A stretch of 64,000 nucleotides of DNA from an uncultured Acidobacteriota bacterium (lineage in GTDB: Bacteria > Acidobacteriota > Thermoanaerobaculia > UBA5066 > Gp7-AA6): contig CAWDSI010000005.1 of assembly GCA_963804915.1 (NCBI GenBank), positions 46,271-110,270 on the forward strand, read 5' to 3'. How positions within the stretch are numbered: position 1 is the first letter of the stretch; each line of letters begins with the position of its first letter. Positions 1-64,000 of this stretch are shown here, one piece after another. The notes beneath the pieces are model-generated. The model did not search any database, was not told the DNA's origin, and was given only the letters and a program-made list of their open reading frames with translations. The translations under genes and the position numbers were made by a program.

Positions 1-2186
1 ACGCCGTACACGCCGATGGCCGAGAGCAGGAGCGCCGCGGCCGCGAAGATCGCGAGCAGCTGCATCGCGGAACGGCGCTCGGCGACGGTCGAGGCCATCG
101 CGTCCTCGATCGACCGCACGCCGTAGATCGGCAGCTCGGCGTCGAGCGCGCGCACGCTCGAATCCAGCACCGTGGCCAGGGACGCCGCCGAGGCGCGGCC
201 CCGGACGACGAAGGTGAAGTCGGGGCTGACCGCCTGGAGCATCGGCCGGTAGTACATCGGCCGGTCCTCGAGGGCGAGCGATTCGGTCTTCACGTCGCCG
301 ACCACGCCGACGATCGTGATCCACGGGATCGTGTCGACGAGCTGGCGGTCGGCCGTCGCCCGGGCCTGCGGCTGGGCGTTGCCTGGCCGCACGCGCCGGC
401 CGATCGGATCCTCGCCTCCGAAGAACTGGCGGGCGAACGCCTCGCTGACGATCGCGACCGGCGCGCCCTGCGCGTCGTCGTGCTCGGTGAAGGCGCGGCC
501 GCGCTTGAGGGGAATTCCGAGCGTGTCGAAGTAGCCGACGCTCACGCCCGAGGTCTCGGAGATCACGATGCCGCCCTGATCCGGATCCCGGCCCTCGATC
601 AGCAGGCGCGCCCGCGACCGGCCGTTTCCGAACGGCACGCGGGTCGCTCCGGCCGCGGAGGAGACTTCCGGAAGCGACCCGATGCGTTCGATCGCCCGGC
701 GGTAGAAAGCCATCTGAGACGCGGGGGTGAAGTAGCGGCCGGTCTCGCGGACGTCCGGTTGAGGCAGCCACACGCCGGCCGTCGTCACGCCCTTCGGGTC
801 GAACCCCGTCTCCACTCCCTGGAGACGCCAGAGCGTGCGGACGAGCAGGCCCGCGGCCACGAGCAGCACGAGCGCGAGCGCGAACTCGCTGACGACCAGG
901 GCGGAGCGGATCCGGCGGCCGGCGCGGCTCGAGGCTCCGCGGGAGCTGTCGTTGAGGGAAGCGCCCGGACGCGAGCTCGTCCCCTGGAACGCGGGGGCGA
1001 GGCCGAAGAGGACGCCCGTGAGGAGGGACGCGCCGAGCGCGAAGACGAGCACGCGGGGATCGAGACCGACCTCGGCAAGCCGCGGAAGGCTCGAGGGCAG
1101 CACCCGCGTCAGGACGTCGACGCCGAAGGCGGCGAGGAAGAGCCCGAGCGCTCCGCCGAGAAGCGCCACGACCATGCTCTCGGTGAGCAGCTGACGGATC
1201 AGACGGCCGCGGCCGGCGCCGAGAGCCTGCCGCACCGCGATCTCCCGGCGGCGGGAAGACGCCTTGGCGAGGAAGAGATTCGCGACGTTGGCGCAGGCAA
1301 TCAGGAGCACGAAGGCCACGGCGGCGAGGAGGGTGACCAGGACGGGACGCACGCGGCCGACGAGATCGTCCTGAAGCGGCAGGACGCGGGGCGCCCAGCC
1401 GTCGGCCTCGGGATAGTCGCCCGGGAACTCCTTGCGAAGCTGAACGGCGAGCGCGTCGAGGCGCTTCTGCGCCGCCTCCACCGTGACGCCCGGGGCGAGA
1501 CGCGCGAGCGCGCCCTGGAGGAAATACGCGCGACGGTTCGGGCCCTGAAAGGGCGCTCCGAGCCAGCCGGACGGCGCCCAGATTTCGACGTCGGTTTCGA
1601 TGGCGCGCCCCGGGTGGCGGAAGCCCTTCGGCGCGACGCCGATGATCGTGCAGAGGTCGTCGTCGATGCGCAGAGGCTTGCCGACGACGTTCGGGTCCGC
1701 GCCGTACCGCCGGCGCCAGAATCCGTCCGAGAGAACGACGACGTCGGCGATCCCGGGGTCGTAGTCCTTCTTCTCGAAGAGGCGGCCGACCTGGGCCCGG
1801 GCGCCGCCGAGGACGTCGAAGTACTCGACGTCCATCAGCAGCACTTCCACGCGCTCGGGGCGGTCGCCTCCGGTCACGTTGGCGTTGATGCGGTACAACC
1901 CCGAGATCGCGGTGAAGGCTCCGGTGCGTTCGCGGTAGTCGAACATCTCGGGAGCGGAGAGACCGACGTCGACTCCGCCGCGCTTGACGAAGTCCGAGGT
2001 GATGCGCACGAGCTCTCCCGGCCTGGCGAAGGGGAGGGGCCGCAGGAGGACGGCGTTCACGACCGAGAAGATGGCCGCGTTGGCGCCGATCCCCAGCGCC
2101 AGCGTCCCGATGGCGACGGCGGCGAAGCCCGGGTTCTTTCGAAGCATCCGCAGCGCGTATCGCAGGTCCTGGCCGAGCGTGTTCAT
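1..2186 (-). CDS. ADOP-family duplicated ABC permease (MacB-like), 3' end outside window
   Basis: Read manually (absent from the ORF track because it has no stop in the window): MNTLGQDLRYALRMLRKNPGF...[24 protein letters not shown]...RREIAVRQALGA, open to base 3 (LLSAIGVYG); GGAGGAG RBS upstream. Confidence 0.93.
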   Translation of the reverse strand, partial: MNTLGQDLRYALRMLRKNPGFAAVAIGTLALGIGANAAIFSVVNAVLLRPLPFARPGELVRITSDFVKRGGVDVGLSAPEMFDYRERTGAFTAISGLYRINANVTGGDRPERVEVLLMDVEYFDVLGGARAQVGRLFEKKDYDPGIADVVVLSDGFWRRRYGADPNVVGKPLRIDDDLCTIIGVAPKGFRHPGRAIETDVEIWAPSGWLGAPFQGPNRRAYFLQGALARLAPGVTVEAAQKRLDALAVQLRKEFPGDYPEADGWAPRVLPLQDDLVGRVRPVLVTLLAAVAFVLLIACANVANLFLAKASSRRREIAVRQALGAGRGRLIRQLLTESMVVALLGGALGLFLAAFGVDVLTRVLPSSLPRLAEVGLDPRVLVFALGASLLTGVLFGLAPAFQGTSSRPGASLNDSSRGASSRAGRRIRSALVVSEFALALVLLVAAGLLVRTLWRLQGVETGFDPKGVTTAGVWLPQPDVRETGRYFTPASQMAFYRRAIERIGSLPEVSSAAGATRVPFGNGRSRARLLIEGRDPDQGGIVISETSGVSVGYFDTLGIPLKRGRAFTEHDDAQGAPVAIVSEAFARQFFGGEDPIGRRVRPGNAQPQARATADRQLVDTIPWITIVGVVGDVKTESLALEDRPMYYRPMLQAVSPDFTFVVRGRASAASLATVLDSSVRALDAELPIYGVRSIEDAMASTVAERRSAMQLLAIFAAAALLLSAIGVYG

Positions 2187-2260
2187 GGGATCTCCTCCGT
2201 CATGGGATGCGCGAGTCGGTCCGCAATGCTTCGATCGGGTCGATATTCGAGGGAGATCAT
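2183..2260 (-). other. 25-aa linker ORF MISLEYRPDRSIADRLAHPMTEEIP, possible degraded permease remnant
   Basis: ATG 7 nt after the upstream stop; TGA overlaps the next ATG (ATGA); RLAHPMT weakly resembles the ADOP C-terminal RxDPMT. Confidence 0.35.
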
Positions 2261-2267
2261 GGGCGCC

Positions 2268-4709
2268 TCACTCGGATCGCAGAGCCGTGGACGGATCGAT
2301 GCGTGCCGCGCGGCGGGCGGGCGCCCACATCGCGAGCGCCGCGGCGGCAGCCAGGACGGCGACGACCGCGACGAAGGTGATCGGGTCGGCGGGCGTGACG
2401 CCTCGCAGCGTCGCGCGCAGCCAGCGCGTCGCGGCGAGAGCGGCGCCGACGCCCGCGGCGAGGCCCAGCGCGACGGGCGGCACGCCGTGCCGGGCGGTCG
2501 CGACGATGATGTCGCGCGCGCTGGCCCCGAGCGCGATGCGCACGCCGAACTCGGCGGTGCGGGCGGCGACGAAGTAGGAGACGATGCCGTAGATGCCCAC
2601 GGCGGCGAGGAGCAGGCCCACGATGCCGAGCGAAGCGAGCAGGATCGTGGCGAAGCGTTCCTGCGAGAGGGACTCGCGGAGCCGTTCGTCCATCGTCCGC
2701 AGTTCGTAGACCGGAACCCCCGGCGCGACCGCCTGCACCGCGGCGCGCATCGGACCGGCGAGCGTTCCGGCGTCGCCGTTGCGCGCCTTCGCGACCAGCG
2801 TGACCGAGCGCTGCACCCAGTTCCATCCGTCGGTCGGGGTCTGGCCGATCGGGAGATAGAACTCGGGATAGGCATCCTCGCCGAGGCCCCGCGAATGCGT
2901 GTCGCCGGCGATGCCGACGACCGTCTTGAACATGGGGTCCTCCGGAGAGCCTTCGCAGCAGGCGACGCGTTTTCCGATCGCGTCCTGGCCCGGCCAGAGG
3001 CGCCGCGCCAGGCCGTCGCTCATGATCATGACCCGGACCGCTCCGGCCGCGTCCCGTTCGTCGAAGCCGCGTCCGCGAAGAAGCGGGATCCCCATCGTCT
3101 TCAGGTAGCCGGACGTGACGATCCGCAGGCGCGCGTCCACGGCGTTCTTGATGTCGAGCTCCGCCGCCTCGGCGACGATCCCGTTGGAGTTGCCGCCCGG
3201 ACCGAGCGGGACCTGCGTCGTCAGCGCCGCGGACGCGACGCCCGGCGCGCGGCCGAGCTCCTCGACCACCTGCGACAGCGCCCGCGAAACGGAGCGGGGG
3301 TCTTCGTAGGCGGCGCGGGGGAGCGAGATGCGCGCCGTGAGAATGCCTCGGGGATCGAAGCCCGGGTCGACGCGCTGCAGGTGCATGGCGGTCCGGATCA
3401 GAAGGCCGGCTCCGGCGAGCAGCGGGAGCACGAGGGCGACCTGTCCGGCCACGAGCACGGTGCGGACGCGATCGCGTCCGGCGCCGCCCCCGTACGTCCC
3501 GCGTCCCCCTTCCCGCAGCCCCGTCTGGAGGTCGCCGCGGGAGGCGCGCACGACGGGCGCCAGGCCGAAGAGGACCGCGCTCAGGACGGAGACCGCGAGC
3601 GCGAAGGCGAGGGCGATGCCATTCACTCCGGCCTGCTCGATGCGCGGCACGTCGCCGGGGCTCGCCGCGACGAGCGCCCCGACCGCGGCCGACGCGAAGA
3701 GGATGCCGAGGGCTCCGCCGGCGAGGCCGAGCAGGAGATTTTCCGTCAGGAGCTGCCGGGCGATCCGGCCCCGCGAGGCGCCGACCGCCGAGCGCACCGT
3801 CAATTCGCGGGCGCGGAGCGCGCCGCGGGCGAGGAGCATGTTGGACACGTTGATGCAGGCGATCAGGAGCACGAGCCCGACGGCTCCGAAGAGGATCCAG
3901 AGCCGGTCGGAATAGTCCTCGACGAGGATTTCGCGCATCGGCTGGATCTTGAAGTCGCGCTCGGCCGCATCCTGCGGGTGGAGCTTGCGGATCCCGGCCA
4001 TGATGGTGGAGGCCTCGGCCTGCGCCCCGGCGACGGTCGCGGCCGGGCGGAGGAGCCCCGACACCACGAGATTGTGATTGTCGTGGTCCGCGAGGGTCTC
4101 CGGCGTGAACGCCGCCGGGATCCAGAGCTCTTCATTCTCGCGGGCGTAGTCGAAGGCCTTCGGCATCACTCCGACGACGGTATAGAGCTCGCCGTCGAGA
4201 CGGATCGTCCGGCCGAGGATGTCGCGGGCCGCGCCCAGCCGCCCGGACCAGAGCCGATGGCTCAGGACGACGACGCGCTCTCCTCCCGGACGGTCCTCCT
4301 CGGGCCGGAACACGCGGCCGAGCGCGGGAGCGACGCCGAAGACGGTGAAGAAGTCCCGCGTCACGCGCGCGCCGAGGACGCGTTCCGCCGAGTCCCCGAG
4401 GGCGATGTTCAGGTTCGCGTAGCGCGCGCCGGCGAGGGCGTCGAAACTCTTGCTGTCTCGCTGGAGATCCGCGAGCATTCCCGCGGCGACGTTTCCCCGG
4501 CGGCCCTTCCACATTTCCATGACGGTGACGATCCGCTCGGGATCCGCGAAGGGGAGCGGCTCGAGCAGCACGGCGCGCACGAGACTGAAGATCGCCGTGT
4601 TCGCCCCGATGCCCAGGGCGAGGGTGCCGATCGCGACGGCGGCGAAGCCCGGGCTCTTGCGGAGCATCCGCGCGGCATAGCGCAAGTCCTGCAGAAAGGT
4701 TTTCATCAT
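2268..4709 (-). CDS. ADOP-family duplicated ABC permease, 813 aa
   Basis: [17 protein letters not shown]-terminus, two periplasmic+FtsX halves, C-terminal [17 protein letters not shown]. Confidence 0.95.
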
Positions 4710-4795
4710 TCGCTCCTGAGTACCTGTACGGGATCGAGCCGGGACGCTCGCCGCGCCCGGAGGGCCTGCCGAACGTCGTGCGTCAGAAAGGTCAT
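4706..4795 (-). pseudogene. 29-aa internally deleted ADOP permease remnant [29 protein letters not shown]
   Basis: First 13 aa match the ADOP N-terminal motif (QDLRYALR), last 16 aa match the C-terminal motif (ARRAxRxDPxxALRSE); GAGGAG RBS; stop overlaps the next ATG. Confidence 0.85.
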
Positions 4796-4821
4796 GGGCG
4801 GCTCCTCACTCGCTCAGCTCT

Positions 4822-7299
4822 CTACTCCGTGCGGAGGGCGGTCATCGGATCGACGCGGGCGGCACGCTCGGCCGGCACGGCGCTCGCGGCGAGCACGGCG
4901 CCGCCGAGGATCGCGGCGGCGACCAGGTAAGAGGCCGGATCGAAGGGCGAAATGCCGAAGAGAAGCGGAGCGGCGAAGCGGGACGCCGCGCCCGCCACGG
5001 CGAGTCCGGCGGCGAGCCCGGCGACGGCGAAGCGCACGCCGCGCGACAGGACCAGGCGTCGCACGCTTCCGGCCTGGGCCCCGAGCGCGAGGCGGATGCC
5101 GAACTCCCGGGTCCGCGCCTGCGTCGCGTACGAGACGACGCCATAGAGCCCGGTGGCGGCGAGCACCAGCGCGAGCACGGCGAATGCGCCCACGAGCCAC
5201 GCGAGCAGCCGTCCCTGTCCGAGGGACAGCCCGAGCTTCTCCTCGAGCGTGCGGACGTGGAAAAGCGGGAGCTCGGCGTCCAGCGCGCCGACCGCATCGG
5301 CCAGGGGCTTGCGCAGCGCCGCGGGGTCGACACCGGCGGCGGCGTCGAGCAGGATCATCATCCGCGGCGTATAGAACTGCGAGACCGGGACGTAGACGGT
5401 GGGGTCCGGCGCGCGGCGCAGACTGCGGAAGCGCACGTCCTTGACGACGCCGATGATCTCGCCGCCCACGCCCGGGGGGCCCAGGTTCATGATCCGCCGC
5501 CCGACCGGGTTCTTCACGCCCGGCCAGTAGCGACGGGCCATGCTCTCGCTGATGATCGCGACCTGCGTGCTCGTCGGGGTGTCGCGCGCATCGAAGTCGC
5601 GGCCGGCCACCAGCCGGGTCCCCAGCGTCTCGAAGAAGCCCGGCGTCACGATGTTGAGATCCGCCTGCGGGATTTCTCCGGCGATCGGTGTGTAGCCGTC
5701 ACTCTCGATCGACGTGCGCATGCCGGAGCGCTGGACGGGAAGCGTGCGCCCGAGCGCGGCCGATCGCACGCCCGGGATGCTCCGAAGGCGCGTGAGAAGC
5801 TCGGGAAGGAACGCCCCTCCCCGCTCGCGGTCGTAACCCTGCTTGGAGAGATCGATCGACGCCTCGAGCTTGCCCGTGGTCGCGAACCCCGGATCGACCT
5901 TCGCCTCGCGCGCCAGCGTTCGCCCCATCAGACCCGCGCCGACCAGGAGGACGGCGGTGAGCGCGATCTGCCCGACGACGAGCGCGTCGCGAAGCGTGAG
6001 CCGGCGAGACAGGCGCGGACCCGAGGCGTCCTTCAGGGAGGCCAGGACGTCGAGGCGACCGGCGCGCGCGGCGGGCGCCAGGCCGAAGAGGAGCGCCGAA
6101 AGGAACGCGGCGCCGCCCGCGAAGGCGAGCGCGCGCGTGTCGAGGATCCCGGAGGCGGCGCCGACCGGCAGAGCGAACTCCGGCGGCACCGCCGAGGCGA
6201 GCAGGTCGGCGGCCCAGACGGCGAAAAAGAGGCCGGCCGCCGCGCCGAGCCCGGCGAGCAGGAGACTCTCCACGAAGAGCTGGCGCGCGAGCTGGCGGCG
6301 CGAAGCGCCCAGCGCGAGGCGGACGCCGATCTCGCGCCGCCGGCGTTCGCTTCTGAGGAGCAGCAGTCCGGCGGCGTCGGCGCAGGCGATGAGGAGGACG
6401 AGGCCGGCCATCCCGAAAAGGAGCCATGAGATCCGCCGGGCTTCCGCCTTTGCGGCGGGACCGACGGCGAAGTCGGCGGCGGGCACGACGCGGGCCATCG
6501 GATCCTGGTGGTCCTCGGGCTGGCCGGCCGCTCGCCGCTTCGCGATCGTGTCGAGCTCGGCCTGCGCGCGTTCGCGCGTCACGCCGGGCGTCAGCCGGGC
6601 CACGATGTCCAGCCACGACAGGTTCCGGCCGACGAGGATCTTTTCCGCGGCGAACTCGGGCAGCGCCTGGTCGACCATCGCGATCGGCACCCAGAGGTCC
6701 GGCAGGAAGTCGAGGCTGACGCCCGTAAAGGAAGGTTCCGCGACTCCGACGACCGTGAATGGATGGCCGTTGAGGCGGATCGTCTCGCCGACGGTCTCCG
6801 GCGCGGCGCCGAATCGTTTCCGCCACAGCCGGTGGCTGATGACGGCGACAGGATGGGCGCCGGGCACGCGATCGTCCGCGGGGGAAAGCAGCCGCCCGCG
6901 TGCGGGCCGCGCGCCGAGCAGCTCGAAGAAGCTCCCGCTGACGAGCGCCCCGGTCACTCGCTCCGCGGTCCCCCCGGAGCCGCTCGAGAGGTGAAACGCC
7001 TCGCCTTCGTCGTACGCCGCGATGCCGGCGAAAGACGTCGCGGCGTCGCGATAGTCGGTGAAGACGGGGTAGGAGGAGTTCGAGAGCTCGATGCCCTCGA
7101 CGTCGGTCGCGTAGACCCGAACCAGGGACGCCGGGTCCCGCACCGCGAGCGGGCGGAAGAGGACCGCGTCGACGATCGAGAAGATGGCGACGTTGGCCCC
7201 GATGCCCAGGCCGAGCGTCAGCACCGCGAGCACGGCGAAGCCCGGGCTGCGCCCGAGCATCCGGATGGCGTATCGCAGGTTCTGTCCGGGGATCCTCAT
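4822..7299 (-). CDS. ADOP-family duplicated ABC permease, 825 aa
   Basis: NLRYAIRMLGRSPGF, LLIACAD, RREIGVRLALGA, C-terminal RAARVDPMTALRTE. Confidence 0.95.
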   Translation of the reverse strand: MRIPGQNLRYAIRMLGRSPGFAVLAVLTLGLGIGANVAIFSIVDAVLFRPLAVRDPASLVRVYATDVEGIELSNSSYPVFTDYRDAATSFAGIAAYDEGEAFHLSSGSGGTAERVTGALVSGSFFELLGARPARGRLLSPADDRVPGAHPVAVISHRLWRKRFGAAPETVGETIRLNGHPFTVVGVAEPSFTGVSLDFLPDLWVPIAMVDQALPEFAAEKILVGRNLSWLDIVARLTPGVTRERAQAELDTIAKRRAAGQPEDHQDPMARVVPAADFAVGPAAKAEARRISWLLFGMAGLVLLIACADAAGLLLLRSERRRREIGVRLALGASRRQLARQLFVESLLLAGLGAAAGLFFAVWAADLLASAVPPEFALPVGAASGILDTRALAFAGGAAFLSALLFGLAPAARAGRLDVLASLKDASGPRLSRRLTLRDALVVGQIALTAVLLVGAGLMGRTLAREAKVDPGFATTGKLEASIDLSKQGYDRERGGAFLPELLTRLRSIPGVRSAALGRTLPVQRSGMRTSIESDGYTPIAGEIPQADLNIVTPGFFETLGTRLVAGRDFDARDTPTSTQVAIISESMARRYWPGVKNPVGRRIMNLGPPGVGGEIIGVVKDVRFRSLRRAPDPTVYVPVSQFYTPRMMILLDAAAGVDPAALRKPLADAVGALDAELPLFHVRTLEEKLGLSLGQGRLLAWLVGAFAVLALVLAATGLYGVVSYATQARTREFGIRLALGAQAGSVRRLVLSRGVRFAVAGLAAGLAVAGAASRFAAPLLFGISPFDPASYLVAAAILGGAVLAASAVPAERAARVDPMTALRTE

Positions 7300-7308
7300 C
7301 GGTTCACC

Positions 7309-9742
7309 TCACTTCCGCAGGGCGGTCACAGGGTCGAGGCGCGCGGCGCGCCGGGCCGGAAACCAGTGCGCGGCGAGCGCGGCGGCGGCGAGCACGGCGG
7401 CCGCGGCCGCGAGGGAGACGGGATCGCCCGGACGAACCTCGTAGAGGATCGCCGCGAGGAAGCGCGTCGCGCCGAACGCACCGAGCAGCCCCGCGGCCAG
7501 CCCGAAGGCGATCAGGCCGGAGCCGCCGACGAGCACGAGGCGGGCGATGTCGCGGGGCGTCGCCCCGAGGGCCATGCGGATTCCGATCTCGCGGGTGCGC
7601 TGTCCGACGGAGTGCGCGACGACGCCGTAGAGGCCGAGAGCCGCGAGCGCCAGCGCGGCGAGGGCGAACGCCCCGAGGAGCCGCATGACGAAGCGCCGCG
7701 GGGCGGCGGAACGCGCCACGCGCTCGTCCATGGAGGCGACGTCGAAGATCGGGACTCCGGGATCGAGGGCGTGAACCTCGCTGCGAATCGACGCGGTCAG
7801 ACTCGCCGGGTTCGCGGTCCGGGCGAGGACCACGAGGCTCAGCAAGCCGTCGGTCACCTGCGCCTGAGGCAGATACATCTGCGGCGTCGGGGCGAGGGCG
7901 ACGTCCACGTGCCGCACGTCTCCCGCGACGCCGACGATCGTTCGCCAGGGGCCCTCGTCGGAGGCGCCGATCCGGACGCGCTCGCCGATCGGATCGCGCC
8001 CCGGGAACAGTGTCCTCGCGGTGGACTCCGAGACGATCATCACCGGCGGCGAGTCGGCCCGGTCCTCCGCCGTGAACGCCCGGCCGCGCCGGAGCGGGAC
8101 GCCCATCGCACGGAAGTAGTCGGGCGTCACCGAGTAGCGCTCGACCGAGGGATCCTCCGCCGGGTTCGGTCGCATGCGTCCCTCGACGTGGAACCCGTAG
8201 GAATCCCCGTTGCCCCCGAGCGGAACCTGGGACACGAGGGCGACCGCCTCGACCCCCGGAAGCGCGCGCACGCTTTCGAGCAGGCGGTCCTGGAACGTCA
8301 CGACGGCGGCGTCGGTGGTCGCGTCTGCGGGCGTGGCCAGGCCGAGGGTCAGCACGCGGTTGGTCGAGAAGCCGAACGGCGTATCGAGGAGCCGCGCCAT
8401 GCTGCGCACCATGAGGAACGCGCCCGAGACGAGCATGACCGCGAGGGCGAGCTCCGCGACAGTCAGGATCCGGCGCGCCCGCGAGACTCCGGAAGCGGCG
8501 CTGCCGCGCGACTCCGAGGCGAGGGTCGCCGAGAGGCGCGCCGCGGAAGCCCGGAGGGCCGGGACGCCCCCCGACAGAAACGCCGCCGTGAGCGAGGCGA
8601 GGGCCGCGAAACCGAGGACCCGCGCGTCGATCGCGATCTGGCTCCGCGCGCGGCAGCGAGACCGGTGCGAGGCGCAACAGCGTCGACTGGAGCAACCCGG
8701 CGAGCAGAAATCCGAGCGCCCCGCCGGCGGCGCAGAGGACGAGACTCTCTGCGAAGAGCTGCCGGACCAGGCGTCCGCGGCTCGCACCGAGGGCGCTCCG
8801 AATGGCGAGCTCCGGACCGCGGCGGAGCGAGCGGGCGAGCGTCAGGTTCGCGACGTTGGCGCACGCGATGAGCAGGACGAAACCGACGGCGCCGACGAGA
8901 ACGATGAGCGGCGTTCGCAGCCCGGAGGTCACCTCGCGCGAAAGGGGAGCGACGTCCATGGAGCCTTCCGCGTACTCCTGCGGATGCTCGAGCGCGAGTC
9001 TCCGGCGGATGCCGTCGAGGTCCGCCCGAGCCTGCTCGAGCGTCACGCCCGGCGCCACGCGGCCGAGGGCCTTCAGGTGCTGGCAGCTGTGGCAGGCCTG
9101 CGGAAGGCTGAGGTCGTAGCCGATGGGGGCCCAGAGCCGCGCCGGCTTGTAGTAGCGGGCCGAGACCAGGGGCTCGAAATCGGGGGGAAGGACGCCGATG
9201 ACGCGGTAGCTGTTCCCGTCCATCCGGACGACGCGGCCCACGACCGACGGGTCCGCGCCGAAGCTCTGGCGCCAGAGCCCGTCGCTCAGGATGACGACGC
9301 GCCAGGAGTCCGGGCGGTCGTCCTCCGGACGGAAATCCTGGCCGAGCGCCGGACGCACGCCCAGCATCGAGAAGTAATTCGCGCTCACGCGCATCGCGGG
9401 AAGGAGCTCGGCGACGCCGTCGGTCACGAGCGTGGGTTGCCAGAACCGGACGGCCGCCATCGTGTCGAACGTGCGGTTGCGGTCGCGCAACTCCACGTAG
9501 TTCGCGAAGCCGACGTTGCCCGGAGAGCCGCCTCCGGGCGACTCGTTCCGGTCGCCGACCATCACCAGACGGTCGCCGCCGGCATACGGAAGCGGCCGCA
9601 GGAGCACGGCGTCGAGGACCGAGAAGATCGCGGTGCTCGCGCCGATCCCGAGGGCCAGCGTCGCGAGCGCGACGGCCGCATACCCCGGGCTCTTCCGCAG
9701 CGTTCGTGCCGCGTAGCGCAGATCCTGGAGGAATCCGTTCAT
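7309..9742 (-). CDS. ADOP-family duplicated ABC permease, apparent frameshift near 8645
   Basis: N-half in ORF 7304..9742 ([20 protein letters not shown]...LAPVSLPRA), C-half in ORF 7309..8787 ([11 protein letters not shown]...[10 protein letters not shown]). Confidence 0.9.
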
Positions 9743-9752
9743 CGGTGCGTCC

Positions 9753-10418
9753 TCAGTCGTTGACGATCCAGCCGTCGCGCAGCCGCACGATCCGGTCTCC
9801 GTAGGACGCGTTGTCCTCGGAGTGCGTGACCTGGATGATCGTCATGCCCTCGGCGTTCAGCGACTTGAAGAGGCGCATGATCTCGCGCCCCTGGTCCGTA
9901 TGGAGGTTGCCGGTCGGCTCGTCCGCGAGCAGGAGCTTCGGCTTCGCGATGAGCGCGCGGGCCACGCCGACGAGCTGCTGCTGGCCGCCGGAGAGCTGGT
10001 TGGGGAAGAGGTCCTTCTTGCCGACGATCTGGAATCGGTCGAGCGTGTCGGCGACGATGGCGGCCCGCTCCGAGGCCTTCACGTTGCGGTAGGAGAGCGG
10101 GATGTCGAGGTTCTCGGCGACCGTGAGGTTGTCCAGCAGGTGGTACTGCTGGAAGACGAAGCCGACGTACTTCTTGTTGAGCTCGATGCGCTCCCTCGGC
10201 TTCATGCGGTGGACGTCGTGCTCGAGGAGCCGGTACTCGCCGGCCCAGTCGTGATCGAGCATCCCGAGGATCGAGAGGAGCGTCGACTTGCCGGCGCCCG
10301 AAGGGCCCATGATGGTCACGAACTCGCCGGGCTGGATCGAGAGCTGGATCCGGCGGAGCAGGAAGATCTGGCCGGCCTTGCTGGCCACGGACTTTTCGAG
10401 GTTCGAAAGCTGAATCAT
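9753..10418 (-). CDS. ABC transporter ATP-binding protein (MacB/LolD type), 221 aa
   Basis: Walker [17 protein letters not shown] signature, [11 protein letters not shown]-loop VTH. Confidence 0.96.
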
Positions 10419-10425
10419 GATTCGT

Positions 10426-12852
10426 TCACTCCGATCGAAGAACCGTTGCGGGGTCGACGGCCATGGCCCGGCGCGCGGGCCGCGCGCAGGCCAGTGCGAC
10501 GACGCCCGTCACGACGAAAACGACGCCGCCGAAGGTGAGGGGATCCGTCGGGCCGACCCCGAAGAGGAGGCTCGAGAGGAAACGTGTCAGGCCGACCGCC
10601 GCGACGGCGCCGATGACGAGCCCGATCGCGGCGAGCTGGAGCGACTGGCGGAAGACGAGGCGGAGGACGTCCCCGCGGTTCGCGCCGAGCGCCGTCCGGA
10701 TCCCGATCTCGCGCGTCCGCTGCGCCACACCGTAAGAGACGACGCCGTAGATGCCGACCGAGGCGAGCACGAGCGCCAGCGCACCGAACGCGCCGAGGAG
10801 AAGCGTGTGAAAACGGCGGCGGGCCAGGGACTCGGCGATGTACTGGTTCATCGGCTGCACGGCGGTCAGCGCCTGGTCTTTGTCGAGTGCGTGGATCGCC
10901 CCGATCACCGGCTTCGCCATGCTCATCGGCGATCGGCTCGTGCGGACGAGCAGCGTCATGGCGGTGTCGGGATGCTGGGTCATCGGCAGGAAGACCTCGG
11001 TTCCGATTTCGGCGTCGAGTCCGGACTGGGGAACGTCGCCGACCACGCCGACGATCTCGCGGAAGGGAGCGTCGTTCTGGGGAAATCCCTGCTTGATCCG
11101 CTTGCCGAGGGGGCTTTCGTTCGGCCACCACTTGCGGGCCATCTTCTCGTTGATGACGACGACCGGGGGCGAGGAGGGCGTGTCGGTCGCGTCGAAGAAA
11201 CGACCTTCCTTGAGCGGGACGCGCATCGTCTGAAAGTAGGAGGGCTCGACCATGTTGAAGGGGCCGGTCGGCAGCTCCGACTGTCTCGGAACGGGCCGAT
11301 CCGAGACGAGATACACGGAGCCCCAGCACTGGCCGACGACGGGCGTGCACAAGCTGGCGCTGGCGCTCTCGACGCCCGGGAGGCGGCGGATCTCCTCGAG
11401 CCCCTTTTCGTAGAAGCGGCGCTGCTCCTCGTCGGTCTTGTACCTCGCCTCCGGAAGGTAGACATCGAGCGCGAGGACGCCGTCGGTCTTCAGGCCGGGA
11501 GACACACCCTCGACGCGGCGGAGGCTGCGGAGCAGAAGGCCCGAGGCCACGGCCAGGACGAAGGCGAGGGCCACCTCGGAGACAAAGAGCGCGGAACGGA
11601 GGCGCTGGCGCGCGGCGCCCCCCGTCGCGGTGTTGCCGGACTCGCGCAGAGTCGTCTGGGGATCGCTTCGAGATGCCTGCGCGGCGGGAGCGAGGCCGAA
11701 GATGAGGCCGGTCAGGGTCGATGCGGCGAGGGTGAAGAAGAGCACGGCCGTATCGATCCTGGTGTCCGCGAGGCGAGGGATCTCGGGAGGCGCCAGACGC
11801 AGCAGCGGTCCGAGCGCCCAGGCCGCGAGCACGACACCGAGGGCGCCCCCGATCGCGGAAAGCAACAGGCTTTCGGTCAGGAGCTGCCGAACGATCCGGG
11901 CCCGTCCGGCGCCGATGGCGGTGCGGATCGCGAACTCCCGGCGCCGCGCCGAAGCCCGGGCCAGCAGCAGGTGCGCGATGTTGGCGCACGCGATCAGAAG
12001 CACCACGCCCACGGCCGCGAGCAGGATCCAGAGGGCCGCCCGGAAGTCTCGGAACATGGCATCGTCCAGGAAAGCGATCGTGGCCCGCTGGCCGCTGTTG
12101 GACTCCGGATACTCCTTCTCGAGCTGGAGCATGATGGTTTCCATCTCGCCCCGCGCTCCCTCGAGCGACGCAGCGGGCGCGAGCCTCGCGAGCACGCGCA
12201 TCGCCGAGTGGTTGCCCCGATCCAGCCAACCCCGCCGGCTGCCCATCAGGCCGACCGGCGTATAGATGGCGACGGCGTCCGCGAAGAACGCGAACGAATG
12301 CGGGAGCACGCCCACGATCGTGTGGGGAGTTGCGTCGAGCTGGACGACGCGGCCCACGACCAGAGGGTCGCCGCCGAAGCGCCGCTTCCACACTCCGTGA
12401 GACAGCAGCGCGACGGGCGAAGCCCCCGGCCGGTCGTCCTCCGCATCGAACGCACGGCCGAGCGCGGGCCGGACTCCGAGGAGCGAAAAGAACGGAGCGG
12501 ACACCTGCGCGGACCGAAGCATCTCCGGCTCGCCGGCGCCGCTGAGCATCAGGTGATCGGTCCGGAAGCCGGCGATGTCCTGAAAGGACCGCGCTTGCGT
12601 CCGCCAGTCCAGGAACGTCGGCCATGCCACGCCCATCTCGCCGCCCTGGTGGATCTGCTGCTCGCGCATCACGACGAGCCGGTCGGGCTCGGGGTAGGGG
12701 AGGCGGCGAAGAAGAACGGCGTGCACGACCGAGAAGATCGCCGTGTTCGCTCCGATGCCGAGCGCCAGCGTCGCGACGGCCACCAGCGTGAAGCCGGGAG
12801 ACTTCGCGAGCATCCGGACGGCGTAACGCAGGTCCTGAACCAGAGTGCGCAT
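10426..12852 (-). CDS. ADOP-family duplicated ABC permease, 808 aa
   Basis: QDLRYAVRMLAKSPGF, LLIACANIAHLL, C-terminal PARRAMAVDPATVLRSE. Confidence 0.95.
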   Translation of the reverse strand: MRTLVQDLRYAVRMLAKSPGFTLVAVATLALGIGANTAIFSVVHAVLLRRLPYPEPDRLVVMREQQIHQGGEMGVAWPTFLDWRTQARSFQDIAGFRTDHLMLSGAGEPEMLRSAQVSAPFFSLLGVRPALGRAFDAEDDRPGASPVALLSHGVWKRRFGGDPLVVGRVVQLDATPHTIVGVLPHSFAFFADAVAIYTPVGLMGSRRGWLDRGNHSAMRVLARLAPAASLEGARGEMETIMLQLEKEYPESNSGQRATIAFLDDAMFRDFRAALWILLAAVGVVLLIACANIAHLLLARASARRREFAIRTAIGAGRARIVRQLLTESLLLSAIGGALGVVLAAWALGPLLRLAPPEIPRLADTRIDTAVLFFTLAASTLTGLIFGLAPAAQASRSDPQTTLRESGNTATGGAARQRLRSALFVSEVALAFVLAVASGLLLRSLRRVEGVSPGLKTDGVLALDVYLPEARYKTDEEQRRFYEKGLEEIRRLPGVESASASLCTPVVGQCWGSVYLVSDRPVPRQSELPTGPFNMVEPSYFQTMRVPLKEGRFFDATDTPSSPPVVVINEKMARKWWPNESPLGKRIKQGFPQNDAPFREIVGVVGDVPQSGLDAEIGTEVFLPMTQHPDTAMTLLVRTSRSPMSMAKPVIGAIHALDKDQALTAVQPMNQYIAESLARRRFHTLLLGAFGALALVLASVGIYGVVSYGVAQRTREIGIRTALGANRGDVLRLVFRQSLQLAAIGLVIGAVAAVGLTRFLSSLLFGVGPTDPLTFGGVVFVVTGVVALACARPARRAMAVDPATVLRSE

Positions 12853-12862
12853 TGGCTTTCTC

Positions 12863-15254
12863 CTACTCCGCCCGCAGCGCCCGCATCGGATCGATCGCGG
12901 CCGCGCGCCGCGCCGGGATCCAGCAGGCGAGAGCGGCGCAGGCCGCGAGGACCAGGCCGACGGTGGCGTAGGTCGCGGGGTCCGCCGCGCCGATGCCGTA
13001 GAGGAAGCTCGAGAGGACGCGGCTCGCCGCGAGCGCGCCGGCGATCCCGATCAGCAGACCGATGGCGACCAGGCGCATCCCTTCCGCGAGCAGGCCGCTG
13101 ACGACCCGGCGGGGCTCCGCCCCGAGCGCCATGCGCACCCCGATCTCCGCCGTCCGCTGACGCACGGCCTGGCTCATGACGCCGGCGATGCCGACCGAGG
13201 CGAGCAGGAGCGCCAGCGCCGCGAACACGGAAAGCAGCTGCGTCCGGAAGCGCTCGCCGCCGAGCGAGGACGTCACGATGGAGCCGAGCGAGCGGGCGCC
13301 GGGAACGGGGATCAGGGATCGACGGCGTGCACCTTCTCCCGCACGAGCGCCGCGAGGGCGGAGTCGCCGTTCGTTCCCCGGACGACGATCTCCATCCAGC
13401 GCTTCCACGGCTGGCCCGACTGGGCGTACGGCGTGTAGACGGCCGGCTCGTCCGGATGTCCGAGGCCGAAGTGCCGAACGTCGCCGACGACGCCGACGAT
13501 CTCGATCCATTGGACTTCTTCCTGGCGGGCCCAGCGGATCCGCGCTCCGACGGGGCTCGCGCCGGGGAAGTACTGGCGGACGAAGCTCTCGTTCACGACG
13601 CCGACCAGCGGGGCACCTTCGCGGTCCGAGGGGAGGAAGTCCCGTCCCGCCTTCCGGGGGATCCCCATCACGCCGAAGTAGTCGCCCATGACGCTGCGCG
13701 AATAGAGCTCGGGCTCGTCGCCGACGGCGATCGGAGGACGGCCCTCGATCACGAAGTTGTGGTTGAGCGCCTGGCCGGTCAGCGGGACTTCGCTGATCAT
13801 CGCGGCGGACACGCCCGGAGCCGCACCGATCTCGGCGAGGACGCGCTCCCGGAAGCGCGTCTGCGCCGGGATCTCCCCGTAGCGCGACTCGGGCAGATCG
13901 ATGCGCGCGGCGACGGCGTTTCCGGTCGAGAAGCCCGGCCGCACGGTGCGCAGCCGCCAGAGCGCGTGCAGGAGCAGGCCGGCGCAGACGAGGAGCACCA
14001 TGGCCACCGCCATCTCGGCGACCACGAACGCGTCGCGGAGCCGTGCGGTCGCCAGTCCGCCGTGCCCGCGCGGGCCCGCGAGCCCGGGAGCAAATCCACG
14101 GCCGGACGCCTTCCACGCGGGCAGGATCCCGAACGCGATTCCGGTCAGCATCGAGATGGCCGCCGTGAAAATGACGACGCGTCCGTCGATGCCGACGCCT
14201 TCGAGCCGAGGGAGCGCGTCCGGCATCGCGGCCAGCAGGACCTGTGTGCCCCAGGCCGCGAGCAGGATCCCGCACGCGCCTCCGGCGAGCGCGAGGACGA
14301 GGCTCTCGGTCAGAATCTGCCGCACCAGACGGCCGCGGCTCGCTCCGAGCGCCGTGCGCACGGCGAGCTCCGCGCGTCGCGACGACGCTCTCGCGAGGAG
14401 GAGGTTCGCAAGATTCGCGCAGGCGATCAGGAGAACGAGGCCGACCGCGCCCGCCAGGATCCACAACGGCCGCCGGCTCTCGCCGACGATTCCATCGAGC
14501 AGAGCGACGAAGTCCGGCCGCAGAGACTTGTCCTCGTCGGGATGCTCGACGGCGAGGCGCTTCATCGCCGCGTCCAGATCGGCGCGCGCGGCCGCGGCGG
14601 AGACGCCGGGCGCGAGACGGAGCACGCTCCGCAGCATGTGCGCGCCGCGGGCCTGCGCCGCCTGCGGATAGGCCACCTCGATCGGCGTGAAGACGTCGGC
14701 CGGGATATCGGGAAGCCGGAACTCCGGCGCGAGCACCCCGACGACCGTGTAGGGGACGCCGCCGAGCGTGATCGCCTGGCCGAGGATCCCGCGGTCGCCG
14801 GCGAACTGGCTCTGCCAGAAACCGTAGGACAGCGTGACGACGCGCTCGCCGCCCGGCACGTCGTCGCGTCTTCGCGAGCGGGCGCCCCAGGGCCGCGCGC
14901 GCCCCGAGCGCTTCGAAGAGCTCGCCCGCGACGAGCGCGGCTTCGAGTTTGATCGGCTCGCCGCCGCCCGTCAGATCGAAGGTCATGGGCGAAGCGCCGC
15001 CCATGGCGGCGAACGAGCGCGTGGACGCCCGCAGATCGGCGAGCTCGGGGGCCGACAGGTTGCCCTTCGAGCGCGACCAGGCGGGACGCCTCCGGGTAGG
15101 GAAGCGGCGCGAGCAGGACTCCCTGGATCACGCTGAAAATCGCCGTGTTGGCGCCGATGCCGAGCGCGAGGGTCGCGATGGCGGTCAGGGTGAACCCCGG
15201 GCTCTTCCCCAGAGTCCTCAACGCGTATTTCAGATCCTGAGCCAGAGCCCCCAT
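12863..15254 (-). CDS. ADOP-family duplicated ABC permease with three apparent frameshifts (~15062, ~14868, ~13315)
   Basis: Pieces in ORFs 14562..15254 ([16 protein letters not shown]), 12863..15004 (short N-part and C-terminal [10 protein letters not shown]) and 13312..14859 (middle) join into one full-length permease. Confidence 0.85.
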
Positions 15255-15262
15255 GCCTCCTC

Positions 15263-15349
15263 CTACTCCGTCTTGAGAGCCGGCATCGGCAGCAGGCGTG
15301 TCACGGCGAGAGCCATCAGGCCTCCCGCGGCACGCGCGAGCGAGCTCAT
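15263..15349 (-). pseudogene. 28-aa ADOP remnant [28 protein letters not shown]
   Basis: ATG overlaps the upstream stop (ATGA); ALAVTRLL resembles the penultimate TM motif (ALALSRLL in a neighbour); PMPALKTE resembles DPMTALRTE; followed by the GGAGGAGG RBS of the next gene. Confidence 0.7.
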
Positions 15350-17838
15350 CCGTCGCTCCGCAGCGCGGTCGAGGGATCGATGCGGGAAGCCCGGCGAGCC
15401 GGGAGCCAGCACGCGGCGAGCGCGGCGGAGGCGAGGAGGAGCGGCACGGCGAAGAGCGTCGGCAGGTCGAAGGGCTGCACTTCGTAGAGAAGGCTCTTCA
15501 GGAGGAACGCCGCCGGGACCGCGGCCAGAAGGCCCACGAGGAGTCCCCAGCCGACCGGCCGCAGCCCGTCGCGGACGACCATCCGCGATACGGAACGGGG
15601 ATCCGCGCCGAGGGCCATGCGCACGCCGAGCTCCCGGCGGCGGCCGGTCACCGCGAGGGCGACCACGCCGTAGAGGCCGAGGGCGGCGAGAAACGTGGCG
15701 AGGACGGCGAAGGTGGTCGAGAGGCGCGCGGCCATGCGCTCGGTGAAGAGCGAGATCTCGGCCTGGCCCTCGAGCGTGCGCAGGTCGACCACCGGAACGA
15801 GCGGATCGAGCTCCCGCACGACGCGCGGGATCGCCGGCACGACCGGCCCGAGGCCCGCGGCCCGCACGTAGAAGTTCATGCCGCCGCGGTCATAGTCCTG
15901 TGCGACCGGGAGGTACACGCCGCGCGGCGTGGGCTCCGTGAGCGACGACATCGGCCCGTCGCGGACGATCCCGACGATCTCGATCCACTTGTCCTCGTCG
16001 CGGCGCCGGGCGAGCCGGCGCCCCACGGCGTCGCCCTTCGGAAAGTACTTGCGCGCCGTGACCTCGTTGATGACCGCGACGAGCGGCGCCCCCGCGCGGT
16101 CGCCCGGCTGGAACGTCCGGCCGGCCAGGACGCGGACTTTGAGCGCGCCGAAGTAGCCCGGGCTGACGTCAAAGAAGCGGAAGTTCATGTCCTCGTTCTC
16201 GGCGGCCTCGTAGCCGTCGATGCGTACGGTCGACGAGGAGTCGGAATCGGCGAGGAGAGCGTTGTCGAGCATGGCCGCGCCCTCGACGCCGGGCACCCCG
16301 CGGAGCTTCTCTTCGAGCCTCTCGAAATACTCGAGCGAGCGCTCCTGCGAATACCCGGAAAGCTCGGGCGAGACGCCGAACGTCACGACGTTCTTGACCT
16401 CGAAGCCCGGATCGATGCTCAGGAGCCGCTGCAGGCTGCGCGTGAAGAGCCCGGCCGCCGCAAGAACCACGACCGAGAGCGCGACCTGTCCGACGACGAG
16501 GCCCCGCCGCCAGCGGGCCGACCGCCGACTGCCCACGGCGCCGCCGCTCCCTTCGCGCAGCCTCGGAGAGAGGTCGGACCCGAAGAGCTCCAGCGCCGGC
16601 ACGATTCCGAAGAGGAGGCCCGCGAGCGCCGAGGCGGCGAACGCGAAGCCGAGCACGCGCAGATCGGTCCGGGCGCTCAGCACGTCGGCGATGTGGTCGA
16701 AGGGAAGGACGCGGATCGCGGCCGCGAGAAGCGACTCGGAAAGCAGGACGCCCAGGGCCCCGCCGGCGAGGGCCAGCAGCCCGCTCTGGAACAGAAGGTC
16801 GCGCGCCAGGCGTCCGCGCGGAGCGCCCAGCGCCGTCTTGACGGCCAGCTCGCGCTGGCGTCCCGCCGTCTTGGCGGCGAGCAGGTTCGCGAGGTTGGCG
16901 CAGGCGACCAGCAGCACCAGGAGGACGAGCGCGGAGACCGCGGTCAGCCGCTTCGAGAAATCGCCCCGCAAATCCGAGCGGCCGCGCGCTCCGGGGTGGA
17001 GCACGAGGTGCTTCCCGCGAATCCGCTCGGCCCCGGAGGCCGACATGTCGGTCATCTCGGAGACTTCCCGATCGACGATCCTCCGGTAGATCAGGTCGAG
17101 CTCCGTGAGTGCGCGCTCGAGGGAGACGCCCGGCTTGAGACGCGCCACGATGTCCATCCATCGCGTGCGCCGGTCGTCCAGGGCATCCCAGCCCGGCGTC
17201 AACGCGGGCTTCATGGCCATCGGCACGTAGACGTCCGGCACGAACCCGACCTGGACGCTGCGGAAGCTCTTCGGCGCGACGCCGACGATCGTCATGGGCT
17301 GCGCGTTGACGAGAAGGGTTTGCCCGACCGCCGAGGGGTTGCCCCCGAAGTCGCGCTGGAACGCGGCCCAGCCGAGCACCGCCACGGGGTGCTGGAGTTT
17401 CACCGCGTCGTCGCTGGCGTGGAGAAGGCGACCGGCGGCCGGTTCGAGGCCGAGGACGTCGAAGTAGTTTCCCGAGACGACTTCGGCGTTGGTGAGCCGC
17501 GTCGTCTTTCCGTCTCCGAGGGTCACGGCGGTCGGAAAGCGCGCGAGCATTCCGGACAGGGTCGTCGCCTGATCCCGCAGGTCCGTGTACATCGGGTAGG
17601 AAAACGGGGTCGAGAAATTCGAGTTCTGATGGGACGCGCCCCGGTAGGGCCCCGGCCCGTCGAGGACGACGAGCTCATCGGGGTTTCGGACCGGCAGCTT
17701 GCGGAGAGCGACCTGGTCGAGGAGCGAGAACATCGCCGTGTTGGCGCCGATGCCCAGGGCCAGCGTGAGGATGGCCGCGGCCGTGAAGCCCGGGTTCTTC
17801 CGTAGAGACCGCAGGGCGTACCGGAAGTCTTGCAGCAC
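15346..17838 (-). CDS. ADOP-family duplicated ABC permease, ~830 aa
   Basis: Likely start GTG at 17838 ([18 protein letters not shown]) after CAGGAG; C-terminal [15 protein letters not shown]; the ORF-track extension to 18486 overlaps the upstream gene. Confidence 0.93.
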
Positions 17839-17840
17839 GG

Positions 17841-20255
17841 TTACTCCTGTCGAAGGGCTTGCGAAGGATCGATCCGCGCGGCACGGCGTGCGGGAAGGTC
17901 CGCGGCGAGGAGCGCCGCCGCCCCGAGCAGGAGCGTGGCGCCCGCGAGGGCCAGAGGATCGGCGGGCGCGAGTCCGTAGAGCGCGCTCCGGAGCGCGAGC
18001 CCGGCGGCGGCCGAAAGCGCCAGGCCGCACGCTGCGCCGAGCGCCACCGACCCCGCCATGGACCGGAGGACCAGGCGCCGCACGTCGGAGGCGCGGGCGC
18101 CCAGCGCGAGACGGATTCCAAATTCCGCCGCGCGCCGGCGTGTCGTCCACGAGACGACCGCGTAGATGCCGACCGCGGCGAGGATGAGCGACAGGATGCC
18201 GAAGAGCCCGAGAAGCGTCGCGCCGACCCGCTGCGGAAGCAGCCGCGCCGCGACGACGTCCGAGTAGGGTCCGATCTGCGTGACGGGCAGCGCGGCGTCG
18301 AGACTGCGGATCTCGCGGCGGATCGCGCCCGCGACGACGTCGGGGGCGGCGTCCGACTTCACGACCAGCGTCAGCCGCATGAGTGCGGCCGGCGGGAATT
18401 GCAGCAAAGGCGCCCAGACCTGAGGAACCGGAGTGTCCGTGAGGGACGCGGATTTCGCGTTCGCGACGACGCCGATCACGGTCCACGGCTTGTCGGCGAC
18501 GGTGATCCTCCGGCCGAGCGGGCTCGTTGCGGGCCAGTAGCGTTCCGCCATCGCGCGGTTGACGACGGCGACGCCGGCCGCGCCCGTGCGGTCGACGGCC
18601 TCGAACTCACGCCCGGCGAGCACGGGGACGCCGAGGGCCCGAAAGTACCCGGGCCCGACCGCGGCGACGTCGACCACCGGCCGCTCCCCGCGCGAGGGCG
18701 TGTAACCCTCGACCTCGACGGATTCCTCGTCCCGCGATCCCGAGAGCGGGAGGCTGCTCGTCCAGGTGGCGGCACGCACGGACGGATCCTCGGCGAGCCG
18801 GCGCGGCAGCTCCGCCGCGAAGCTCAGGGCGTGCGCCGCGTCGTATCGCGCCAGGCCCGTGTTCACGTAGGCCACAGTCACGCCCCGAGGCTCGAGACCG
18901 AGATCGATCGAGAGCGCTCGAACCAGGCTTCGGCCCAGCAGCCCCGAGGTCGCGAGCAAGGCGAGACAGAGTGCGACCTGCGCCGAGACCAGAGCCTTGT
19001 TCAGACCCGCGCCGCGCGCGATCCGGCTCGACCCGGCCGCCAGGATCGGAGCGGCCGGCGCGTTCGACGCTCGCCAGGCCGGCAGCAGTCCGAACAAGAC
19101 GCCCACGAGCCCGGCGAGAGTGGCGGCGAAGATGAAGGCCCGGGAACCGAGCTCCGGACGGAAGAGACCGAGTGTGAGGTCCTGGACGAGAGGCACCTGG
19201 ACGAGGAGCGACAGGAGCGCGCTCGCCACGACCAGTCCCGCCGCGCCGCCGGCGAGGCCGAGCAGCAGGCTTTCCGACAGGACCTGGCGGGCGATGCGTC
19301 CCCGGCTCGCGCCGAGCGCCTGACGGACGGCGATTTCCTTCTGACGCGCAGCGCCTCGGGCCAGCAGAAGGTTCGCGAGATTCGCGCACGCGATCAGCAG
19401 GGCGGTGAGGACGGCGCCCGCGAGCAAAGCGAAGATGCGCGGCGGGCCGAACTCCTCGTTCGCGCCGGTGGCGGCCACGGTCGTCGGGACGACGGACCAT
19501 CGCGCGGCGTCGAAGTCCTCGCCGTGCGCGGCGGCGTCGCGGCGCAGGATCGTCAGGAGCGCGGCCCGGGCTTTTTCCAGAGGCACGCCGGGCTCCGGGC
19601 GCCCGAAGACCGACATCCAGCCCCAGTTGCGGGAGTGGATGTCGAAGTTCGCGAGCGGACCCGTGGCCAGTCGCGGCCAGGTACCGACCGGCACCCAGAG
19701 ATCCGGAAAGATGGCGAACGCCGCGCCGCGGAAACCCTTCGGCGCGACGCCCACGATCGTCAGCGGTATGCCGTTGACGCGGATCGTGCGGCCCAGGATG
19801 GCCGGATCGGCTCCGAACTCGCCGGCCCAGAATCCCTCGGCGAGCACGGCCACGGCCTCGCCGCCTTCGTCCTCCGAGGGCTGAAAGAACCGGCCCAGCG
19901 CCGGTCGGGCTCCGAGGACGTCGAAGTAGTTCGAGGAGACGACGGCCCCGCCGACCATGCGCGCGTCGCCGGCGTGCGCGAGCGACATGGAGCGGTCGCT
20001 CCAGGCGGCCATCCGCGCGGTCCCCGCCGCCTCGTCGCGGATGGTCCGGAAGGTCGGGTAGGACACGGAGTCGCCCGAGAGATCCACGAGCGACGACGGA
20101 TCGGAGATGCCCGGCAGGGGCCTGAGGATCACGGCGTCGGCGAGGCTGAAGATCGCCGTGTTCGCGCCGATGCCGACGGCGAGGATCAGAATCGCGGTGA
20201 GCGTGAATCCCGGCGATCGCGAGAGCCCGCGCCAGGTTTGCCGGAGCTCACCCAT
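17841..20255 (-). CDS. ADOP-family duplicated ABC permease, ~804 aa
   Basis: [30 protein letters not shown]-terminal [14 protein letters not shown]; ATG overlaps upstream TGA. Confidence 0.95.
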   Translation of the reverse strand: MGELRQTWRGLSRSPGFTLTAILILAVGIGANTAIFSLADAVILRPLPGISDPSSLVDLSGDSVSYPTFRTIRDEAAGTARMAAWSDRSMSLAHAGDARMVGGAVVSSNYFDVLGARPALGRFFQPSEDEGGEAVAVLAEGFWAGEFGADPAILGRTIRVNGIPLTIVGVAPKGFRGAAFAIFPDLWVPVGTWPRLATGPLANFDIHSRNWGWMSVFGRPEPGVPLEKARAALLTILRRDAAAHGEDFDAARWSVVPTTVAATGANEEFGPPRIFALLAGAVLTALLIACANLANLLLARGAARQKEIAVRQALGASRGRIARQVLSESLLLGLAGGAAGLVVASALLSLLVQVPLVQDLTLGLFRPELGSRAFIFAATLAGLVGVLFGLLPAWRASNAPAAPILAAGSSRIARGAGLNKALVSAQVALCLALLATSGLLGRSLVRALSIDLGLEPRGVTVAYVNTGLARYDAAHALSFAAELPRRLAEDPSVRAATWTSSLPLSGSRDEESVEVEGYTPSRGERPVVDVAAVGPGYFRALGVPVLAGREFEAVDRTGAAGVAVVNRAMAERYWPATSPLGRRITVADKPWTVIGVVANAKSASLTDTPVPQVWAPLLQFPPAALMRLTLVVKSDAAPDVVAGAIRREIRSLDAALPVTQIGPYSDVVAARLLPQRVGATLLGLFGILSLILAAVGIYAVVSWTTRRRAAEFGIRLALGARASDVRRLVLRSMAGSVALGAACGLALSAAAGLALRSALYGLAPADPLALAGATLLLGAAALLAADLPARRAARIDPSQALRQE

Positions 20256-22756
20256 CACTCGCTCCGCAGGGCCGTGACGGGATCGACGCGGGTGGCGCGG
20301 CGCGCCGGGATCCAGCAGGCGGCGGCGGAGACGACGAGAAGGATCACGGAGACGACGGCGTACGTCATCGGGTCGCCGGCGCCGACCCCGAACAGCAGGC
20401 TCGAGAGGAGCCTCGAGAGTGCGAGCGCCGCGAGGATGCCGGCCGCGAGGCCGGCGGCGGCGAGCGCGAGACCGCGCTGCAGGACGCGGCGGACGATGTC
20501 GCCCGGAGACGCGCCGAGCGCCATCCGCACGCCGATCTCGCGCGTTCGGGCAGACACCGTCTCGGCCACGAGGCCGTAGATTCCGACGGACGCCAGAAAG
20601 AGCGCGATGGCGGCGAGCAGAGAGAGCAGCGTCGCGCCGAACCGCTCACGGGAGAACGTCCGCGCCGTCCGCATCTCCAGGGTCGTGACATCGAACACCG
20701 GCAGATTCGGAGCGAGGGCCTTGATCTCGCGCCGGACCGCCGGGGCGATGGCCGCCGGATCCCCGGACGTCTTGACGAACAGCGTCGCCCACGGGAGACC
20801 GCCCTGGAGCGTGGGGTAGTAGAGGTCGAGTTTCTGCGGCTCCCCGGGCCGTCCGTAGAGCACGTCGCCCGCGACGCCGACGACTTCGGCCGTCGCGTCG
20901 TCGGCGAAGAAGAACGAGGTCGCCGCGATGCGGCGTCCGATGGGATCCTGGCCCGGCCACAGGCGGCGCGCCGCGGTCTCGTTGATCACGACGACCTTGG
21001 GCGTGCCCTCGCGGTCCTCGGCCGTGAACGCTCGGCCTTTCTTGATCGGAATCGACAGCGTCCGGAAATAGTCCGGGCCCACGTCGTGCAGGCCGATCTG
21101 CGTGGACTCGCTCGGAAATCCTCCGCTCGTGGCCATGCGCCGGTCGTCGACCTGGCGGACGACCGCGACCATGTTGCGCGACGAGAGCGGCGAGGTCCGG
21201 CCGGTGGCTGCGCTGGTGACACCGGGCAGCGTCTTCAGGCGCTCGAGGAGCGTCCGGCGAAAGACGATGGCCCGGGCGCGGTCGTCGTCGCTGACGCCCG
21301 AGGGATCGAAGCGAAGGGTCAGCACGCCCGTCGGATCGAAGCCGGCCTGGAATCCCGAGAGGCGGGCGAGGCTCCGCGTCAACAGGCCGGCGCCCACCAG
21401 GAGGACCAGGGCCAGGGCGATCTGCACCGGCACGAGCAGGCCGCGCGCGGACAGACGCCGACTCCCGCCGTCGCCGGTCACGGCTCCGGCGCCGCCCTCC
21501 TTGAGGGCCGCCGAGAGATCGTTCCGCGACGCGTGGAGCGCGGGCGCCATGCCGAAGAGCAGCCCGGTCACGAGCGAAATGCCCAGCGCGAAGAACAGGA
21601 CGCGCGCATCGAGCACGATCGCCGAGAAGCGGAACAGAAAGGACGGATCGCCGACGTCCGACAGCCGTTCGAGGCGCGAGAGCGATTCGACGCCCCAGAG
21701 AGAGAAGAGGACGCCCGCGACGCCGCCGGCCAGGGAAAGCACGAGGCTTTCGGTCAGGAGCTGGCGCACGATCCGCCGCCGCGCCGCCCCGATGGCCACG
21801 CGGATCGCGACTTCGCGTCCGCGCGCGGAAGCGCGGGCCAACAGGAGCGCGGCCACGTTGGCGCAAGCGATCAGGAGGACGAAGGTGACGGCCCCGAAGA
21901 GGACGAGCACGGAGCGGCGGAGGGCCGGATCGACCCGGCTGTCGTTGAGCGGAGCGGTCGAGGCGCTCCACACCGCGCCGCTGACCTCCATCGGGTGTTC
22001 CTGCGCGATCTGCGTCCCCACGAGCTTCATTTCGGCCGCGGCCGCGCCGGGGGAGACGCCCCGTTTGAGACGGGCGACGACGTTGTGCCAGTGGTTGCCG
22101 TCCTCTTTCAGGATGTCGGGATAGAGGAAGACGTCCGCCATCGACATCGGGACCCAGATCTCGGCGTCACCGGCGAGCCCCGCGAAGCGCGGGGGCGCGA
22201 TGCCGACGACCGTCAGGGGCACGCGGTTGATTTCGATCTTCTTGCCGACGATGGACTTTTCTCCGCCGAAACGGCGGCGCCAGAGGCCGTCCGAGATCAC
22301 CGCCACGGGATGGGCGCCCGGAGCCCCGTCCTCGTCGGCCAGGAACGTCCGTCCCGCGGACGCGCCGACGCCGAGAAGCGGGAAGTAGGACGCCGACACG
22401 ATCTCGGCGACGAGCCTCTCCGGCTCCGCGACGCCGGTGAGGTTGAGGTCGAGGCGGGAGTGTCCGGCCACGGACTCGAAGGAACGCGCGTGCTTGCGCA
22501 GACTCTCGAACTTCGGCGAGGACCACGGGAAGGTCTCGGCCGTCCCGCCCTTCTCCTCGTGCGTGATCGATACGGTCATGAGCGCGTCCGGCTCCCGGTA
22601 GGGGAGCGGGCGCAGGACCGCCGCATCGAGGATCGAGAAAATCGTCGTGACCGTGCCGATCCCGAGCCCGAGCGTCAGGATCGCGACGGCGGCGAAGCCC
22701 GGGTTGCGGAGCAGCCACCGAAGCGCGTAGCGGGCGTCCTGCAATAGAGCGCCCAT
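20255..22756 (-). CDS. ADOP-family duplicated ABC permease, 833 aa
   Basis: MGALLQDARYALRWLLRNPGF starting at 22756 (TGATG overlap with the ATPase stop); C-terminal RATRVDPVTALRSE. Confidence 0.95.
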   Translation of the reverse strand: MGALLQDARYALRWLLRNPGFAAVAILTLGLGIGTVTTIFSILDAAVLRPLPYREPDALMTVSITHEEKGGTAETFPWSSPKFESLRKHARSFESVAGHSRLDLNLTGVAEPERLVAEIVSASYFPLLGVGASAGRTFLADEDGAPGAHPVAVISDGLWRRRFGGEKSIVGKKIEINRVPLTVVGIAPPRFAGLAGDAEIWVPMSMADVFLYPDILKEDGNHWHNVVARLKRGVSPGAAAAEMKLVGTQIAQEHPMEVSGAVWSASTAPLNDSRVDPALRRSVLVLFGAVTFVLLIACANVAALLLARASARGREVAIRVAIGAARRRIVRQLLTESLVLSLAGGVAGVLFSLWGVESLSRLERLSDVGDPSFLFRFSAIVLDARVLFFALGISLVTGLLFGMAPALHASRNDLSAALKEGGAGAVTGDGGSRRLSARGLLVPVQIALALVLLVGAGLLTRSLARLSGFQAGFDPTGVLTLRFDPSGVSDDDRARAIVFRRTLLERLKTLPGVTSAATGRTSPLSSRNMVAVVRQVDDRRMATSGGFPSESTQIGLHDVGPDYFRTLSIPIKKGRAFTAEDREGTPKVVVINETAARRLWPGQDPIGRRIAATSFFFADDATAEVVGVAGDVLYGRPGEPQKLDLYYPTLQGGLPWATLFVKTSGDPAAIAPAVRREIKALAPNLPVFDVTTLEMRTARTFSRERFGATLLSLLAAIALFLASVGIYGLVAETVSARTREIGVRMALGASPGDIVRRVLQRGLALAAAGLAAGILAALALSRLLSSLLFGVGAGDPMTYAVVSVILLVVSAAACWIPARRATRVDPVTALRSE

Positions 22757-23506
22757 CAGCTCACCCGGTAGCCGCTCTCCTTCAGCTCCTCCTCCGAGTG
22801 GGCGCGCTCTTCGCCCCTCTCTTCTTCGACCACGCGGCCGTCGAAGAGATGGATGGTCCGGCCCGCGTGCTTGGCGAAGCGCGGGTCGTGGGTGACCATG
22901 CAGATCGTCGCTCCGGCGCGGTGGAGGTCCTGGAGGAGGTTCATGACGGCATCGCCGTTGACGGAGTCGAGGTTTCCCGTCGGCTCGTCGGCGAGCAGGA
23001 TCAAAGGCGAGCCGGCGATGGCGCGGGCCACGGCCACGCGCTGCTGCTGGCCTCCCGAGAGCTGCGAGGGGAAGTGCTTCATCCGGTGCGCCATCCCGAC
23101 CTTCTCGAGCGACTCCTGCACGCGCTTCTTGCGCTCGTGCGAGGGCATGCCGCGGTAGGTCAGCGGCAGCTCGACGTTCTCGTAGACCGAGAGGTCGCCG
23201 ATCAGGTTGAACGACTGGAAGATGAAGCCGATCTCCCGGTTGCGGATGCGCGCTCTCTCCGAGAGCGTCAGCGCCTCGGCCGCCTTGCCGTTCAGCCAGT
23301 ACTTGCCCTCGGTGGGCGAGTCGAGCAGGCCGAGCAGCGAGAGCAGCGTCGACTTGCCGCAACCGGACGGCCCCGCGATCGACACGTACTCGCCGTGCGC
23401 GATCTCCAGGTGCACGCCCGACGAGGGCATGCGTTTCGACTTCGTCCGTGAAGAAGACCTTCGTGACGCCGTCGAGCTTGATGACCGGATGTCCGTTCGA
23501 GCTCAT
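22756..23506 (-). CDS. ABC transporter ATP-binding protein (MacB/LolD type), apparent frameshift near 23425
   Basis: MSSNGHPVIKLDGVTKVFFTDEVETHAL joined to SGVHLEI...[31 protein letters not shown]. Confidence 0.93.
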
Positions 23507-23534
23507 GCGGTTTTCTCCCATCCCCTTAAAAAAA

Positions 23535-24800
23535 TCACTTCAAGCGCACGCGGTCGTGCGCATCCCACGCGCTCATGTCCGAGAGGATCACGCGATCCCC
23601 CGGCTTCAGTCCTTCGACGATTTCCACCGTGTTGACCGAGCTCTTGCCGAGCTTGACCTTGACGCGGGTGGCCTCGTCGCCGTCCTCGTTGACGAGGAAG
23701 AGACCCACGAGGCTCTTCTCCTGTCCGAACGCGGGCCGGCCGACGTACAGGGCGTCCTTGAGACGGTCGAGCTCGATCGTTCCATCCACCGAGAGATCCG
23801 GGCGCGCTCCCTGCGGCAGCTCGCCCTCGAGGGCCACGTCCACGGTGACGGTCCCGTTCTGCGACGAGGGATCGACGCGGGAGACCTTGCCGGGCACGAT
23901 GCCGTTGCGGGTGTCGACGGACGCCGGCTGGCCGATCGCGATGTCCTTGGCCTGCGTCTCGGCGATCTTGAGCTGGGCCTTGAGCTTGTTCGGCTGGACG
24001 ACTTTCGCGAGCATGGTTCCGGGCTGCGTGAGCTGGCCGACCTGCACCGGGACCTCCTGGAGAACGCCCGGGATGGTCGCGCGGACCTTGAGCGCGTCCA
24101 TCTGGGAGTGCATCAGCTCGGCCTGCACCTTGAGCTGCTGGAAGTGCGCCTCGGCCGCCTCGAGCTGGGCCTTCGCGGAGTCCTCGGCGATCGCGAGGCG
24201 CTCCTTCTCGAGGGCGTTGCGGGTCTTGAGCTCTTCGGCGCGGACCTCCGAGAGCTTGAGGACGAGCGACGCGACGATGCCCTCCTTGTGGAGGCCTTCG
24301 TTGGTCTCCGCCTGCAGCTGGGCCTGGTGGAAGTCGGACTCGACCGTCGCGGCCCGCGCCTTCTGGTCCAGCATGTCGCGCTTCACCTGGACGCGCGAGT
24401 TCATGAGCTCCGCCTGGCCGGCCTTCATGGCCTGCTCGGCGTCGGTCGCGTCGCGTTGGAGCTCTGGGTTCGACATCTCGAGAATCACCGTGTCCGGCTG
24501 CACGAGCGCGCCGGGTTCGACAAGGAGACGCTCGACGCGGCCTTCGGTTGCGGCGGAAAGTACGCGGATCCCGGAAGACTCGACGACCAGCGCTCCCGGG
24601 CCACGGACCTGGCGCACCATGGGACCGCGCTTGACCGTGTCCATCCAGATGGTCGACTTCTCGACCGTGGGCGCCGCCGGCTTGAGCTTCGAGAGCCCGA
24701 GCGTGATGAGGAGAATCGCCCCGGCCGCCGCGGCCGCCATGACGATCCGCTTCTTGCGTTTCTTTTCGGAAAGGTCCTCTCGGATGATGTCCACGGTCAT
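23535..24800 (-). CDS. Periplasmic adaptor / membrane fusion protein (MacA/HlyD type); start may be GTG at 24794
   Basis: Basic N-terminus plus one TM, lipoyl-like halves (GRVERLLVEPG; VRATIPGVLQEV), coiled coil, C-terminal GLKPGDRVILSD. Confidence 0.92.
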   Translation of the reverse strand: MTVDIIREDLSEKKRKKRIVMAAAAAGAILLITLGLSKLKPAAPTVEKSTIWMDTVKRGPMVRQVRGPGALVVESSGIRVLSAATEGRVERLLVEPGALVQPDTVILEMSNPELQRDATDAEQAMKAGQAELMNSRVQVKRDMLDQKARAATVESDFHQAQLQAETNEGLHKEGIVASLVLKLSEVRAEELKTRNALEKERLAIAEDSAKAQLEAAEAHFQQLKVQAELMHSQMDALKVRATIPGVLQEVPVQVGQLTQPGTMLAKVVQPNKLKAQLKIAETQAKDIAIGQPASVDTRNGIVPGKVSRVDPSSQNGTVTVDVALEGELPQGARPDLSVDGTIELDRLKDALYVGRPAFGQEKSLVGLFLVNEDGDEATRVKVKLGKSSVNTVEIVEGLKPGDRVILSDMSAWDAHDRVRLK

Positions 24801-24808
24801 GGCTCAAG

Positions 24809-24823
24809 GCGAGAACCGTGCCA
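24809..24823 (-). promoter_or_regulatory. Putative sigma54 (-24/-12) promoter
   Basis: Minus strand reads TGGCACGGTTCTCGC, matching TGGCAC-N5-TTGC with one mismatch and exact GG-N10-GC spacing. Confidence 0.7.
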
Positions 24824-24905
24824 GGGGTGGGCCACTGTAAGTGTCTTGAAACAAAGGCCTTCGTGTCGACGCATCGTGCCCTTTTGACCGGCTGCGGGAT
24901 GCGGG

Positions 24906-24921
24906 TGTCCGATTCCGGACG
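24906..24921. promoter_or_regulatory. Palindromic putative enhancer-binding-protein site
   Basis: GTCCG-ATTC-CGGAC inverted repeat about 85-100 bp upstream of the sigma54-like motif. Confidence 0.5.
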
Positions 24922-24945
24922 GCCGCCCGGCTTCCGTTCAGCCGC

Positions 24946-26011
24946 TCAGCTGCGGCCGTGAATCTTCATCGAGACCAGATCGTCGACCGAGACGTTCTTG
25001 AAGCGCGCCTTCATCTTCTTCACGTAGTCGAGAGACACGTCGTGGATGCACATCGAGACGAGCTCGTCGGCGGATACGTCGCGGTAGCCGAGCTCCTGGA
25101 GGCCCCGGATGAACTCGGGCGTGACGTCGTGGATTTTCATCGAGACGAGCTCGTCCGGCGTGAGGTCGGAATACCCCAGCGTCTTCAGCTCGCGCACGTA
25201 CTCCGGGGTCGCTTCGTGGATGCTCATGGACACGAGCTCGTCGGGGGCCAGGCTCGTGTATCCGAGGGCCTTGAGCTCGCGGATCACCGCGGGCGTGACG
25301 TCGTGGATGCGCATCGACACCAGCTCATCCGCCGGAAGACGGTCGTACCCCAGCGCCTTGAGCTCCCGGATGAATGCGGGCGTGGCGTCGTGGATGCTCA
25401 TCGAGACCAGGTCGTCCGGCGAGAGTCCCGTGTATCCGAGGGCCTTGAGCTCCCGGATGAACTCGGGCCCGGCGTCATGGATGCGCATCGAGATCATGTC
25501 GTCCAGCGGAACGCGCTTGTAGCCGAGCTCCTCGAGCTCGCGGATGAACTTGCGGCTGACGTCCTGGACGGCGAGCGAAAAGACCTCGTCCGCGTCGGGT
25601 GTCCCGTAGCCCATGGACTTGAGCGCGGCGAGGTACTCGGGGTTCGGCGTGAACGTGAAACGGCCCGAGCCGCCGGCCTGATCGAGCTGACCTTCGAAGG
25701 CGATCGTCCCGGCGTCGCGCACCATCTGGAACGAGGCGGGAACGTCGGCGGCGCCGGACGGCCGGGCGAGACCCTGGAAGTCTTTGACGTGGTAGCTGTT
25801 CGAGCTCGACCAGTTCCAGTGGCCGCGGCCTTCGGTCCGGCGCTTGAGCGTGAGCTCCATCGAGCCGTCGGCGTTGAAGTCGATCAGCCAGCGGCCCGCG
25901 GTGCCGGGCGCCTGTTCCGTTGCCGTTGCCGGCGAGCAGAAGCGCGGGCGAGAGCAGGAGCAGGGCCGCCAGGATGCGGCGAATCGTCGGGATGCGGGCA
26001 GGCGTGGTCAT
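24946..26011 (-). CDS. Exported protein with eight 29-aa His-containing tandem repeats; apparent frameshift at ~25910-25933
   Basis: Signal-peptide-like MTTPARIPTIRRILAALLLLSPALLLA in ORF 25475..26011; body in 24946..25860 with repeats DELVSMxIHDxTPxFIRELKxLGY. Confidence 0.85.
24955..25610 (-). repeat. 87-bp (29-aa) coding tandem repeat, ~8 copies
   Basis: SMxIH motif recurs about every 29 aa; identical 18-mer tccgagggccttgagctc at 25261 and 25435 (174 bp apart). Confidence 0.9.
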
Positions 26012-27691
26012 GGATTCTCCTTCTCGTCTTCCTTCCCGAAGATGCGGGTTTCGATGACGTCGTCGGCCGAGAGGCGGCCGCCGGCGCTCTCGTTGATGGA
26101 GCGGATGTAGGCGGGCGTGACCCCGTGGACGCGGAAGGCGACCAGCGCGTCGGCGTCGATGTCCTTGTAGCCGAGAGTCTGGATCTCCTTGACGTACTGC
26201 GGCGTGACGCCGTGGATCCGAAACGCCACCGCGTCATCGGCCGAGAGGTCGCTGAGTCCGAGGCCCCGCAGCTCGCGGACGAGCCCCGGAGTGACGCCGT
26301 GAATCTTGAAGGCCACGCAGTCCTCGAGCGACACAGTTCCGAAGAGCTCCTTCATCTGGCGGATCTCGTCGGTCGAGACGTCGTGCACGCGCAGCGCGAT
26401 CAGGTCGTCCGCCGAGAGCTTCGTGAAGCCGAGCGCCTCGATCGCGTCGATGAACTCGGGGGTGACGCCGTGGATGCGGAAGGCCACGAGCTGATCGGGC
26501 GTGAGGAGTCCCTGGGGCCGGACCTTTCCGGACGTGCCCGCGGCCTTCGGCCGCGGCGCCGGCTGCGGAGTCAGCGCGGCGCGCGGAGTCGGGGCGGGCG
26601 CCGGCGCTGCCTGGACGGACGCCGTCGCGACGTGGACCGGAGCGACGACGCCGGATCCGGCGCTCGCCGCGAGGGCTCCGCCCAGCGCCACGATCGCGGC
26701 GACCGGTCGAGCCGTCGTGCGAGGCTCATTTCTCGCCGTGTCGGAGGGAAGGAGGCGCGCGATGCGCTGGCGAAGCCGGCCGTCGCCGTAAAGTGCGACG
26801 GCGAGCTTCGGGGCGACGGAGGCGGCGACGGCGGGGCGCCGCTCTTCCAGAGCCACGAGCGCCCGCGCATACCGGCTGCGCGTCGCCGGTGGCCTCGACC
26901 GCCAGATCGTCGCACGCGTTCTCCCGCTCGATGCGGATGCGGTGAGAGACCCACCAGACCGCAGGATGGTAGAAGAGGAGCGTCTCGGCCGCGACCTGCA
27001 GCAGGTTGACCAGGAAGTCGCGGCGCCGCACGTGGGCGAGCTCGTGAGCGAGCAGAGCGTCGAGCTGGTCCGGAGTCATCCCGGTCGCGAGGCCCGCCGG
27101 CAGGAGCACGACCGGACGAAGGATCCCGATCGCCGAGGGCACTTCGATGCGCAGCGACTCGAGGAGCGCGACGGGTTTCCGGATCGCGAGCCGGCGCGCG
27201 AGCTCCCGGGCCCGTGTCTCCCAGGCCGCCGGCGCGGGCCGCGTGTCGCGACGCGCGAGCCGGCCGGCCACGACCCAGCCTCCGGCGGCGCGCACCGCGA
27301 GCAGCCCGACGCCCGCGATCCAGCCGAGCACGATCCAGGGCGCGAAGCGCGCCAGCGCGTCGGAGGATTCGGCGAACGGGGAAGGCATCTCCGCCTGCCG
27401 CGAGCCCGCGTCCGACCTGCCCGGCTCGAACCGGGCGAAAGACGGTTCGGGGACAGCCCCCGGCCGCGGCCGGTTCGCGAGGACGCGTGCGGTCATCAGA
27501 GGCATCGCGAGCATGAGGAGGAGGGCCGCGCAGGCGGCCGTGTAGCGCGCCCGCGCGCTCGATCGGGCCAGCAGGGAATTGACCGCCGCGAGAAGCGCCG
27601 CGACGAGAGCGCCCTGCCACACGAAGTGGAGGAGCGACAGCGCGAGCGTCAGGGCCTGCGGACGCGCGATCCCGTCGAAGACAGCCGTCAT
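26008..27691 (-). CDS. M56-family (BlaR1/MecR1-like) membrane metalloprotease with C-terminal 29-aa repeats; apparent frameshift near 26875
   Basis: LLHFVWQG, HELAHVRRRD zinc motif, FYHPAVWW, ERENACDD; then YARALVALEE, hydrophobic segment, Pro/Ala linker and 5-6 AFRIHGVTP repeats. Confidence 0.9.
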
Positions 27692-28122
27692 GACCGATTC
27701 CCCCTTTCCTTTTCCATGTCGTCTTCCATGTCGTCCAGAAGTCGCCGGATGTTCGCGATTTCCTCGGGAGAAGCGCGCCGCGAGGAGAGGGCCTGCTGCA
27801 CCAGGCGGGCCGCCGAACCGGCGAACGCGCGGTCCAGAAGATCCGCGACGAGCCGACGCTGAGTGCGCTCGGCGGGAGCGGAGGCCGCGTAGACATGGGC
27901 CCGCTCGGTCTCGTCGCGCCGGACGAGACCCTTCTCGGCCATGATCTGGAGCACCTTCAGGACCGTCGTGTAGCCCACGGGCCGGGACCCGGCCATGGCT
28001 TCGTGGACGGCGCGCACGGTCGAAGGTCCCTGTTTCCAGAGAATTCCGAGGATTTCGAGCTCGGCCTCGGTCGGACGGGGAGGCGGTGCGGCTGCGGGTC
28101 CGGATGCGGATCGTCGGGCCAT
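27688..28122 (-). CDS. BlaI/MecI/CopY-family transcriptional repressor
   Basis: PTEAELEILGILW, GPSTVRAVH, YTTVLKVLQIMAEKGLV, RAHVY; stop overlaps the M56 start. Confidence 0.95.
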   Translation of the reverse strand: MARRSASGPAAAPPPRPTEAELEILGILWKQGPSTVRAVHEAMAGSRPVGYTTVLKVLQIMAEKGLVRRDETERAHVYAASAPAERTQRRLVADLLDRAFAGSAARLVQQALSSRRASPEEIANIRRLLDDMEDDMEKERGNRS

Positions 28123-28146
28123 CGGTGCGGGTCCTCCACCGGGTAG

Positions 28147-28176
28147 TACGACGAAGTTAGTACGAGGTTCTTCGTA
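28147..28176. promoter_or_regulatory. Tandem BlaI-type operator
   Basis: TACGA-N6-TAGTA (28147-28162) overlapping a perfect TACGA-N6-TCGTA (28161-28176), 25-55 bp upstream of the repressor start. Confidence 0.7.
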
Positions 28177-28213
28177 TTTCGAGGATTCGACCTCGGCCGG
28201 GCCGCGGAGGGCT

Positions 28214-29266
28214 CTAGGCGGGCGTGCGCTCGGGTGCCTGCGGTGCGGACCAGCGAAGCGATTCGTCGAGCCGTCCCGAAGCGAGGAGTCCGCGGAGGCT
28301 GTCGATCCTCCGATACTTCGGTCCCTCGAAGTCTTCGAGTTTCAGGTCACTCTTCCGATAGGCCTCGTAGAGCTCGCGGGCGCCGTCCCGCACCGTCCAC
28401 TTCGGACGGAAGGCCGGAACCTGCCGTGCGATCTTCTCGAAGCTGACGCGGTAGGAGCGGGTGTCGGGACCGGCGCCTTCGGCAAATTCGATCTCGCAAT
28501 TCGGGACCGTCTCTCCGACGATCTCGGCGATCTGGCGGATCTGGAAGTTCTCGTCGGTGCGGCCGACGTTGAAGACCTCGGCGTGCACGGCCTCGCGCGG
28601 CGCCTCGAGGACCGCGAGAAACGCCCGCGAGATGTCCTCGATGTGGACGAGCGGACGCCAGGGGGTGCCGTCGCTCTTGAGATGGATGCGGCCTGTGGTC
28701 ACGGCCCAGGCCGCCAGGTTGTTGAGAACGATGTCGAAGCGGTGCCGGGGGGACACGCCGTATGCCGTGGTCGGACGCAGGAACGTCGGACTGAACGCCG
28801 CATCGGCGAGCGCGGAGATGTCGTCCTCCGCGCGCACCTTCGAAACGCCATAAGGCGTCACGGGGTTCAGCGGCGACGTCTCGTCGACCATGGCACCTCC
28901 CGCGGCGCCGTAGTTGCTGCAGGAGGAGGAGAACAGGAAGCGCGGAACGCCCGCCGTCTTTGCGACGCGGGCCAGATGCACGGACCCGCGGTGATTGATC
29001 GCATGGGTCACTTCCGGGTTGAGGTCGCCGAGAGGATCGTTCGAGAGGGCGGCCAGGTGGACGACGGCGTCGAAGCCTTCGAGGTCTGCCGGGGTCGCTT
29101 CGCGCAGATCGCGGCGAATCGTCGGGATCTCCGGAACCGACCCGACGAAGGTGCAGGCCGCGTAGAAATCGGTGTCGAGCCCGACCACATCGTGGCCCGC
29201 AGCCGAGAGCATCGGTCCCATGACCGTGCCGATGTAGCCCCGGTTCCCGGTCAGGAGAACGCGCAT
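28214..29266 (-). CDS. NAD-dependent epimerase/dehydratase (extended SDR)
   Basis: [10 protein letters not shown] Rossmann motif, [20 protein letters not shown] catalytic motif. Confidence 0.93.
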
Positions 29267-29382
29267 GCGGGCCGAAGAGTAACAGGGCCGAAACCGGTCG
29301 TGAGGGCCTCCTCAGAAAAGATCGCCGGGCTGGTGTCGTTGCGATCCGCCGCGGGCGGAGCCGCGCGGCTGGTCCCCGCGGC

Positions 29383-30360
29383 TCAGGCGCGGGACCAGGC
29401 CGCTCGAAACTCCGAGAGGGTCTCGCCGCGCGCGCCCCTCGACGCGAGGTGCGCGAAGAGCTTGCCGAGGTGGGCGTAGAGGATTTCGATCTGTTCGGCC
29501 GTCCGGAAGGTCGGGCTTCCGCCGGGCATGAACTCCGAGGAGTGCAGCATGAACTCGATCACCGGCGCGTTCTCAGCGAAGGCCCAGTCCACGACGGAGA
29601 GCATGGATTCGAGGTTGGTTCCCGTCGGACGAAGCCAGCTCAAGGGCGCTCCCCGGAATCGGCGGACGAGCTTGCCGATCCGGCGGTGCTCGAAGGCGCG
29701 GTGGAGCTTGCGGACGGCGGGCGGATAGTTCGGCCGGATCGTCACCGGCACTTCCAGCATCGGCGATGTGCCGCGCCGACGAATGTCGTCGAGATCCAGG
29801 AAGTAGGGTTCCCGTGGAAAACCCGAGTAATCCGTCCCGCCGGCACCGTCCGAGGCGCCCTTGTGCCTCTTCCAGGAGACGTCGGGCGTGACGGAGCAGT
29901 CCACGAGATAACCCGCTTCGACGAGCACGCGCGCGACACGCCCGTCGAATCCCCATCGGCCGGCGCGATGCGACGTCGGCTGGATCTCGAAGACATCGCG
30001 AAGAATCCCTGTCAGGGAGTCGACCTTGGCGCGCAGCAGATCGTCCGGAAGCTCGAAGAGGTAGACGTGGTCTCCCCGGGTCTCCGGGCCGCTCGCGGCG
30101 AGGGGCGGCGAGTTCCAGGGGTGGACGTGCAGGCCGATCTCGCCTTCTTTCGCACGCAGAACCGAGCGCCCGAACTCCTGGTATCGCGGATCGACCGCCA
30201 TTTCGTAGTTGGTCAGGTAGGTCGGTTTGAAGCCGTGCTTCCGGCAGAGGTCCTGGAACCGTGGGAGGTAGCGAGCGTTCTCCGTGGTGACCGTGGCGTG
30301 GCGTCCCCAGATGTCATCGCCTTCCGTGTCGATCGTGATGAGAAATGCCGGGCTCTCCAT
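29383..30360 (-). CDS. Polysaccharide deacetylase-like protein (WalW/NodB-fold)
   Basis: FLITIDTEGD, EIGLHVHPWNSPP, SHRAGRWG, FMLHSSEFMPGGSP; start taken at MESPAF (30360). Confidence 0.85.
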   Translation of the reverse strand: MESPAFLITIDTEGDDIWGRHATVTTENARYLPRFQDLCRKHGFKPTYLTNYEMAVDPRYQEFGRSVLRAKEGEIGLHVHPWNSPPLAASGPETRGDHVYLFELPDDLLRAKVDSLTGILRDVFEIQPTSHRAGRWGFDGRVARVLVEAGYLVDCSVTPDVSWKRHKGASDGAGGTDYSGFPREPYFLDLDDIRRRGTSPMLEVPVTIRPNYPPAVRKLHRAFEHRRIGKLVRRFRGAPLSWLRPTGTNLESMLSVVDWAFAENAPVIEFMLHSSEFMPGGSPTFRTAEQIEILYAHLGKLFAHLASRGARGETLSEFRAAWSRA

Positions 30361-30362
30361 CC

Positions 30363-30436
30363 TCAGTCCTTCAGGGCGTCGGCGAGGACGGAGATGTCCT
30401 GCTCTGCCCGCAGCTGCCGGTGAGGAGGATGCGCAT
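30363..30436 (-). pseudogene. Remnant of a paralogue of the 28214..29266 epimerase
   Basis: MRILLTGSCG (cf. [10 protein letters not shown]) followed, in a shifted frame, by RAEQDISVLADA (cf. [12 protein letters not shown]) and a stop. Confidence 0.7.
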
Positions 30437-30437
30437 G

Positions 30438-31448
30438 TCAGGTCTTGATCACAGGGGTCTTCGCGGGGCGAGGCTTTCGGCGGTCCAAAGGATACCCCTG
30501 GCCGTCCACGCAGGCCATCCATCGTCCGGGCGCCAATTGATGCGCGTCGACGTGGTGCATCTTGTACTTGTTCCATCCGTAGTGGGAGGGCGCCAGCGCG
30601 GCACGATCCAGCGCCGGAGTTTCCTCGTAGACGCGGTCGTCGAGGCGCGTGATCGCGAAGGCGAAGACCTTCCATCCGTACGTCGGCTCATCGTCCTGCG
30701 CGAAGCGCAGCAGACGTCCGTCCTCGAGAGCGATGACCCGTCCGGCCGGGCGCGCCGCGTGCGGGTCGTCGCTGACGATGGGGCTGGCCGGATGCTCTTT
30801 CCAGGGGCCGAGAAGACTCTTCGAAAAGTGGAGCCTCAAGACGTCGTGGGTCGGGACCGACGTGAACATCCACCAGAGACCGCCATGCTCGAAGAGAGAG
30901 GCGTCCACGAATTTCGCGCCCGAGAGGAGCGTGGCCTCGAAGTCCCAGAGATCCGGAAACCTCCGAGCCCGGTAGAGACGGACGGTGCCCGTCTCCCCGC
31001 ACTCCGGGACCATGAACGCCTCCGAGCCACTCTCGAAGACGTAGGGGTAGGAGAGGTGAAACCGTTCGCGTAGCGCAATCTTCTCGTAACGAAAGTCTTT
31101 TCCGTCTTCGCTCGTTGCAAAGCCGATCGAGCCGAGCCCGCGGCGCTTCTCCATGACCTCGAAGAACAGATGCCAGCGACCGTCACGCCGCCACAGAAAT
31201 GGGTCCGCCACGAAGGAGGCCTTGACGTCGTGGACGTCGCGTGCGGTCACGCTCGGCTTTGCGGCGTTGGCGGCTTCCTGAAGCGCGAGAGGGGATTCCA
31301 CTTCGAAGACCGCGATCGACCAATACGCCTCGCCGGCGTCAATGCGCCGGAGGGCTCGGGTCACACGGAGCAAGAAGAACGCAAGCGCCGCATTGGCGAG
31401 CAGGCTCACGGCCAGGATTGCGACGAGGGTCGAGATGGATGCGGACAT
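30438..31448 (-). CDS. Membrane-anchored beta-propeller protein (GH32/GH43-like fold; glucosamine inositolphosphorylceramide transferase N-terminal-like)
   Basis: N-terminal TM; FVADPFL, WHLFFE, HLSYPYVF, GPWKEHPASPI, ARPAGR, HHVDA motifs. Confidence 0.75.
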   Translation of the reverse strand: MSASISTLVAILAVSLLANAALAFFLLRVTRALRRIDAGEAYWSIAVFEVESPLALQEAANAAKPSVTARDVHDVKASFVADPFLWRRDGRWHLFFEVMEKRRGLGSIGFATSEDGKDFRYEKIALRERFHLSYPYVFESGSEAFMVPECGETGTVRLYRARRFPDLWDFEATLLSGAKFVDASLFEHGGLWWMFTSVPTHDVLRLHFSKSLLGPWKEHPASPIVSDDPHAARPAGRVIALEDGRLLRFAQDDEPTYGWKVFAFAITRLDDRVYEETPALDRAALAPSHYGWNKYKMHHVDAHQLAPGRWMACVDGQGYPLDRRKPRPAKTPVIKT

Positions 31449-31476
31449 GACTGAGTTGCGTTCGAGTGTAGATGCA

Positions 31477-31507
31477 GAAAAAATAAGGAAATATGACTAT
31501 ATTTCCT
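31477..31507 (-). terminator. Possible intrinsic terminator (or operator) after folD
   Basis: 9-bp inverted repeat AGGAAATAT-N4-ATATTTCCT (31486-31507) right after the stop, followed on the minus strand by TATTTTTT. Confidence 0.45.
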
Positions 31508-31509
31508 AA

Positions 31510-32439
31510 TTATATTCGGCGTAAACGGGCAGCCATCAAAGTATTTTCGAGCAGCTTGGCCACCGTCAGCGGGCCGATACCGCCCGGAACCGGCGTCAGC
31601 CATCCGGCAACCGCAGCGACGTCGTCGAAGTCCACGTCGCCGACGAGAATTTTCCCTTTCTGTTCGAGGGCCGTCCGGATTCTCTGGGACCTGCGCAGAC
31701 CCTCGGGGGCAGCGTCGAGGTTCAGGGAGTCGAGCCGGTTGATTCCGACGTCGATCACGGCGGCTCCCGGCTTCACGAATTCGCGGGTGACGAACCCCGG
31801 CCGTCCGATCGCTGCGACCAGGATGTCCGCCTCCCGGCAGACGGATGGGAGATCGCGGGTCTTCGAATGACAGATGGTCACGGTGGCGTCGCGCGCCGTC
31901 AGGAGGGCGGCGATCGGCTTGCCGACGATGTCGCTCCGTCCCAGCACGACGGCGCGACGGCCCGATGTCGGAATGGCGTGCGTCTGCAGGAGCTCGAGAA
32001 TTCCCGCGGGTGTGCAAGGCACGAAACGCGGGCGGCCCTGGTGGAGCAGTCCGACGTTCTCGGGATGGAAACCGTCCACGTCCTTGAGCGGATCGACCGA
32101 ATCCAGAACCGTCGCGGAGGAGTGGCCGGCCGGCAGCGGAAGCTGGATCAAAATTCCATCGACGTCGGGATCGCCGTTCGCGCGGGCGACTTCGGCCAGG
32201 AGCCGCTCGGGAGAAATGTCCGCCGGCAGCCGCAGGGTCTCGGCGCGAATGCCCGCCTCGATCGCCGCCCGCGTCTTCGACGTGACGTACGACAGCGACG
32301 CGGGATTCTCTCCGACGAGCAGGACCCGCAGCCCGGGCGCGGGATGAATCTCCGCGGCTTCCGCCCGCAGCTTCTCCCGCAGGGTCCGGGCCAGGGCGTT
32401 GCCGTCGAGCACGACGGCTCGGGCGAGGGTTTCGGTCAT
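31510..32439 (-). CDS. folD: Bifunctional methylenetetrahydrofolate dehydrogenase/cyclohydrolase
   Basis: VGENPASLSYVTSK, DGILIQLPLP, KDVDG, PCTPAGI, GRSDIVGKP, VIDVGINR, TPVPGGIGPLT. Confidence 0.97.
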   Translation of the reverse strand: MTETLARAVVLDGNALARTLREKLRAEAAEIHPAPGLRVLLVGENPASLSYVTSKTRAAIEAGIRAETLRLPADISPERLLAEVARANGDPDVDGILIQLPLPAGHSSATVLDSVDPLKDVDGFHPENVGLLHQGRPRFVPCTPAGILELLQTHAIPTSGRRAVVLGRSDIVGKPIAALLTARDATVTICHSKTRDLPSVCREADILVAAIGRPGFVTREFVKPGAAVIDVGINRLDSLNLDAAPEGLRRSQRIRTALEQKGKILVGDVDFDDVAAVAGWLTPVPGGIGPLTVAKLLENTLMAARLRRI

Positions 32440-32484
32440 CGGACGAGGATATCCGGACTACGCAACGGCCTCAGCCTCGGTGCT

Positions 32485-33927
32485 CTAAGGAGTTCGAGTG
32501 GTCCAGGTCTGCTCGCGCCGGCTGCCGTCGCCGGCCGCCAGGGCGAGTCCGAGGACGCACGCCAGCGCGGCGGGAACCGATGCGGTGGCCAGATTGAATT
32601 CCGCGAGCCCGTCGAGACCGACCGCGAGAAGCGCGCCGATGCCCACGAGCGTGAGCGCGCTTTCTTCGCGGTGCCGCTGGCCGAGGAAACGACGGAGGAG
32701 GAGCACGAGCATCGAGACCCAGGCGAGCAGCGCGAAGAAGGCGCCGACGGCGCCCCCCGTGACCAGGAGCTGCAGGGGGAGGGACATGGCGGATTCCACC
32801 AGGCCCCCGAGCTCGCGTGGTTGAAAGCGGCGGAAGGCGTCGGAGAACGCACCCAGACCGGCGCCGAAGATCGGAAAGCTCTGCCAGGCCTCGAGGGCGG
32901 TCCGCCAGATCGAGAGAGTGCGTTCGGCGGCCGCCGAGACCGCCGCGGGGATCTGCGCGTCGGCGCGGCCGGCGAGCGCGATCCAGGCCACGAGGCCGGC
33001 GGCGATCGAGGAGGCGGGCCGGCGAGCGCGCAGGGAGTGCCGGCCGGCGAGCAGCCAGAGGAGCAGGATCGACAGGCCTGCGGCCGCCATGCGCACCGGC
33101 GAGCGGCTCAACACGATGCCGGCGCCGATGATGCCGAATCCCAGCGTCCGGGCGACGAGCGGCGCCAGCCGGACCGCGAGACGCTCACCGCGATCGGCCG
33201 TGTCGCGGCCGCGATCGGCGTTCGTCAGGACCTCGGCCCAGAAGAAGCCGAATGCCACGGGCAGCAACACGAGCAGGAAGTCGCCGAGCTCGGCGGTCGA
33301 CTCGAAGACTCCCCGAAAGGCTCCCCGCTTCGCGGCGAGGCCCCCCGCCACGACGATCTGGAGGCAGCCCGACAGAACGCCGGCCGCCGCGAACCCCCGG
33401 CGCCGCGGACGCGTCCGCAGAAGCTGCGCCGTGGCCGCGAGCAGGACGGCAGAACCGCCCAGCAGCAGGACAGTTGCGGCTGTCTGCTCGGGTGCGAGCG
33501 AGATGCGGGGCTGGGGGGCCGTTTGGCCGTAAAGGCTAAACAAATCAGCGGTTTCGTGGTAAATTTGAAGGTTCACGGAAGCAATCTGCGCGAGCGTCGG
33601 TTCGGGCAGTGGGATGAGCTGCAGGAGACCGAGCAGCGCCACGGCCAGGATTGACGCTATCGGCAGGAAGAGCGGACGGAGAGACCGAAACGACGACCGG
33701 GAGGAGAAAGTCAAAGCCCCGATTGCGAAGCCGACGGCCGGGATCAGCAGCCGGCCAACCGGCGCCGGAGCCCCGGCGACCGAGGCGGGCAGACGGGCAC
33801 CCTGGAGCCACGGAGCCAAGACGATGAACGCCAGAAGCATGAGAAACGCCAGCCGATCTCTGAAATCGCTGTCGGACGGAACGAGCGCCTCGCGCGCCAG
33901 GGAGGTCCAGCGTTGAAGAAGCGTCAC
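32485..33927 (-). CDS. O-antigen ligase / Wzy_C-like polytopic membrane protein (start uncertain)
   Basis: Many TM segments; R...IWRTALEAWQSFPIFGAGLGAF loop motif; LQLLVTGGAVG. Confidence 0.75.
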   Translation of the reverse strand: MTLLQRWTSLAREALVPSDSDFRDRLAFLMLLAFIVLAPWLQGARLPASVAGAPAPVGRLLIPAVGFAIGALTFSSRSSFRSLRPLFLPIASILAVALLGLLQLIPLPEPTLAQIASVNLQIYHETADLFSLYGQTAPQPRISLAPEQTAATVLLLGGSAVLLAATAQLLRTRPRRRGFAAAGVLSGCLQIVVAGGLAAKRGAFRGVFESTAELGDFLLVLLPVAFGFFWAEVLTNADRGRDTADRGERLAVRLAPLVARTLGFGIIGAGIVLSRSPVRMAAAGLSILLLWLLAGRHSLRARRPASSIAAGLVAWIALAGRADAQIPAAVSAAAERTLSIWRTALEAWQSFPIFGAGLGAFSDAFRRFQPRELGGLVESAMSLPLQLLVTGGAVGAFFALLAWVSMLVLLLRRFLGQRHREESALTLVGIGALLAVGLDGLAEFNLATASVPAALACVLGLALAAGDGSRREQTWTTRTP

Positions 33928-35230
33928 GGACTCATCCTACTCGGACTCTTCGGTTTCGGCATGACGGTCCCCGGTCTCAGCGCCGCGCCGGCGCCGGCGG
34001 ACTTCAACCAGGCGCGGCTCGAGTCGGGGAAGTACCTCTTCGATGAGAAGCGGTACCGCGAGGCGATCGATCAATTCCGGATCGCGGCCTTCGGCTTCCT
34101 CGGCCGCCCGGACTGGCTGTCTTCGAGCCTCGCCCGGCTGGCCCTTGCGCAGGTGGCGGACAGCCGGCCCGAGGATGCGGATGCGACGCTGGCCCGCTTT
34201 CTCGAAGTGCAGCGCCGCTTTCCCTCATATCCCCCTCGGGACCTCGAGCCCGCGAGGCAGGCCGAGTTTCGGGCCCTGCTTCTGAAGCGCGTGCAGGAAG
34301 CCACGCTGCTCGGAATCCCGTCGCTCGCGGGGCTCGTCGAGACCGAGGAGCAGAAGATCGCCCGACTCGCGCCGGCCGACCGAAAGAAGGCTCTCGAAGC
34401 CGCCGCCCGACGCGACCCCTCCTCGGCGGTCTGGGCCGTGGCTCTCGCACGGGAAGCGTCGGAGCGGGGAGACTGGAAGGAAACGGAACGCTGGGCGGGA
34501 ACGGCTCTCGCGGCTCAGCCGAACAACACGGACGCCCTGGCCCTCCGGGCCAGGGCGCGCGTGATGCGCGGCGAGCTTGCGCAGGCGCGCGCCGACCTGA
34601 ACGCCATTCCTCCGGCGGAGTTGGCGAAGCGACCCGGAGCTCTATGCCGACGTGTTCGTGACCGGCGTCGAGGCGGGCGACTGGACGCTGGCCTCGGAGG
34701 TTTCGCCCAGGATTCCCTCGAATCTGATGTCGCGGCCCGATGTCGCCAAGGCGCAGCAGAAGCTGAACGCCGAGCGGCAGCGCCGCACCGCGGAGGCGGC
34801 CCCGAAGACGGCCTCGGCCGCCCCCGCGGGAAACGTCGCCGCGACGCAACCGGCCTCGCTGTCACAACCCAATCCTGCCGCGCGGAGCCGGGAAGTCCTC
34901 GCCGAGAGCCGGCAGCTCGTCCTCGCCGGCAGAGCCGGAGAGGCCCGAGCGGCTCTTGCCGACGCGCTGAAAGCCGATCCGAACAACCGGGAGCTCCGCC
35001 TGGCGCTTCTCGAAGCGGCGTGCCTGTCTCGCTCCTACCGCGACGGGGCGTTCCAGGTCCCGCTGGTCGCTCCTTTTGGCGACACGGAAGCCCCTTCGAT
35101 GTTCTACGCTGCCGTCGTGCTGTACGAGACCGGCAAGGAGGATGAGGCGCGTGGATATCTGAAGCGGGCGATGCCTCGGGTATCCGGACCTCTCGTGGAC
35201 GAGTATTCCCGTAAGATTCTGGGGCAGTAG
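33913..35230 (+). CDS. Exported TPR-like protein, apparent frameshift near 34634
   Basis: GGAGG 7 nt before TTG, signal-peptide-like N-terminus, Ala-rich helical repeats (ALAAQPNNTDALALRARA; ALKADPNNRELRLAL); continues in ORF 34652..35230. Confidence 0.75.
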
Positions 35231-35235
35231 CCGCG

Positions 35236-36600
35236 ATGTTCGAACGCGCTTCGTGCCTCCTCAGACGCCCGCGCGGGCGGGCGCTGCTGGCGACGGCGCT
35301 TCTCGCACTCGCCCTTGCGGCCGCCCCGCTGGCCGCCCAGCAAGCCGGGGGCGGCGGCGTCGGCGGGCCCGCGTTCGGCTCCGACTCCGTGCCTTTGAAC
35401 CGGACGATTCCGGCCAAGGAGGAGATCCAGAATGAGATGACTCGCTCAAAGCTGCGGTTCGGGCCGGCGCGGGTGCTGCCCTCTTTCAACGTCTGGAACG
35501 CCGGCTACGACAGCAACGTCTTCGGCACGAACGAGGACCCCACCGGAGACTGGACGCTTTCGGTGAACGCCGGCGCGACGTTCCTCGTCCCGTTCGGATC
35601 CAAGTTCGTGCTCCGCGCGGATGCCTTCCCGCAATACACCTGGTACAAGGAGCTCAGCGGGCGGGACGAGTTCGGGGGACGGTACGAGGGGTCGCTCTAC
35701 GGCTTCTTCAACCGGATGACAGTCGAGATTACGGGCGGTTACTTCCAGCAATATCAGCAGTACAGCACGGAGCTCGACACCTTTGTCTTTCAGAATTCCC
35801 TCCGGACAGGGGCCAAGGTCGACGTGGACCTGACAATCTCGTCTCTCGCTCTTCGGGTCGGGCGGCTACCAGGATGTGACCTATCGGCAGATCGAAGGCC
35901 CTCCCGGTCAGGAGATACGCGTCCCGCTCAACGATCGAACCGACTGGGGAGGGCGCGGGGGCCTCCGATACCAGATCCATTCCGACTGGAATGTCGGCGT
36001 CGCTGGCGAGGGGACGTGGGCGGACTTCACGATCACTCCCGAGCTCCGGAACAACACGAGTACGGCGGCGCTCGCGAGCGTCGAGTACAATCGAACGCGC
36101 CGGCTCTTCGTCAACCTGATCGGTGGCTGGCGCGAGGGAAGGGGCGTCGACTCCAACTTCTTTCCGGACTACTCGACCGGCGTGGGATCCTTCTTCGTGT
36201 CGTTCTTTCCGATCTCATGGCTCGAGCTCCAGGTGGCACGGCCATCGGAATGTCAGCTACAGCGTCACCGCCACAAACCCGTACTACTTCGAGAACCGGA
36301 TCGGCGGCAAGATCAACATCCAGCTCGGACCTCGCATCCTCCTGAGCGGCTACGGCCAGACGGGGCCGAACAACTATCCGCGTGCCGAGCCGGTCGTGAT
36401 CGACGGCGAGGTCGAGCTTCTCAAGAGGCGGGACGAGTCCGAGCAGTACGGCGGAGGGTTTTCGATCATCGTCTACCGGCCGCTCGTTCTCACCGCCCGC
36501 GCGACGCATACCACAATACGACTCGAACATCCCGACCGCCGGCCGTTCTTACACCCGCTACACGGTGATGCTCGGCTTTTCGGGGACATTCCAGCGATGA
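35236..36600 (+). CDS. Outer-membrane beta-barrel protein of polysaccharide export loci; three apparent frameshifts (~35836, ~36235, ~36513)
   Basis: Signal peptide, GYDSNV motif, alternating aromatic beta strands, reconstructed end YTRYTVMLGFSGTFQR; stop overlaps the OPX start. Confidence 0.7.
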
Positions 36601-37442
36601 AAAGACGGACCGTATCGAGCTTGCTCCTCGCCCTGGCCTTCGTCCTCGCGCGGCCGGGCGCCGCGCAGGAGCCCGCGCCCTCGGGCGATTACGCCGTCGG
36701 GCCCCGCGATCTGATCGAGGTCAAGGTTCTCGAGCTTCCCGAGCTCAACGTCGACCGCCGCGTCACCGACAGCGGGACGCTCGATCTGCCGCTCGTGGGA
36801 TCGATCCCCGTGGCCGGCATGACGGCGTCCGACATCCGGGCGCGGGTCGAGGCGCTCGTTCTCGAGAAATACGTGAACCGGGCGAACGTCTCGGTCGTCA
36901 TCAAGGAGTTCGCGAACAAGCCGGTCTCCGTTCTGGGCGCGGTCCTGCACCCCGGCTCGCTCTCGATCTCCGGCCGCTGGACGCTCATGACCGCGATCAC
37001 GGCCGCGGGCGGGCTCAGCGAGAAGGCGGGCAGCCGCATCCTCGTGCTCCGCCGTGCGGACAACGGATTGTCCGACACGCTCGAGATCCGCACCGACGAT
37101 CTCTTTCAGAACGCGACGGAGCTCTGGAACATCCCGATCCAGCCGGCCGACGTCATCAACGTCGTCCCTCGCACGAGCATCACGGTGTTCTGTCTCGGCC
37201 AGGTCAACGCGCCGGGCGCCCTCCAGTTCGACAGCGAGGACCGCCTCACGCTGCTCTCCGTGATCGCCAAGGCGGGAGGCCTCAGCGACAGGGCCTCGAG
37301 CACGATCCGGATCAAGCGACGCGGGGCCGACGGGAAGGACGTCGAGACCGTCGTCGATTTCAAGCGCGTCGTCGCGGGCAAGGATCCGGACGTCGCGGTC
37401 CACCCCAACGACGTCATCGTGGTGAAGGAGTCTTTCTTCTGA
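36597..37442 (+). CDS. Polysaccharide export (OPX/Wza-like) protein with Poly_export and two SLBB domains
   Basis: Start MKRRTVSS at 36597; DYAVGPRDLIEV, GTLDLPLVGSIPVAGMT, VLGAVLHPG, AITAAGGLS, IAKAGGLSDRA. Confidence 0.9.
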   Translation: MKRRTVSSLLLALAFVLARPGAAQEPAPSGDYAVGPRDLIEVKVLELPELNVDRRVTDSGTLDLPLVGSIPVAGMTASDIRARVEALVLEKYVNRANVSVVIKEFANKPVSVLGAVLHPGSLSISGRWTLMTAITAAGGLSEKAGSRILVLRRADNGLSDTLEIRTDDLFQNATELWNIPIQPADVINVVPRTSITVFCLGQVNAPGALQFDSEDRLTLLSVIAKAGGLSDRASSTIRIKRRGADGKDVETVVDFKRVVAGKDPDVAVHPNDVIVVKESFF

Positions 37443-39685
37443 TGGCCGACCTGGACGATTTCGAAGAGGCGAGCGAAGTCCAGTCGTCACGCGCGGAGTT
37501 CCACCTCGCGGACTACTGGGCCATCGTCGTCAAGCGGCGGCGCCTCATCGCCGTCTGTCTCGCCGCCGGGCTGGTCGGCGGCGTGCTCGCCACCGTGCTG
37601 ACGAAACCGATGTACACGGCGAAGACCGTCGTCGACGTGGTACGGCAGGCCGCGCAGGCCGTGCCGTTCTCCGCCGGCGCCGGAGACACCGGGCAGGCCT
37701 CGGAATTCCTGCCGAGTCAGATCCGACTCATGCAGAGCCGGGAGATCGCGGAGCGCGTGGTCCGCAAGCTGAACCTGCTGGCCGATCCACAATTCAACCC
37801 GAAGCGCTTCGCCGAGTTCCGACCCGACGCGAAGGGCAACGTCCCCAAACCCGCGGACCGCGACGTCGTCGACGCCGCGATCGGCGTGCAGAAACTTCTG
37901 GACGTCACCATCCTTCGCGGCACGAGCCTCGTCGAGATCTCGGCCGTCGTGCCCTCGCCCGAGCTCGCCGCCGCCATCCCGAACGCCGTCGCCGACGCGT
38001 ACATCGACTGGAACGTCGAGTCGCGTGTCCGTCTGATCGGCCAGTCGAGCCAGTTCCTGGCGAGCCAGATCGAGCAGGCGAAGTCCGAGATCGAAGCCAA
38101 GGAAAAAGAGCTCTTCGCCTTCGGCCGTGCGCGTGACATCACGGTGGACCCCAACGCGAAAATCGATCAGACCAACCGGGACCTCGCGGCCGCGGTGACG
38201 GACCGCGTCGCCAGGGAGGCGCGCTACCAGGAGCTCCGGTCGACCCCGCCCGAGGCGATCGCCGACTCGTCGGTCGTGGCCTCGCAGCGCGCGGACCTCC
38301 AGAAGCTGGAGCGCGAGTACGCCGAGAAGTCCAACGTCTACAAGCCCGAGTGGCCGGCGATGCAGCAGCTCAAGGCGCAGATCGAGGACGTGCGCAAGGG
38401 CCTCGCGAGCACGGCGAGCGACAGCGCGAGCAAGGTCGTCCAGGCCGCGCGCAGCGACTATCTGACTGCGCTGCGGCGGGAGGAAAACCTCCGGGCCATG
38501 ACCCGCAGCGAGCAGTCCTCGGCGCTGGCTCAGGGGAGCAGCACCGTCGAATACCGGAATTTCCGCACGGAGATCGACACCAAGCGCGCGCTCCTCGACA
38601 GCCTGCTCCGACAGCAGGGGGAGACGGAGGTCATCTCGCGCGTTCGGGACGATCAGATGACGACGATCCGGATCGTGGATCGGGCGCTCGAGCCCGGCGG
38701 GCCCTTCGAGCCGTCGCTCCAGAAAAACCTGCTCGTGGCCCTGTTTCTCGGGGGCGGCCTCGGACTCGGCCTCACCTTCTTCCTCGCATACCTCGACCGG
38801 ACGATCCGCAGCACCGAACAGGTCGAGCGGCTGCTGCAGCTTCCGCCGCTCGGCGTGATCCCGGCGCGGGGAGACGGGCCGACGTACGGTCCGAAGGGCC
38901 GGACACGGATCTTCGGCAAGGCCGCAAAGGCCCGCAGTCTGACCGGGGAAGAGGCCGATCCGATCGAGCTTTCGCCGCACAGCGAGCCGCGCTCGCCGAC
39001 CGCCGAGGCGTACCGCGCATTCCGCACGGCCCTGATGCTCTCGCGGGCCGGCGGCGTGAAATCGGTCGTGATGACCTCCGCCTTCCCCCACGAGGGCAAG
39101 ACGACGAGCGCCGTCAATCTCGCCGTGGTGCTGGCCCAGCTCGGCCGGCGCGTCCTGCTCGTCGACGCGGACCTCCACAAGTCGCGCCTCCACGAGATCT
39201 TCCAGATCCCGAACCGGCTCGGGCTGGTCTCGGTCCTCGCCGAAGGCATCGAGCCGTCGCGCGCCATCGTGAAGACGTCGGTGCCGGGCGTGTTCGTGGT
39301 CCCGGCGGGCCCCGACGCGCCGAACCCCTCCGGGCTGCTGGCCTCGGACGCGATGCAGAAGTTCCTCGAGCTCGCCGCGGTGAACTTCGATCACGTCATC
39401 GTGGACTCCGCCCCGGTGCTTCCGGTGTCGGACACACTCGTCTTCGCGATGCAGACCGATGGTGTCGTCCTCTGCGTGCGGGGCGGCGTGACCCCGCGTG
39501 ATCACGTCCTTCGGGCGCGCGACCGCATCCTGCGGAGCGGCGGTACGATCGTCGGCGTTCTGATCAACGCCCTCGAGCCCGAAAGCGCGTCCTACTACGG
39601 GTACGAGTACGGCTACGGCTACCGACAGGAGGGCCGTCCCGAGGCCGAAGAGGAGAAGGCCGCTCCGCGCGTGGTGCACAGCTAA
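37442..39685 (+). CDS. wzc: Polysaccharide co-polymerase / tyrosine autokinase (Wzc-like)
   Basis: Two TMs flanking a coiled-coil periplasmic region, EAYRAFRT, Walker A EGKTT, LLVDADL, IVDSAP, Tyr cluster YYGYEYGYGY. Confidence 0.93.
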   Translation: MADLDDFEEASEVQSSRAEFHLADYWAIVVKRRRLIAVCLAAGLVGGVLATVLTKPMYTAKTVVDVVRQAAQAVPFSAGAGDTGQASEFLPSQIRLMQSREIAERVVRKLNLLADPQFNPKRFAEFRPDAKGNVPKPADRDVVDAAIGVQKLLDVTILRGTSLVEISAVVPSPELAAAIPNAVADAYIDWNVESRVRLIGQSSQFLASQIEQAKSEIEAKEKELFAFGRARDITVDPNAKIDQTNRDLAAAVTDRVAREARYQELRSTPPEAIADSSVVASQRADLQKLEREYAEKSNVYKPEWPAMQQLKAQIEDVRKGLASTASDSASKVVQAARSDYLTALRREENLRAMTRSEQSSALAQGSSTVEYRNFRTEIDTKRALLDSLLRQQGETEVISRVRDDQMTTIRIVDRALEPGGPFEPSLQKNLLVALFLGGGLGLGLTFFLAYLDRTIRSTEQVERLLQLPPLGVIPARGDGPTYGPKGRTRIFGKAAKARSLTGEEADPIELSPHSEPRSPTAEAYRAFRTALMLSRAGGVKSVVMTSAFPHEGKTTSAVNLAVVLAQLGRRVLLVDADLHKSRLHEIFQIPNRLGLVSVLAEGIEPSRAIVKTSVPGVFVVPAGPDAPNPSGLLASDAMQKFLELAAVNFDHVIVDSAPVLPVSDTLVFAMQTDGVVLCVRGGVTPRDHVLRARDRILRSGGTIVGVLINALEPESASYYGYEYGYGYRQEGRPEAEEEKAAPRVVHS

Positions 39686-39704
39686 CGGCTTCCGCCGTCG
39701 CCGC

Positions 39705-39785
39705 GTGATCGACCTTCACCTCCACCGCCGCCCGGGCTTCGACGACGGTCCGAGCGGCTTCGAGACGTCCCCGACAGAACGATGA
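39705..39785 (+). pseudogene. 26-aa N-terminal stub of a CpsB/CapC-type PHP tyrosine phosphatase
   Basis: VIDLHLHRRPGFDDGP matches the family start MIDxHxHILPGxDDG; sits directly after wzc; stop overlaps the next ATG. Confidence 0.75.
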
Positions 39786-40534
39786 GCACGCTCGCGGCTC
39801 CCGCCTCGCGAAGCCTCCGGGCAGGTCCCCGGTGGATGGCGACCATCGCCTGCGTCCTCCTCCTCGGACTCTGCGCTGCCGGGATGGTTCAGGAGGTTCA
39901 GGGACGCCGGCGGGTCGCTTCGATCGCCGAGGAGCAGCAAATCGAGCGACTTTCCCCCGCGGTCGCTGAGACGCTGAGCCTGGTGGAAGGAAACGACGAG
40001 GCCGCACTGCTCGTCGCGGAAGCCGTCGTTGGTCGGCCCGCGGTTGCGGGCGGAGCTTCCTCGGCTCCCGCGGCTCTCTGGCTGGTCCTCCGGGGACTTT
40101 CCGGCCGGCCGGGATCGGCCTACGGACGTCTCCTTCTGGGACGTTCGGCCGCCATCCAGGGAGACGCCAGCCAATGGGTGCGGCCGCTCGAGCTGGCCGT
40201 CGTGGCCGCCCCCGGGCTGGATTTCGCCTCGGAGGAGCTCGGTCGCCGGTATCTGGTCCGCTGGGGCGCCCTGACTCCCGAGCAGCGACGGGCAGGGCAG
40301 GAGAGCCTGCGCCGCGCCTTTCGAAACGAGTCCTTCCTGCGGGCGGCGTGGGCGACCGCCCTCGCGACCCTCGGTCCGGAGGCCGCGCTGGGGGCTCTGC
40401 CCGACGACGCCCCGACGCTGCGGTTGGCGGAGCAGCTGGCCCGGGACGCTGGAGACCGGGCGGCGGCCGACCTGATCGCCGCCCGCCTCAAAGCCGTTTC
40501 TGACTCGCCTCCGGCCAGCCGTCCGAGCCCCTGA
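39782..40534 (+). CDS. Hypothetical membrane-anchored helical protein, 250 aa
   Basis: N-terminal hydrophobic segment and Ala/Leu-rich helices; fills the gap in operon orientation. Confidence 0.6.
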   Translation: MSTLAAPASRSLRAGPRWMATIACVLLLGLCAAGMVQEVQGRRRVASIAEEQQIERLSPAVAETLSLVEGNDEAALLVAEAVVGRPAVAGGASSAPAALWLVLRGLSGRPGSAYGRLLLGRSAAIQGDASQWVRPLELAVVAAPGLDFASEELGRRYLVRWGALTPEQRRAGQESLRRAFRNESFLRAAWATALATLGPEAALGALPDDAPTLRLAEQLARDAGDRAAADLIAARLKAVSDSPPASRPSP

Positions 40535-40551
40535 TCGCCCGAACAGGCGCG

Positions 40552-40609
40552 TGTTATACTCCCCGCTCAAACAAAAAAGCCTCGTAACTACAGCGAGATA
40601 GCTGTAGTT
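40552..40609 (+). promoter_or_regulatory. Extended -10 promoter and leader hairpin upstream of the NusG paralogue
   Basis: TGTTATACT (TGn-TATACT) followed by AACTACAGC-GAGATA-GCTGTAGTT (40586-40609). Confidence 0.55.
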
Positions 40610-40630
40610 TGCGGCGGAGGGGGCTGGGAC

Positions 40631-41218
40631 GTGCCTCTGTTGAGACGAGGCCCTGAGGTTTTTCCTCAGAGCCTCTTCGACTTGTCGTCGGCCGAATTCC
40701 CCTGGATGGTCGCCCAGACGCGGAGCCGCCAGGAAAAGGCGCTCGTCCGCAACCTCGAGCCCCTCCGCGTCCCGTTCTATCTCCCGCAGCACGAGCGGCA
40801 TGCGGCCCGCTCCGGCCGCCGATTCGTCTCGTTCATCCCCCTGTTTCCGGGGTACGTGTTTCTGCGGGCGGATCCCGGCGCCCGGACCGCCGCGCTCCGG
40901 AGCGGCCTGGTCGTCCGGCTGCTCGAGGTCCGGGATCAGGAGCTCCTCCACGCGGAGCTGCGCCAGCTCCGAAAGCTCCAGCAGACCGGCGCTCGCCTGG
41001 TGCCCTATGCCCCCCTCGTCGAGGGAGATCTCGTGACGATCGCGGAGGGTCCGTTCCGGGGTTACCGGGGGCGCGTCCTGCGCGAGCAGTCCTCGTCGCG
41101 GCTGATCGTCTCGGTTTCCATGCTTCGCCAGAGTGTCGCCGTCGAGTTTGACCGGTCCTCTCTCAACCGGGTATCCGGGGACGCGAGGACCGTTGCGGAA
41201 CAGAGCGCCGTCGCCTAG
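40631..41218 (+). CDS. NusG paralogue (RfaH/UpxY/LoaP-like transcription antitermination factor)
   Basis: WMVAQTRSRQEK, PLFPGYVF (NGN domain), GDLVTIAEGPFRGYRG (KOW domain). Confidence 0.93.
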   Translation: MPLLRRGPEVFPQSLFDLSSAEFPWMVAQTRSRQEKALVRNLEPLRVPFYLPQHERHAARSGRRFVSFIPLFPGYVFLRADPGARTAALRSGLVVRLLEVRDQELLHAELRQLRKLQQTGARLVPYAPLVEGDLVTIAEGPFRGYRGRVLREQSSSRLIVSVSMLRQSVAVEFDRSSLNRVSGDARTVAEQSAVA

Positions 41219-41320
41219 GCACGCCGACAGCGGCGTCGTAAAGGGAGTTTTCACGTCGGTGGTGTACACCGAAGGGGGCGAAGCCCGGACGACGGGCCGC
41301 CCGGAGAGGAACCGAAGCGG

Positions 41321-42653
41321 GTGACCGAACCGATAGCGCACTCAGAGAGCCTCCAGAGACGGTTCGACGACCAGTCGGCGGTCATCGGCATCGCCGGCCT
41401 CGGTTACGTGGGCCTGCCCCTGGCGCTGACATTCACGGAGAAGGGCTTCCGCGTTCTGGGGTTCGACATCGACGGTTCCAAGGTCGAGTCGTTGAACGCC
41501 GGGCGCAACTACATTCAGCACCTCGACGGGAAGCGGCTATCCACGGCGGTCGCGGAGAAGCGTTTCGAGGCGACGACCGATTTCGGCCGGCTCCACGAGC
41601 CCGACGCCTTGATCATCTGCGTGCCGACCCCGCTGACGGCCCAGCGCGAGCCGGACATGAGCTACGTCGTGAACACGGTCCGGTTGATTCGTGCCCGGCT
41701 GAGGCCGGGACAGCTGGTCGTCCTCGAGTCCACGACGTACCCGGGCACGACCGACGAGCTGGTGCGGGGAATCCTCGAGGAGTCCGGCTTGAAGTGCGGG
41801 AGCGACTTCTACCTGGCCTTCTCGCCCGAGCGCGAGGACCCCGGTAACAGAAAGTTCAACACGGCGACGATCCCGAAGATCGTCGGGGGCGTCGACGAGA
41901 CCGCCGGCGATCTCGCCCAGAGTCTGTACGACAAGGTCGTGGTGCGGACGGTCCGCGTCGGGAGCGCGCGCGAAGCCGAGGCGGCCAAGCTCGTCGAGAA
42001 CATCTTTCGCGCCGTCAACATCGCCCTCGTCAACGAGCTCAAGATCGTCTTCGACCGGATGGGCATCGACATCTGGAACGTGCTCGACGCCGCCTCGACG
42101 AAACCGTTCGGCTTCATGCGGTTCAACCCCGGACCGGGCTGGGGCGGCCATTGCATTCCCGCTCGACCCTTTCTATCTCTCCTGGAAGGCCCGGGAGTAC
42201 GGCGTGACGCCGAAGTTCATCGAGCTCGCCGGCGAGGTCAATGTCCAGATGCCGGAGTACGTGATCACCAAGCTGAGCCTGGCCCTCAACGACCGCCGGA
42301 AAGCGATGCGAGGCAGCCGGATCCTCGTCCTCGGGATCGCCTACAAAAAGGACATCGACGACCCGCGCGAGAGCCCGGCCTTCGAGATCATCGAGAGCCT
42401 CCTCCACCTGGGGGCCGAGGTGACCTACCACGACCCGCACGTCCCGAAGGCTCCGCGAATGCGCTCCTGGCCCGACTTGCCGCCGATGACGTCCTCGCCC
42501 CTGACGGAGGAGGTCCTGCGGTCGCAGGACGCCGTCGTCATCGTCACAGATCATTCCGCCGTCGACTACGAGGCCGTCGTCCGCCACGCCGGTCTGGTCG
42601 TCGACACCCGCGGTGTATATCGGGCGCCGCGCCCCAACGTCGTCAAGGCATGA
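41321..42653 (+). CDS. Nucleotide-sugar dehydrogenase (UDP-GlcNAc 6-dehydrogenase WbpA/WecC-like), apparent frameshift near 42159
   Basis: [41 protein letters not shown] then [20 protein letters not shown]. Confidence 0.92.
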
Positions 42654-42694
42654 TTCCCGCATTAGTCGCCGGGGCCCCCGGGAGAATTCGATGA
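42650..42694 (+). other. 14-aa linker [17 protein letters not shown], possible SDR N-terminal remnant
   Basis: ATGA overlaps at both ends; LVAGAPG resembles LVTGAAG. Confidence 0.4.
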
Positions 42695-43651
42695 GACAAG
42701 GACAACTCGTGCTCGTGACCGGCGCCGCCGGCTTCATCGGGTCGCATCTGGTGGACGCGCTCCTGGCCCGGGGAGCCCGGGTCCGGGGAATCGACGACTT
42801 TTCCAACGGAAAGCGGTCGAACCTTGCGCACTGCGCGGACCGGATCGAGCTTCTCGAGGCGGACATTCGCGACGCCGAGGCTTGCCGCAGGGCGTGCGCC
42901 GGAGCCGCCGTCGTCTTTCACCAGGCGGCCCTCGGTTCGGTGCCGCGGTCGATGAAGGACCCGGCGACCAGCGATCGCCGTCAACGTGGCCGGGACCGCC
43001 AACGTCTTCGCCGCGGCGCGCGATGCCGGAGTCCGGAGAGTCGTCTATGCCTCCTCCTCCAGCGTCTACGGCGACAGCACGCGGCTGCCCAAGAAGGAAG
43101 GGGAGGAGGGCCAGCCGCTCTCGCCCTACGCGCTCTCGAAGGCCATGAACGAAGAGCTCGCCGGCGTCTTCGCCCGTTGCTACGGCATGGAGCTCGTCGG
43201 GTTGCGCTACTTCAACGTCTTCGGCCCGCGGCAGGATCCGGACGGGCCTTATGCCGCGGTCATCCCGCGCTTCTTTCGGGCGTACCTGGCCGGCGAGGCC
43301 CCGGTCATCTATGGCGACGGCACGCAGAGCCGGGATTTCACTTATGTCTCCGACGCGGTGGATGCGAACCTGCGGGCGGCGGACGCCGACGCGACAGCCG
43401 CCGGCCAGGTCTACAACGTCGCGGGAGGACAGGTGATCTCGGTCAACGAGCTCGCGGCGGCGGTCGGGGACGCGGTCGGCGGCGGACAGGCGCCGCGCTA
43501 CGAAGCGCCACGGGCCGGCGACGTCATGCACTCGGCGGCGAGCCTCGAGCTCGCCGGGAAATGGCTGGGCTACCGTCCCGCGGTGGGCATCGCCGAGGGC
43601 CTGGCGAGATCCCTGGACTACTACCGTTCTCTGGTGGAGGCCGGCGTATGA
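42691..43651 (+). CDS. NAD-dependent epimerase (WbpP/TviC-like UDP-HexNAc 4-epimerase), apparent frameshift near 42972
   Basis: [56 protein letters not shown]. Confidence 0.92.
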
Positions 43652-44955
43652 CGAAGGGCAGCGTGGCGGTCCGCGTTCGGGAGCTCTCCAAGGAGTACCG
43701 GATCGGTCACCGCATCGAGCGCTACAAGACTCTGCGCGAGTCGCTCGCCTCCCTGGTCAGTGCTCCGGCCCGGCTCCTGCGTCGCCGTCGGCGTTCCGAT
43801 GAGGGCGACGATTTGCTCTGGGCGCTGCGCGACGTCAACTTCGAAGTCCGCCAGGGCGAGGTGGTCGGAATCGTCGGCCGCAACGGAGCGGGGAAGAGCA
43901 CGCTGCTGAAGATCCTGGCCCGGATCACGGATCCGACGCACGGCACCGCCGAGATCCACGGACGCGTGGGCTCGCTCCTGGAAGTCGGCACGGGATTCCA
44001 TCCCGAGCTCACCGGACGCGAAAACATTTACCTCAACGGCGCGATCCTCGGCATGCGCCGGGCCGAGATCGGCCGGAAATTCGACGAGATCGTCGCTTTT
44101 TCGGAGGTCGAAAAGTTCATTGACACTCCGGTCAAGCGCTACTCGAGCGGCATGTACCTGAGGCTCGCGTTCGCCGTCGCGGCGCATCTGGAGCCGGAGA
44201 TCCTGCTCGTCGACGAGGTCCTCGCGGTCGGCGATGCCGATTTCCAGAAGAAGTGCCTCGGCAAGATGGGAGACGTCGCCGAGGAAGGCCGCACCGTGCT
44301 TTTCGTCAGCCACAACATGCCGGCCGTGCAGGCCCTGTGCGCGCGGGCGATCCTCCTGCGCGCGGGCACCGTCGCGGTCGACGGTTCGACCGGAGAAGTC
44401 CTGAGGGAGTACCTGGGGCACCTGCTCGCGACCGCCGCCCACGCCTTCGAGGACAATCCCGACCGACGGGGAGACGGAAGCGTGCGGTTGACGGCGGCTC
44501 GTGTGCTCGACGAGGAGGGCCGGCCGTGCGAGCGGGTCGTCGCCGGAAAGCCGATCACGCTCGAGTTCTCCTACGAGAACCCGATCGGCGCGGAGCGGTT
44601 CGATTTCGCGCTCGCGATCGTAAATCATCTCAATATCGGCGTGGCACACATGAGCACTCCGATCGCAGGCTTCTCCATCGTGGCCGGTGCAGAGGGCGTG
44701 GTCACGTGCCGGATCCCGACCCTGCCCCTGCCTCAGGGTGAGTATCGTGTCGTCACGAACTTGAGATACCAGGGCCAGCAAACGGACCACATTCCCAACG
44801 CGTTGGCTTTCAGCGTCGAGAGCTCGGTCTTTTTCAAGACAGGGCGCGTGCCCAAGATCGAGTACGGCGCGGCCCTCTTCGCGCACGAATGGGGACATCA
44901 AGCCGGGCAAGTGGCTTTGACGGACGGTGCGGTCAACGTCCGGATGCCGGGGTAA
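43648..44955 (+). CDS. Polysaccharide ABC exporter ATP-binding protein (Wzt-like) with C-terminal domain
   Basis: [41 protein letters not shown]; start MTKGSV at 43648. Confidence 0.93.
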
Positions 44956-45032
44956 GGGATTCGACGATTGCGAGAGCGGGTCCGGATGCCGAAGGGCGGT
45001 CTCGTCGGCCGGTTCTTCAACGACGGTCGAGC

Positions 45033-46358
45033 GTGAAGATCCTGGTGTACAGCGGCAGTTATGCCCTCAACAACCTGGGTGACGTTGCGATGCTCCAGGT
45101 GGCCGTGTCGCGTCTTCGGGCTTCCTGGCCGGAGGCCGATGTGCACGTCCTGACGTCCTCGCCCGAGCTGCTATCGCGTCATTGTCCGGGTGCGATCCCG
45201 GTGCCCTCGAATGGTCTGCGTAAATGGTTGGAGTGGAGTCGCGTGCCGGGCCGCGCCCGGGTACCCCGCGCCGTGTCCCGCCGCCTCGCGAGAAACGATG
45301 CGAGATTCCGGGATCATCTTCCCGCCGTCAGTGACGGCCTGGCGTTGCGGTGGGGCCGGATTCATCCGAGCGATCACGCCGACGTCGAGGCCTTTCTCGG
45401 AGTGGTCAACGCGGCCAACTTCCTCGTCCTTGGCGGCGGCGGGTACATCACGGATTTGTTTCGAGGGCAGGCCCGGTCTTCCCTCGAGCTCCTGAGCCGC
45501 TTCCAGCGGCGACAAGTTCCGACCGCGATGCTCGGGCAGGGGATTGGACCTCTTTCCCACCCGGTCCTTCTCTCGCGCGCACGAGAGGTCTTCCCGCGTG
45601 TCGGCGTCATCGGCGTTCGGGAGGGTCTTTCGACGTTGCCGTTTCTCGCGTCGATCGGTGTGGTCCGGAAGCAAATTCGAGTGACCGGAGATGATGCGAT
45701 CGAGCCGGCGTTCGCGGTCCGTCCCGAGCGGCTCGGCGCGTTCCTCGGCGTGAACGTTCGGGTTTCGAGTTACTCCAACGTGGGCGTCGGCGCTCTGGAG
45801 GACGTCCGTCGGGCGCTGCGGAACGCGGCGGAGGCCGTGGGAGCGGCTTTTCGGCCGGTCCCCATTTCGACGGCGGCCGGAGATTCGGACGTGCAGTCCC
45901 TCCGTGAGCTCCTGCCCGACGCGTTCGCGTCCGATGCCCCGGAGAACGTCGACACTCCCCTTGCCCTGATGCACCGGGTTGGCGAATGCCGGGTCGTCGT
46001 GACGGGGAGCTACCATGCCGGGGTTTTCGCACTGGCGCAGGGAATACCCGTGGTCGGCCTGACGCGCTCTTCCTACTACACCGACAAGTTTCGCGGTCTG
46101 GAGGATCAATTCGGCGGCGGCTGTCGCGTCGTGTCTCTCGACCAGCCGGCAATCGTCGAGGTCCTATCGGCCTCGGTCCAGGATCTCTGGCGGGAAGCCG
46201 ACGAGCGCCGGCCCGCGTTGCTCAGCGCGGCGGCCCGGCAGATCCAGGAAAGCCAGGCGGCCTACGCGAGCCTTCGGTCTCTCGTCGATGTCCGTCCACC
46301 CGCCGGCGCGACGCTGTCCGCCCTCGCCGGGAGAGTCGTTGATGAGCCGCACTCCTGA
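45033..46358 (+). CDS. Polysaccharide pyruvyl transferase family protein
   Basis: NNLGDVAML, LGGGGYITD, GQGIGP, VREGLS, GSYHAGVFALAQGIP. Confidence 0.85.
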   Translation: MKILVYSGSYALNNLGDVAMLQVAVSRLRASWPEADVHVLTSSPELLSRHCPGAIPVPSNGLRKWLEWSRVPGRARVPRAVSRRLARNDARFRDHLPAVSDGLALRWGRIHPSDHADVEAFLGVVNAANFLVLGGGGYITDLFRGQARSSLELLSRFQRRQVPTAMLGQGIGPLSHPVLLSRAREVFPRVGVIGVREGLSTLPFLASIGVVRKQIRVTGDDAIEPAFAVRPERLGAFLGVNVRVSSYSNVGVGALEDVRRALRNAAEAVGAAFRPVPISTAAGDSDVQSLRELLPDAFASDAPENVDTPLALMHRVGECRVVVTGSYHAGVFALAQGIPVVGLTRSSYYTDKFRGLEDQFGGGCRVVSLDQPAIVEVLSASVQDLWREADERRPALLSAAARQIQESQAAYASLRSLVDVRPPAGATLSALAGRVVDEPHS

Positions 46359-47448
46359 ACGGCTCGATCCGCCGAGGGTGACCGTCCTGATGGCGGTCTA
46401 CAACGGGCAGGATCATGTCCGGCAGGCGGTCGAGGGGATCCTGGCTCAGACGTTTTCCGACTTCGAATTCATCATCGTCGACGATGGCTCCACGGACGAA
46501 ACGTCTCGAGAGCTCGACGCGTTCACGGACTCGCGAATCGTGAGACTGAAGCACGAGAGCAACCGCGGTCTCATTGCCGCCTTGAACACCGGGCTCGCAG
46601 CGGCTCGCGGGGAATTCGTCGCCCGCCAGGACGCCGACGATTTTTCCTATCCCGGGCGCCTGCAGGCTCAGGTGAACTTTCTCGAGGCGCGAAGCGATGT
46701 GGCCGTCGTCGGAACGGACACCGTGTTCGAAGGCTGGGAGGGTGGGGGCCGCACGAACCGGATCGTGGAGCGAGATCCCTTGCGGCTCGCCTGGATCCTC
46801 CTGTTCTACTGCCCCCTGACCCATTCCTCCATCATGTTTCGCACAGCCGTGATCCAGGAGGTCGGCGGGTACAACGGGGACGACGTCCATGCCGAGGACT
46901 TCGGACTCTGGGCGAGGGCCGCGCGATCGAGCCGGGTCGCGACTGTGACCGGCACGCACGTCCTCCGACGGCGCCCCCCGGGAAGCATCACGGAGCGATG
47001 GAGCGTGGAGATGGGGAGGGCGGCGCGGAGAGTCAGTCTGCAGAACCTGCGCTGGGTTTTAGGGACGACGGCATCCACCGCCTCGCTCGACACCCTCGAG
47101 GCGCTGTTCGGGAATCGTTTTCTCGGCTTGGCGGACGCCGCGCGTCTCGATATGCCGGCGCTCCGGTCGAGCATCTCTCAACTTTTGAACGCCTTCTCCG
47201 CCAGATTCGGTTTAGAACAGGATGGCTTCGGATTCCGGCGGTGGGCATGTCAGTGGATGAGCGCAGCGCTTCTTCGCAAAAGCCAGAGGCTACTGCGAGA
47301 GAGCGCGACTCGCTCCGGGGGAGACCGGGCGCTCGGCCTTCGAACGGCACGGACCCTGATCGTCAATGCGATCAAGCTGAGCCCGGCGGTGATCGCCAGT
47401 CGGACGGGAGCGGCGGCGGCTCTTCGGGCCATGTTGAGCCACGCATGA
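46342..47448 (+). CDS. Glycosyltransferase family 2
   Basis: VTVLMAVYN, IIVDDGSTD, NRGLIAALN, ARQDADD, AEDFGLW. Confidence 0.93.
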   Translation: MSRTPERLDPPRVTVLMAVYNGQDHVRQAVEGILAQTFSDFEFIIVDDGSTDETSRELDAFTDSRIVRLKHESNRGLIAALNTGLAAARGEFVARQDADDFSYPGRLQAQVNFLEARSDVAVVGTDTVFEGWEGGGRTNRIVERDPLRLAWILLFYCPLTHSSIMFRTAVIQEVGGYNGDDVHAEDFGLWARAARSSRVATVTGTHVLRRRPPGSITERWSVEMGRAARRVSLQNLRWVLGTTASTASLDTLEALFGNRFLGLADAARLDMPALRSSISQLLNAFSARFGLEQDGFGFRRWACQWMSAALLRKSQRLLRESATRSGGDRALGLRTARTLIVNAIKLSPAVIASRTGAAAALRAMLSHA

Positions 47449-47468
47449 ATTCCATCGTGGTGCCATGA
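47445..47468 (+). other. 7-aa linker ORF MNSIVVP
   Basis: ATGA overlap with both the upstream stop and the downstream start. Confidence 0.35.
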
Positions 47469-48712
47469 GCCCGACTTCGCAGAAGTCCCCCGAACCGGCG
47501 CGCTTCGGCGGAGTGGCGCGGCCGCACGTGGTCCACGTCGTCGGGACGCTTGGCGCCGGAGGCGTGCAGCGTCTGGTGCTCGGGCTGGCGACCTCCAAGG
47601 CCCTGTCCGGGTATCGCCACAGCGTCCTCTGCATGCTGGGGGCGACCGGCAATCTTCGCTCGCACTTCGAGAGCCTGCCGATGCGCATCGAGTCCTGTTC
47701 GGTCAAATGGCCGTCGATTTTCCCGATCGGCTCTTACACGGTGTCCGAATGGCTGCGGCAGCGGCTGTCGTTCACCTTTCCTGGGCGGCTGGCCGAGCTC
47801 CTCCGCCAGATGGAAGCCGATCTCGTCCATACGCACCTGTCGGTGGACGTGAGCCGCCAGGCGAACGGGGTCGTCCGTCGCGCCCGCCTGCCCTGGGTCT
47901 GGACCATTCACAGCGATCATCGCCCCGAGGGCGGGCAGCTGGAGGACTGGCTCCTGGCGTCGCGGCTCGCGTCGGCCGGGAATGCGAGGATCACGGCGGT
48001 CGCCGACGAAATCGTGCGCGATCTCCGGTCGCGCGGCTTTTCGAGGGTCGAGACGAGCCGCGGAGGCATCGACCTCTCGCGCTTCCTCGTTGCCTCCACG
48101 AAGGACCCGCAGTGGCGCGAGAGACTCGGGATTCCCGCCGGCGCGGTCGTGGTCGGGGCCGCGGGACGTCTCACAGCGCTGAAGGCCTACGATGTTCTGC
48201 TCGACGCGGCGGCGAGGATCACCGATGCTCCCGCGCTCCATGTCGTCCTCGCGGGCGGCGGTCCGGAACGGAAGCCTCTGGAAGCGCAAGCGCGCCGGCT
48301 CGGCATCCAGGACCGTGTCCACCTGCTGGGTTTCCTCGACGACGTGCCGCGCTTCCTCCACCAGCTGGATGTCTTCGTGATTCCGTCGCGTCTGGAAGGG
48401 TTCCCGATCGCGCTTCTCGAAGCGCTCGCGTCCGGCCTTCCCTGCATCGCGTCCCCCGTCGGCGGCGTCCTCGAGATGCTCGGCGAAAAGGGCGGGATCC
48501 TCGTGACCCCGGAGTCGGTGGACGAACTCGCCGAGGCGCTTCGCCGAGTGCGGTCGCCGGAGGTGCGGCAGGCCTACGCGTCCGGGGGAGCCGCCATCTC
48601 GAGGAACTTCTCGCTCGACCGCATGGCGGAACAGTTCGCCGAGATCTACGAGAATCTTTGGAGCGCGGACCAGGCTGGCGCGCCGTCCCAACGAAAGGTG
48701 AGCGAACAATGA
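47465..48712 (+). CDS. Glycosyltransferase family 4
   Basis: GGVQRLV, GRLTALKAYD, PSRLEGFPIALLEALASGLP. Confidence 0.92.
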   Translation: MSPTSQKSPEPARFGGVARPHVVHVVGTLGAGGVQRLVLGLATSKALSGYRHSVLCMLGATGNLRSHFESLPMRIESCSVKWPSIFPIGSYTVSEWLRQRLSFTFPGRLAELLRQMEADLVHTHLSVDVSRQANGVVRRARLPWVWTIHSDHRPEGGQLEDWLLASRLASAGNARITAVADEIVRDLRSRGFSRVETSRGGIDLSRFLVASTKDPQWRERLGIPAGAVVVGAAGRLTALKAYDVLLDAAARITDAPALHVVLAGGGPERKPLEAQARRLGIQDRVHLLGFLDDVPRFLHQLDVFVIPSRLEGFPIALLEALASGLPCIASPVGGVLEMLGEKGGILVTPESVDELAEALRRVRSPEVRQAYASGGAAISRNFSLDRMAEQFAEIYENLWSADQAGAPSQRKVSEQ

Positions 48713-49554
48713 GCTCTTCCATGGAACAAGTCGACATCCCGACGATCCTCATCCGGCCGAGCCGGGGCTGGATCGCCCTGAAGCTCGGAGACATCTGGGA
48801 GTATCGCGAGCTCCTCTACTTCCTCGTCTGGCGCGACATCAAAGTGCGCTACAAGCAGACGGCCCTGGGCGCCACGTGGGCCATCCTCCAGCCGTTCTTC
48901 TCGATGATCGTGTTCAGCCTCGTCTTCGGGAAGCTGGCGAAGATGCCCTCCGACGGGATCCCGTATCCAATTTTCTCGTACGCCGCCCTCGTGCCGTGGA
49001 CCTACTTCGCCGGCGCGCTCTCCCAGTCCGCGAACGGCCTGGTCGACAGCGCGAACCTGATAAAGAAGGTGTACTTCCCACGCCTGACCATTCCCATCGC
49101 AAACTCACTGGTGGGACTCGTCGACTTCGCCATCGCATTTGTCGTCCTGCTGGGACTGATGTTCTGGTACGGCGTCACGCCGACGTGGCGAGTCATCTGG
49201 CTCCCGGCCTTCCTGCTGCTGGCCCTCGTCACCGCCCTGGCGGTCGGGCTCTGGCTCTCGGTGCTGAACGTCGAATACCGTGACGTGAAGTACACGATCC
49301 CGTTTCTGACGCAGTTCTGGATGTACGCCACGCCGATCGTCTACCCGAGCAGCCTCCTGAAGGAACCCTGGCGCACGGTCTACGGACTGAACCCGATGGT
49401 CGGCGTCGTGGAAGGATTCCGCTGGGCGCTTCTCAATACGAAGACCGCCCCCGGTCCGATGATCGCGGTCTCCGCGGCCGCATCCGTCGTCCTGCTGGTC
49501 GGGGGCGCGTTCTACTTCCGCCGGATGGAGAAGACGTTTGCCGACGTCGTCTGA
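48709..49554 (+). CDS. Polysaccharide ABC exporter permease (Wzm-like)
   Basis: RELLYFLVWRDIKVRYKQTALG, IKKVYFPR, TPIVYP, LNPMVGVVEGFR, EKTFADVV. Confidence 0.95.
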   Translation: MSSSMEQVDIPTILIRPSRGWIALKLGDIWEYRELLYFLVWRDIKVRYKQTALGATWAILQPFFSMIVFSLVFGKLAKMPSDGIPYPIFSYAALVPWTYFAGALSQSANGLVDSANLIKKVYFPRLTIPIANSLVGLVDFAIAFVVLLGLMFWYGVTPTWRVIWLPAFLLLALVTALAVGLWLSVLNVEYRDVKYTIPFLTQFWMYATPIVYPSSLLKEPWRTVYGLNPMVGVVEGFRWALLNTKTAPGPMIAVSAAASVVLLVGGAFYFRRMEKTFADVV

Positions 49555-50893
49555 CGTTCTCGACGCGCTCCGCGTCGAGAACCTCGGAAAGATGTATCGG
49601 ATCGGGGAGAGGCACGCGAAGTACCGGACTTTCCGCGAGACGATCTCGGGGCTCGCCACGGCGCCGTTTCGGGCGGCGCGCCGGCTGGCGGGCGGCAATG
49701 GCCCGCCGCCGTCGCCCGAGTCCATATGGGCGCTCCGCGACGTCTCGTTTCGGGTGGGGCAGGGAGATGTCGTCGGCGTCATCGGCCGCAACGGCGCCGG
49801 AAAGAGCACGTTGCTGAAGATCCTGGCCCGCATCACGGAGCCCACGAGCGGCTCGGCGGTTATCCGGGGACGCGTGGGCTCGCTGCTGGAAGTCGGGACC
49901 GGGTTTCACCAGGAGCTCACGGGCCGGGAGAACATCTATCTCAACGGAGCCATTCTCGGAATGCGCCGCCGCGAGATCGACTCCAGCTTCGACGAGATCG
50001 TGGCTTTCGCGGGAATCGAAAAATTCGTCGACACCCCCGTGAAGCACTACTCCTCGGGCATGTACCTGCGGCTCGCGTTCAGCGTCGCCGCGCACCTCGA
50101 TCCGGAAATCCTCCTCGTCGACGAGGTGCTCGCGGTCGGGGACGCGACTTTTCAGCGCAAGTGCCTGGAGAAGATGGAAGACGTCGGCCGGCGGGGCCGG
50201 ACCGTTCTCTTCGTCTCTCACAACATGCAGGCAATCGCGCGGCTGTGCCCGCGGACGATCCTCCTGGATTCGGGTGGCGTCGCCGCCGATGGTCCGTCCC
50301 ACAAAGTCGTCGCCAGCTACCTGTCCTCGGATATCGGGACGACGGCGGAGCGCCGCTGGTCCGACTCGAGACGGGCGCCCGCGAGCCGGGCCGCCCGGCT
50401 GGTCGCCGTGCGGGTCCGCTCCGTCGGCGGCGAGGTGACCGACGCTCCCGACCTCCGGAAGCCCATCGGCATCGAGATGGAATTCGACGTGCTCGAGGAG
50501 GGCTGGTCGTTCTCGGCCAGCTACGACTTCTACAACGAAGAAGGGCTCCTGCTCTTCGGTTCCATCGAAACCGATCCGGAATGGCGCAACAAGCGGCGGC
50601 CGCTCGGCCGCTATGCCACCACGGCCTGGGTTCCGGCAAACCTCTTTTCCGAGGGCACCGTCATCGTGAACGTCGAGCTTCTGACGGTCCATCCGCTGAC
50701 GCGCCATTTCGAGGAGCGTCAGGCCGTCGCCTTTCACCTCGTCGACAGCATGGACGGGGACTCGGCGCGCGGCGACTGGGGAGGAGAGTGGTCGGGGGCG
50801 GTCCGTCCGTTGCTCTCGTGGGGAACCCGCATCGTGCCTTCCGGCGAACCGGACTCCGGTGTCGCGCGGGACCAGGAGAGCCATGTTTCGTAG
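49538..50893 (+). CDS. Second Wzt-like ABC ATP-binding protein with a different C-terminal domain
   Basis: [38 protein letters not shown]. Confidence 0.93.
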   Translation: MPTSSDVLDALRVENLGKMYRIGERHAKYRTFRETISGLATAPFRAARRLAGGNGPPPSPESIWALRDVSFRVGQGDVVGVIGRNGAGKSTLLKILARITEPTSGSAVIRGRVGSLLEVGTGFHQELTGRENIYLNGAILGMRRREIDSSFDEIVAFAGIEKFVDTPVKHYSSGMYLRLAFSVAAHLDPEILLVDEVLAVGDATFQRKCLEKMEDVGRRGRTVLFVSHNMQAIARLCPRTILLDSGGVAADGPSHKVVASYLSSDIGTTAERRWSDSRRAPASRAARLVAVRVRSVGGEVTDAPDLRKPIGIEMEFDVLEEGWSFSASYDFYNEEGLLLFGSIETDPEWRNKRRPLGRYATTAWVPANLFSEGTVIVNVELLTVHPLTRHFEERQAVAFHLVDSMDGDSARGDWGGEWSGAVRPLLSWGTRIVPSGEPDSGVARDQESHVS

Positions 50894-51893
50894 CACGGAG
50901 GGCTTCCTCGACGCCGGACGCGGCTACCTCAGCGGTCTGCTCCGGGGCGCCGAGCGCCGCCTCGGTCTCCGGATCTTCCGCTACCACGGGGTGGTGGAGA
51001 AACGCGTGGATCCGCTTCTCGAACGCAACCAGCACGTTCTCGAAACATTCGCAGGCCAGATGGCATACCTCCGGCGCTTCCGCGTTCTCTCCCTCGACGA
51101 GCTTCTTTTCGAGCTCGATCGCCCGGGCGGTTTCAATGGGAAAACGGCGGCCGTGACCTTCGATGACGGGTTCGCCAACAACCTCCTGGCGGCTGAGGTC
51201 ATGACACGCTACCGGCTTCCCTGGACCGTGTTCGTCTCGGTGGGGCAGTTGGGCGGGGACCGAGCGCTCTGGTTCGACGAGTTCTCGATGCTGGCGCTCT
51301 ACGGGGAGGCGCCTCACTTCGAGGCGCTGGGAGCGAAGTGGCCGCTCTCGAACACGCAGGAGAGGGAACGGGCGTTTCGGGGGATTCGAGAGCTCCTCAA
51401 GACGCTGCCCGCCGACCTGAGGACGGAGACCGTGTCGTGCATCCGGTCCCAGTTCCCGCCCGGAGAGTCGGACAGGCTCCTCGCGCGGTTTCCTTCTCTT
51501 CGGACGCTGACGTGGCCTCAGCTCGGTCAGCTCGCGGCCACCGGCGTCGCGATCGGAAGCCACGGCACGAATCACGACGTTCATCACTCTTCGCAGCCTC
51601 GTGAGGAGCGGCTGCGGGAGCTCGTGGACTCGCGGAGCGAGCTCGAGGCCCGGCTGTCGCGCCCCTGCCGGGTCTTCGCCTATCCGAACGGCGACTTCGT
51701 GCCCGAGTCGCCGGAAGAAGCCGCCAGCGCCGGATACGAGGCGGCCTTCACGACCCGTGTGGCGCCGATCGACGCATCGACGTCCCGCTACCTGCTGCCC
51801 CGCCTCGCGGCGCCCCACTCGCTCCGGCGGTTCGTCCAGGTCGACTGGTGGCAGGATCCCGTGAGCCCGGGCCCGGGGCCGTCGCGAAGGTGA
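50883..51893 (+). CDS. Polysaccharide deacetylase (NodB homology)
   Basis: YHGV, VTFDDGFANN, IGSHGTNH, FAYPNG. Confidence 0.92.
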   Translation: MFRSTEGFLDAGRGYLSGLLRGAERRLGLRIFRYHGVVEKRVDPLLERNQHVLETFAGQMAYLRRFRVLSLDELLFELDRPGGFNGKTAAVTFDDGFANNLLAAEVMTRYRLPWTVFVSVGQLGGDRALWFDEFSMLALYGEAPHFEALGAKWPLSNTQERERAFRGIRELLKTLPADLRTETVSCIRSQFPPGESDRLLARFPSLRTLTWPQLGQLAATGVAIGSHGTNHDVHHSSQPREERLRELVDSRSELEARLSRPCRVFAYPNGDFVPESPEEAASAGYEAAFTTRVAPIDASTSRYLLPRLAAPHSLRRFVQVDWWQDPVSPGPGPSRR

Positions 51894-53041
51894 GGACGCA
51901 GGTGGTGAGGGCTCCCGTTCCGATTCTCTTCACGATTCCGAACTTCATATCGGCGGGATCCGGCCGGGCGATGTTGAACGTGGCGAGCCGACTCGACCGG
52001 GCGCGCTTTTCTCCGTCCGTGGCCGTGCTCCGGAGAGGGGGAAGCCTCGAGGCCGAGCTGGAGCGGCTCGGAATTCCACTGATCGAGGCCGCTTTCACGG
52101 TTGCGCCCCGTCCCCTCGCAACGCTGGCGTGGCGCGCCTGGACGGCGGCGCAGCCGTTTCGGAAGCGAGGCTTCGTGCTCTGGCACTCCTACCACTACCT
52201 CGACGACTACACGGAGCCGATTGTGGCGCGTCTGGCCGGAGCGCGTTCGTGGATCTACACGAAGAAGAACATGAGCTGGAACCACCGGTCGTGGTGGATT
52301 CGCACCTTCCTCGCCAGGCGAGTCGCCGCCATGAACACGGACATGCTCGAGCACTACCTCTCTCCGCCGCGCTTCCGGCGCAAGAGCGTCCTGCTTCCGC
52401 CGGGCGTGGAGACCGAAACGTACCGGCCGGGCATCCCACCCCGCCTGGAGTTGCGGACGCGGCTGAGGACGCCGGCGAGCACGCCGGTCATCGGATGCGT
52501 CGCGAACCTGGTTCCGATCAAGGGCCACACCGTCCTGATCGAAGCCATGGCGCGCGTGCCGGGAGCGCACTTGTGGCTCGCGGGCGCCGAGCTCGACGCG
52601 AACTACGCCGGCGCGCTGCGGCGCCGCGTCGCCGAGCTCGGGCTCGCGGAGCGCGTCTCGTTTGTCGGCAGCGTTTCCGACATTCCCGCCTTCCTCGCCG
52701 AGATCGACGTCTTCGTGCTTCCGACACCCACCGGCGAAGGTTTGGGCGTCGCACTGCTCGAAGCCATGTCGTGCGGCGTGGCATCGGTGGCCTTCGAGAT
52801 CCCCGGCCCGCGGGACGTGGTCGAGTCGGGACGCAACGGATGGCTGGTGCCGCCGGGCGACCCGGTCGCGCTCGCGGGGGTGCTCGAACGGCTCGCCGGA
52901 GACGCCGAGCTCCGCCGACGGCTCGGATCCGCGGCTCGAACTCGAATCCTCGAACGGTACTCGATCGACCGGGAAGTCGCGGCCTACGAGGAGCTCTACG
53001 AGGGGCTGCTCCAGCCCCGCCGGGCGGAGAAGGCCGCGTGA
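51890..53041 (+). CDS. Glycosyltransferase family 4
   Basis: ANLVPIKGH, EGLGVALLEAMSCG; GTG start overlapping the upstream stop. Confidence 0.92.
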   Translation: MRTQVVRAPVPILFTIPNFISAGSGRAMLNVASRLDRARFSPSVAVLRRGGSLEAELERLGIPLIEAAFTVAPRPLATLAWRAWTAAQPFRKRGFVLWHSYHYLDDYTEPIVARLAGARSWIYTKKNMSWNHRSWWIRTFLARRVAAMNTDMLEHYLSPPRFRRKSVLLPPGVETETYRPGIPPRLELRTRLRTPASTPVIGCVANLVPIKGHTVLIEAMARVPGAHLWLAGAELDANYAGALRRRVAELGLAERVSFVGSVSDIPAFLAEIDVFVLPTPTGEGLGVALLEAMSCGVASVAFEIPGPRDVVESGRNGWLVPPGDPVALAGVLERLAGDAELRRRLGSAARTRILERYSIDREVAAYEELYEGLLQPRRAEKAA

Positions 53042-54876
53042 GCGACCGCGGAGCAAGCGTGGCAGAGACATTCGAGCGAGAGGCGGGGCGCCCGATGTCC
53101 CGCGCGGCCGCTCTCTGCGGGGACTGGCTGGTCACGTTCGGCGATCGCGGAACGCTGCCTTCTCCGCGGTTTCCGAACCTGGGTCCCTGGCGCGACGCGG
53201 GCGGCGTGTGGCTCGCGCCCGGGGGCGCGGGCTGGCGGGGCTTCCCGCTCCGGACGTTCCAGAGCGGGCCCTGGACCTTCTGGCTGCTCGGCGACCTGGC
53301 GCTTCCGGCCGGTGACGACCCCGGGACGTTCCTCCGCGACCTGGCCGGCGACGACCGTCTCTCGAAGCGGCTCAACGGACACTTTCTGCTGCTCGGTCGG
53401 TGCGAGACCGACGGGCGCTGGTACGCCTGGACGGATCGGTTCGGAACCGTCCACGCTTACTTTGCGAGGAGCGGATCGCGAGCCGCGCTCGGAACGAGTT
53501 TCGCGTCGGTGGCTTCGGCGACGTCGCGCCGCAGCCTCGACTGGCCGGCTCTGTCCGCATTCTTCGCCTGCGGGTTCTTTCCCGCCGATCGGACATTCTT
53601 CGAGGACGTCCGCATTCTCCGGCCGGCCACCCGTCATGTCTTCACGGCCGAAGGAGAGCTCCTTTCGGCCGAGAGGTATTGGGATTGGTCGCATCGGCCG
53701 GATCGCGTGCGCTCTTTCGACGACACGGTGGCCGAGTTCGCCCAAACGCTCCACGGGGTCCTCGACGACCAGACGCGTTCGGGCCGGATCGCCGTGCCGA
53801 TCTCCGGAGGCCTCGACTCCCGCACGACGTTCGCGGCGCTGACACGCACCGGATCCTCGGCGCGCGAACGCCTGTGGTGCTACTCCTACGGGTACGGCGA
53901 GGACTCGATCGAGACGCGCATCGCCCGCCGTGTCGCGGAAGCGCGCGGCGTCCCGATCGAAACCCTCGCCGTCGAGCCTTACCTCTTCGACCGTCTGGGC
54001 TCCGTGCTCGGGTGCGTCGAAGGGTTCCAGGACGTGACGCAGGCCCGTCAGGCCGTGATCGCGGATCGGCTCGCCGAGCGGTCCGACGCCGTGATCGCGG
54101 CGCACTGGGGGGACGTGTGGCTCGGCGACATGGGGCTGGCGGGGACGGATTCGGCCGATTCCGCCTTCGTGTCGGCGCACGCGTACAAGAAGATCGCGAA
54201 GAGGGGACGCCGGTGGCTCCTCGATGAGGTGGCGAGGCCGCATCTTGCGGACGAAGATCCGGATTCGATCGTCCGAAGCTTTGTGGATCGGGAGCTCGAG
54301 AGGGTGGCCGCGATCGCCGAGCCCGACTTCCGCGTCAAAGCGTACAAGACGGATCAGTGGTCGTTTCGCTGGACTCTCGCGAGCCTCCGGATGTATCAGG
54401 CCGGAGCCTGGCCGCTTCTGCCCTTCTACGACACCCGGATGTCGGACTTCATCGCGACGGTGCCCACGGAGTTCGTTTCCGGACGGCGCCTGCAGATCGA
54501 ATACCTCAAGCGGTACGCACCGGACCTCGCCCGCGTCACGTGGCAAGAGTCCGGGGCGAGCCTCTACCGGTCTCGCCGCTTCCGCACCTGGCTTCTGCCC
54601 TGGCGCGTCGCGCGCAAGGCCGCGCGGCTCGTGATGAGGACACCGAACGCTCCGGAGCGGAATTGGGAAGTGCAGTTCTCGGGCTCCGGCGCGGAACGGC
54701 TCCGGGGTGTGCTCCTGGGCCCGAACGCGCGCCTGCATGAGCTCGTCGAGCCCGCGCGGATCGAGCACCTGCTGGAGGCGTTCTTCCGGGCGCCGCTCGA
54801 AGAGGGCCGAGGCTACACCGTCTCGATGCTTCTGACCTTCGCGGCGTTCCTCGAAACCCTCGAGGCCCACGCCTGA
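53038..54876 (+). CDS. Asparagine synthase-like amidoligase (AsnB family); start 53038 or 53095
   Basis: LNGHF and TDRFG (Ntn-like domain), ISGGLDSR PP-loop, PFYD motif. Confidence 0.85.
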   Translation: MSDRGASVAETFEREAGRPMSRAAALCGDWLVTFGDRGTLPSPRFPNLGPWRDAGGVWLAPGGAGWRGFPLRTFQSGPWTFWLLGDLALPAGDDPGTFLRDLAGDDRLSKRLNGHFLLLGRCETDGRWYAWTDRFGTVHAYFARSGSRAALGTSFASVASATSRRSLDWPALSAFFACGFFPADRTFFEDVRILRPATRHVFTAEGELLSAERYWDWSHRPDRVRSFDDTVAEFAQTLHGVLDDQTRSGRIAVPISGGLDSRTTFAALTRTGSSARERLWCYSYGYGEDSIETRIARRVAEARGVPIETLAVEPYLFDRLGSVLGCVEGFQDVTQARQAVIADRLAERSDAVIAAHWGDVWLGDMGLAGTDSADSAFVSAHAYKKIAKRGRRWLLDEVARPHLADEDPDSIVRSFVDRELERVAAIAEPDFRVKAYKTDQWSFRWTLASLRMYQAGAWPLLPFYDTRMSDFIATVPTEFVSGRRLQIEYLKRYAPDLARVTWQESGASLYRSRRFRTWLLPWRVARKAARLVMRTPNAPERNWEVQFSGSGAERLRGVLLGPNARLHELVEPARIEHLLEAFFRAPLEEGRGYTVSMLLTFAAFLETLEAHA

Positions 54877-56078
54877 TGACCGCGACCGAACCTCTCCGGC
54901 TGCTCGTCGTCGGGACGACCTGGCCGCCGCAGACTTTCCTCGGCCGCCTCATGCGCGGCCTCGCGGACCGCGGGCTCCGCGTCCAGATCGCGTTTTCGAA
55001 ATGGCCGGACGAGGACTGGTTCCTGAAATCCAAGCTCAAGACCTTCAAGACGCGGGCCTGGGAGGGACCGATCCCCGTGCGGATCGCCTGGCTGGCCTGG
55101 CTGCTCGGCCTGGCCATTCTGAGGTCTCCGCGCGTCGTCGGTCGTTTCTGGCGTTTCGCCGCGGGGCAGAGGTCCTTGTCGGAGCGGTTGCGGGTCCTCA
55201 ACCGGCTCCTGCCGTACGCGGGCGTGCCCTGCGACGTCATCTACTTTCCGTGGAACTCGGCGGCGATCGACTACCTGCCGCTCTTCGAGATCGACCGGCC
55301 CGTGGTCGTCAGCTGCCGCGGCTCCCAGGTGAACGTCGCGCCGCACGATCCCCGCCGCAGCGTTCGCGAGGGTCTGCCGGTAACGTTCCGGAAAGCCTCG
55401 CTCGTCCACTGCGTTTCGCAGGCGATTGAAGCGGAAGCCGGCCGCTACGGCCTCGACCCGAAGAAATCCCGAGTCATCCAGACGGGCGTGGACCCGTCGT
55501 TCTTCAGCCCCGCGGACACGCGCGAACCGTCCGATCGCATCCGCGTCGTGACGACCGGCCGGCTCGACTGGAACAAAGGTCTCACCTACGGACTGCAGGC
55601 CATTCGCGGCCTCGTGGACGCGGGAGTGCCGGTCATGTTCTCGATCATCGGCGACGGCCCCGACCGGCAGCGGATCCTCTTCGCGATCGACGACCTCGGT
55701 CTGCACGACTCCGTCCGCCTGCTGGGACGTCTGGCGCCGATTGCGGTGCGGGACGAGCTGCGCCGCTCCGACATCTTCATTCTCCCGAGCCTCACGGAGG
55801 GACTCTCGAACGCCGCCGTCGAAGCGATGGGCTGCGGCCTTCCGGTCGTCCTGACCGATGTCGGCGGCGCGCGGGAGGCCGTGGTCGACGGCGTCGAAGG
55901 CTTCGTCGTTCCCCTCTGGGATTCGCCGGCCATGACCGAGGCGGTCCGGAACCTGGCGCGCGACCCCCAGCTGCGGATGCGGATGGGCCGCGCGGCGCGA
56001 GAGCGCGTGCTGCGGGACTTCACCGCCGAGCGGCACTTCCGCGAGTTCGTCGGACTCTTCGAGGAGTGTCGGCAGTGA
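54876..56078 (+). CDS. Glycosyltransferase family 4 (WcaL-like)
   Basis: GRLDWNKG, PSLTEGLSNAAVEAMGCGLPVV. Confidence 0.92.
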   Translation: MTATEPLRLLVVGTTWPPQTFLGRLMRGLADRGLRVQIAFSKWPDEDWFLKSKLKTFKTRAWEGPIPVRIAWLAWLLGLAILRSPRVVGRFWRFAAGQRSLSERLRVLNRLLPYAGVPCDVIYFPWNSAAIDYLPLFEIDRPVVVSCRGSQVNVAPHDPRRSVREGLPVTFRKASLVHCVSQAIEAEAGRYGLDPKKSRVIQTGVDPSFFSPADTREPSDRIRVVTTGRLDWNKGLTYGLQAIRGLVDAGVPVMFSIIGDGPDRQRILFAIDDLGLHDSVRLLGRLAPIAVRDELRRSDIFILPSLTEGLSNAAVEAMGCGLPVVLTDVGGAREAVVDGVEGFVVPLWDSPAMTEAVRNLARDPQLRMRMGRAARERVLRDFTAERHFREFVGLFEECRQ

Positions 56079-57370
56079 CGGGCCGGATCGCGCTGGTCGT
56101 GTCGGGCTTCCCGAAACTCTCGGAGACGTTCATCGCCAGCAAATTCGCGGGACTCCTGGAGCGCGGCTGGGACGTGCACGTCGTCTGCAACATGAGCGAC
56201 GAGAAGGAGTGGGCCCGGTTTCCCCATCTGCCAGCGAGCGTGCGAAAACGCGTCCACTTGGGCTGGCCCCACCATCCGAAATGGAAGGCGGCGTTGCTTT
56301 CTCCGTTCGCGTTGATGGCCTGCTTCCAGGCGGCGCCCGGACGGACATGGCGCTATCTCCGGCAGGCGCGGCGCCGCGGGGGCATGCTCGAGGCGCTCGG
56401 CCGCCTGTACCTCGACCTCCCGCTCATCCGCCTGGGGCCGGACATCGTGCACTTCGAGTTCGGAGCGCTCGCGACCGAGCGTATGGATCTTCGAGAGCTG
56501 CTCGGCTGCCGCATCACCGTCAGCTTCCGGGGGTACGATCTCAACTTCGTCGGCCTCGATCAGCCCGGGTACTTCGACGCGGTCTGGGCGGGAGCGGCGG
56601 GACTGCACTTTCTGGGCGAGGACCTGTGGAGGCGCGCCCGGCGGCGCGGCTGTCCTCCGGACCGCTTCCACATGCTCATCCCGCCCGCCATCGACGTCGA
56701 GTTCCACAAGAGGGACGAGGCGGAGCTCTCCAGGAAGTCCGAGGGTTCGCGCCCGCTGCGCATCCTCAGCGTCGGCCGCCTGGAGTGGAAGAAAGGCTAC
56801 GAGAACGCGCTGCTCGCCATCCGCCGGCTGCTCGACCGCGGCGTCGCGTGCGAGTACCGGATCGTGGGCGATGGCGACTATTTCCCCGCCGTGGCGTTCA
56901 TGCGCCGGCAGCTCGGGCTGGAGGGCGTGGTCGAGGTGCTCGGAGCCCTGCCCCGGGAGGACGTCCGGCAGGAGATGCAGTCCGCCGACGTCCTGCTCCA
57001 CGCGGCCGTCTCCGAGGGCTTCTGCAACGCCGTCATCGAGGCGCAGAGCATGGAGCTGCCCGTCGTCTGCACGGACGCCGACGGACTTCGCGAGAACGTG
57101 GCCGACGGCGAGACGGGTTTCGTCGTCCCGCGTCGGGACCCCGAGGCTCTGGCGGCCAAGCTCGAAGTCCTGGCCCGCGATCCCGCGCTGCGCCAGCGGA
57201 TGGGCAAGGCGGGACGGAAGCGGGTGCTCGAGAACTTCCAGCTCTCCGACCAGCTCGACCGGCTCGAGGATTTCTACCGGCAGGTGCTGAACGGAGTGCG
57301 GGCGGACTCCGGCCGAGAGGAAGGTGCTGAGCCGCCGCCGAGGGCAGCGAGGTCGGCTGTGAGGACATGA
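56075..57370 (+). CDS. Glycosyltransferase family 4 (WcaL-like)
   Basis: FPKLSETFI, SFRGYD, GRLEWKKG, SEGFCNAVIEAQ. Confidence 0.92.
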   Translation: MTGRIALVVSGFPKLSETFIASKFAGLLERGWDVHVVCNMSDEKEWARFPHLPASVRKRVHLGWPHHPKWKAALLSPFALMACFQAAPGRTWRYLRQARRRGGMLEALGRLYLDLPLIRLGPDIVHFEFGALATERMDLRELLGCRITVSFRGYDLNFVGLDQPGYFDAVWAGAAGLHFLGEDLWRRARRRGCPPDRFHMLIPPAIDVEFHKRDEAELSRKSEGSRPLRILSVGRLEWKKGYENALLAIRRLLDRGVACEYRIVGDGDYFPAVAFMRRQLGLEGVVEVLGALPREDVRQEMQSADVLLHAAVSEGFCNAVIEAQSMELPVVCTDADGLRENVADGETGFVVPRRDPEALAAKLEVLARDPALRQRMGKAGRKRVLENFQLSDQLDRLEDFYRQVLNGVRADSGREEGAEPPPRAARSAVRT

Positions 57371-59040
57371 GCGCGGAAGTGACCCTCGTCTGGATTGGCG
57401 CCGGAGCGCCGCCGCCGTGGCGCGCCGGACGTACGGTCAAGGCTGATGCGACGCCGGCCTCGGTGGCGGCGTGCGTGGCGGGAGAGCTTCCGGGGTCGAC
57501 CGCGGAAGCGTGGTTGTTCTGGTCCTCCGATCTGGGGTCGCCCGATCCCGAGCGCGTCGCCCAGGCCCTCGCGACCCCGGGCGATCTCTGGCACGCGGGC
57601 CTTCGCCTCGGGACGGCCGGCCTTCCGCGTGCGATCGACCACGTCGAGCCGACGTGGATGCTGAATCGGGACCCCGATCCGTCGATCGTCTCGACGTCCT
57701 GGCGCGTCAGTCTCGACGCCTGTCTCGTGCGCACGGATGTGCTCCGGAGGATCGGAATCATCCACCCCGAGTTTCGAACTCTGGCCGGAGCCGCGCTCGA
57801 GTTCGGTCATCGCTGCGTCCGCTTCGGAGTTCTGACCCGCCACATGGGGTCCCTCGCGGGCGAGAAGACGTCCCGGCCGGCTCCGTCGATACCGATCGAG
57901 GACGAGCTGCGATTCGTGTACTACCGCTTCGGCCGCCGCTGGCTGCACTGGACCGTCTTCCGGACGCTCGTGCTGGGCTGGGCTCCGCGGGGAGCGGTCC
58001 TGGCGGCGTCGAAGGAAATTACCCGCCGGCCTCCGCCGCCCGAGCCCCGGCCCTACCGGCAGGCCCTGGAGGACGCCCCGGAGGGTGTGAGCGCGGGCCG
58101 CGAGGCGGACGTGACAGGATCCGTGACGATCCTGATCCCGACGGTGGATCGCTATCCGTACCTCGAGAAGCTCCTCGACCAGCTGCGCCGACAGACCGTG
58201 CCGCCCCTCGAGATCGTGATCGTCGACCAGACCCCTCCCGATCGGCGCCGATCCGATCTCGCGTCCCGGTTCCCGGATTTGCCGATCCAGCTCCTCCAGC
58301 TCGACCGCGCCGGCCAGTGCTCGTCCCGCAACGCCGGCATCGCCGCGTCCCGCGGCGAATTCCTGCTCTTTCTGGACGACGACGACGAGGTCCCGCCGGG
58401 TTTGATCGAGAAGCACCTGGCCGCGCTCGAGCGCTTCCGCAACGACGTGTCCTGCGGCGTCGCCGACGAGGACGGCGCCGGGCCGCTGCCGGCCGCGTTC
58501 CGGCTGACACGGGCGAGCGACGTGTTCCCGACCAACAACTCGATGATTCGCATGAGCGCCCTGGAGGGATCGGGTCTCTTCGACCTGGCCTACGACCGCG
58601 GTGCGCGCGCGGACGCCGATCTCGGCATGCGGCTGTACCTCGCCGGCAACCTGATGGTCCTCAACTCCGACATCCATGTCCTGCACCGGCACGCTCCGAG
58701 CGGCGGCTTGAGGACACACGGCGCGCGGGTGATCACCTACGCGAGCAGCCGGAGCCGCCTCTCCCACCGCCACCTCCTGACCGCGACCGAAATTTACAAG
58801 GCGCGCCGCTACTACTCGCCCCGGCAGGTGGAGGAGATGTACTGGCACGCCGCCCTGGGCACGTTCAGCGCCCGAGGCGGCCGCTTGCGGCGCCTGGTCA
58901 AGGCCGGAATGGCATTGCTCCTGCTACCGCACAGCCTCTGGACGACCCGGCAGCGGGCGAGGATCGCGGACGGAATGCTCCGCGAGTATCCCCGGATCCC
59001 TGCCTACGAAGGCGGCCACCGCGCCGCGACCGCGAGCTGA
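57367..59040 (+). CDS. Glycosyltransferase family 2 with N-terminal extension
   Basis: TILIPTVDR, IVIVDQ, SRNAG, LFLDDDD in the C-terminal half. Confidence 0.88.
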   Translation: MSAEVTLVWIGAGAPPPWRAGRTVKADATPASVAACVAGELPGSTAEAWLFWSSDLGSPDPERVAQALATPGDLWHAGLRLGTAGLPRAIDHVEPTWMLNRDPDPSIVSTSWRVSLDACLVRTDVLRRIGIIHPEFRTLAGAALEFGHRCVRFGVLTRHMGSLAGEKTSRPAPSIPIEDELRFVYYRFGRRWLHWTVFRTLVLGWAPRGAVLAASKEITRRPPPPEPRPYRQALEDAPEGVSAGREADVTGSVTILIPTVDRYPYLEKLLDQLRRQTVPPLEIVIVDQTPPDRRRSDLASRFPDLPIQLLQLDRAGQCSSRNAGIAASRGEFLLFLDDDDEVPPGLIEKHLAALERFRNDVSCGVADEDGAGPLPAAFRLTRASDVFPTNNSMIRMSALEGSGLFDLAYDRGARADADLGMRLYLAGNLMVLNSDIHVLHRHAPSGGLRTHGARVITYASSRSRLSHRHLLTATEIYKARRYYSPRQVEEMYWHAALGTFSARGGRLRRLVKAGMALLLLPHSLWTTRQRARIADGMLREYPRIPAYEGGHRAATAS

Positions 59041-60258
59041 TGCGTCACGTGCTTTTCCTGTCGAGCGAGTTTCCTCCGGGGCCGGGAGGGATCGGCACGC
59101 ATGCCCACCAGGTTTCGCTGGGCCTCCACGCCGCCGGCTGGCGGCCCGTCGTCCTGTCGCCGCAGGATTACGCGAGCGAAGACGAGATCGCGAGCTTCGA
59201 CGCGGAGCAGCCCTTTCCCGTCGTCCGGCTGCGCCCGGTCCCCGGGCCGCCGTTCGAGGCGTTGTATCGAGAAGCCGTGCTCGCGCGCTGGATCGGCCGC
59301 CACCGGCCGGACGTGCTCGTCGCTTCGGGAAGCCGGTCGGTCCTGCTCGCGGCGGCACGCTGGCGGGGACGCGGCATCCCCTGGGTCGCCATCGGGCACG
59401 GAACCGAGTTCGGTGGAGGAGGCGGCGCGTCCCGCCTCCTGCGCTGGGCGTTCGAGCAGGCTACGAGCGTCGTTTGCGTGAGCGAGTTCACGCGCCGGCG
59501 CATGCGCGAAGCCGGGATCCGCGCCCGCGACGAGGCGGTGATTCCCAACGGAGCGGATCCCTCGCGCTTCCGCCGACTCGGGCCGGAAGCGTCTCTCCAC
59601 GCGCGGCGAGAGCTGGGCTTGAAGGACGCCGACGCGCGCATCCTGATCACGGTCGGCAACGTCACCGAGCGCAAGGGACAGGACATCGTGGTGCGCGCGC
59701 TTCCCGGGATCCTCCGCGAGGAGCCGCGGGCGCACTACCTCGTGGCGGGCCTCCCGACCCGCGGGGAGGAGTTGCGCGAGCTGGCTCGAGAGCTCGGAGT
59801 GCTCGACCGCGTCCACCTGCTCGGCCGGGTCGAACCGGACCGCCTGACCGGCATGCTCAACGCGGCCGACCTTTTTGTCATGACGAGCCGCAACACTTCG
59901 AGCGGCGACGTGGAGGGCTACGGGATCGCCGTGGTGGAGGCCGCGCTGTGCGGGCTGCCTTCCGTGGTCGCCGGCGGCTCGGGACTGGCGGAAGCCGTGC
60001 GAGGACGGCGAGACCGGCGTCGTCGTCGCCTCCGAAGACCCCGAGGCGACGGCTCGCGGCATTCTCGGGCTGCTTCGCGACGAGGCCGGGCGGACGGCGA
60101 TGGGGGAGCGTGCCCGCAACCGAGCCGAGCGCGAGAAAACCTGGGAGCGATGCGCGGCGCGGTACGCCGAAACGCTCGGCCGCCTTTGTTCGGAGCCGAA
60201 CCCCGGCGGTCCGACGTCGGTCGCGCTCGAGCCGGGAACGGCGAGGCGCGCGCGATGA
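59040..60258 (+). CDS. Glycosyltransferase family 4, apparent frameshift near 60000
   Basis: MRHVLFLSSEFPPGPGGIG, VGNVTERKGQD, EGYGIAVVEAA, then EDGETGVVV in the shifted frame ending at TGA 60258. Confidence 0.88.
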
Positions 60259-61397
60259 GGCTGCTCGTCGTCTCACACACCGAGCACTTCCTTAAGGACG
60301 GAGTCACCGTCGGCTGGGGCCCGACCGTGAGGGAGCTCGGCCGGCTGGCGGGTCTCTTCGACGAGCTCGTGCACGTGGCCCCTCTCCACGCGGACGTCGC
60401 CCCGGCGAGCGCCCTGCCCTATGAAGCCCCGAATGTTCGGCACGTACCGGTCCGCCCGGCAGGAGGGACATCGATCGGCGCGAAGCTCGGAGTCCTCGCG
60501 GCGTGGGCGGAGTATCTGCGCGTCATCCACCGGGAGCTCGGCCGCTGCGACGTCGTTCACGTCCGGTGCCCGTCGAACATCGGTCTCCTCGCGATCCTGG
60601 TGCTGGCGCTTCGGCGCCATCCCCGCCGGCGGTGGATCAAGTACGCGGGCAACTGGTTCCCGACCGCTCCCGAGAGTCTGTCGTACTCGCTCCAGCGCTG
60701 GCTCCTCGCGCGCGGCGCGGCGCGCAGCATCGTCACCGTGAACGGGAACTGGCCGAATCAGCCGGCGCATATCCGGGCGTTCCTGAATCCGTGCCTCTCG
60801 GACGAAGAGCTCCGCGACGGCGCCGCGCGGGGCGCGGCAAAACGCCTCTCTCCACCTGTACGGCTGCTCTTCGTCGGACGGATCGAAAGCGAAAAAGGCG
60901 CCGGACGCGCGGTCGACGTGGTGGAAGGGCTCCGCCGGGAGGGCATCGATGCCCGCCTCGACCTCGTTGGCGACGGGCCGGATCGCACGGCGCTTGCGGC
61001 CAGGATCGCGTCCGCCGGGCTGGGAGATCAGGTCCGGCTCCTCGGATCACTTCCTCGTCCCGCGGTGAACGACCTCTATGCCACGGCGCATATCCTGCTG
61101 TTCCCCTCCTCGTCGAGCGAGGGCTGGCCCAAGGTCCTGAGCGAGGGCATGGCCTACGGCGTGGTTCCCGTCGCGGGCCGTGTCAGCAGCATCCCGCAGT
61201 ACCTGCAGACCTTTCAGTCCGGGCGCGCACTCGACCCGAATGACCGGGAAGCATTCATCGAAGCGATCTCTTCGTACGTCCGGGAGCCCGTCCGCTGGAG
61301 CGAGCAATCGGCGCGGGCCATCGAAGCGGCGGCGGGGTTCACGTATGCCCGCTACCTCGCCGCGGTGCGAGGCATCCTCGATCTGGAGCCCGCGTGA
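60255..61397 (+). CDS. Glycosyltransferase family 4
   Basis: Own start MRLLVVSHTEH at 60255; FVGRIESEKG, SEGWPKVLSEGMAYG. Confidence 0.9.
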   Translation: MRLLVVSHTEHFLKDGVTVGWGPTVRELGRLAGLFDELVHVAPLHADVAPASALPYEAPNVRHVPVRPAGGTSIGAKLGVLAAWAEYLRVIHRELGRCDVVHVRCPSNIGLLAILVLALRRHPRRRWIKYAGNWFPTAPESLSYSLQRWLLARGAARSIVTVNGNWPNQPAHIRAFLNPCLSDEELRDGAARGAAKRLSPPVRLLFVGRIESEKGAGRAVDVVEGLRREGIDARLDLVGDGPDRTALAARIASAGLGDQVRLLGSLPRPAVNDLYATAHILLFPSSSSEGWPKVLSEGMAYGVVPVAGRVSSIPQYLQTFQSGRALDPNDREAFIEAISSYVREPVRWSEQSARAIEAAAGFTYARYLAAVRGILDLEPA

Positions 61398-62789
61398 TCG
61401 CACGACTCCTGCCGGTGGCGGCGAAATCCCCCAACCGGTCGCTCGAGTGGCTCTGGCAGCTTCTCTTCATCGGTGCGCACGTGCCTCTCGCGATGCTGAT
61501 CAAGAAGCATTCGCCGTACGCCATGTGGCACGCGCTGGCCGTGCTGGTCGTCGGCGTCCTGCTGGCGCTTCGGCGGCGCCGTTTCGAAGGTGTCGCCTGC
61601 GTGGCCGCCTACATCACGGGAGCGGAAGTCTTCTGGCGCATGCGGAAAGCCGACATCCCCTGGGAGTTCGGCAAGTACGCCGTGGCCCTGGTGCTTCTGA
61701 TCTCGCTGCGTCCGGACGCCGCGTCCCCGCCGTTACTGGTTGCCCGTCGCCTACTTCCTGCTGCTGCTGCCCTCGGCAGCCCTCACGATCATGGGCCTCG
61801 ACGCGACCGAGGCCCGGGACCAGCTGAGCTTCAACCTCTCGGGCCCGCTGGCGCTGGCGGTGTGCGCCGCGTTTTTTCATTCCCTGCGCTTCACGAAGCG
61901 CGAGCTCCGCTGGATCTATGCCAGCCTGATCGGGCCCATCGTGTCCATCGCGTGGATCGGTGCGGTCATGCTGGACAAGGCCCAGCTGGACGAGTTCGCA
62001 AACGATTCGAACGCGATCGGGAGCGGCGGGTTCGGGCCGAACCAGGTCTCGGCCGTCCTCGGCCTGGGAATACTCGCGGCCGTCTTCTGGCTCGTCGTGG
62101 GCGCCGGAAACACCGTCGCGAGTGGCGCGCTGGCCGTGCTCGTCCTTTTTCTCTTCCGGCAGTGCGTCGTCACGTTCTCGAGAGGCGGCCTCTACATGGC
62201 GGTTGGTGGCATTCTCGCCGCGGCCTTCTATCTCGCCCGGGATCGGCGGACGCGATGGAGGCTCCTCGGCGCGGCCGCCGTCATTCTGCCCATTCTTCTC
62301 TTCGTGATCTGGCCTCGCCTCGAAGCCATGACCTCGGGCGTGATCGGGGAGCGCTTCGGTGACACGCAGCTCACGGGGCGGGATCTCCTGATCAAAGGGG
62401 ACCTCGAGTCCTGGTCAGAAAACATCGTCCTGGGAGTCGGGCCCGGAATGGGAGGCCCGAACCGGCTCAAGTACTTCCACGTGTCGTCGGCGCACACCGA
62501 GTACACTCGCCTCGTGGGCGAGCATGGGATGCTCGGCCTCGCGGCCCTCGTCCTTCTCGGGCTGATGACGCTCCGCAACATCCGCTCGGCGCCGACGCGC
62601 CTGGACAAGGCTCTCGCCGCCGGAATGATGGCCTACGCGCTGCTGAGCATGGTCGTGGACGCAATGCGCCTGGTCTCCCCGGCCTTCGCATTCGGTCTGT
62701 CCGGGGCTCACCTCCTGCGCCCGCGCCGGTCTCTGAAGGCCGCATCCGTTCCTTCGAGGCCCGCAACGCGGGCGGCGACCGGCGCATGA
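61394..62789 (+). CDS. O-antigen ligase / Wzy-like polymerase, apparent frameshift near 61709
   Basis: Polytopic; GFGPNQ, TFSRGG, TGRDL, LGVGPG, AHTEYTRLVGEHGMLG. Confidence 0.85.
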
Positions 62790-63920
62790 GCAGGGGCACG
62801 CCGGCGGCCGCATCGCCGAAACCGGAGCTCCTCTTCATCGGGAACTTCCTCTCCGCGGCCGGCGCGAGCCGCGGGGTCTGCGAAGACCTCGTGGAGCGGC
62901 TGCGCGGAGCGGGATGGCAGGTTCGTTCGGCCTCGGACAAGCTCTCCAAAGCGCCGCGCCTTCTGGACATGGCCCGGGCGGTCTGGCGCGGACGCGGGAG
63001 GGACGAGATCGTCCACGTCGACGTCTTCAGCGGGGACGCGTTTCTTTGGGCCGCGGCGATCGTCGTCCTGCTCCGGACGATGGGCAAGACCCATCTCCTC
63101 ACGCTGCACGGAGGTTCTCTTCCCCAGTTCTCGGCGAAGTGGCCCGGCGTGGTTCGCCGCGTCCTTTCGGCGGCCAGCGCCGTGACCGTCCCGTCCGAGT
63201 ATTTGCGACGCGAGATGCGGCCGTACCGCTCGGATTTGCGGCTGCTCCCGAATCCGCTGGATCTTCGGCCTCTACCCATATCGGCGACGCGAGCGGCCCG
63301 AGCCGCGCCTCGTCTGGTTGCGGGCTTTTCACGAGACGTACAACCCGTCGCTGGCTCCGAGCGTTCTCGCCCTTCTGGCGCGCGACGATCCGGCGGCGAC
63401 GCTGACGATGATCGGGCCCGACCGGGGCGATGGGAGCCTCGCGCGCGCCCGGGCGCGGGCCGCGGATCTCGGCGTTCTGGATCGAGTCCAGTTCGCCGGC
63501 CAGATCCCCAAGGCGTCGGTGGGAGAGCACCTTTCGCGCGGCGACATTTTTCTGAACACCACGAACGTCGACAACGCTCCGGTGAGCGTGCTCGAGGCGA
63601 TGGCCTGCGGCCTTTGCGTCGTGAGCACCCGCGTCGGCGGGCTCTCCGACCTCGTGAGGGACGGAGAAGAGGGTCTGCTGGTCCCCCCGGACGATGCCGA
63701 GGCCATGGTGGCGGCGATCCGCCGCGTGTTGCACGAACCGGAGCTCGCCGCGCGCCTCTCCGCCGGCGGCCGTCTCCGCGCCCGGTCTACGGACTGGAAT
63801 ACGGTTCTCCCGCAGTGGGAGGAGTTGCTCACCGCAGCGAACGGCGCGGCCGCGCTCGCGGAAGGACCCCTGGAGCCAGAGCGACGCGGAACTTCGGCGA
63901 CCGGAGCGTCGCGCCACTGA
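62786..63920 (+). CDS. Glycosyltransferase family 4, apparent frameshift near 63265
   Basis: N-part read manually from ATG 62786 (LLFIGNFLS, HVDVFSG, LHGG); C-part WLRAFHETYNP, DNAPVSVLEAMACG. Confidence 0.88.
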
Positions 63921-63925
63921 AGACG

Positions 63926-64000
63926 ATGCAGTCGCTTCTGGGCCTCGAGCACACGAGTGGCACGACGGGCCAGGCTCTCGACCTCTGGTGGAGCCGCGCC
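63926..64000 (+). CDS. Start of a possible PaaK/CapK-like adenylate-forming enzyme (partial, appears N-terminally truncated)
   Basis: MQSLLGLEHTSGTTGQALDLWWSRA contains a TSGTTG P-loop motif; only 25 codons visible. Confidence 0.4.
   Translation, partial: MQSLLGLEHTSGTTGQALDLWWSRA

Follow-up and report, generated by a model that had tools for sequence, protein, structure and literature searches.

Five of the seven short open reading frames (ORFs) that fill gaps between genes in this Acidobacteriota DNA are probably relics of large internal deletions in resident genes of two tightly packed operons, a by-product of gene loss, and the other two read as ORFs by chance. The window, by which we mean the whole stretch analyzed, comprises 64,000 nt of contig CAWDSI010000005.1; its own genome is referred to as G000, and the ORFs are numbered stubs 1 to 7. 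An earlier note on this DNA had listed seven short ORFs, and all seven stretches are present, six of them as complete ORFs of 7 to 29 codons; the stretch at 30363 to 30436 (stub 4) is not a single ORF. The note had also recognized four of them as pieces of genes from three families. The three families hold, with a count of five rather than four: stubs 1 to 5 represent three ADOP permease genes, one NAD-dependent (SDR) epimerase gene, and one CpsB/CapC phosphatase gene.

The junctions are as tight as had been described. An ATGA-type overlap with at least one neighbor occurs at six of the seven stubs: with the downstream start at stubs 1, 2, and 5, with the upstream stop at stub 3, and on both sides at stubs 6 and 7. 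Stub 4, the exception, has no overlap and begins 1 nt past the upstream stop, so that a stop-start overlap or a very short distance to a neighbor, as looked for in a relay ORF, was found at every stub. The upstream stop sits 1 to 26 nt ahead of the relic start codon or overlaps it. AGGAG-type motifs can be read within the last codons of a permease gene called W below, or just downstream of the stop codons of stubs 1 and 3. None of the stub gaps contains a promoter-like or terminator-like site.

Relics of ADOP permease genes

Stubs 1 to 3 lie in an operon on the minus strand (1..24800) that, from its Pfam and NCBIfam matches, encodes a HlyD-like adaptor, two ABC ATPases, and nine ADOP permeases. 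Apart from the three relic gaps, its spacers range from a 4-nt overlap to 11 nt. All nine ADOP genes contain MacB_PCD and FtsX domains, and flanking genes score well above the TIGR03434 cutoff of 622.3 bits (A2, 899.8 bits; A5, 1002.1 bits). Twenty soil or rhizosphere sequencing runs from nine studies contain 24 to 39% of the words sampled from window positions 1 to 10000, shares that are not used here as evidence.

Stub 1 (2183..2260, minus strand) is assigned by synteny to an ADOP gene, here called Y. In G001 and G031 a full-length Y separates the orthologs of A2 and A1, and its first codons and C-terminal coding sequence match the stub. The start and about 4 codons are joined out of frame to the last ~15 codons of Y, and the ORF reads through the old stop to terminate at a TGA that overlaps the A1 start. 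G031 is longer by 2,365 nt at this site. In G003, G014, and G016 there is no relic between the A2 and A1 orthologs, where the spacer is just 13 to 16 nt.

Stub 2 (4706..4795, minus strand) joins 13 N-terminal codons in frame to 16 C-terminal ones, with a stop that overlaps the A2 start (ATGA). The corresponding full-length gene, W, lies immediately upstream of the A2 ortholog in G016, G001, G003, and G031, where its termini match those of the stub and it overlaps A2 in the same way; the G031 sequence (95 to 97% identity) is longer by 2,333 nt. Against a C-terminal ADOP hidden Markov model (HMM) built in this analysis, the C part of stub 2 scored 28 bits and that of stub 1 scored 13 bits in a different frame, in keeping with ADOP termini. 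The N part of stub 2 and the whole of stub 3 fell under the HMM threshold and align instead to ortholog termini or to the G031 relic, respectively.

Stub 3 (15263..15349, minus strand) is interpreted, by comparison with relics in G031 and G001, as an in-frame relic of a third ADOP gene, V. Its ATG overlaps the A7 stop, and between its own stop and the A6 start lies GGAGGAGG. At this site G031 carries a 51-codon relic with an ADOP-type N terminus, which aligns to the G000 version with two gaps, one of 87 nt and one of 18 nt, and with identity at 61 of the 69 aligned bases, and G001 carries an in-frame N-plus-C relic of 23 codons. Across the relatives we saw no full-length gene here, only these longer or different relics, and G003 has no relic between A7 and A6, with a spacer of 8 nt.

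Relics of an epimerase gene and a phosphatase gene

Comparison with G031 suggests that stub 4 (30363..30436, minus strand; 74 nt) is what two rounds of erosion have left of an NAD-dependent epimerase paralog. The ATG frame of the stub terminates 11 nt short of the end of the stretch, which is the stop of another frame, and about 9 N-terminal codons are joined to an internal piece in a different frame. At the same site, between flanks that are 97 to 99% identical, G031 is 405 nt longer. What it retains there is an N-terminal fragment of an epimerase gene, 480 nt in length, which shares 79% identity with the 5' part of the gene at 28214 to 29266. This fragment ruled out a different origin that we had considered, from a gene of ~600 codons found upstream of a deacetylase-like ortholog in G004 and G002. 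G006 offered no usable synteny for this stub.

Stub 5 (39705..39785, plus strand) lies downstream of a gene for a Wzc-like kinase and consists of ~21 N-terminal codons plus a few more, in frame; it terminates at the ancestral stop, which overlaps the start codon of the following gene (39782). Synteny with G007 identifies it as a relic of a CpsB/CapC tyrosine phosphatase gene: the Wzc ortholog of G007 is followed by a 254-codon gene that matches PF19567 over profile positions 1 to 233 (158.2 bits), shares its first ~20 codons with stub 5, and has a GTGA overlap with the next gene. Stub 5 itself matches positions 1 to 22 of the profile with 13.1 bits (E value, 0.065), below the cutoff of 27. It is also found in G031, with 4 substitutions. 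No GGAG-like motif occurs up to 20 nt from the start of the gene that follows, which is preceded by an ATGA-ending ORF in G000, G031, and G002; the G002 ORF is a different one of 17 codons, and the G000 and G002 sequences are too diverged here for the sizes of single indels to be read.

Gene loss by internal deletion

The earlier note had proposed that genes are lost by internal deletion, with an initiation site retained and a stop kept beside the downstream start. For stubs 1 to 5 the same-genus relatives agree with it: full-length or longer versions occupy the same positions, and their termini match what is left, which includes the ancestral start codon as well as the ancestral stop and its junction to the next gene. 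G031, which is 95 to 99% identical to the window, has a full or longer gene at the sites of stubs 1 to 4. Alignment of syntenic loci, the check that the note had suggested, returned a full-length gene for stubs 1, 2, and 5 and longer relics for stubs 3 and 4, although some relatives have no relic. Internal deletion that spared the old start and stop is thus supported by sequence comparison, and stubs 1 to 5 testify to operon genes since lost, a record that would escape ordinary annotation.

We propose that each gene lost most of its length, ~2.3 kb in the case of the ADOP permeases and ~0.7 kb in that of CpsB, with the epimerase gene shortened in several steps. Between 4 and 21 codons would remain from the start of a gene and a few to ~16 from its end. 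The ends presumably survive because only deletions that spare the neighbors persist. Since only gene ends remain, the mini-ORFs would inherit the old ribosome-binding site, start, and stop-start junction and would not have arisen to serve a purpose. The final codons of a lost gene, such as those for the ADOP C terminus, or the bases just past them, would contain the Shine-Dalgarno sequence of the gene that comes next. The relics are probably translated, with ribosomes handed over at the old junction, and this handover is only a possible cause of their existence. With time, relics would shrink progressively; between the near-identical genomes G031 and G000 they already differ in length, by the two gaps in stub 3 and by the 405 nt that stub 4 is shorter in G000.

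Spacers that read as ORFs by chance

Stubs 6 and 7, which the earlier note had also listed among its stubs, are ordinary spacers that read as ORFs by chance. Stub 6 (42650..42694, plus strand) covers a 37-nt spacer between the genes for UDP-glucose dehydrogenase and an epimerase. The spacer is homologous in G004, G007, G002, G009, and G014, and the ATG of the stub is created by a synonymous GCA alanine codon that is GCC in those genomes. Stub 7 (47445..47468, plus strand) is a 7-codon ORF over the 16 nt that separate two glycosyltransferase genes, bounded by ATGA on both sides. Shuffled spacers regenerated the frame of stub 6 in 91% and that of stub 7 in 100% of trials. A membrane protein gene of ~510 codons lies between the same two genes as stub 6 in G014 and G018; we saw no similarity between it and the stub and rejected a link. 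G003 has ~1.6 kb of extra sequence at the position of that gene.

The null applied to the window took its 17 same-strand gaps of at least 16 nt, with 2,000 shuffles per gap. Bridging ORFs were observed in 9 of the 17 gaps versus 4.9 expected. The claim that mini-ORFs are commoner than in shuffled intergenic sequence failed where it could be judged: the 12 non-relic gaps hold 4 against 3.9 expected, with no excess. All 5 relic gaps hold a bridging ORF (P of 0.08 to 0.29 per gap, summing to 0.96), and for these the shuffle is an unfair null because start and stop are present by descent. The result also carries a warning, in that ATGA-flanked spacers in DNA of 70% G+C read as ORFs by chance.

Reading frames of the relics

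The same N-plus-C form recurs in related arrays, with four relics in G001, two in G018, others in G003, G012, and G014, and four more at more distant loci. A first census flagged 10 N-to-C pairs less than 1,900 nt apart, of which five were dropped as weak mid-gene matches inside full-length genes. A C-terminal "relic" on contig C27 of G000 was likewise rejected, being actually a 45-nt tandem duplication. Relic sizes range from 12 to ~180 codons. In G001, a chain of three in-frame relics joins an ABC ATPase gene to the next intact permease gene via TGATG and 2-nt junctions.

Fourteen of 18 ADOP N-plus-C relics are in frame, a count drawn from kin genomes, found partly by eye, and including two loci (L061 and L062) of probably one origin, whose alignment is too diverged for single indel sizes. 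Random end points predict 33% (P ≈ 0.0001). This null of one third overstates selection, since short direct repeats in ADOP genes are in phase far more often: 41 to 45% of 2- to 3-nt repeats (P = 0.001 to 0.005, the latter at p = 0.45) and 58 to 75% of 5- to 8-nt repeats. Repeat-mediated deletion in these GC3-rich genes predicts 41 to 63% in frame, and at p = 0.58 to 0.63 the excess is not significant (P = 0.07 to 0.15). Microhomology at the junctions that can be read against G031 is ~2 nt for stubs 1 and 2 and 0 to 5 nt for stub 4.

Alternative explanations

Selection for a ribosome relay, the interpretation given in the earlier note, is one alternative. It would have favored in-frame deletions that leave mini-ORFs, keep termination-reinitiation coupling, and avoid Rho polarity, and the relics would be maintained as relays; we hold this to be possible but doubtful. 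The in-frame count exceeds the expectation from random end points and that from the shortest repeats, and a purely mutational account may fall short because the readable junctions share so few nucleotides. Both length differences in stub 3 are multiples of three, the gene after stub 5 follows an ATGA-ending ORF without a recognizable Shine-Dalgarno sequence of its own, the G001 chain is in frame throughout, and engineered scar peptides matter for downstream protein levels (PMC8547470). Taken together, the in-frame excess, the scant microhomology, the multiples of three, and the stub 5 junction favor some selection for frame keeping and tell against a pure by-product. Against a relay stand the longer repeats, under which the excess loses significance, and the nonindependence of the 18 relics. 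Of the five relics in the window, two have lost the frame; a C-terminal relic in G017 lacks a start codon; several genomes have no relic at these sites; and relics grow shorter even between near-identical genomes. The stub 4 precursor in G031 was already frame-broken, yet the 405 nt lost from it are a multiple of three, which points to a mutational phase bias. We speculate only tentatively, then, that operons shape gene death, with selection keeping mainly nonpolar deletions and in-frame microrelics held as relays for the next gene. If that were so, chains such as the one in G001 would be functional operon parts as well as a readable fossil record of lost genes.

Deletion as a by-product, which we prefer, also has to be weighed against assembly error and against a function of the relics themselves. 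That the stubs are collapses or misjoins in an error-prone metagenome assembly, with full genes in the real genome, is very improbable. G000 does have ~1,118 candidate frameshifts, its broken genes include adk, map, rpoA, and secY, some of them essential, at five frameshift sites in the window G031 differs by 1 nt, and stubs 1 and 2 are seen in G000 only. However, the errors seen are 1-nt indels and not kilobase-scale losses, and a collapse is unlikely because ADOP paralogs are only ~35 to 45% identical to each other in protein. Stubs 5 to 7 occur in G031 too, relics at the sites of stubs 3 and 4 occur in G031 and G001 at other sizes, and the same form is found in more than 10 other assemblies, including the short-read L061 and L062. 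We give as little credence to the idea that the relic ORFs encode small membrane or leader peptides. It would suit the longer in-frame relics (55 to 180 codons), which join the first and last transmembrane segments of the permease, but the sequences are unconserved (G000, G031, and G001 each read differently at the stub 3 site, and the stub 5 sequences of G000 and G002 are not the same), their sizes vary as widely as noted above, and some relatives lack any relic.

Comparison with known systems

The relics document, at base level, genes recently lost from a permease array of soil Acidobacteriota that is large and changing fast, and simple N- and C-terminal profiles suffice to find them. With them it can be tested in nature whether gene loss is constrained by polarity and translational coupling. 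The idea of polarity and coupling is in daily use for knockout design. In the part of the literature that was searched, we found no comparative study of such constraints on gene loss.

The closest engineered counterpart is the nonpolar in-frame scar of the Keio type, in which start and last codons are kept, a short peptide is left, the downstream ribosome-binding site is preserved, and coupling is expected (PMC8547470). The relics, in contrast, are natural, span 12 to ~180 codons, are not always in frame, and are known here from sequence alone. The same source describes the 34-residue scar as often too short, a limit that bears on stubs of 7 to 29 codons. The stubs also resemble the small ORFs of MIRUs and other "ribosome-delivering" short upstream ORFs, which lie between operon genes with starts and stops at or overlapping those of the neighbors and are believed to hand ribosomes over while hardly affecting expression of the neighbors (PMC12548453). 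MIRUs are inserted repeat elements. An ORF-bearing repeat of this kind was rejected on the alignments, in which each stub matches the two ends of a different resident gene and not one repeated element, so that the stubs arose by deletion, not insertion.

Another parallel is provided by pseudogene erosion through deletional bias and by the origin of close or overlapping operon spacings through neutral deletion, in that dead DNA shrinks by stepwise deletions until the neighbors are hit and selection is not required for canonical overlaps (Price, Arkin and Alm 2006, PMC1480536). That study treats spacers between living genes, where only 34% of spacing changes are multiples of three, whereas the relics here are mostly in frame. 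Finally, the junction geometry of six of the seven stubs is that of termination-reinitiation coupling at ATGA or TGATG overlaps, which has been shown for pairs of real genes (PMC6728339, PMC10666635) and may also operate at these mini-ORFs.

Gene remnants in two operon-like loci

An earlier note described seven short open reading frames (ORFs; here stubs 1 to 7) in intergenic gaps and proposed that genes had been lost there by internal deletion. The observation proved largely right. All seven stretches are present and six are ORFs, the fourth (74 nt) spanning two frames, and the reported ATGA overlap with a neighbor was confirmed for six of the seven. An origin by internal deletion is well supported for five stubs from sequence comparison; stubs 6 and 7 are ordinary spacers. 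Syntenic loci of relatives, which the note had proposed to align, contain full-length genes at the sites of stubs 1, 2, and 5 and, in the nearly identical genome G031, longer fragments at those of stubs 3 and 4; some sites in relatives have none.

The window (G000:C5:46271-110270; G+C content, ~70%) belongs to a metagenome-assembled genome (G000; 39 contigs, 81% complete) whose close relatives are uncultured Acidobacteriota, part of them labelled Thermoanaerobaculia. An operon-like array (1-24800, minus strand) encodes an HlyD-type adaptor, two ABC ATPases, and nine permeases of ~810 to 830 codons each with MacB_PCD and FtsX domains, two of which far exceed the cutoff of the ADOP family (TIGR03434). 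Its genes overlap by up to 4 nt or lie up to 11 nt apart, except at stubs 1 to 3, where the gaps measure 81, 112, and 91 nt. A polysaccharide locus (28-64 kb) encodes Wza, Wzc, UDP-glucose dehydrogenase, epimerases, Wzm/Wzt, and glycosyltransferases. The permease array is mosaic: identity between window positions 1-23000 and G031:C2:45812-75522 varies from 71% to 97% by gene, and G031 lacks the permease gene ADOP4 and has ~6.9 kb extra between its ADOP6 and ADOP5 orthologs, including another ADOP5-like gene. Array gene content varies among all genus members examined.

Frame breaks in G000 are probably assembly errors, so single-base frame calls in this genome need care. A codon-usage scan for frame jumps of coding signal without a stop gave 1,118 candidates genome-wide; genes split between frames include adk, map, rpoA, and secY, and rpoB is intact. 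Window sites lie near 8642, 13312, 14872, 15060, 26875, 34608, 35832, 36235, 42170, 42975, 61708, and 63259, with one break in ADOP4, three in ADOP6, and one each in a dehydrogenase and an epimerase gene; at five of these, G031 differs by a 1-nt indel. Both “broken” ADOP genes, as well as those for the dehydrogenase and epimerase, are thus probably intact in life. Assembly errors of 1 nt do not produce kilobase-scale deletions.

Permease relics

Stub 2 (4706-4795, minus strand) is an ADOP N terminus fused in frame to an ADOP C terminus. In G031, which is 95 to 97% identical around it, both halves align with 2,333 nt in between. G016, G001, and G003 encode a full-length permease directly upstream of the ortholog of permease gene A2, with the same 16 end residues and ATGATG junction, and the start residues of the G003 permease match stub 2. 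Stub 1 (2183-2260, minus strand) retains the start codon and ~4 codons of a second permease, which is full length between the A2 and A1 orthologs in G001 and G031. In G000 an out-of-frame junction connects the old start to the final ~15 codons, so that the stub-1 ORF passes the old stop and ends at a TGA overlapping the A1 start; G016, G014, and G003 have only 13 to 16 nt there. The G031 copies of the genes lost at stubs 2 and 1 have one frame change each, and their sizes are therefore good to within 1 nt.

Stub 3 (15263-15349, minus strand) aligns with an in-frame G031 relic of 51 codons whose beginning is ADOP-like (61 of 69 aligned bases identical; gaps of 87 and 18 nt), and at the same site G001 has an in-frame relic of 23 codons joining an N-terminal to a C-terminal piece (N+C relic). 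No relic was found at this site in G003, whose ortholog of permease gene A7, at the A7/A6 junction (G003:C7 near 725,300), bears a C terminus otherwise seen in G001's stub-3 relics; the lost gene may have been removed cleanly there when neighboring paralogs recombined through their similar 3′ ends. The last ADOP codons (Arg-Ser-Glu-stop, AGGAGCGAATGATG) are conserved and also provide the next permease gene with its Shine-Dalgarno sequence and overlapping start, a double-use junction seen at 4706-4720 and at equivalents in G014, G007, G016, and G001.

Stubs in the polysaccharide locus

The site of stub 4 (30363-30436, minus strand) is occupied in G031 by 480 nt from the N-terminal part of an NAD-dependent epimerase paralog. 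This G031 fragment shares 79% identity with the 5′ portion of the gene at 28214-29266, and relative to it G000 lacks a further 405 nt. Stub 5 (39705-39785, plus strand) consists of ~21 codons from the start of a CpsB/CapC phosphatase gene and a few more, its end being the ancestral overlap of stop and start. The complete gene, of 254 codons, is present in G007 (PF19567, 158 bits); G031 has the same stub, and G002 has a different ORF of 17 codons with the same ATGA end.

The spacer of stub 6 (42650-42694, plus strand) is homologous across relatives, its ATG arising from a GCA codon that is GCC in most of them; ORFs such as stubs 6 and 7 (47445-47468, plus strand) arise in 91% and 100% of shuffles. 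The dehydrogenase/epimerase spacer here (window 42653/42691) is just 37 to 55 nt in G000, G031, G007, G002, G004, and G009; G014 and G018 encode a polytopic membrane protein (~510 codons) between these genes, and G003 has ~1.6 kb of extra sequence.

The note had also suggested a shuffled null. Among the 17 same-strand gaps of ≥16 nt in the window, 9 have a bridging ORF versus 4.9 expected, but the 12 non-relic gaps are at chance level (4 versus 3.9), so the excess is due entirely to the relics, which hold start and stop by descent. A sigma-70 consensus scan, whose consensus may not fit this phylum, detected no promoter-like or terminator-like sites in any stub gap.

Recurrence of N+C relics

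Profiles built from ADOP N and C termini, which overlook very short ends, were used for a census of the whole G000 genome plus twelve same-genus arrays (125 full-length genes) and of 75 further loci (131 full-length genes); five false pairs were removed and junctions read by eye were added. Fourteen N+C relics are in frame (G000 stub 2, four in G001, two in G018, and one each in G003, G012, G014, L066, L061, L062, and L106) and four are out of frame (G000 stub 1, a 566-nt relic on G000 contig C36, L068, and L069), a set that includes kin genomes and so is not independent, and in which 1-base errors of long-read assembly can make in-frame relics seem broken. Left out of the 18 are the stub-3 site of G000 and G031, which coincides with that of a relic counted for G001; short in-frame examples from L065, L069, and G007; and a G017 C-terminal relic without a start. 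A candidate C-terminal relic at G000:C27:112140-112300 was rejected as a 45-nt tandem duplication of an ADOP gene 3′ end including the stop codon. HlyD-ABC-ADOP arrays were also found in Verrucomicrobiota (Opitutaceae, Lacunisphaera; L070-L128; adaptor identity, 52 to 57%), and since L106 is one of these, the relic pattern is not limited to one phylum.

Selection or mutation

Relics might be maintained by selection for frame or for relay, the hand-over of ribosomes to the next gene. The in-frame share of 14/18 has a P of ~0.0001 against a null of 1/3, and both length changes at stub 3 are multiples of three. No GGAG-like motif precedes the gene that follows stub 5, and an upstream ORF with an ATGA end is kept there in G000, G031, and G002. 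Against selection, frame is lost in two of the five window relics, some relatives contain none, relics continue to shrink, and the further deletion in the already broken stub-4 precursor was a multiple of three. Mutation could itself favor frame: in 82 intact ADOP genes, direct repeats of 2, 3, 4, 5, 6, and 8 nt shared by the 330 nt at the two ends are in phase in 41%, 45%, 52%, 58%, 63%, and 75% of cases, because third codon positions are ~90% G+C. The 14/18 excess is significant at p = 0.41 to 0.45 (P = 0.001 to 0.005) and not at p = 0.58 to 0.63 (P = 0.07 to 0.15); read against G031, the junctions of stubs 1 and 2 have ~2 nt in common and that of stub 4 has 0 to 5 nt. Selection for relay is thus unproven, and relay would be a plausible consequence of the internal-deletion origin.

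Upstream stops lie 1 to 26 nt before the stub starts or overlap them, and AGGAG-type motifs serving the next gene fall within the lost gene's last codons or just after its stop. Neighbors are spared only by deletions with both ends within the gene. The literature searched, which does not cover subscription journals, yielded no description of natural in-frame N+C relics within operons; related accounts concern engineered scars, MIRU-borne ORFs, ribosome-delivering short ORFs, and neutral deletion in operon spacers. The same both-ends-inside logic guides engineers in designing nonpolar scars (PMC8547470).

Follow-up and report, generated by a model that had tools for sequence, protein, structure and literature searches.

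A BlaI–M56 operon of an uncultured Acidobacteriota bacterium with a predicted helical-repeat sensor and a third gene for an exported protein that shares the repeat

What could a BlaR1-type protease sense when tandem repeats stand in the place of a penicillin-binding domain, and why should the next gene encode an exported protein built of the same repeat? Both questions are raised by a locus of an uncultured Acidobacteriota bacterium, at positions 24,946–28,176 of a 64,000-nucleotide stretch of DNA (GCA_963804915.1 CAWDSI010000005.1:46271-110270), here called the window. The initial annotation had described a BlaI–M56 module whose sensor consists of repeats rather than a penicillin-binding domain and is encoded next to an exported protein containing these repeats; this description was borne out by Pfam matches and by parsing of the repeats. 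The minus strand carries all three genes (blaI, the M56 gene and gene 3), with the following features.

27688–28122, minus strand: BlaI/MecI/CopY-family winged-helix repressor, 144 aa (Pfam PF03965, Penicillinase_R).
26008–27691, minus strand: M56 (BlaR1-type) membrane zinc protease with periplasmic repeat sensor (PF05569); frame break near 26877/26878.
26011–26508, minus strand: M56 periplasmic sensor, 5.5 repeats of 29 residues, C-terminal to TM4 and an Ala/Pro-rich linker.
24946–26011, minus strand: gene 3, Sec-exported; a signal peptide is followed by a beta domain of six strands and some eight repeats; frame break near 25913–25916.
25645–25905, minus strand: gene-3 beta domain, six strands, with conserved GRW and RDAGT..FEG..GG.G.F.F motifs.
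24949–25644, minus strand: gene-3 repeat solenoid (predicted model).

The three genes had been proposed to be coupled by 4-nt overlaps, and an ATGA is indeed found at both junctions, at 27691–27688 (BlaI stop and M56 start) and at 26011–26008 (M56 stop and gene-3 start). The BlaI protein matches PF03965 with 94.3 bits (cut-off 22.6, E 8.1e-27, residues 18–130); the nearest solved structure is 2g9w (E 6.4e-12), with S. aureus BlaI (1sd4) at E 1e-3. The N-terminal part of the M56 protein matches PF05569 with 101.6 bits (cut-off 31, E 5.8e-29), its HELAH and ERENACDD blocks are intact, and H216, E217 and H220 are invariant in the alignment (A3). The model of an M56 orthologue of 560 aa (P0122; pLDDT 79.9) fits the BlaR1 cryo-EM structures 8exq, 8ext, 8exp and 8exs at E ~1e-4 and probability 1.00 (8exq, 9.6e-05), with a TM-score of 0.60 over 179 columns against 8exr_A. 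The predicted topology runs from TM4 through a disordered linker (pLDDT <50) to the repeats (11 helices, pLDDT >90). The locus resembles BlaR1/BlaI and MecR1/MecI of Staphylococcus aureus and Bacillus licheniformis in its Penicillinase_R repressor beside an M56 protease, its overlapping genes, its HExxH core and its modelled fold, but differs in having an alpha-solenoid of 29-residue repeats, rather than a transpeptidase or penicillin-binding domain, as sensor, and a third gene whose exported product is paralogous to the sensor module. A Pfam search of the M56 protein found no transpeptidase or penicillin-binding family (no PF00905 hit), and the protein fell short of the beta-lactam-sensing BlaR1/MecR1 profiles NF000326 and NF033109; NF000326 (blaR1_generic) gave 79.8 bits against a cut-off of 400, aligning only at its N-terminal 251 of 585 positions. 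An N-terminal hydrophobic signal was present in 85 of the 88 gene-3 homologues examined, and a lipobox-like motif in one.

Each of the two repeat-bearing genes contains one frame change in the window, that of M56 near 26877/26878 and that of gene 3 near 25913–25916, the latter between signal peptide and body. Judged from sequence comparison, both look like assembly errors. Near-identical independent metagenome contigs are continuous at both sites: they have two extra bases at 25913/25916 (X1 and X4, one each, the entire depth there) and one base fewer at 26877/26878 (three contigs, X1 and X2). Continuous orthologues at 93–96% identity likewise span the breaks; P0122, 93% identical over its C-terminal part, runs unbroken through the M56 site, and the gene-3 orthologues P0008 and P0049 have the signal peptide in frame. 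If the breaks were real, the M56 gene and gene 3 would be decaying pseudogenes or would need programmed frameshifting. This is highly improbable: both breaks are present in the window as assembled, and part of the depth at 26877/26878 lacks the deletion, but the continuity of the contigs and orthologues speaks against it, and led us to reject programmed frameshifting. Furthermore, the window assembly appears error-prone, since at least four more same-strand breaks lie within 28 kb, in the adjoining ABC ATPase and three ADOP copies. The breaks in related assemblies (P0008, P0040, P0049 and P0121) fall at different positions, as random indel error would produce. The M56/repeat junction, which had been suspected to be a frameshift and no real stop, is so explained by the independent contigs and the intact P0122.

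In the M56 frame (26008–26856) the repeat occurs as five full units of 29 residues, one of them of 28, and a C-terminal half repeat, matching the five to six copies first counted. Gene 3 has a leading single helix, seven full repeats and a trailing half repeat, for which the original figure of eight is fair if partial units are included. Each unit consists of helix 1 (9 residues), a 4-residue loop beginning with His, helix 2 (9 residues) and a 7-residue loop, LGYxxLS, and in the gene-3 model (pLDDT 96.2) the repeats are predicted to form a two-helix solenoid. The beta domain shows invariant columns in the alignment, and its fold is weakly similar (Z 4–6) to small beta domains of the avidin, PAS and calycin types. 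In the PDB profile search the only natural hits near E 1e-3 were to serine integrases (4bqq among them); they covered part of the beta domain and were taken as chance.

No curated Pfam or NCBIfam family matched the 29-residue repeat, in agreement with the initial annotation, which had recognised no characterised family for it. The whole protein reaches 27 bits against PF08823 (cut-off 21.1), with no single stretch passing and the best covering 33 of 74 positions, and PF01471 is matched at E 0.032; both scores are partial matches of a repeat, summed. In the ESM Atlas solely ‘hypothetical protein’ clusters were returned, most commonly from Acidobacteriota, with a recognition value of 1606, under the level of most known families. 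A literature search, thin in its coverage of subscription journals, found no published description of this repeat or of an M56 protein with a solenoid sensor.

The closest solved folds are TALE-like, and weakly so (4cj9, Z 8.3; 4hpz, 7.5; 2ypf, 7.5; 3ugm, 6.4), with rmsd values of 9–13 Å and Z-scores under the caution line for helical repeats. With Foldseek the repeat protein matched TALE-like structures at E ~1e-2 and TM 0.24–0.29. At the sequence level, the TAL repeat profile PF03377 scored 9 bits (cut-off 28, E 2.5) against the M56 sensor and was not listed for gene 3 or P0123, and the PDB profile search gave no TALE match at E up to 1. In TALE repeats the junction of helix 1 and loop is occupied by a structural His or Asn. 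As modelled, the repeats here share with TALE and TALE-like proteins (BurrH/Bat, AvrBs3, PthXo1, dHax3) both the tandem two-helix solenoid and a His that opens the short loop between the helices, with Asp, Gly or Asn often next to it. However, the TALE unit is 33–35 residues long, as against 29 here, and the present proteins are periplasmic and acidic, with a residue after the His that varies freely between orthologues. It is conceivable, although unlikely, that the repeat is a TALE-like periplasmic reader, with one repeat per polymer unit, and that the split sensor reports the state of the polymer to the protease; the peptidoglycan glycan strand, an exopolysaccharide and extracellular DNA are candidate polymers. 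Were this true, both the input logic, for regulated proteolysis, and the extracytoplasmic family of polymer-reading repeats would be new.

A His at one repeat position had been noted in nearly every unit, and it is present in five of six M56 units and seven of eight gene-3 units. Among relatives it occupies this position in 95% of 583 and 87% of 1005 repeats, as counted with an anchor pattern that admitted only H, F, Y, Q or M there. From this regularity it had been suggested that the repeats form a ladder binding metal ions or a polyanion, so that the system would be a metal or polyanion sensor. Asp often follows the His in the window's gene 3, the BlaI N-terminal domain is weakly CopY-like (TIGR02698, 38.2 bits, E 1.5e-09, far below the CopY/TcrY equivalog cut-off of 121.95), and a copper-activated M56/BlaI pair is known in PetRP, according to the accessible text of that report; these points would favour the idea. 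It was nevertheless weakened, and we consider it quite unlikely. The residue after the His is Gly in ~80% of repeats, and Gly, Asp and Asn replace one another at the same repeat between close orthologues. Moreover, the His is the first residue of the short loop, at the helix-1/loop junction where the structural His or Asn of TALE repeats is placed, while the other conserved residues lie at helix ends or are Arg, Asp or Glu, which we read as capping and salt-bridge positions. The His thus looks like a structural, helix-capping motif. Both repeat domains are also acidic (pI 4.88 and 5.18), which speaks against polyanion binding, and the neighbours are of the MacB/ADOP type, with no linked metal-efflux gene.

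The regulation of the operon was approached through the sequence upstream of blaI, where two overlapping sites are found.

28161–28176, unstranded: putative BlaI operator site 1, palindrome TACGAGGTTCTTCGTA, consensus TACGAA-N4-TTCGTA, 39 nt 5' of the blaI start.
28147–28162, unstranded: putative BlaI operator site 2, a degenerate palindrome with one mismatch and a two-base overlap with site 1.

Related loci were collected as the 80 best matches to gene 3. A TACGAA-N4-TTCGTA site lies within 200 nt 5' of blaI in all 53 of these loci that have a BlaI gene, all 86 sites in their 1.13 Mb sit upstream of blaI, and a second, paired site occurs at the corresponding place in most related loci displayed. 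On sequence grounds the operon would thus have the palindrome at its own promoter that is expected of a BlaI-type repressor, as in BlaR1/BlaI and MecR1/MecI, with a different operator sequence. A search for a wider regulon in the window's own genome and five others gave nothing convincing. The own genome (81% complete) contains the blaI site and one site with one mismatch, where ~1 chance hit was expected by hand estimate. In the four of the five other genomes with any match, paired sites were found solely at BlaI–M56 loci. Unpaired sites were fewer than in the reversed-pattern control in G402 and G403; G401 had 10 sites against 2 in the control, four of the ten being two BlaI–M56 operator pairs, and G404 had 3 against 1, its exact site (L082) lying 5' of no related gene.

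The gene-neighbourhood survey found the triad to be conserved, as had been anticipated. Among the 69 loci with at least 3.5 kb of upstream sequence, BlaI and M56 lie directly upstream on the same strand in 51, M56 alone in one and neither in 17. In these 17 there is no BlaI or M56 within 8 kb and the contexts are mixed, with no shared neighbour in the six loci listed; a gene-3-like protein can therefore function without the M56 sensor. Two tandem copies of gene 3 occur in loci of Blastocatellia and Pyrinomonadaceae. With the gene-3 profile, 5203 clusters made at 50% identity were matched at an E-value limit of 0.001, and 1885 at 1e-30. Of 401 genomes sampled from the phylum, 75 have a match (46 of 227 genera), a tally that takes in the genome of the window itself and an unpublished one (G024). 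Members were also found in records labelled Bacteroidota, Ignavibacteriales and Rhodothermia, and the three-gene arrangement recurs widely among soil bacteria.

The relationship between gene 3 and the sensor became clearer from the domain architecture of relatives. The best 150 representatives include 57 proteins with M56, beta domain and repeats, 15 with M56 and no beta domain, and 45 short gene-3-like proteins; all ten long representatives tested were M56 by Pfam. In the 80 gene-3-centred loci the M56 core was found in 59 ORFs and the beta domain in 91, with both in none, whereas in nine of nine fused-type loci the beta domain forms part of the sensor ORF and no separate gene 3 is found nearby; since the former were chosen as best gene-3 matches and the latter for long open frames, these counts are not an unbiased survey. 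The order in fused forms is TM4–beta–repeats, and the split M56 still has repeats itself, so the pattern is no simple fission. Because a beta-bearing M56 occurs in 0 of 59 cases where gene 3 is separate, we read gene 3 as that half of a split sensor which acts in trans, and the idea that the exported repeat protein is a co-sensor gains support from this pattern. Complex prediction for the M56 sensor (A2, residues 112–282) with gene 3 (A1) scored 0.00 in two runs made without controls, which weighs neither for nor against an interaction.

On the gene identities, triad conservation, operator, fused/split pattern and topology and fold predictions established here, we build the following model, to which we give an even chance: an autoregulated three-gene operon of BlaI/BlaR1-type regulated proteolysis, with a split sensor for a signal other than beta-lactams, of which gene 3 is the trans-acting half. 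BlaI would repress by binding the paired TACGAA-N4-TTCGTA sites at its own promoter. The M56 protein would combine a BlaR1 transmembrane and protease core with a periplasmic solenoid in place of the penicillin-binding domain, and gene 3, exported to the periplasm, would be the free form of the beta-plus-solenoid module that many relatives carry fused to M56. We infer that gene 3 physically cooperates with the beta-less M56 solenoid, either as a ligand-binding co-sensor or as a modulator titrated away, so that its effect could be of either sign. A periplasmic or envelope signal would then turn on the protease, which would probably cleave BlaI and so derepress the operon. A partial parallel is offered by CpxP-type modulators, small periplasmic proteins co-regulated with a membrane sensor and proposed to act on its periplasmic domain; CpxP, however, has another fold and targets a histidine kinase, whereas the partner here shares the sensor's repeat and the output would be repressor proteolysis.

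By analogy with BlaR1, whose sensor domain is akin to the beta-lactam-binding proteins that its system induces, gene 3 might instead be an induced effector, a periplasmic ‘sponge’ for the ligand of the M56 solenoid that protects the cell and provides negative feedback. We regard this as possible but rather doubtful. It would fit with gene 3 being the sole non-regulatory gene of the operon, with the operator being confined to the operon's own promoter, with the tandem gene-3 pairs, and with the 17 of 69 loci where gene-3-like proteins stand alone and must have a function of their own. Likewise, of 12 triad loci without pumps that were inspected, 8 have the next gene after the (last) gene 3 on the opposite strand, a plus-strand ORF following in the other four (L019, L065, L069 and L074). 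However, fused-type systems are two-gene operons without cargo; the outputs of BlaI regulators in the group must hence lie at other places, which makes the argument from a single cargo gene weak. Nor does an effector role predict that the beta domain is found in M56 or in gene 3 and never in both.

Immediately downstream of gene 3, outside the operon, lies a further set of features.

24906–24921, unstranded: palindrome GTCCG-N4-CGGAC, candidate activator site, 97 nt upstream of the sigma-54-type promoter.
24809–24823, minus strand: predicted sigma-54-type promoter TGGCACGGTTCTCGC, just 5' of the HlyD start.
23535–24800, minus strand: HlyD/membrane-fusion adaptor (PF13437, 3.7e-16; PF16576, 3e-15; TIGR01730, 114.1 bits, cut-off 94.9).
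22756–23521, minus strand: MacB/LolD-type ABC ATPase (ABC_tran, 2.1e-33), its N-terminus in another frame through a further break.
20255–22690, minus strand: first of nine ADOP-family duplicated permeases (TIGR03434, 880.8 bits, cut-off 622.3).

The same-strand permease array reported downstream is thus present, at 3–22690 in nine copies, beyond the adaptor and the ATPase. Its suggested linkage to the operon amounts to adjacency: the array follows gene 3 in 25 of 68 loci, no BlaI operator is found at it, and it has a promoter of its own. This promoter, which we take to be of the sigma-54 type from its consensus, is the only such match in the window (0.14 expected), and its TGGCACG-N4-TCGC block is kept in 22 of 22 aligned intergenic regions. 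We conclude that the HlyD/ABC/ADOP array, which often adjoins the operon and has a promoter to itself, is not a proven output. Scanning of 19800–28400 gave no sigma-70 consensus site and five terminator-like sites (3.1 expected), none of them between gene 3 and HlyD, and Rfam gave no match at E up to 1 over 22000–29000.

Gene 3 could also be an accessory of this MacB/ADOP-type exporter, for example in periplasmic substrate handling, to which BlaI and M56 were joined later. HlyD, ATPase and ADOP genes follow gene 3 at ~140–420 nt in 21 loci and at 1.2–5 kb in four, six further loci have a downstream ADOP permease and no HlyD, and L007, L022, L024 and L031 have the pumps with neither BlaI nor M56 over at least 7.8 kb on the upstream side (L025 and L029 also have pump genes, with upstream sequence too short to judge). 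Nevertheless, such a role is very unlikely, as the pump is missing in 25 of 43 triad loci with both flanks, and a conserved sigma-54-type promoter with a palindrome upstream of it belongs to the pump genes themselves. ADOP genes are moreover very numerous in the phylum, with nine copies in the window alone, so that adjacency to gene 3 is partly expected.

The split-sensor reading places the locus among BlaI–M56 pairs that answer signals other than beta-lactams. Such pairs are PetRP of Synechocystis, which is copper-responsive, CenIR of C. difficile and PvmSR of P. aeruginosa; in the accessible text of the reports PetP is without a C-terminal periplasmic domain, the C-terminus of CenR is short and predicted to be disordered, and for none of the three is a repeat solenoid or a secreted sensor paralogue described. 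The same text of the CenIR study gives a transpeptidase domain for <10% of BlaR proteins, the commonest architecture being an M56 domain and, C-terminal to it, a region without an identifiable domain, and its architecture tables may already count the present class as such. Our finding defines one large class among these proteins, in which the penicillin-binding sensor is replaced by an undescribed helical-repeat domain that is partly made as a separate exported protein. The class offers as handles a new solenoid predicted to fold with confidence, a precise operator and a cultured carrier, a strain of Paludibaculum fermentans with the triad (L051), and its natural fused and split sensors make the gating of an M56 protease by a non-covalent signal testable. 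The annotation of its members is corrected as well. At present they are named ‘beta-lactamase regulating signal transducer’, ‘hypothetical protein’ and, in one case, an isoprenoid enzyme.

The three genes of the triad and the pump genes downstream all lie on the minus strand, in a window with a GC content of 0.64-0.74. The features considered here are as follows.

28161-28176, just upstream of blaI: candidate operator TACGAGGTTCTTCGTA, overlapped by a degenerate copy
27688-28122, minus strand: BlaI-family repressor, 144 aa (Pfam Penicillinase_R, 8.1e-27)
26008-27691, minus strand: M56 protease of the BlaR1 type
24946-26011, minus strand: gene 3, exported protein with a beta domain and repeats
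24906-24921: palindrome GTCCG-N4-CGGAC, 97 nt upstream of TGGCACGGTTCTCGC
24809-24823, directly before the HlyD start: candidate sigma-54-type promoter TGGCACGGTTCTCGC
3-23521, minus strand: pump array of one adaptor, two ABC ATPases and nine ADOP-family permease paralogues

The solved structure closest to the window's BlaI is 2g9w (E 6.4e-12). The blaI gene overlaps the M56 start, and the M56 stop the start of gene 3, in each case via ATGA. The protease matches PF05569 at 5.8e-29 with an intact HELAH...ERENACDD core; past the catalytic region its frame switches, and the continuation, in the frame of 26008..26856, carries the 'YARALVALEE' block and a fourth membrane helix, then an Ala/Pro-rich linker that leads to five and a half repeats of 29 residues. 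The body of gene 3 comprises a domain of ~88 residues followed by ~8 copies of the M56 repeat, and its signal peptide lies in another frame. Gene content, repeat copy numbers, histidine positions and overlaps were all correct in the initial annotation. Within the window's own genome (81% complete), three BlaI-M56 pairs were found, and the repeat occurs at the window locus only.

The frame breaks were examined in independent soil/rhizosphere contigs. Two extra bases at 25913/25916 are present in one contig each from sequencing runs X1 and X4, which make up all the depth at that place, and one base is missing at 26877/26878 in three contigs (X1, X2), part of the depth there being without the deletion; either change restores the frame. 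The M56 orthologue P0122 (560 aa, 93% identical, from a cluster of 23 sequences) is continuous through the break ('...TGDASRYARALVELEERR...'), and in the gene-3 orthologues P0008 (83%) and P0049 (81%) the signal peptide is joined to 'GRWLVDF...'. Within 28 kb, the array (3-23521, minus strand) holds at least four further breaks, one in the ABC ATPase near 23430 and three in ADOP copies near 14870, 13313 and 8650-9640, which puts the rate of indel errors in the window assembly at roughly one per 4-5 kb; in related assemblies the breaks fall at other positions. From the contigs, the continuous orthologues, the neighbouring breaks and their different placing in relatives, we conclude that the M56 and gene 3 breaks are indel errors of the assembly, presumably with no biological origin. 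The earlier suspicion of a sequencing frameshift at the M56/repeat junction is thus borne out by independent contigs and by P0122, which read through it.

No Pfam or NCBIfam model matched the repeat, which gave only summed partial matches to small helical motifs (PG_binding_2, Post_transc_reg, UBA, RuvA_C and LytB), in agreement with its initial placing outside recognised families. On gene 3, PG_binding_2 and Post_transc_reg exceeded the whole-protein cut-offs without any single good stretch. Because of such summed weak matches, the database proteins P0002, P0037, P0154, P0222 and P0235 have names or precomputed Pfam tags that mislead (IspH/LytB, ATG5, UBA_3 and others).

The mature gene 3 protein was modelled by AlphaFold2 from a 37-sequence alignment with a pLDDT of 96.2. 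The predicted structure opens with six beta strands (residues 1-87) and continues in 16 helices, each repeat unit being modelled as a first helix of 9 residues ('PDDLVSMRI'), a 4-residue loop with the His first ('HG/DVT'), a second helix of 9 residues ('PEFIRELKA') and a 7-residue loop ('LGYxxLS'). In comparisons of 583 and 1005 repeats, positions L11, V12, R15, I16, H17, G18, P21, F23 and R25 were best conserved, with Gly following the His in ~80%; among close orthologues this Gly swaps with Asp or Asn at the same repeat. That the histidines form a metal-binding ladder, as first proposed, now appears improbable: copper can drive an M56/BlaI pair, as PetRP shows, but the His sits in a capping context and both solenoids carry acidic charge (pI 4.88 and 5.18). 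The length of the solenoid and the once-per-repeat spacing of its conserved residues leave room for a periodic envelope polymer as ligand, albeit an improbable one.

Foldseek matched gene 3 only with TAL effectors (E about 1e-2, TM 0.24-0.29) and, at E 5.7e-4, with a designed repeat protein. Likewise, the top ranks of an exhaustive VIA search were BurrH (Z 8.3), 9lcx (7.7), dHax3 (7.5), AvrBs3 (7.5) and PthXo1 (6.4), with an rmsd of 9-13 Å and a warning from the tool that Z below ~13 is common for helical repeats. The solenoid resembles the TALE-likes also in the His at the helix-1/loop junction. Given the low Z, this rmsd and the lack of a match to the TAL Pfam profile (E 2.5), the modelled resemblance is taken as a lead about architecture, not as membership. 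For the beta domain there were only weak matches (Z 4-6), all with small domains resembling avidin, PAS or calycin folds. In a full-length model of the orthologous M56 (pLDDT 79.9), a disordered linker joins the membrane/protease core to the solenoid; the model matches S. aureus BlaR1 as solved by cryo-EM.

With gene 3 as query, a word-indexed search scored 8000 candidates, of which 357 matched at E up to 1e-3; the M56 C-terminal query gave 662 among longer proteins. Almost all of these relatives either go unnamed or are annotated as hypothetical, as M56 peptidase or as a 'beta-lactamase regulating signal transducer'. When 1.84 billion representatives were searched exhaustively with a profile, 5203 matched at E up to 0.001. 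In the phylum survey, 75 of 401 sampled genomes (the window's own and the unpublished G024 included) and 46 of 227 genera had a match.

In species-representative genomes, 409 stretches encode a relative, from which 80 loci were kept. The triad described initially proved to be conserved: in 51 of the 69 loci whose upstream sequence reaches 3.5 kb or more, BlaI and M56 precede the gene-3-like gene on the same strand, while one has M56 only and 17 have neither. One carrier of the triad is Paludibaculum fermentans (L051), a cultured bacterium. Two tandem gene-3 paralogues follow M56 in Blastocatellia/Pyrinomonadaceae (L046, L049, L052, L053, L055, L057, L058, L060 and L066), the second being the more diverged copy.

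The 150 best representatives were classified by architecture. In 57, an M56 core, the beta domain and the repeats follow one another in a single protein; 32 are long proteins with the beta domain whose M56 part was missed by the subfamily profile; 15 are M56 proteins without the beta domain, as in the window; 45 are short gene-3-like proteins and one is of another architecture. Pfam M56 was present in all ten long proteins tested. At nine long-frame loci the beta domain lies within the sensor ORF and a separate gene 3 is absent (9/9), at least four of these being plain two-gene BlaI-M56 operons. The 80 gene-3-centred loci hold an M56 core in 59 ORFs, a beta domain in 91 and both in none. Selection shaped both samples, the fused loci having been picked for long open frames. 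From these patterns, the beta-plus-solenoid module is taken to be a genuine sensor of M56 proteases. Where this module is separately encoded, M56 appears to have lost its beta domain and kept a solenoid; the fused/split pattern is not simple fission.

The reading we favour, with chances about even, is a split sensor, in which the exported beta-plus-solenoid protein would cooperate in the periplasm with the beta-less solenoid of M56, whereupon the protease would inactivate the BlaI that sits on the TACGAA-N4-TTCGTA promoter. Its chief alternative, rather unlikely in our judgement, makes gene 3 an induced ligand-binding effector: stand-alone copies exist and gene 3 is the only cargo gene of the operon, but the fused two-gene systems carry no cargo and must have their regulon elsewhere.

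Judged by its sequences, the three-gene system is a member of the BlaI/M56 family and, because their defining sensor domain is missing, not a beta-lactam-sensing BlaR1/MecR1. Its place is among the non-canonical BlaIR systems of recent descriptions, from which it differs in its large, well-folded repeat domain as sensor, in the secreted paralogue of that sensor and in the fused/split dichotomy of its group. A literature search, supplementary material not covered, found no description of a solenoid-sensor M56/gene 3 system.

The palindrome TACGAA-N4-TTCGTA occurs upstream of blaI in related loci, many of which have a pair flanking a TTGACA. All 53 loci with a BlaI gene have it no more than 200 nt from the BlaI start, which is where all 86 sites in 1.13 Mb of locus sequence are found, and in whole genomes of other carriers paired operators were at BlaI-M56 loci only. 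The window's genome had no further operator site except one match at hand-estimated chance level, and the palindrome (up to one mismatch) was not found at its further BlaI-M56 pairs, both without the repeat (G000 C11:608448-609527 and C27:75994-77251). A second pair in Paludibaculum fermentans (L081, G401:C2:6439000-6453000, 6132-8330) has the same paired operator and a BlaI with 68% identity to that of the window; its M56 continues through a linker rich in Pro and Gly and a long, charged coiled stretch to a small C-terminal domain, repeats and gene 3 both being absent. These features point to a classical autoregulated blaI promoter, and the operator distribution gives no sign of direct BlaI control over pump genes. 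An exact TACGAAAATATTCGTA site in locus L082 (G404:C1:3340500-3352500, 6052) is far from that genome's BlaI locus and lies downstream, not upstream, of a minus-strand ABC/permease cluster.

Of the 68 loci whose downstream sequence reaches 3 kb or more, 25 have HlyD, ATPase and ADOP genes there. With both flanks present (n=60), 18 loci have triad and pump, 25 the triad only, 4 the pump only and 13 neither. At the pump-less triad loci inspected, the next listed gene after gene 3 (or its second copy) is on the opposite strand in 8 of 12; a plus-strand ORF follows in L019, L065, L069 and L074.

The spacer between gene 3 and HlyD measures 145 nt. We take TGGCACGGTTCTCGC to be of sigma-54 type from the consensus TGGCAC-N5-TTGC; with ~10-15 nt between its end and the HlyD start, a transcript from it would have almost no leader. 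All 22 aligned spacers share the promoter block and, within the palindrome, the core CG-N4-CG, the outer base in the window deviating from the TGT(C/T)CG seen elsewhere. The window has no second copy of the promoter pattern, and its combination with the palindrome is unique in the genome. No gene for a GAFTGA-type activator was found in the window; the genome has eight such motifs. The pump array thus appears to be a neighbour under its own control. At L007 (6677-9029), the synteny of the window is kept (a FolD-like gene, then gene 3), BlaI and M56 are absent and an inserted ORF of 1512 aa separates gene 3 from HlyD, which suggests that the regulator pair was lost or replaced in that lineage.
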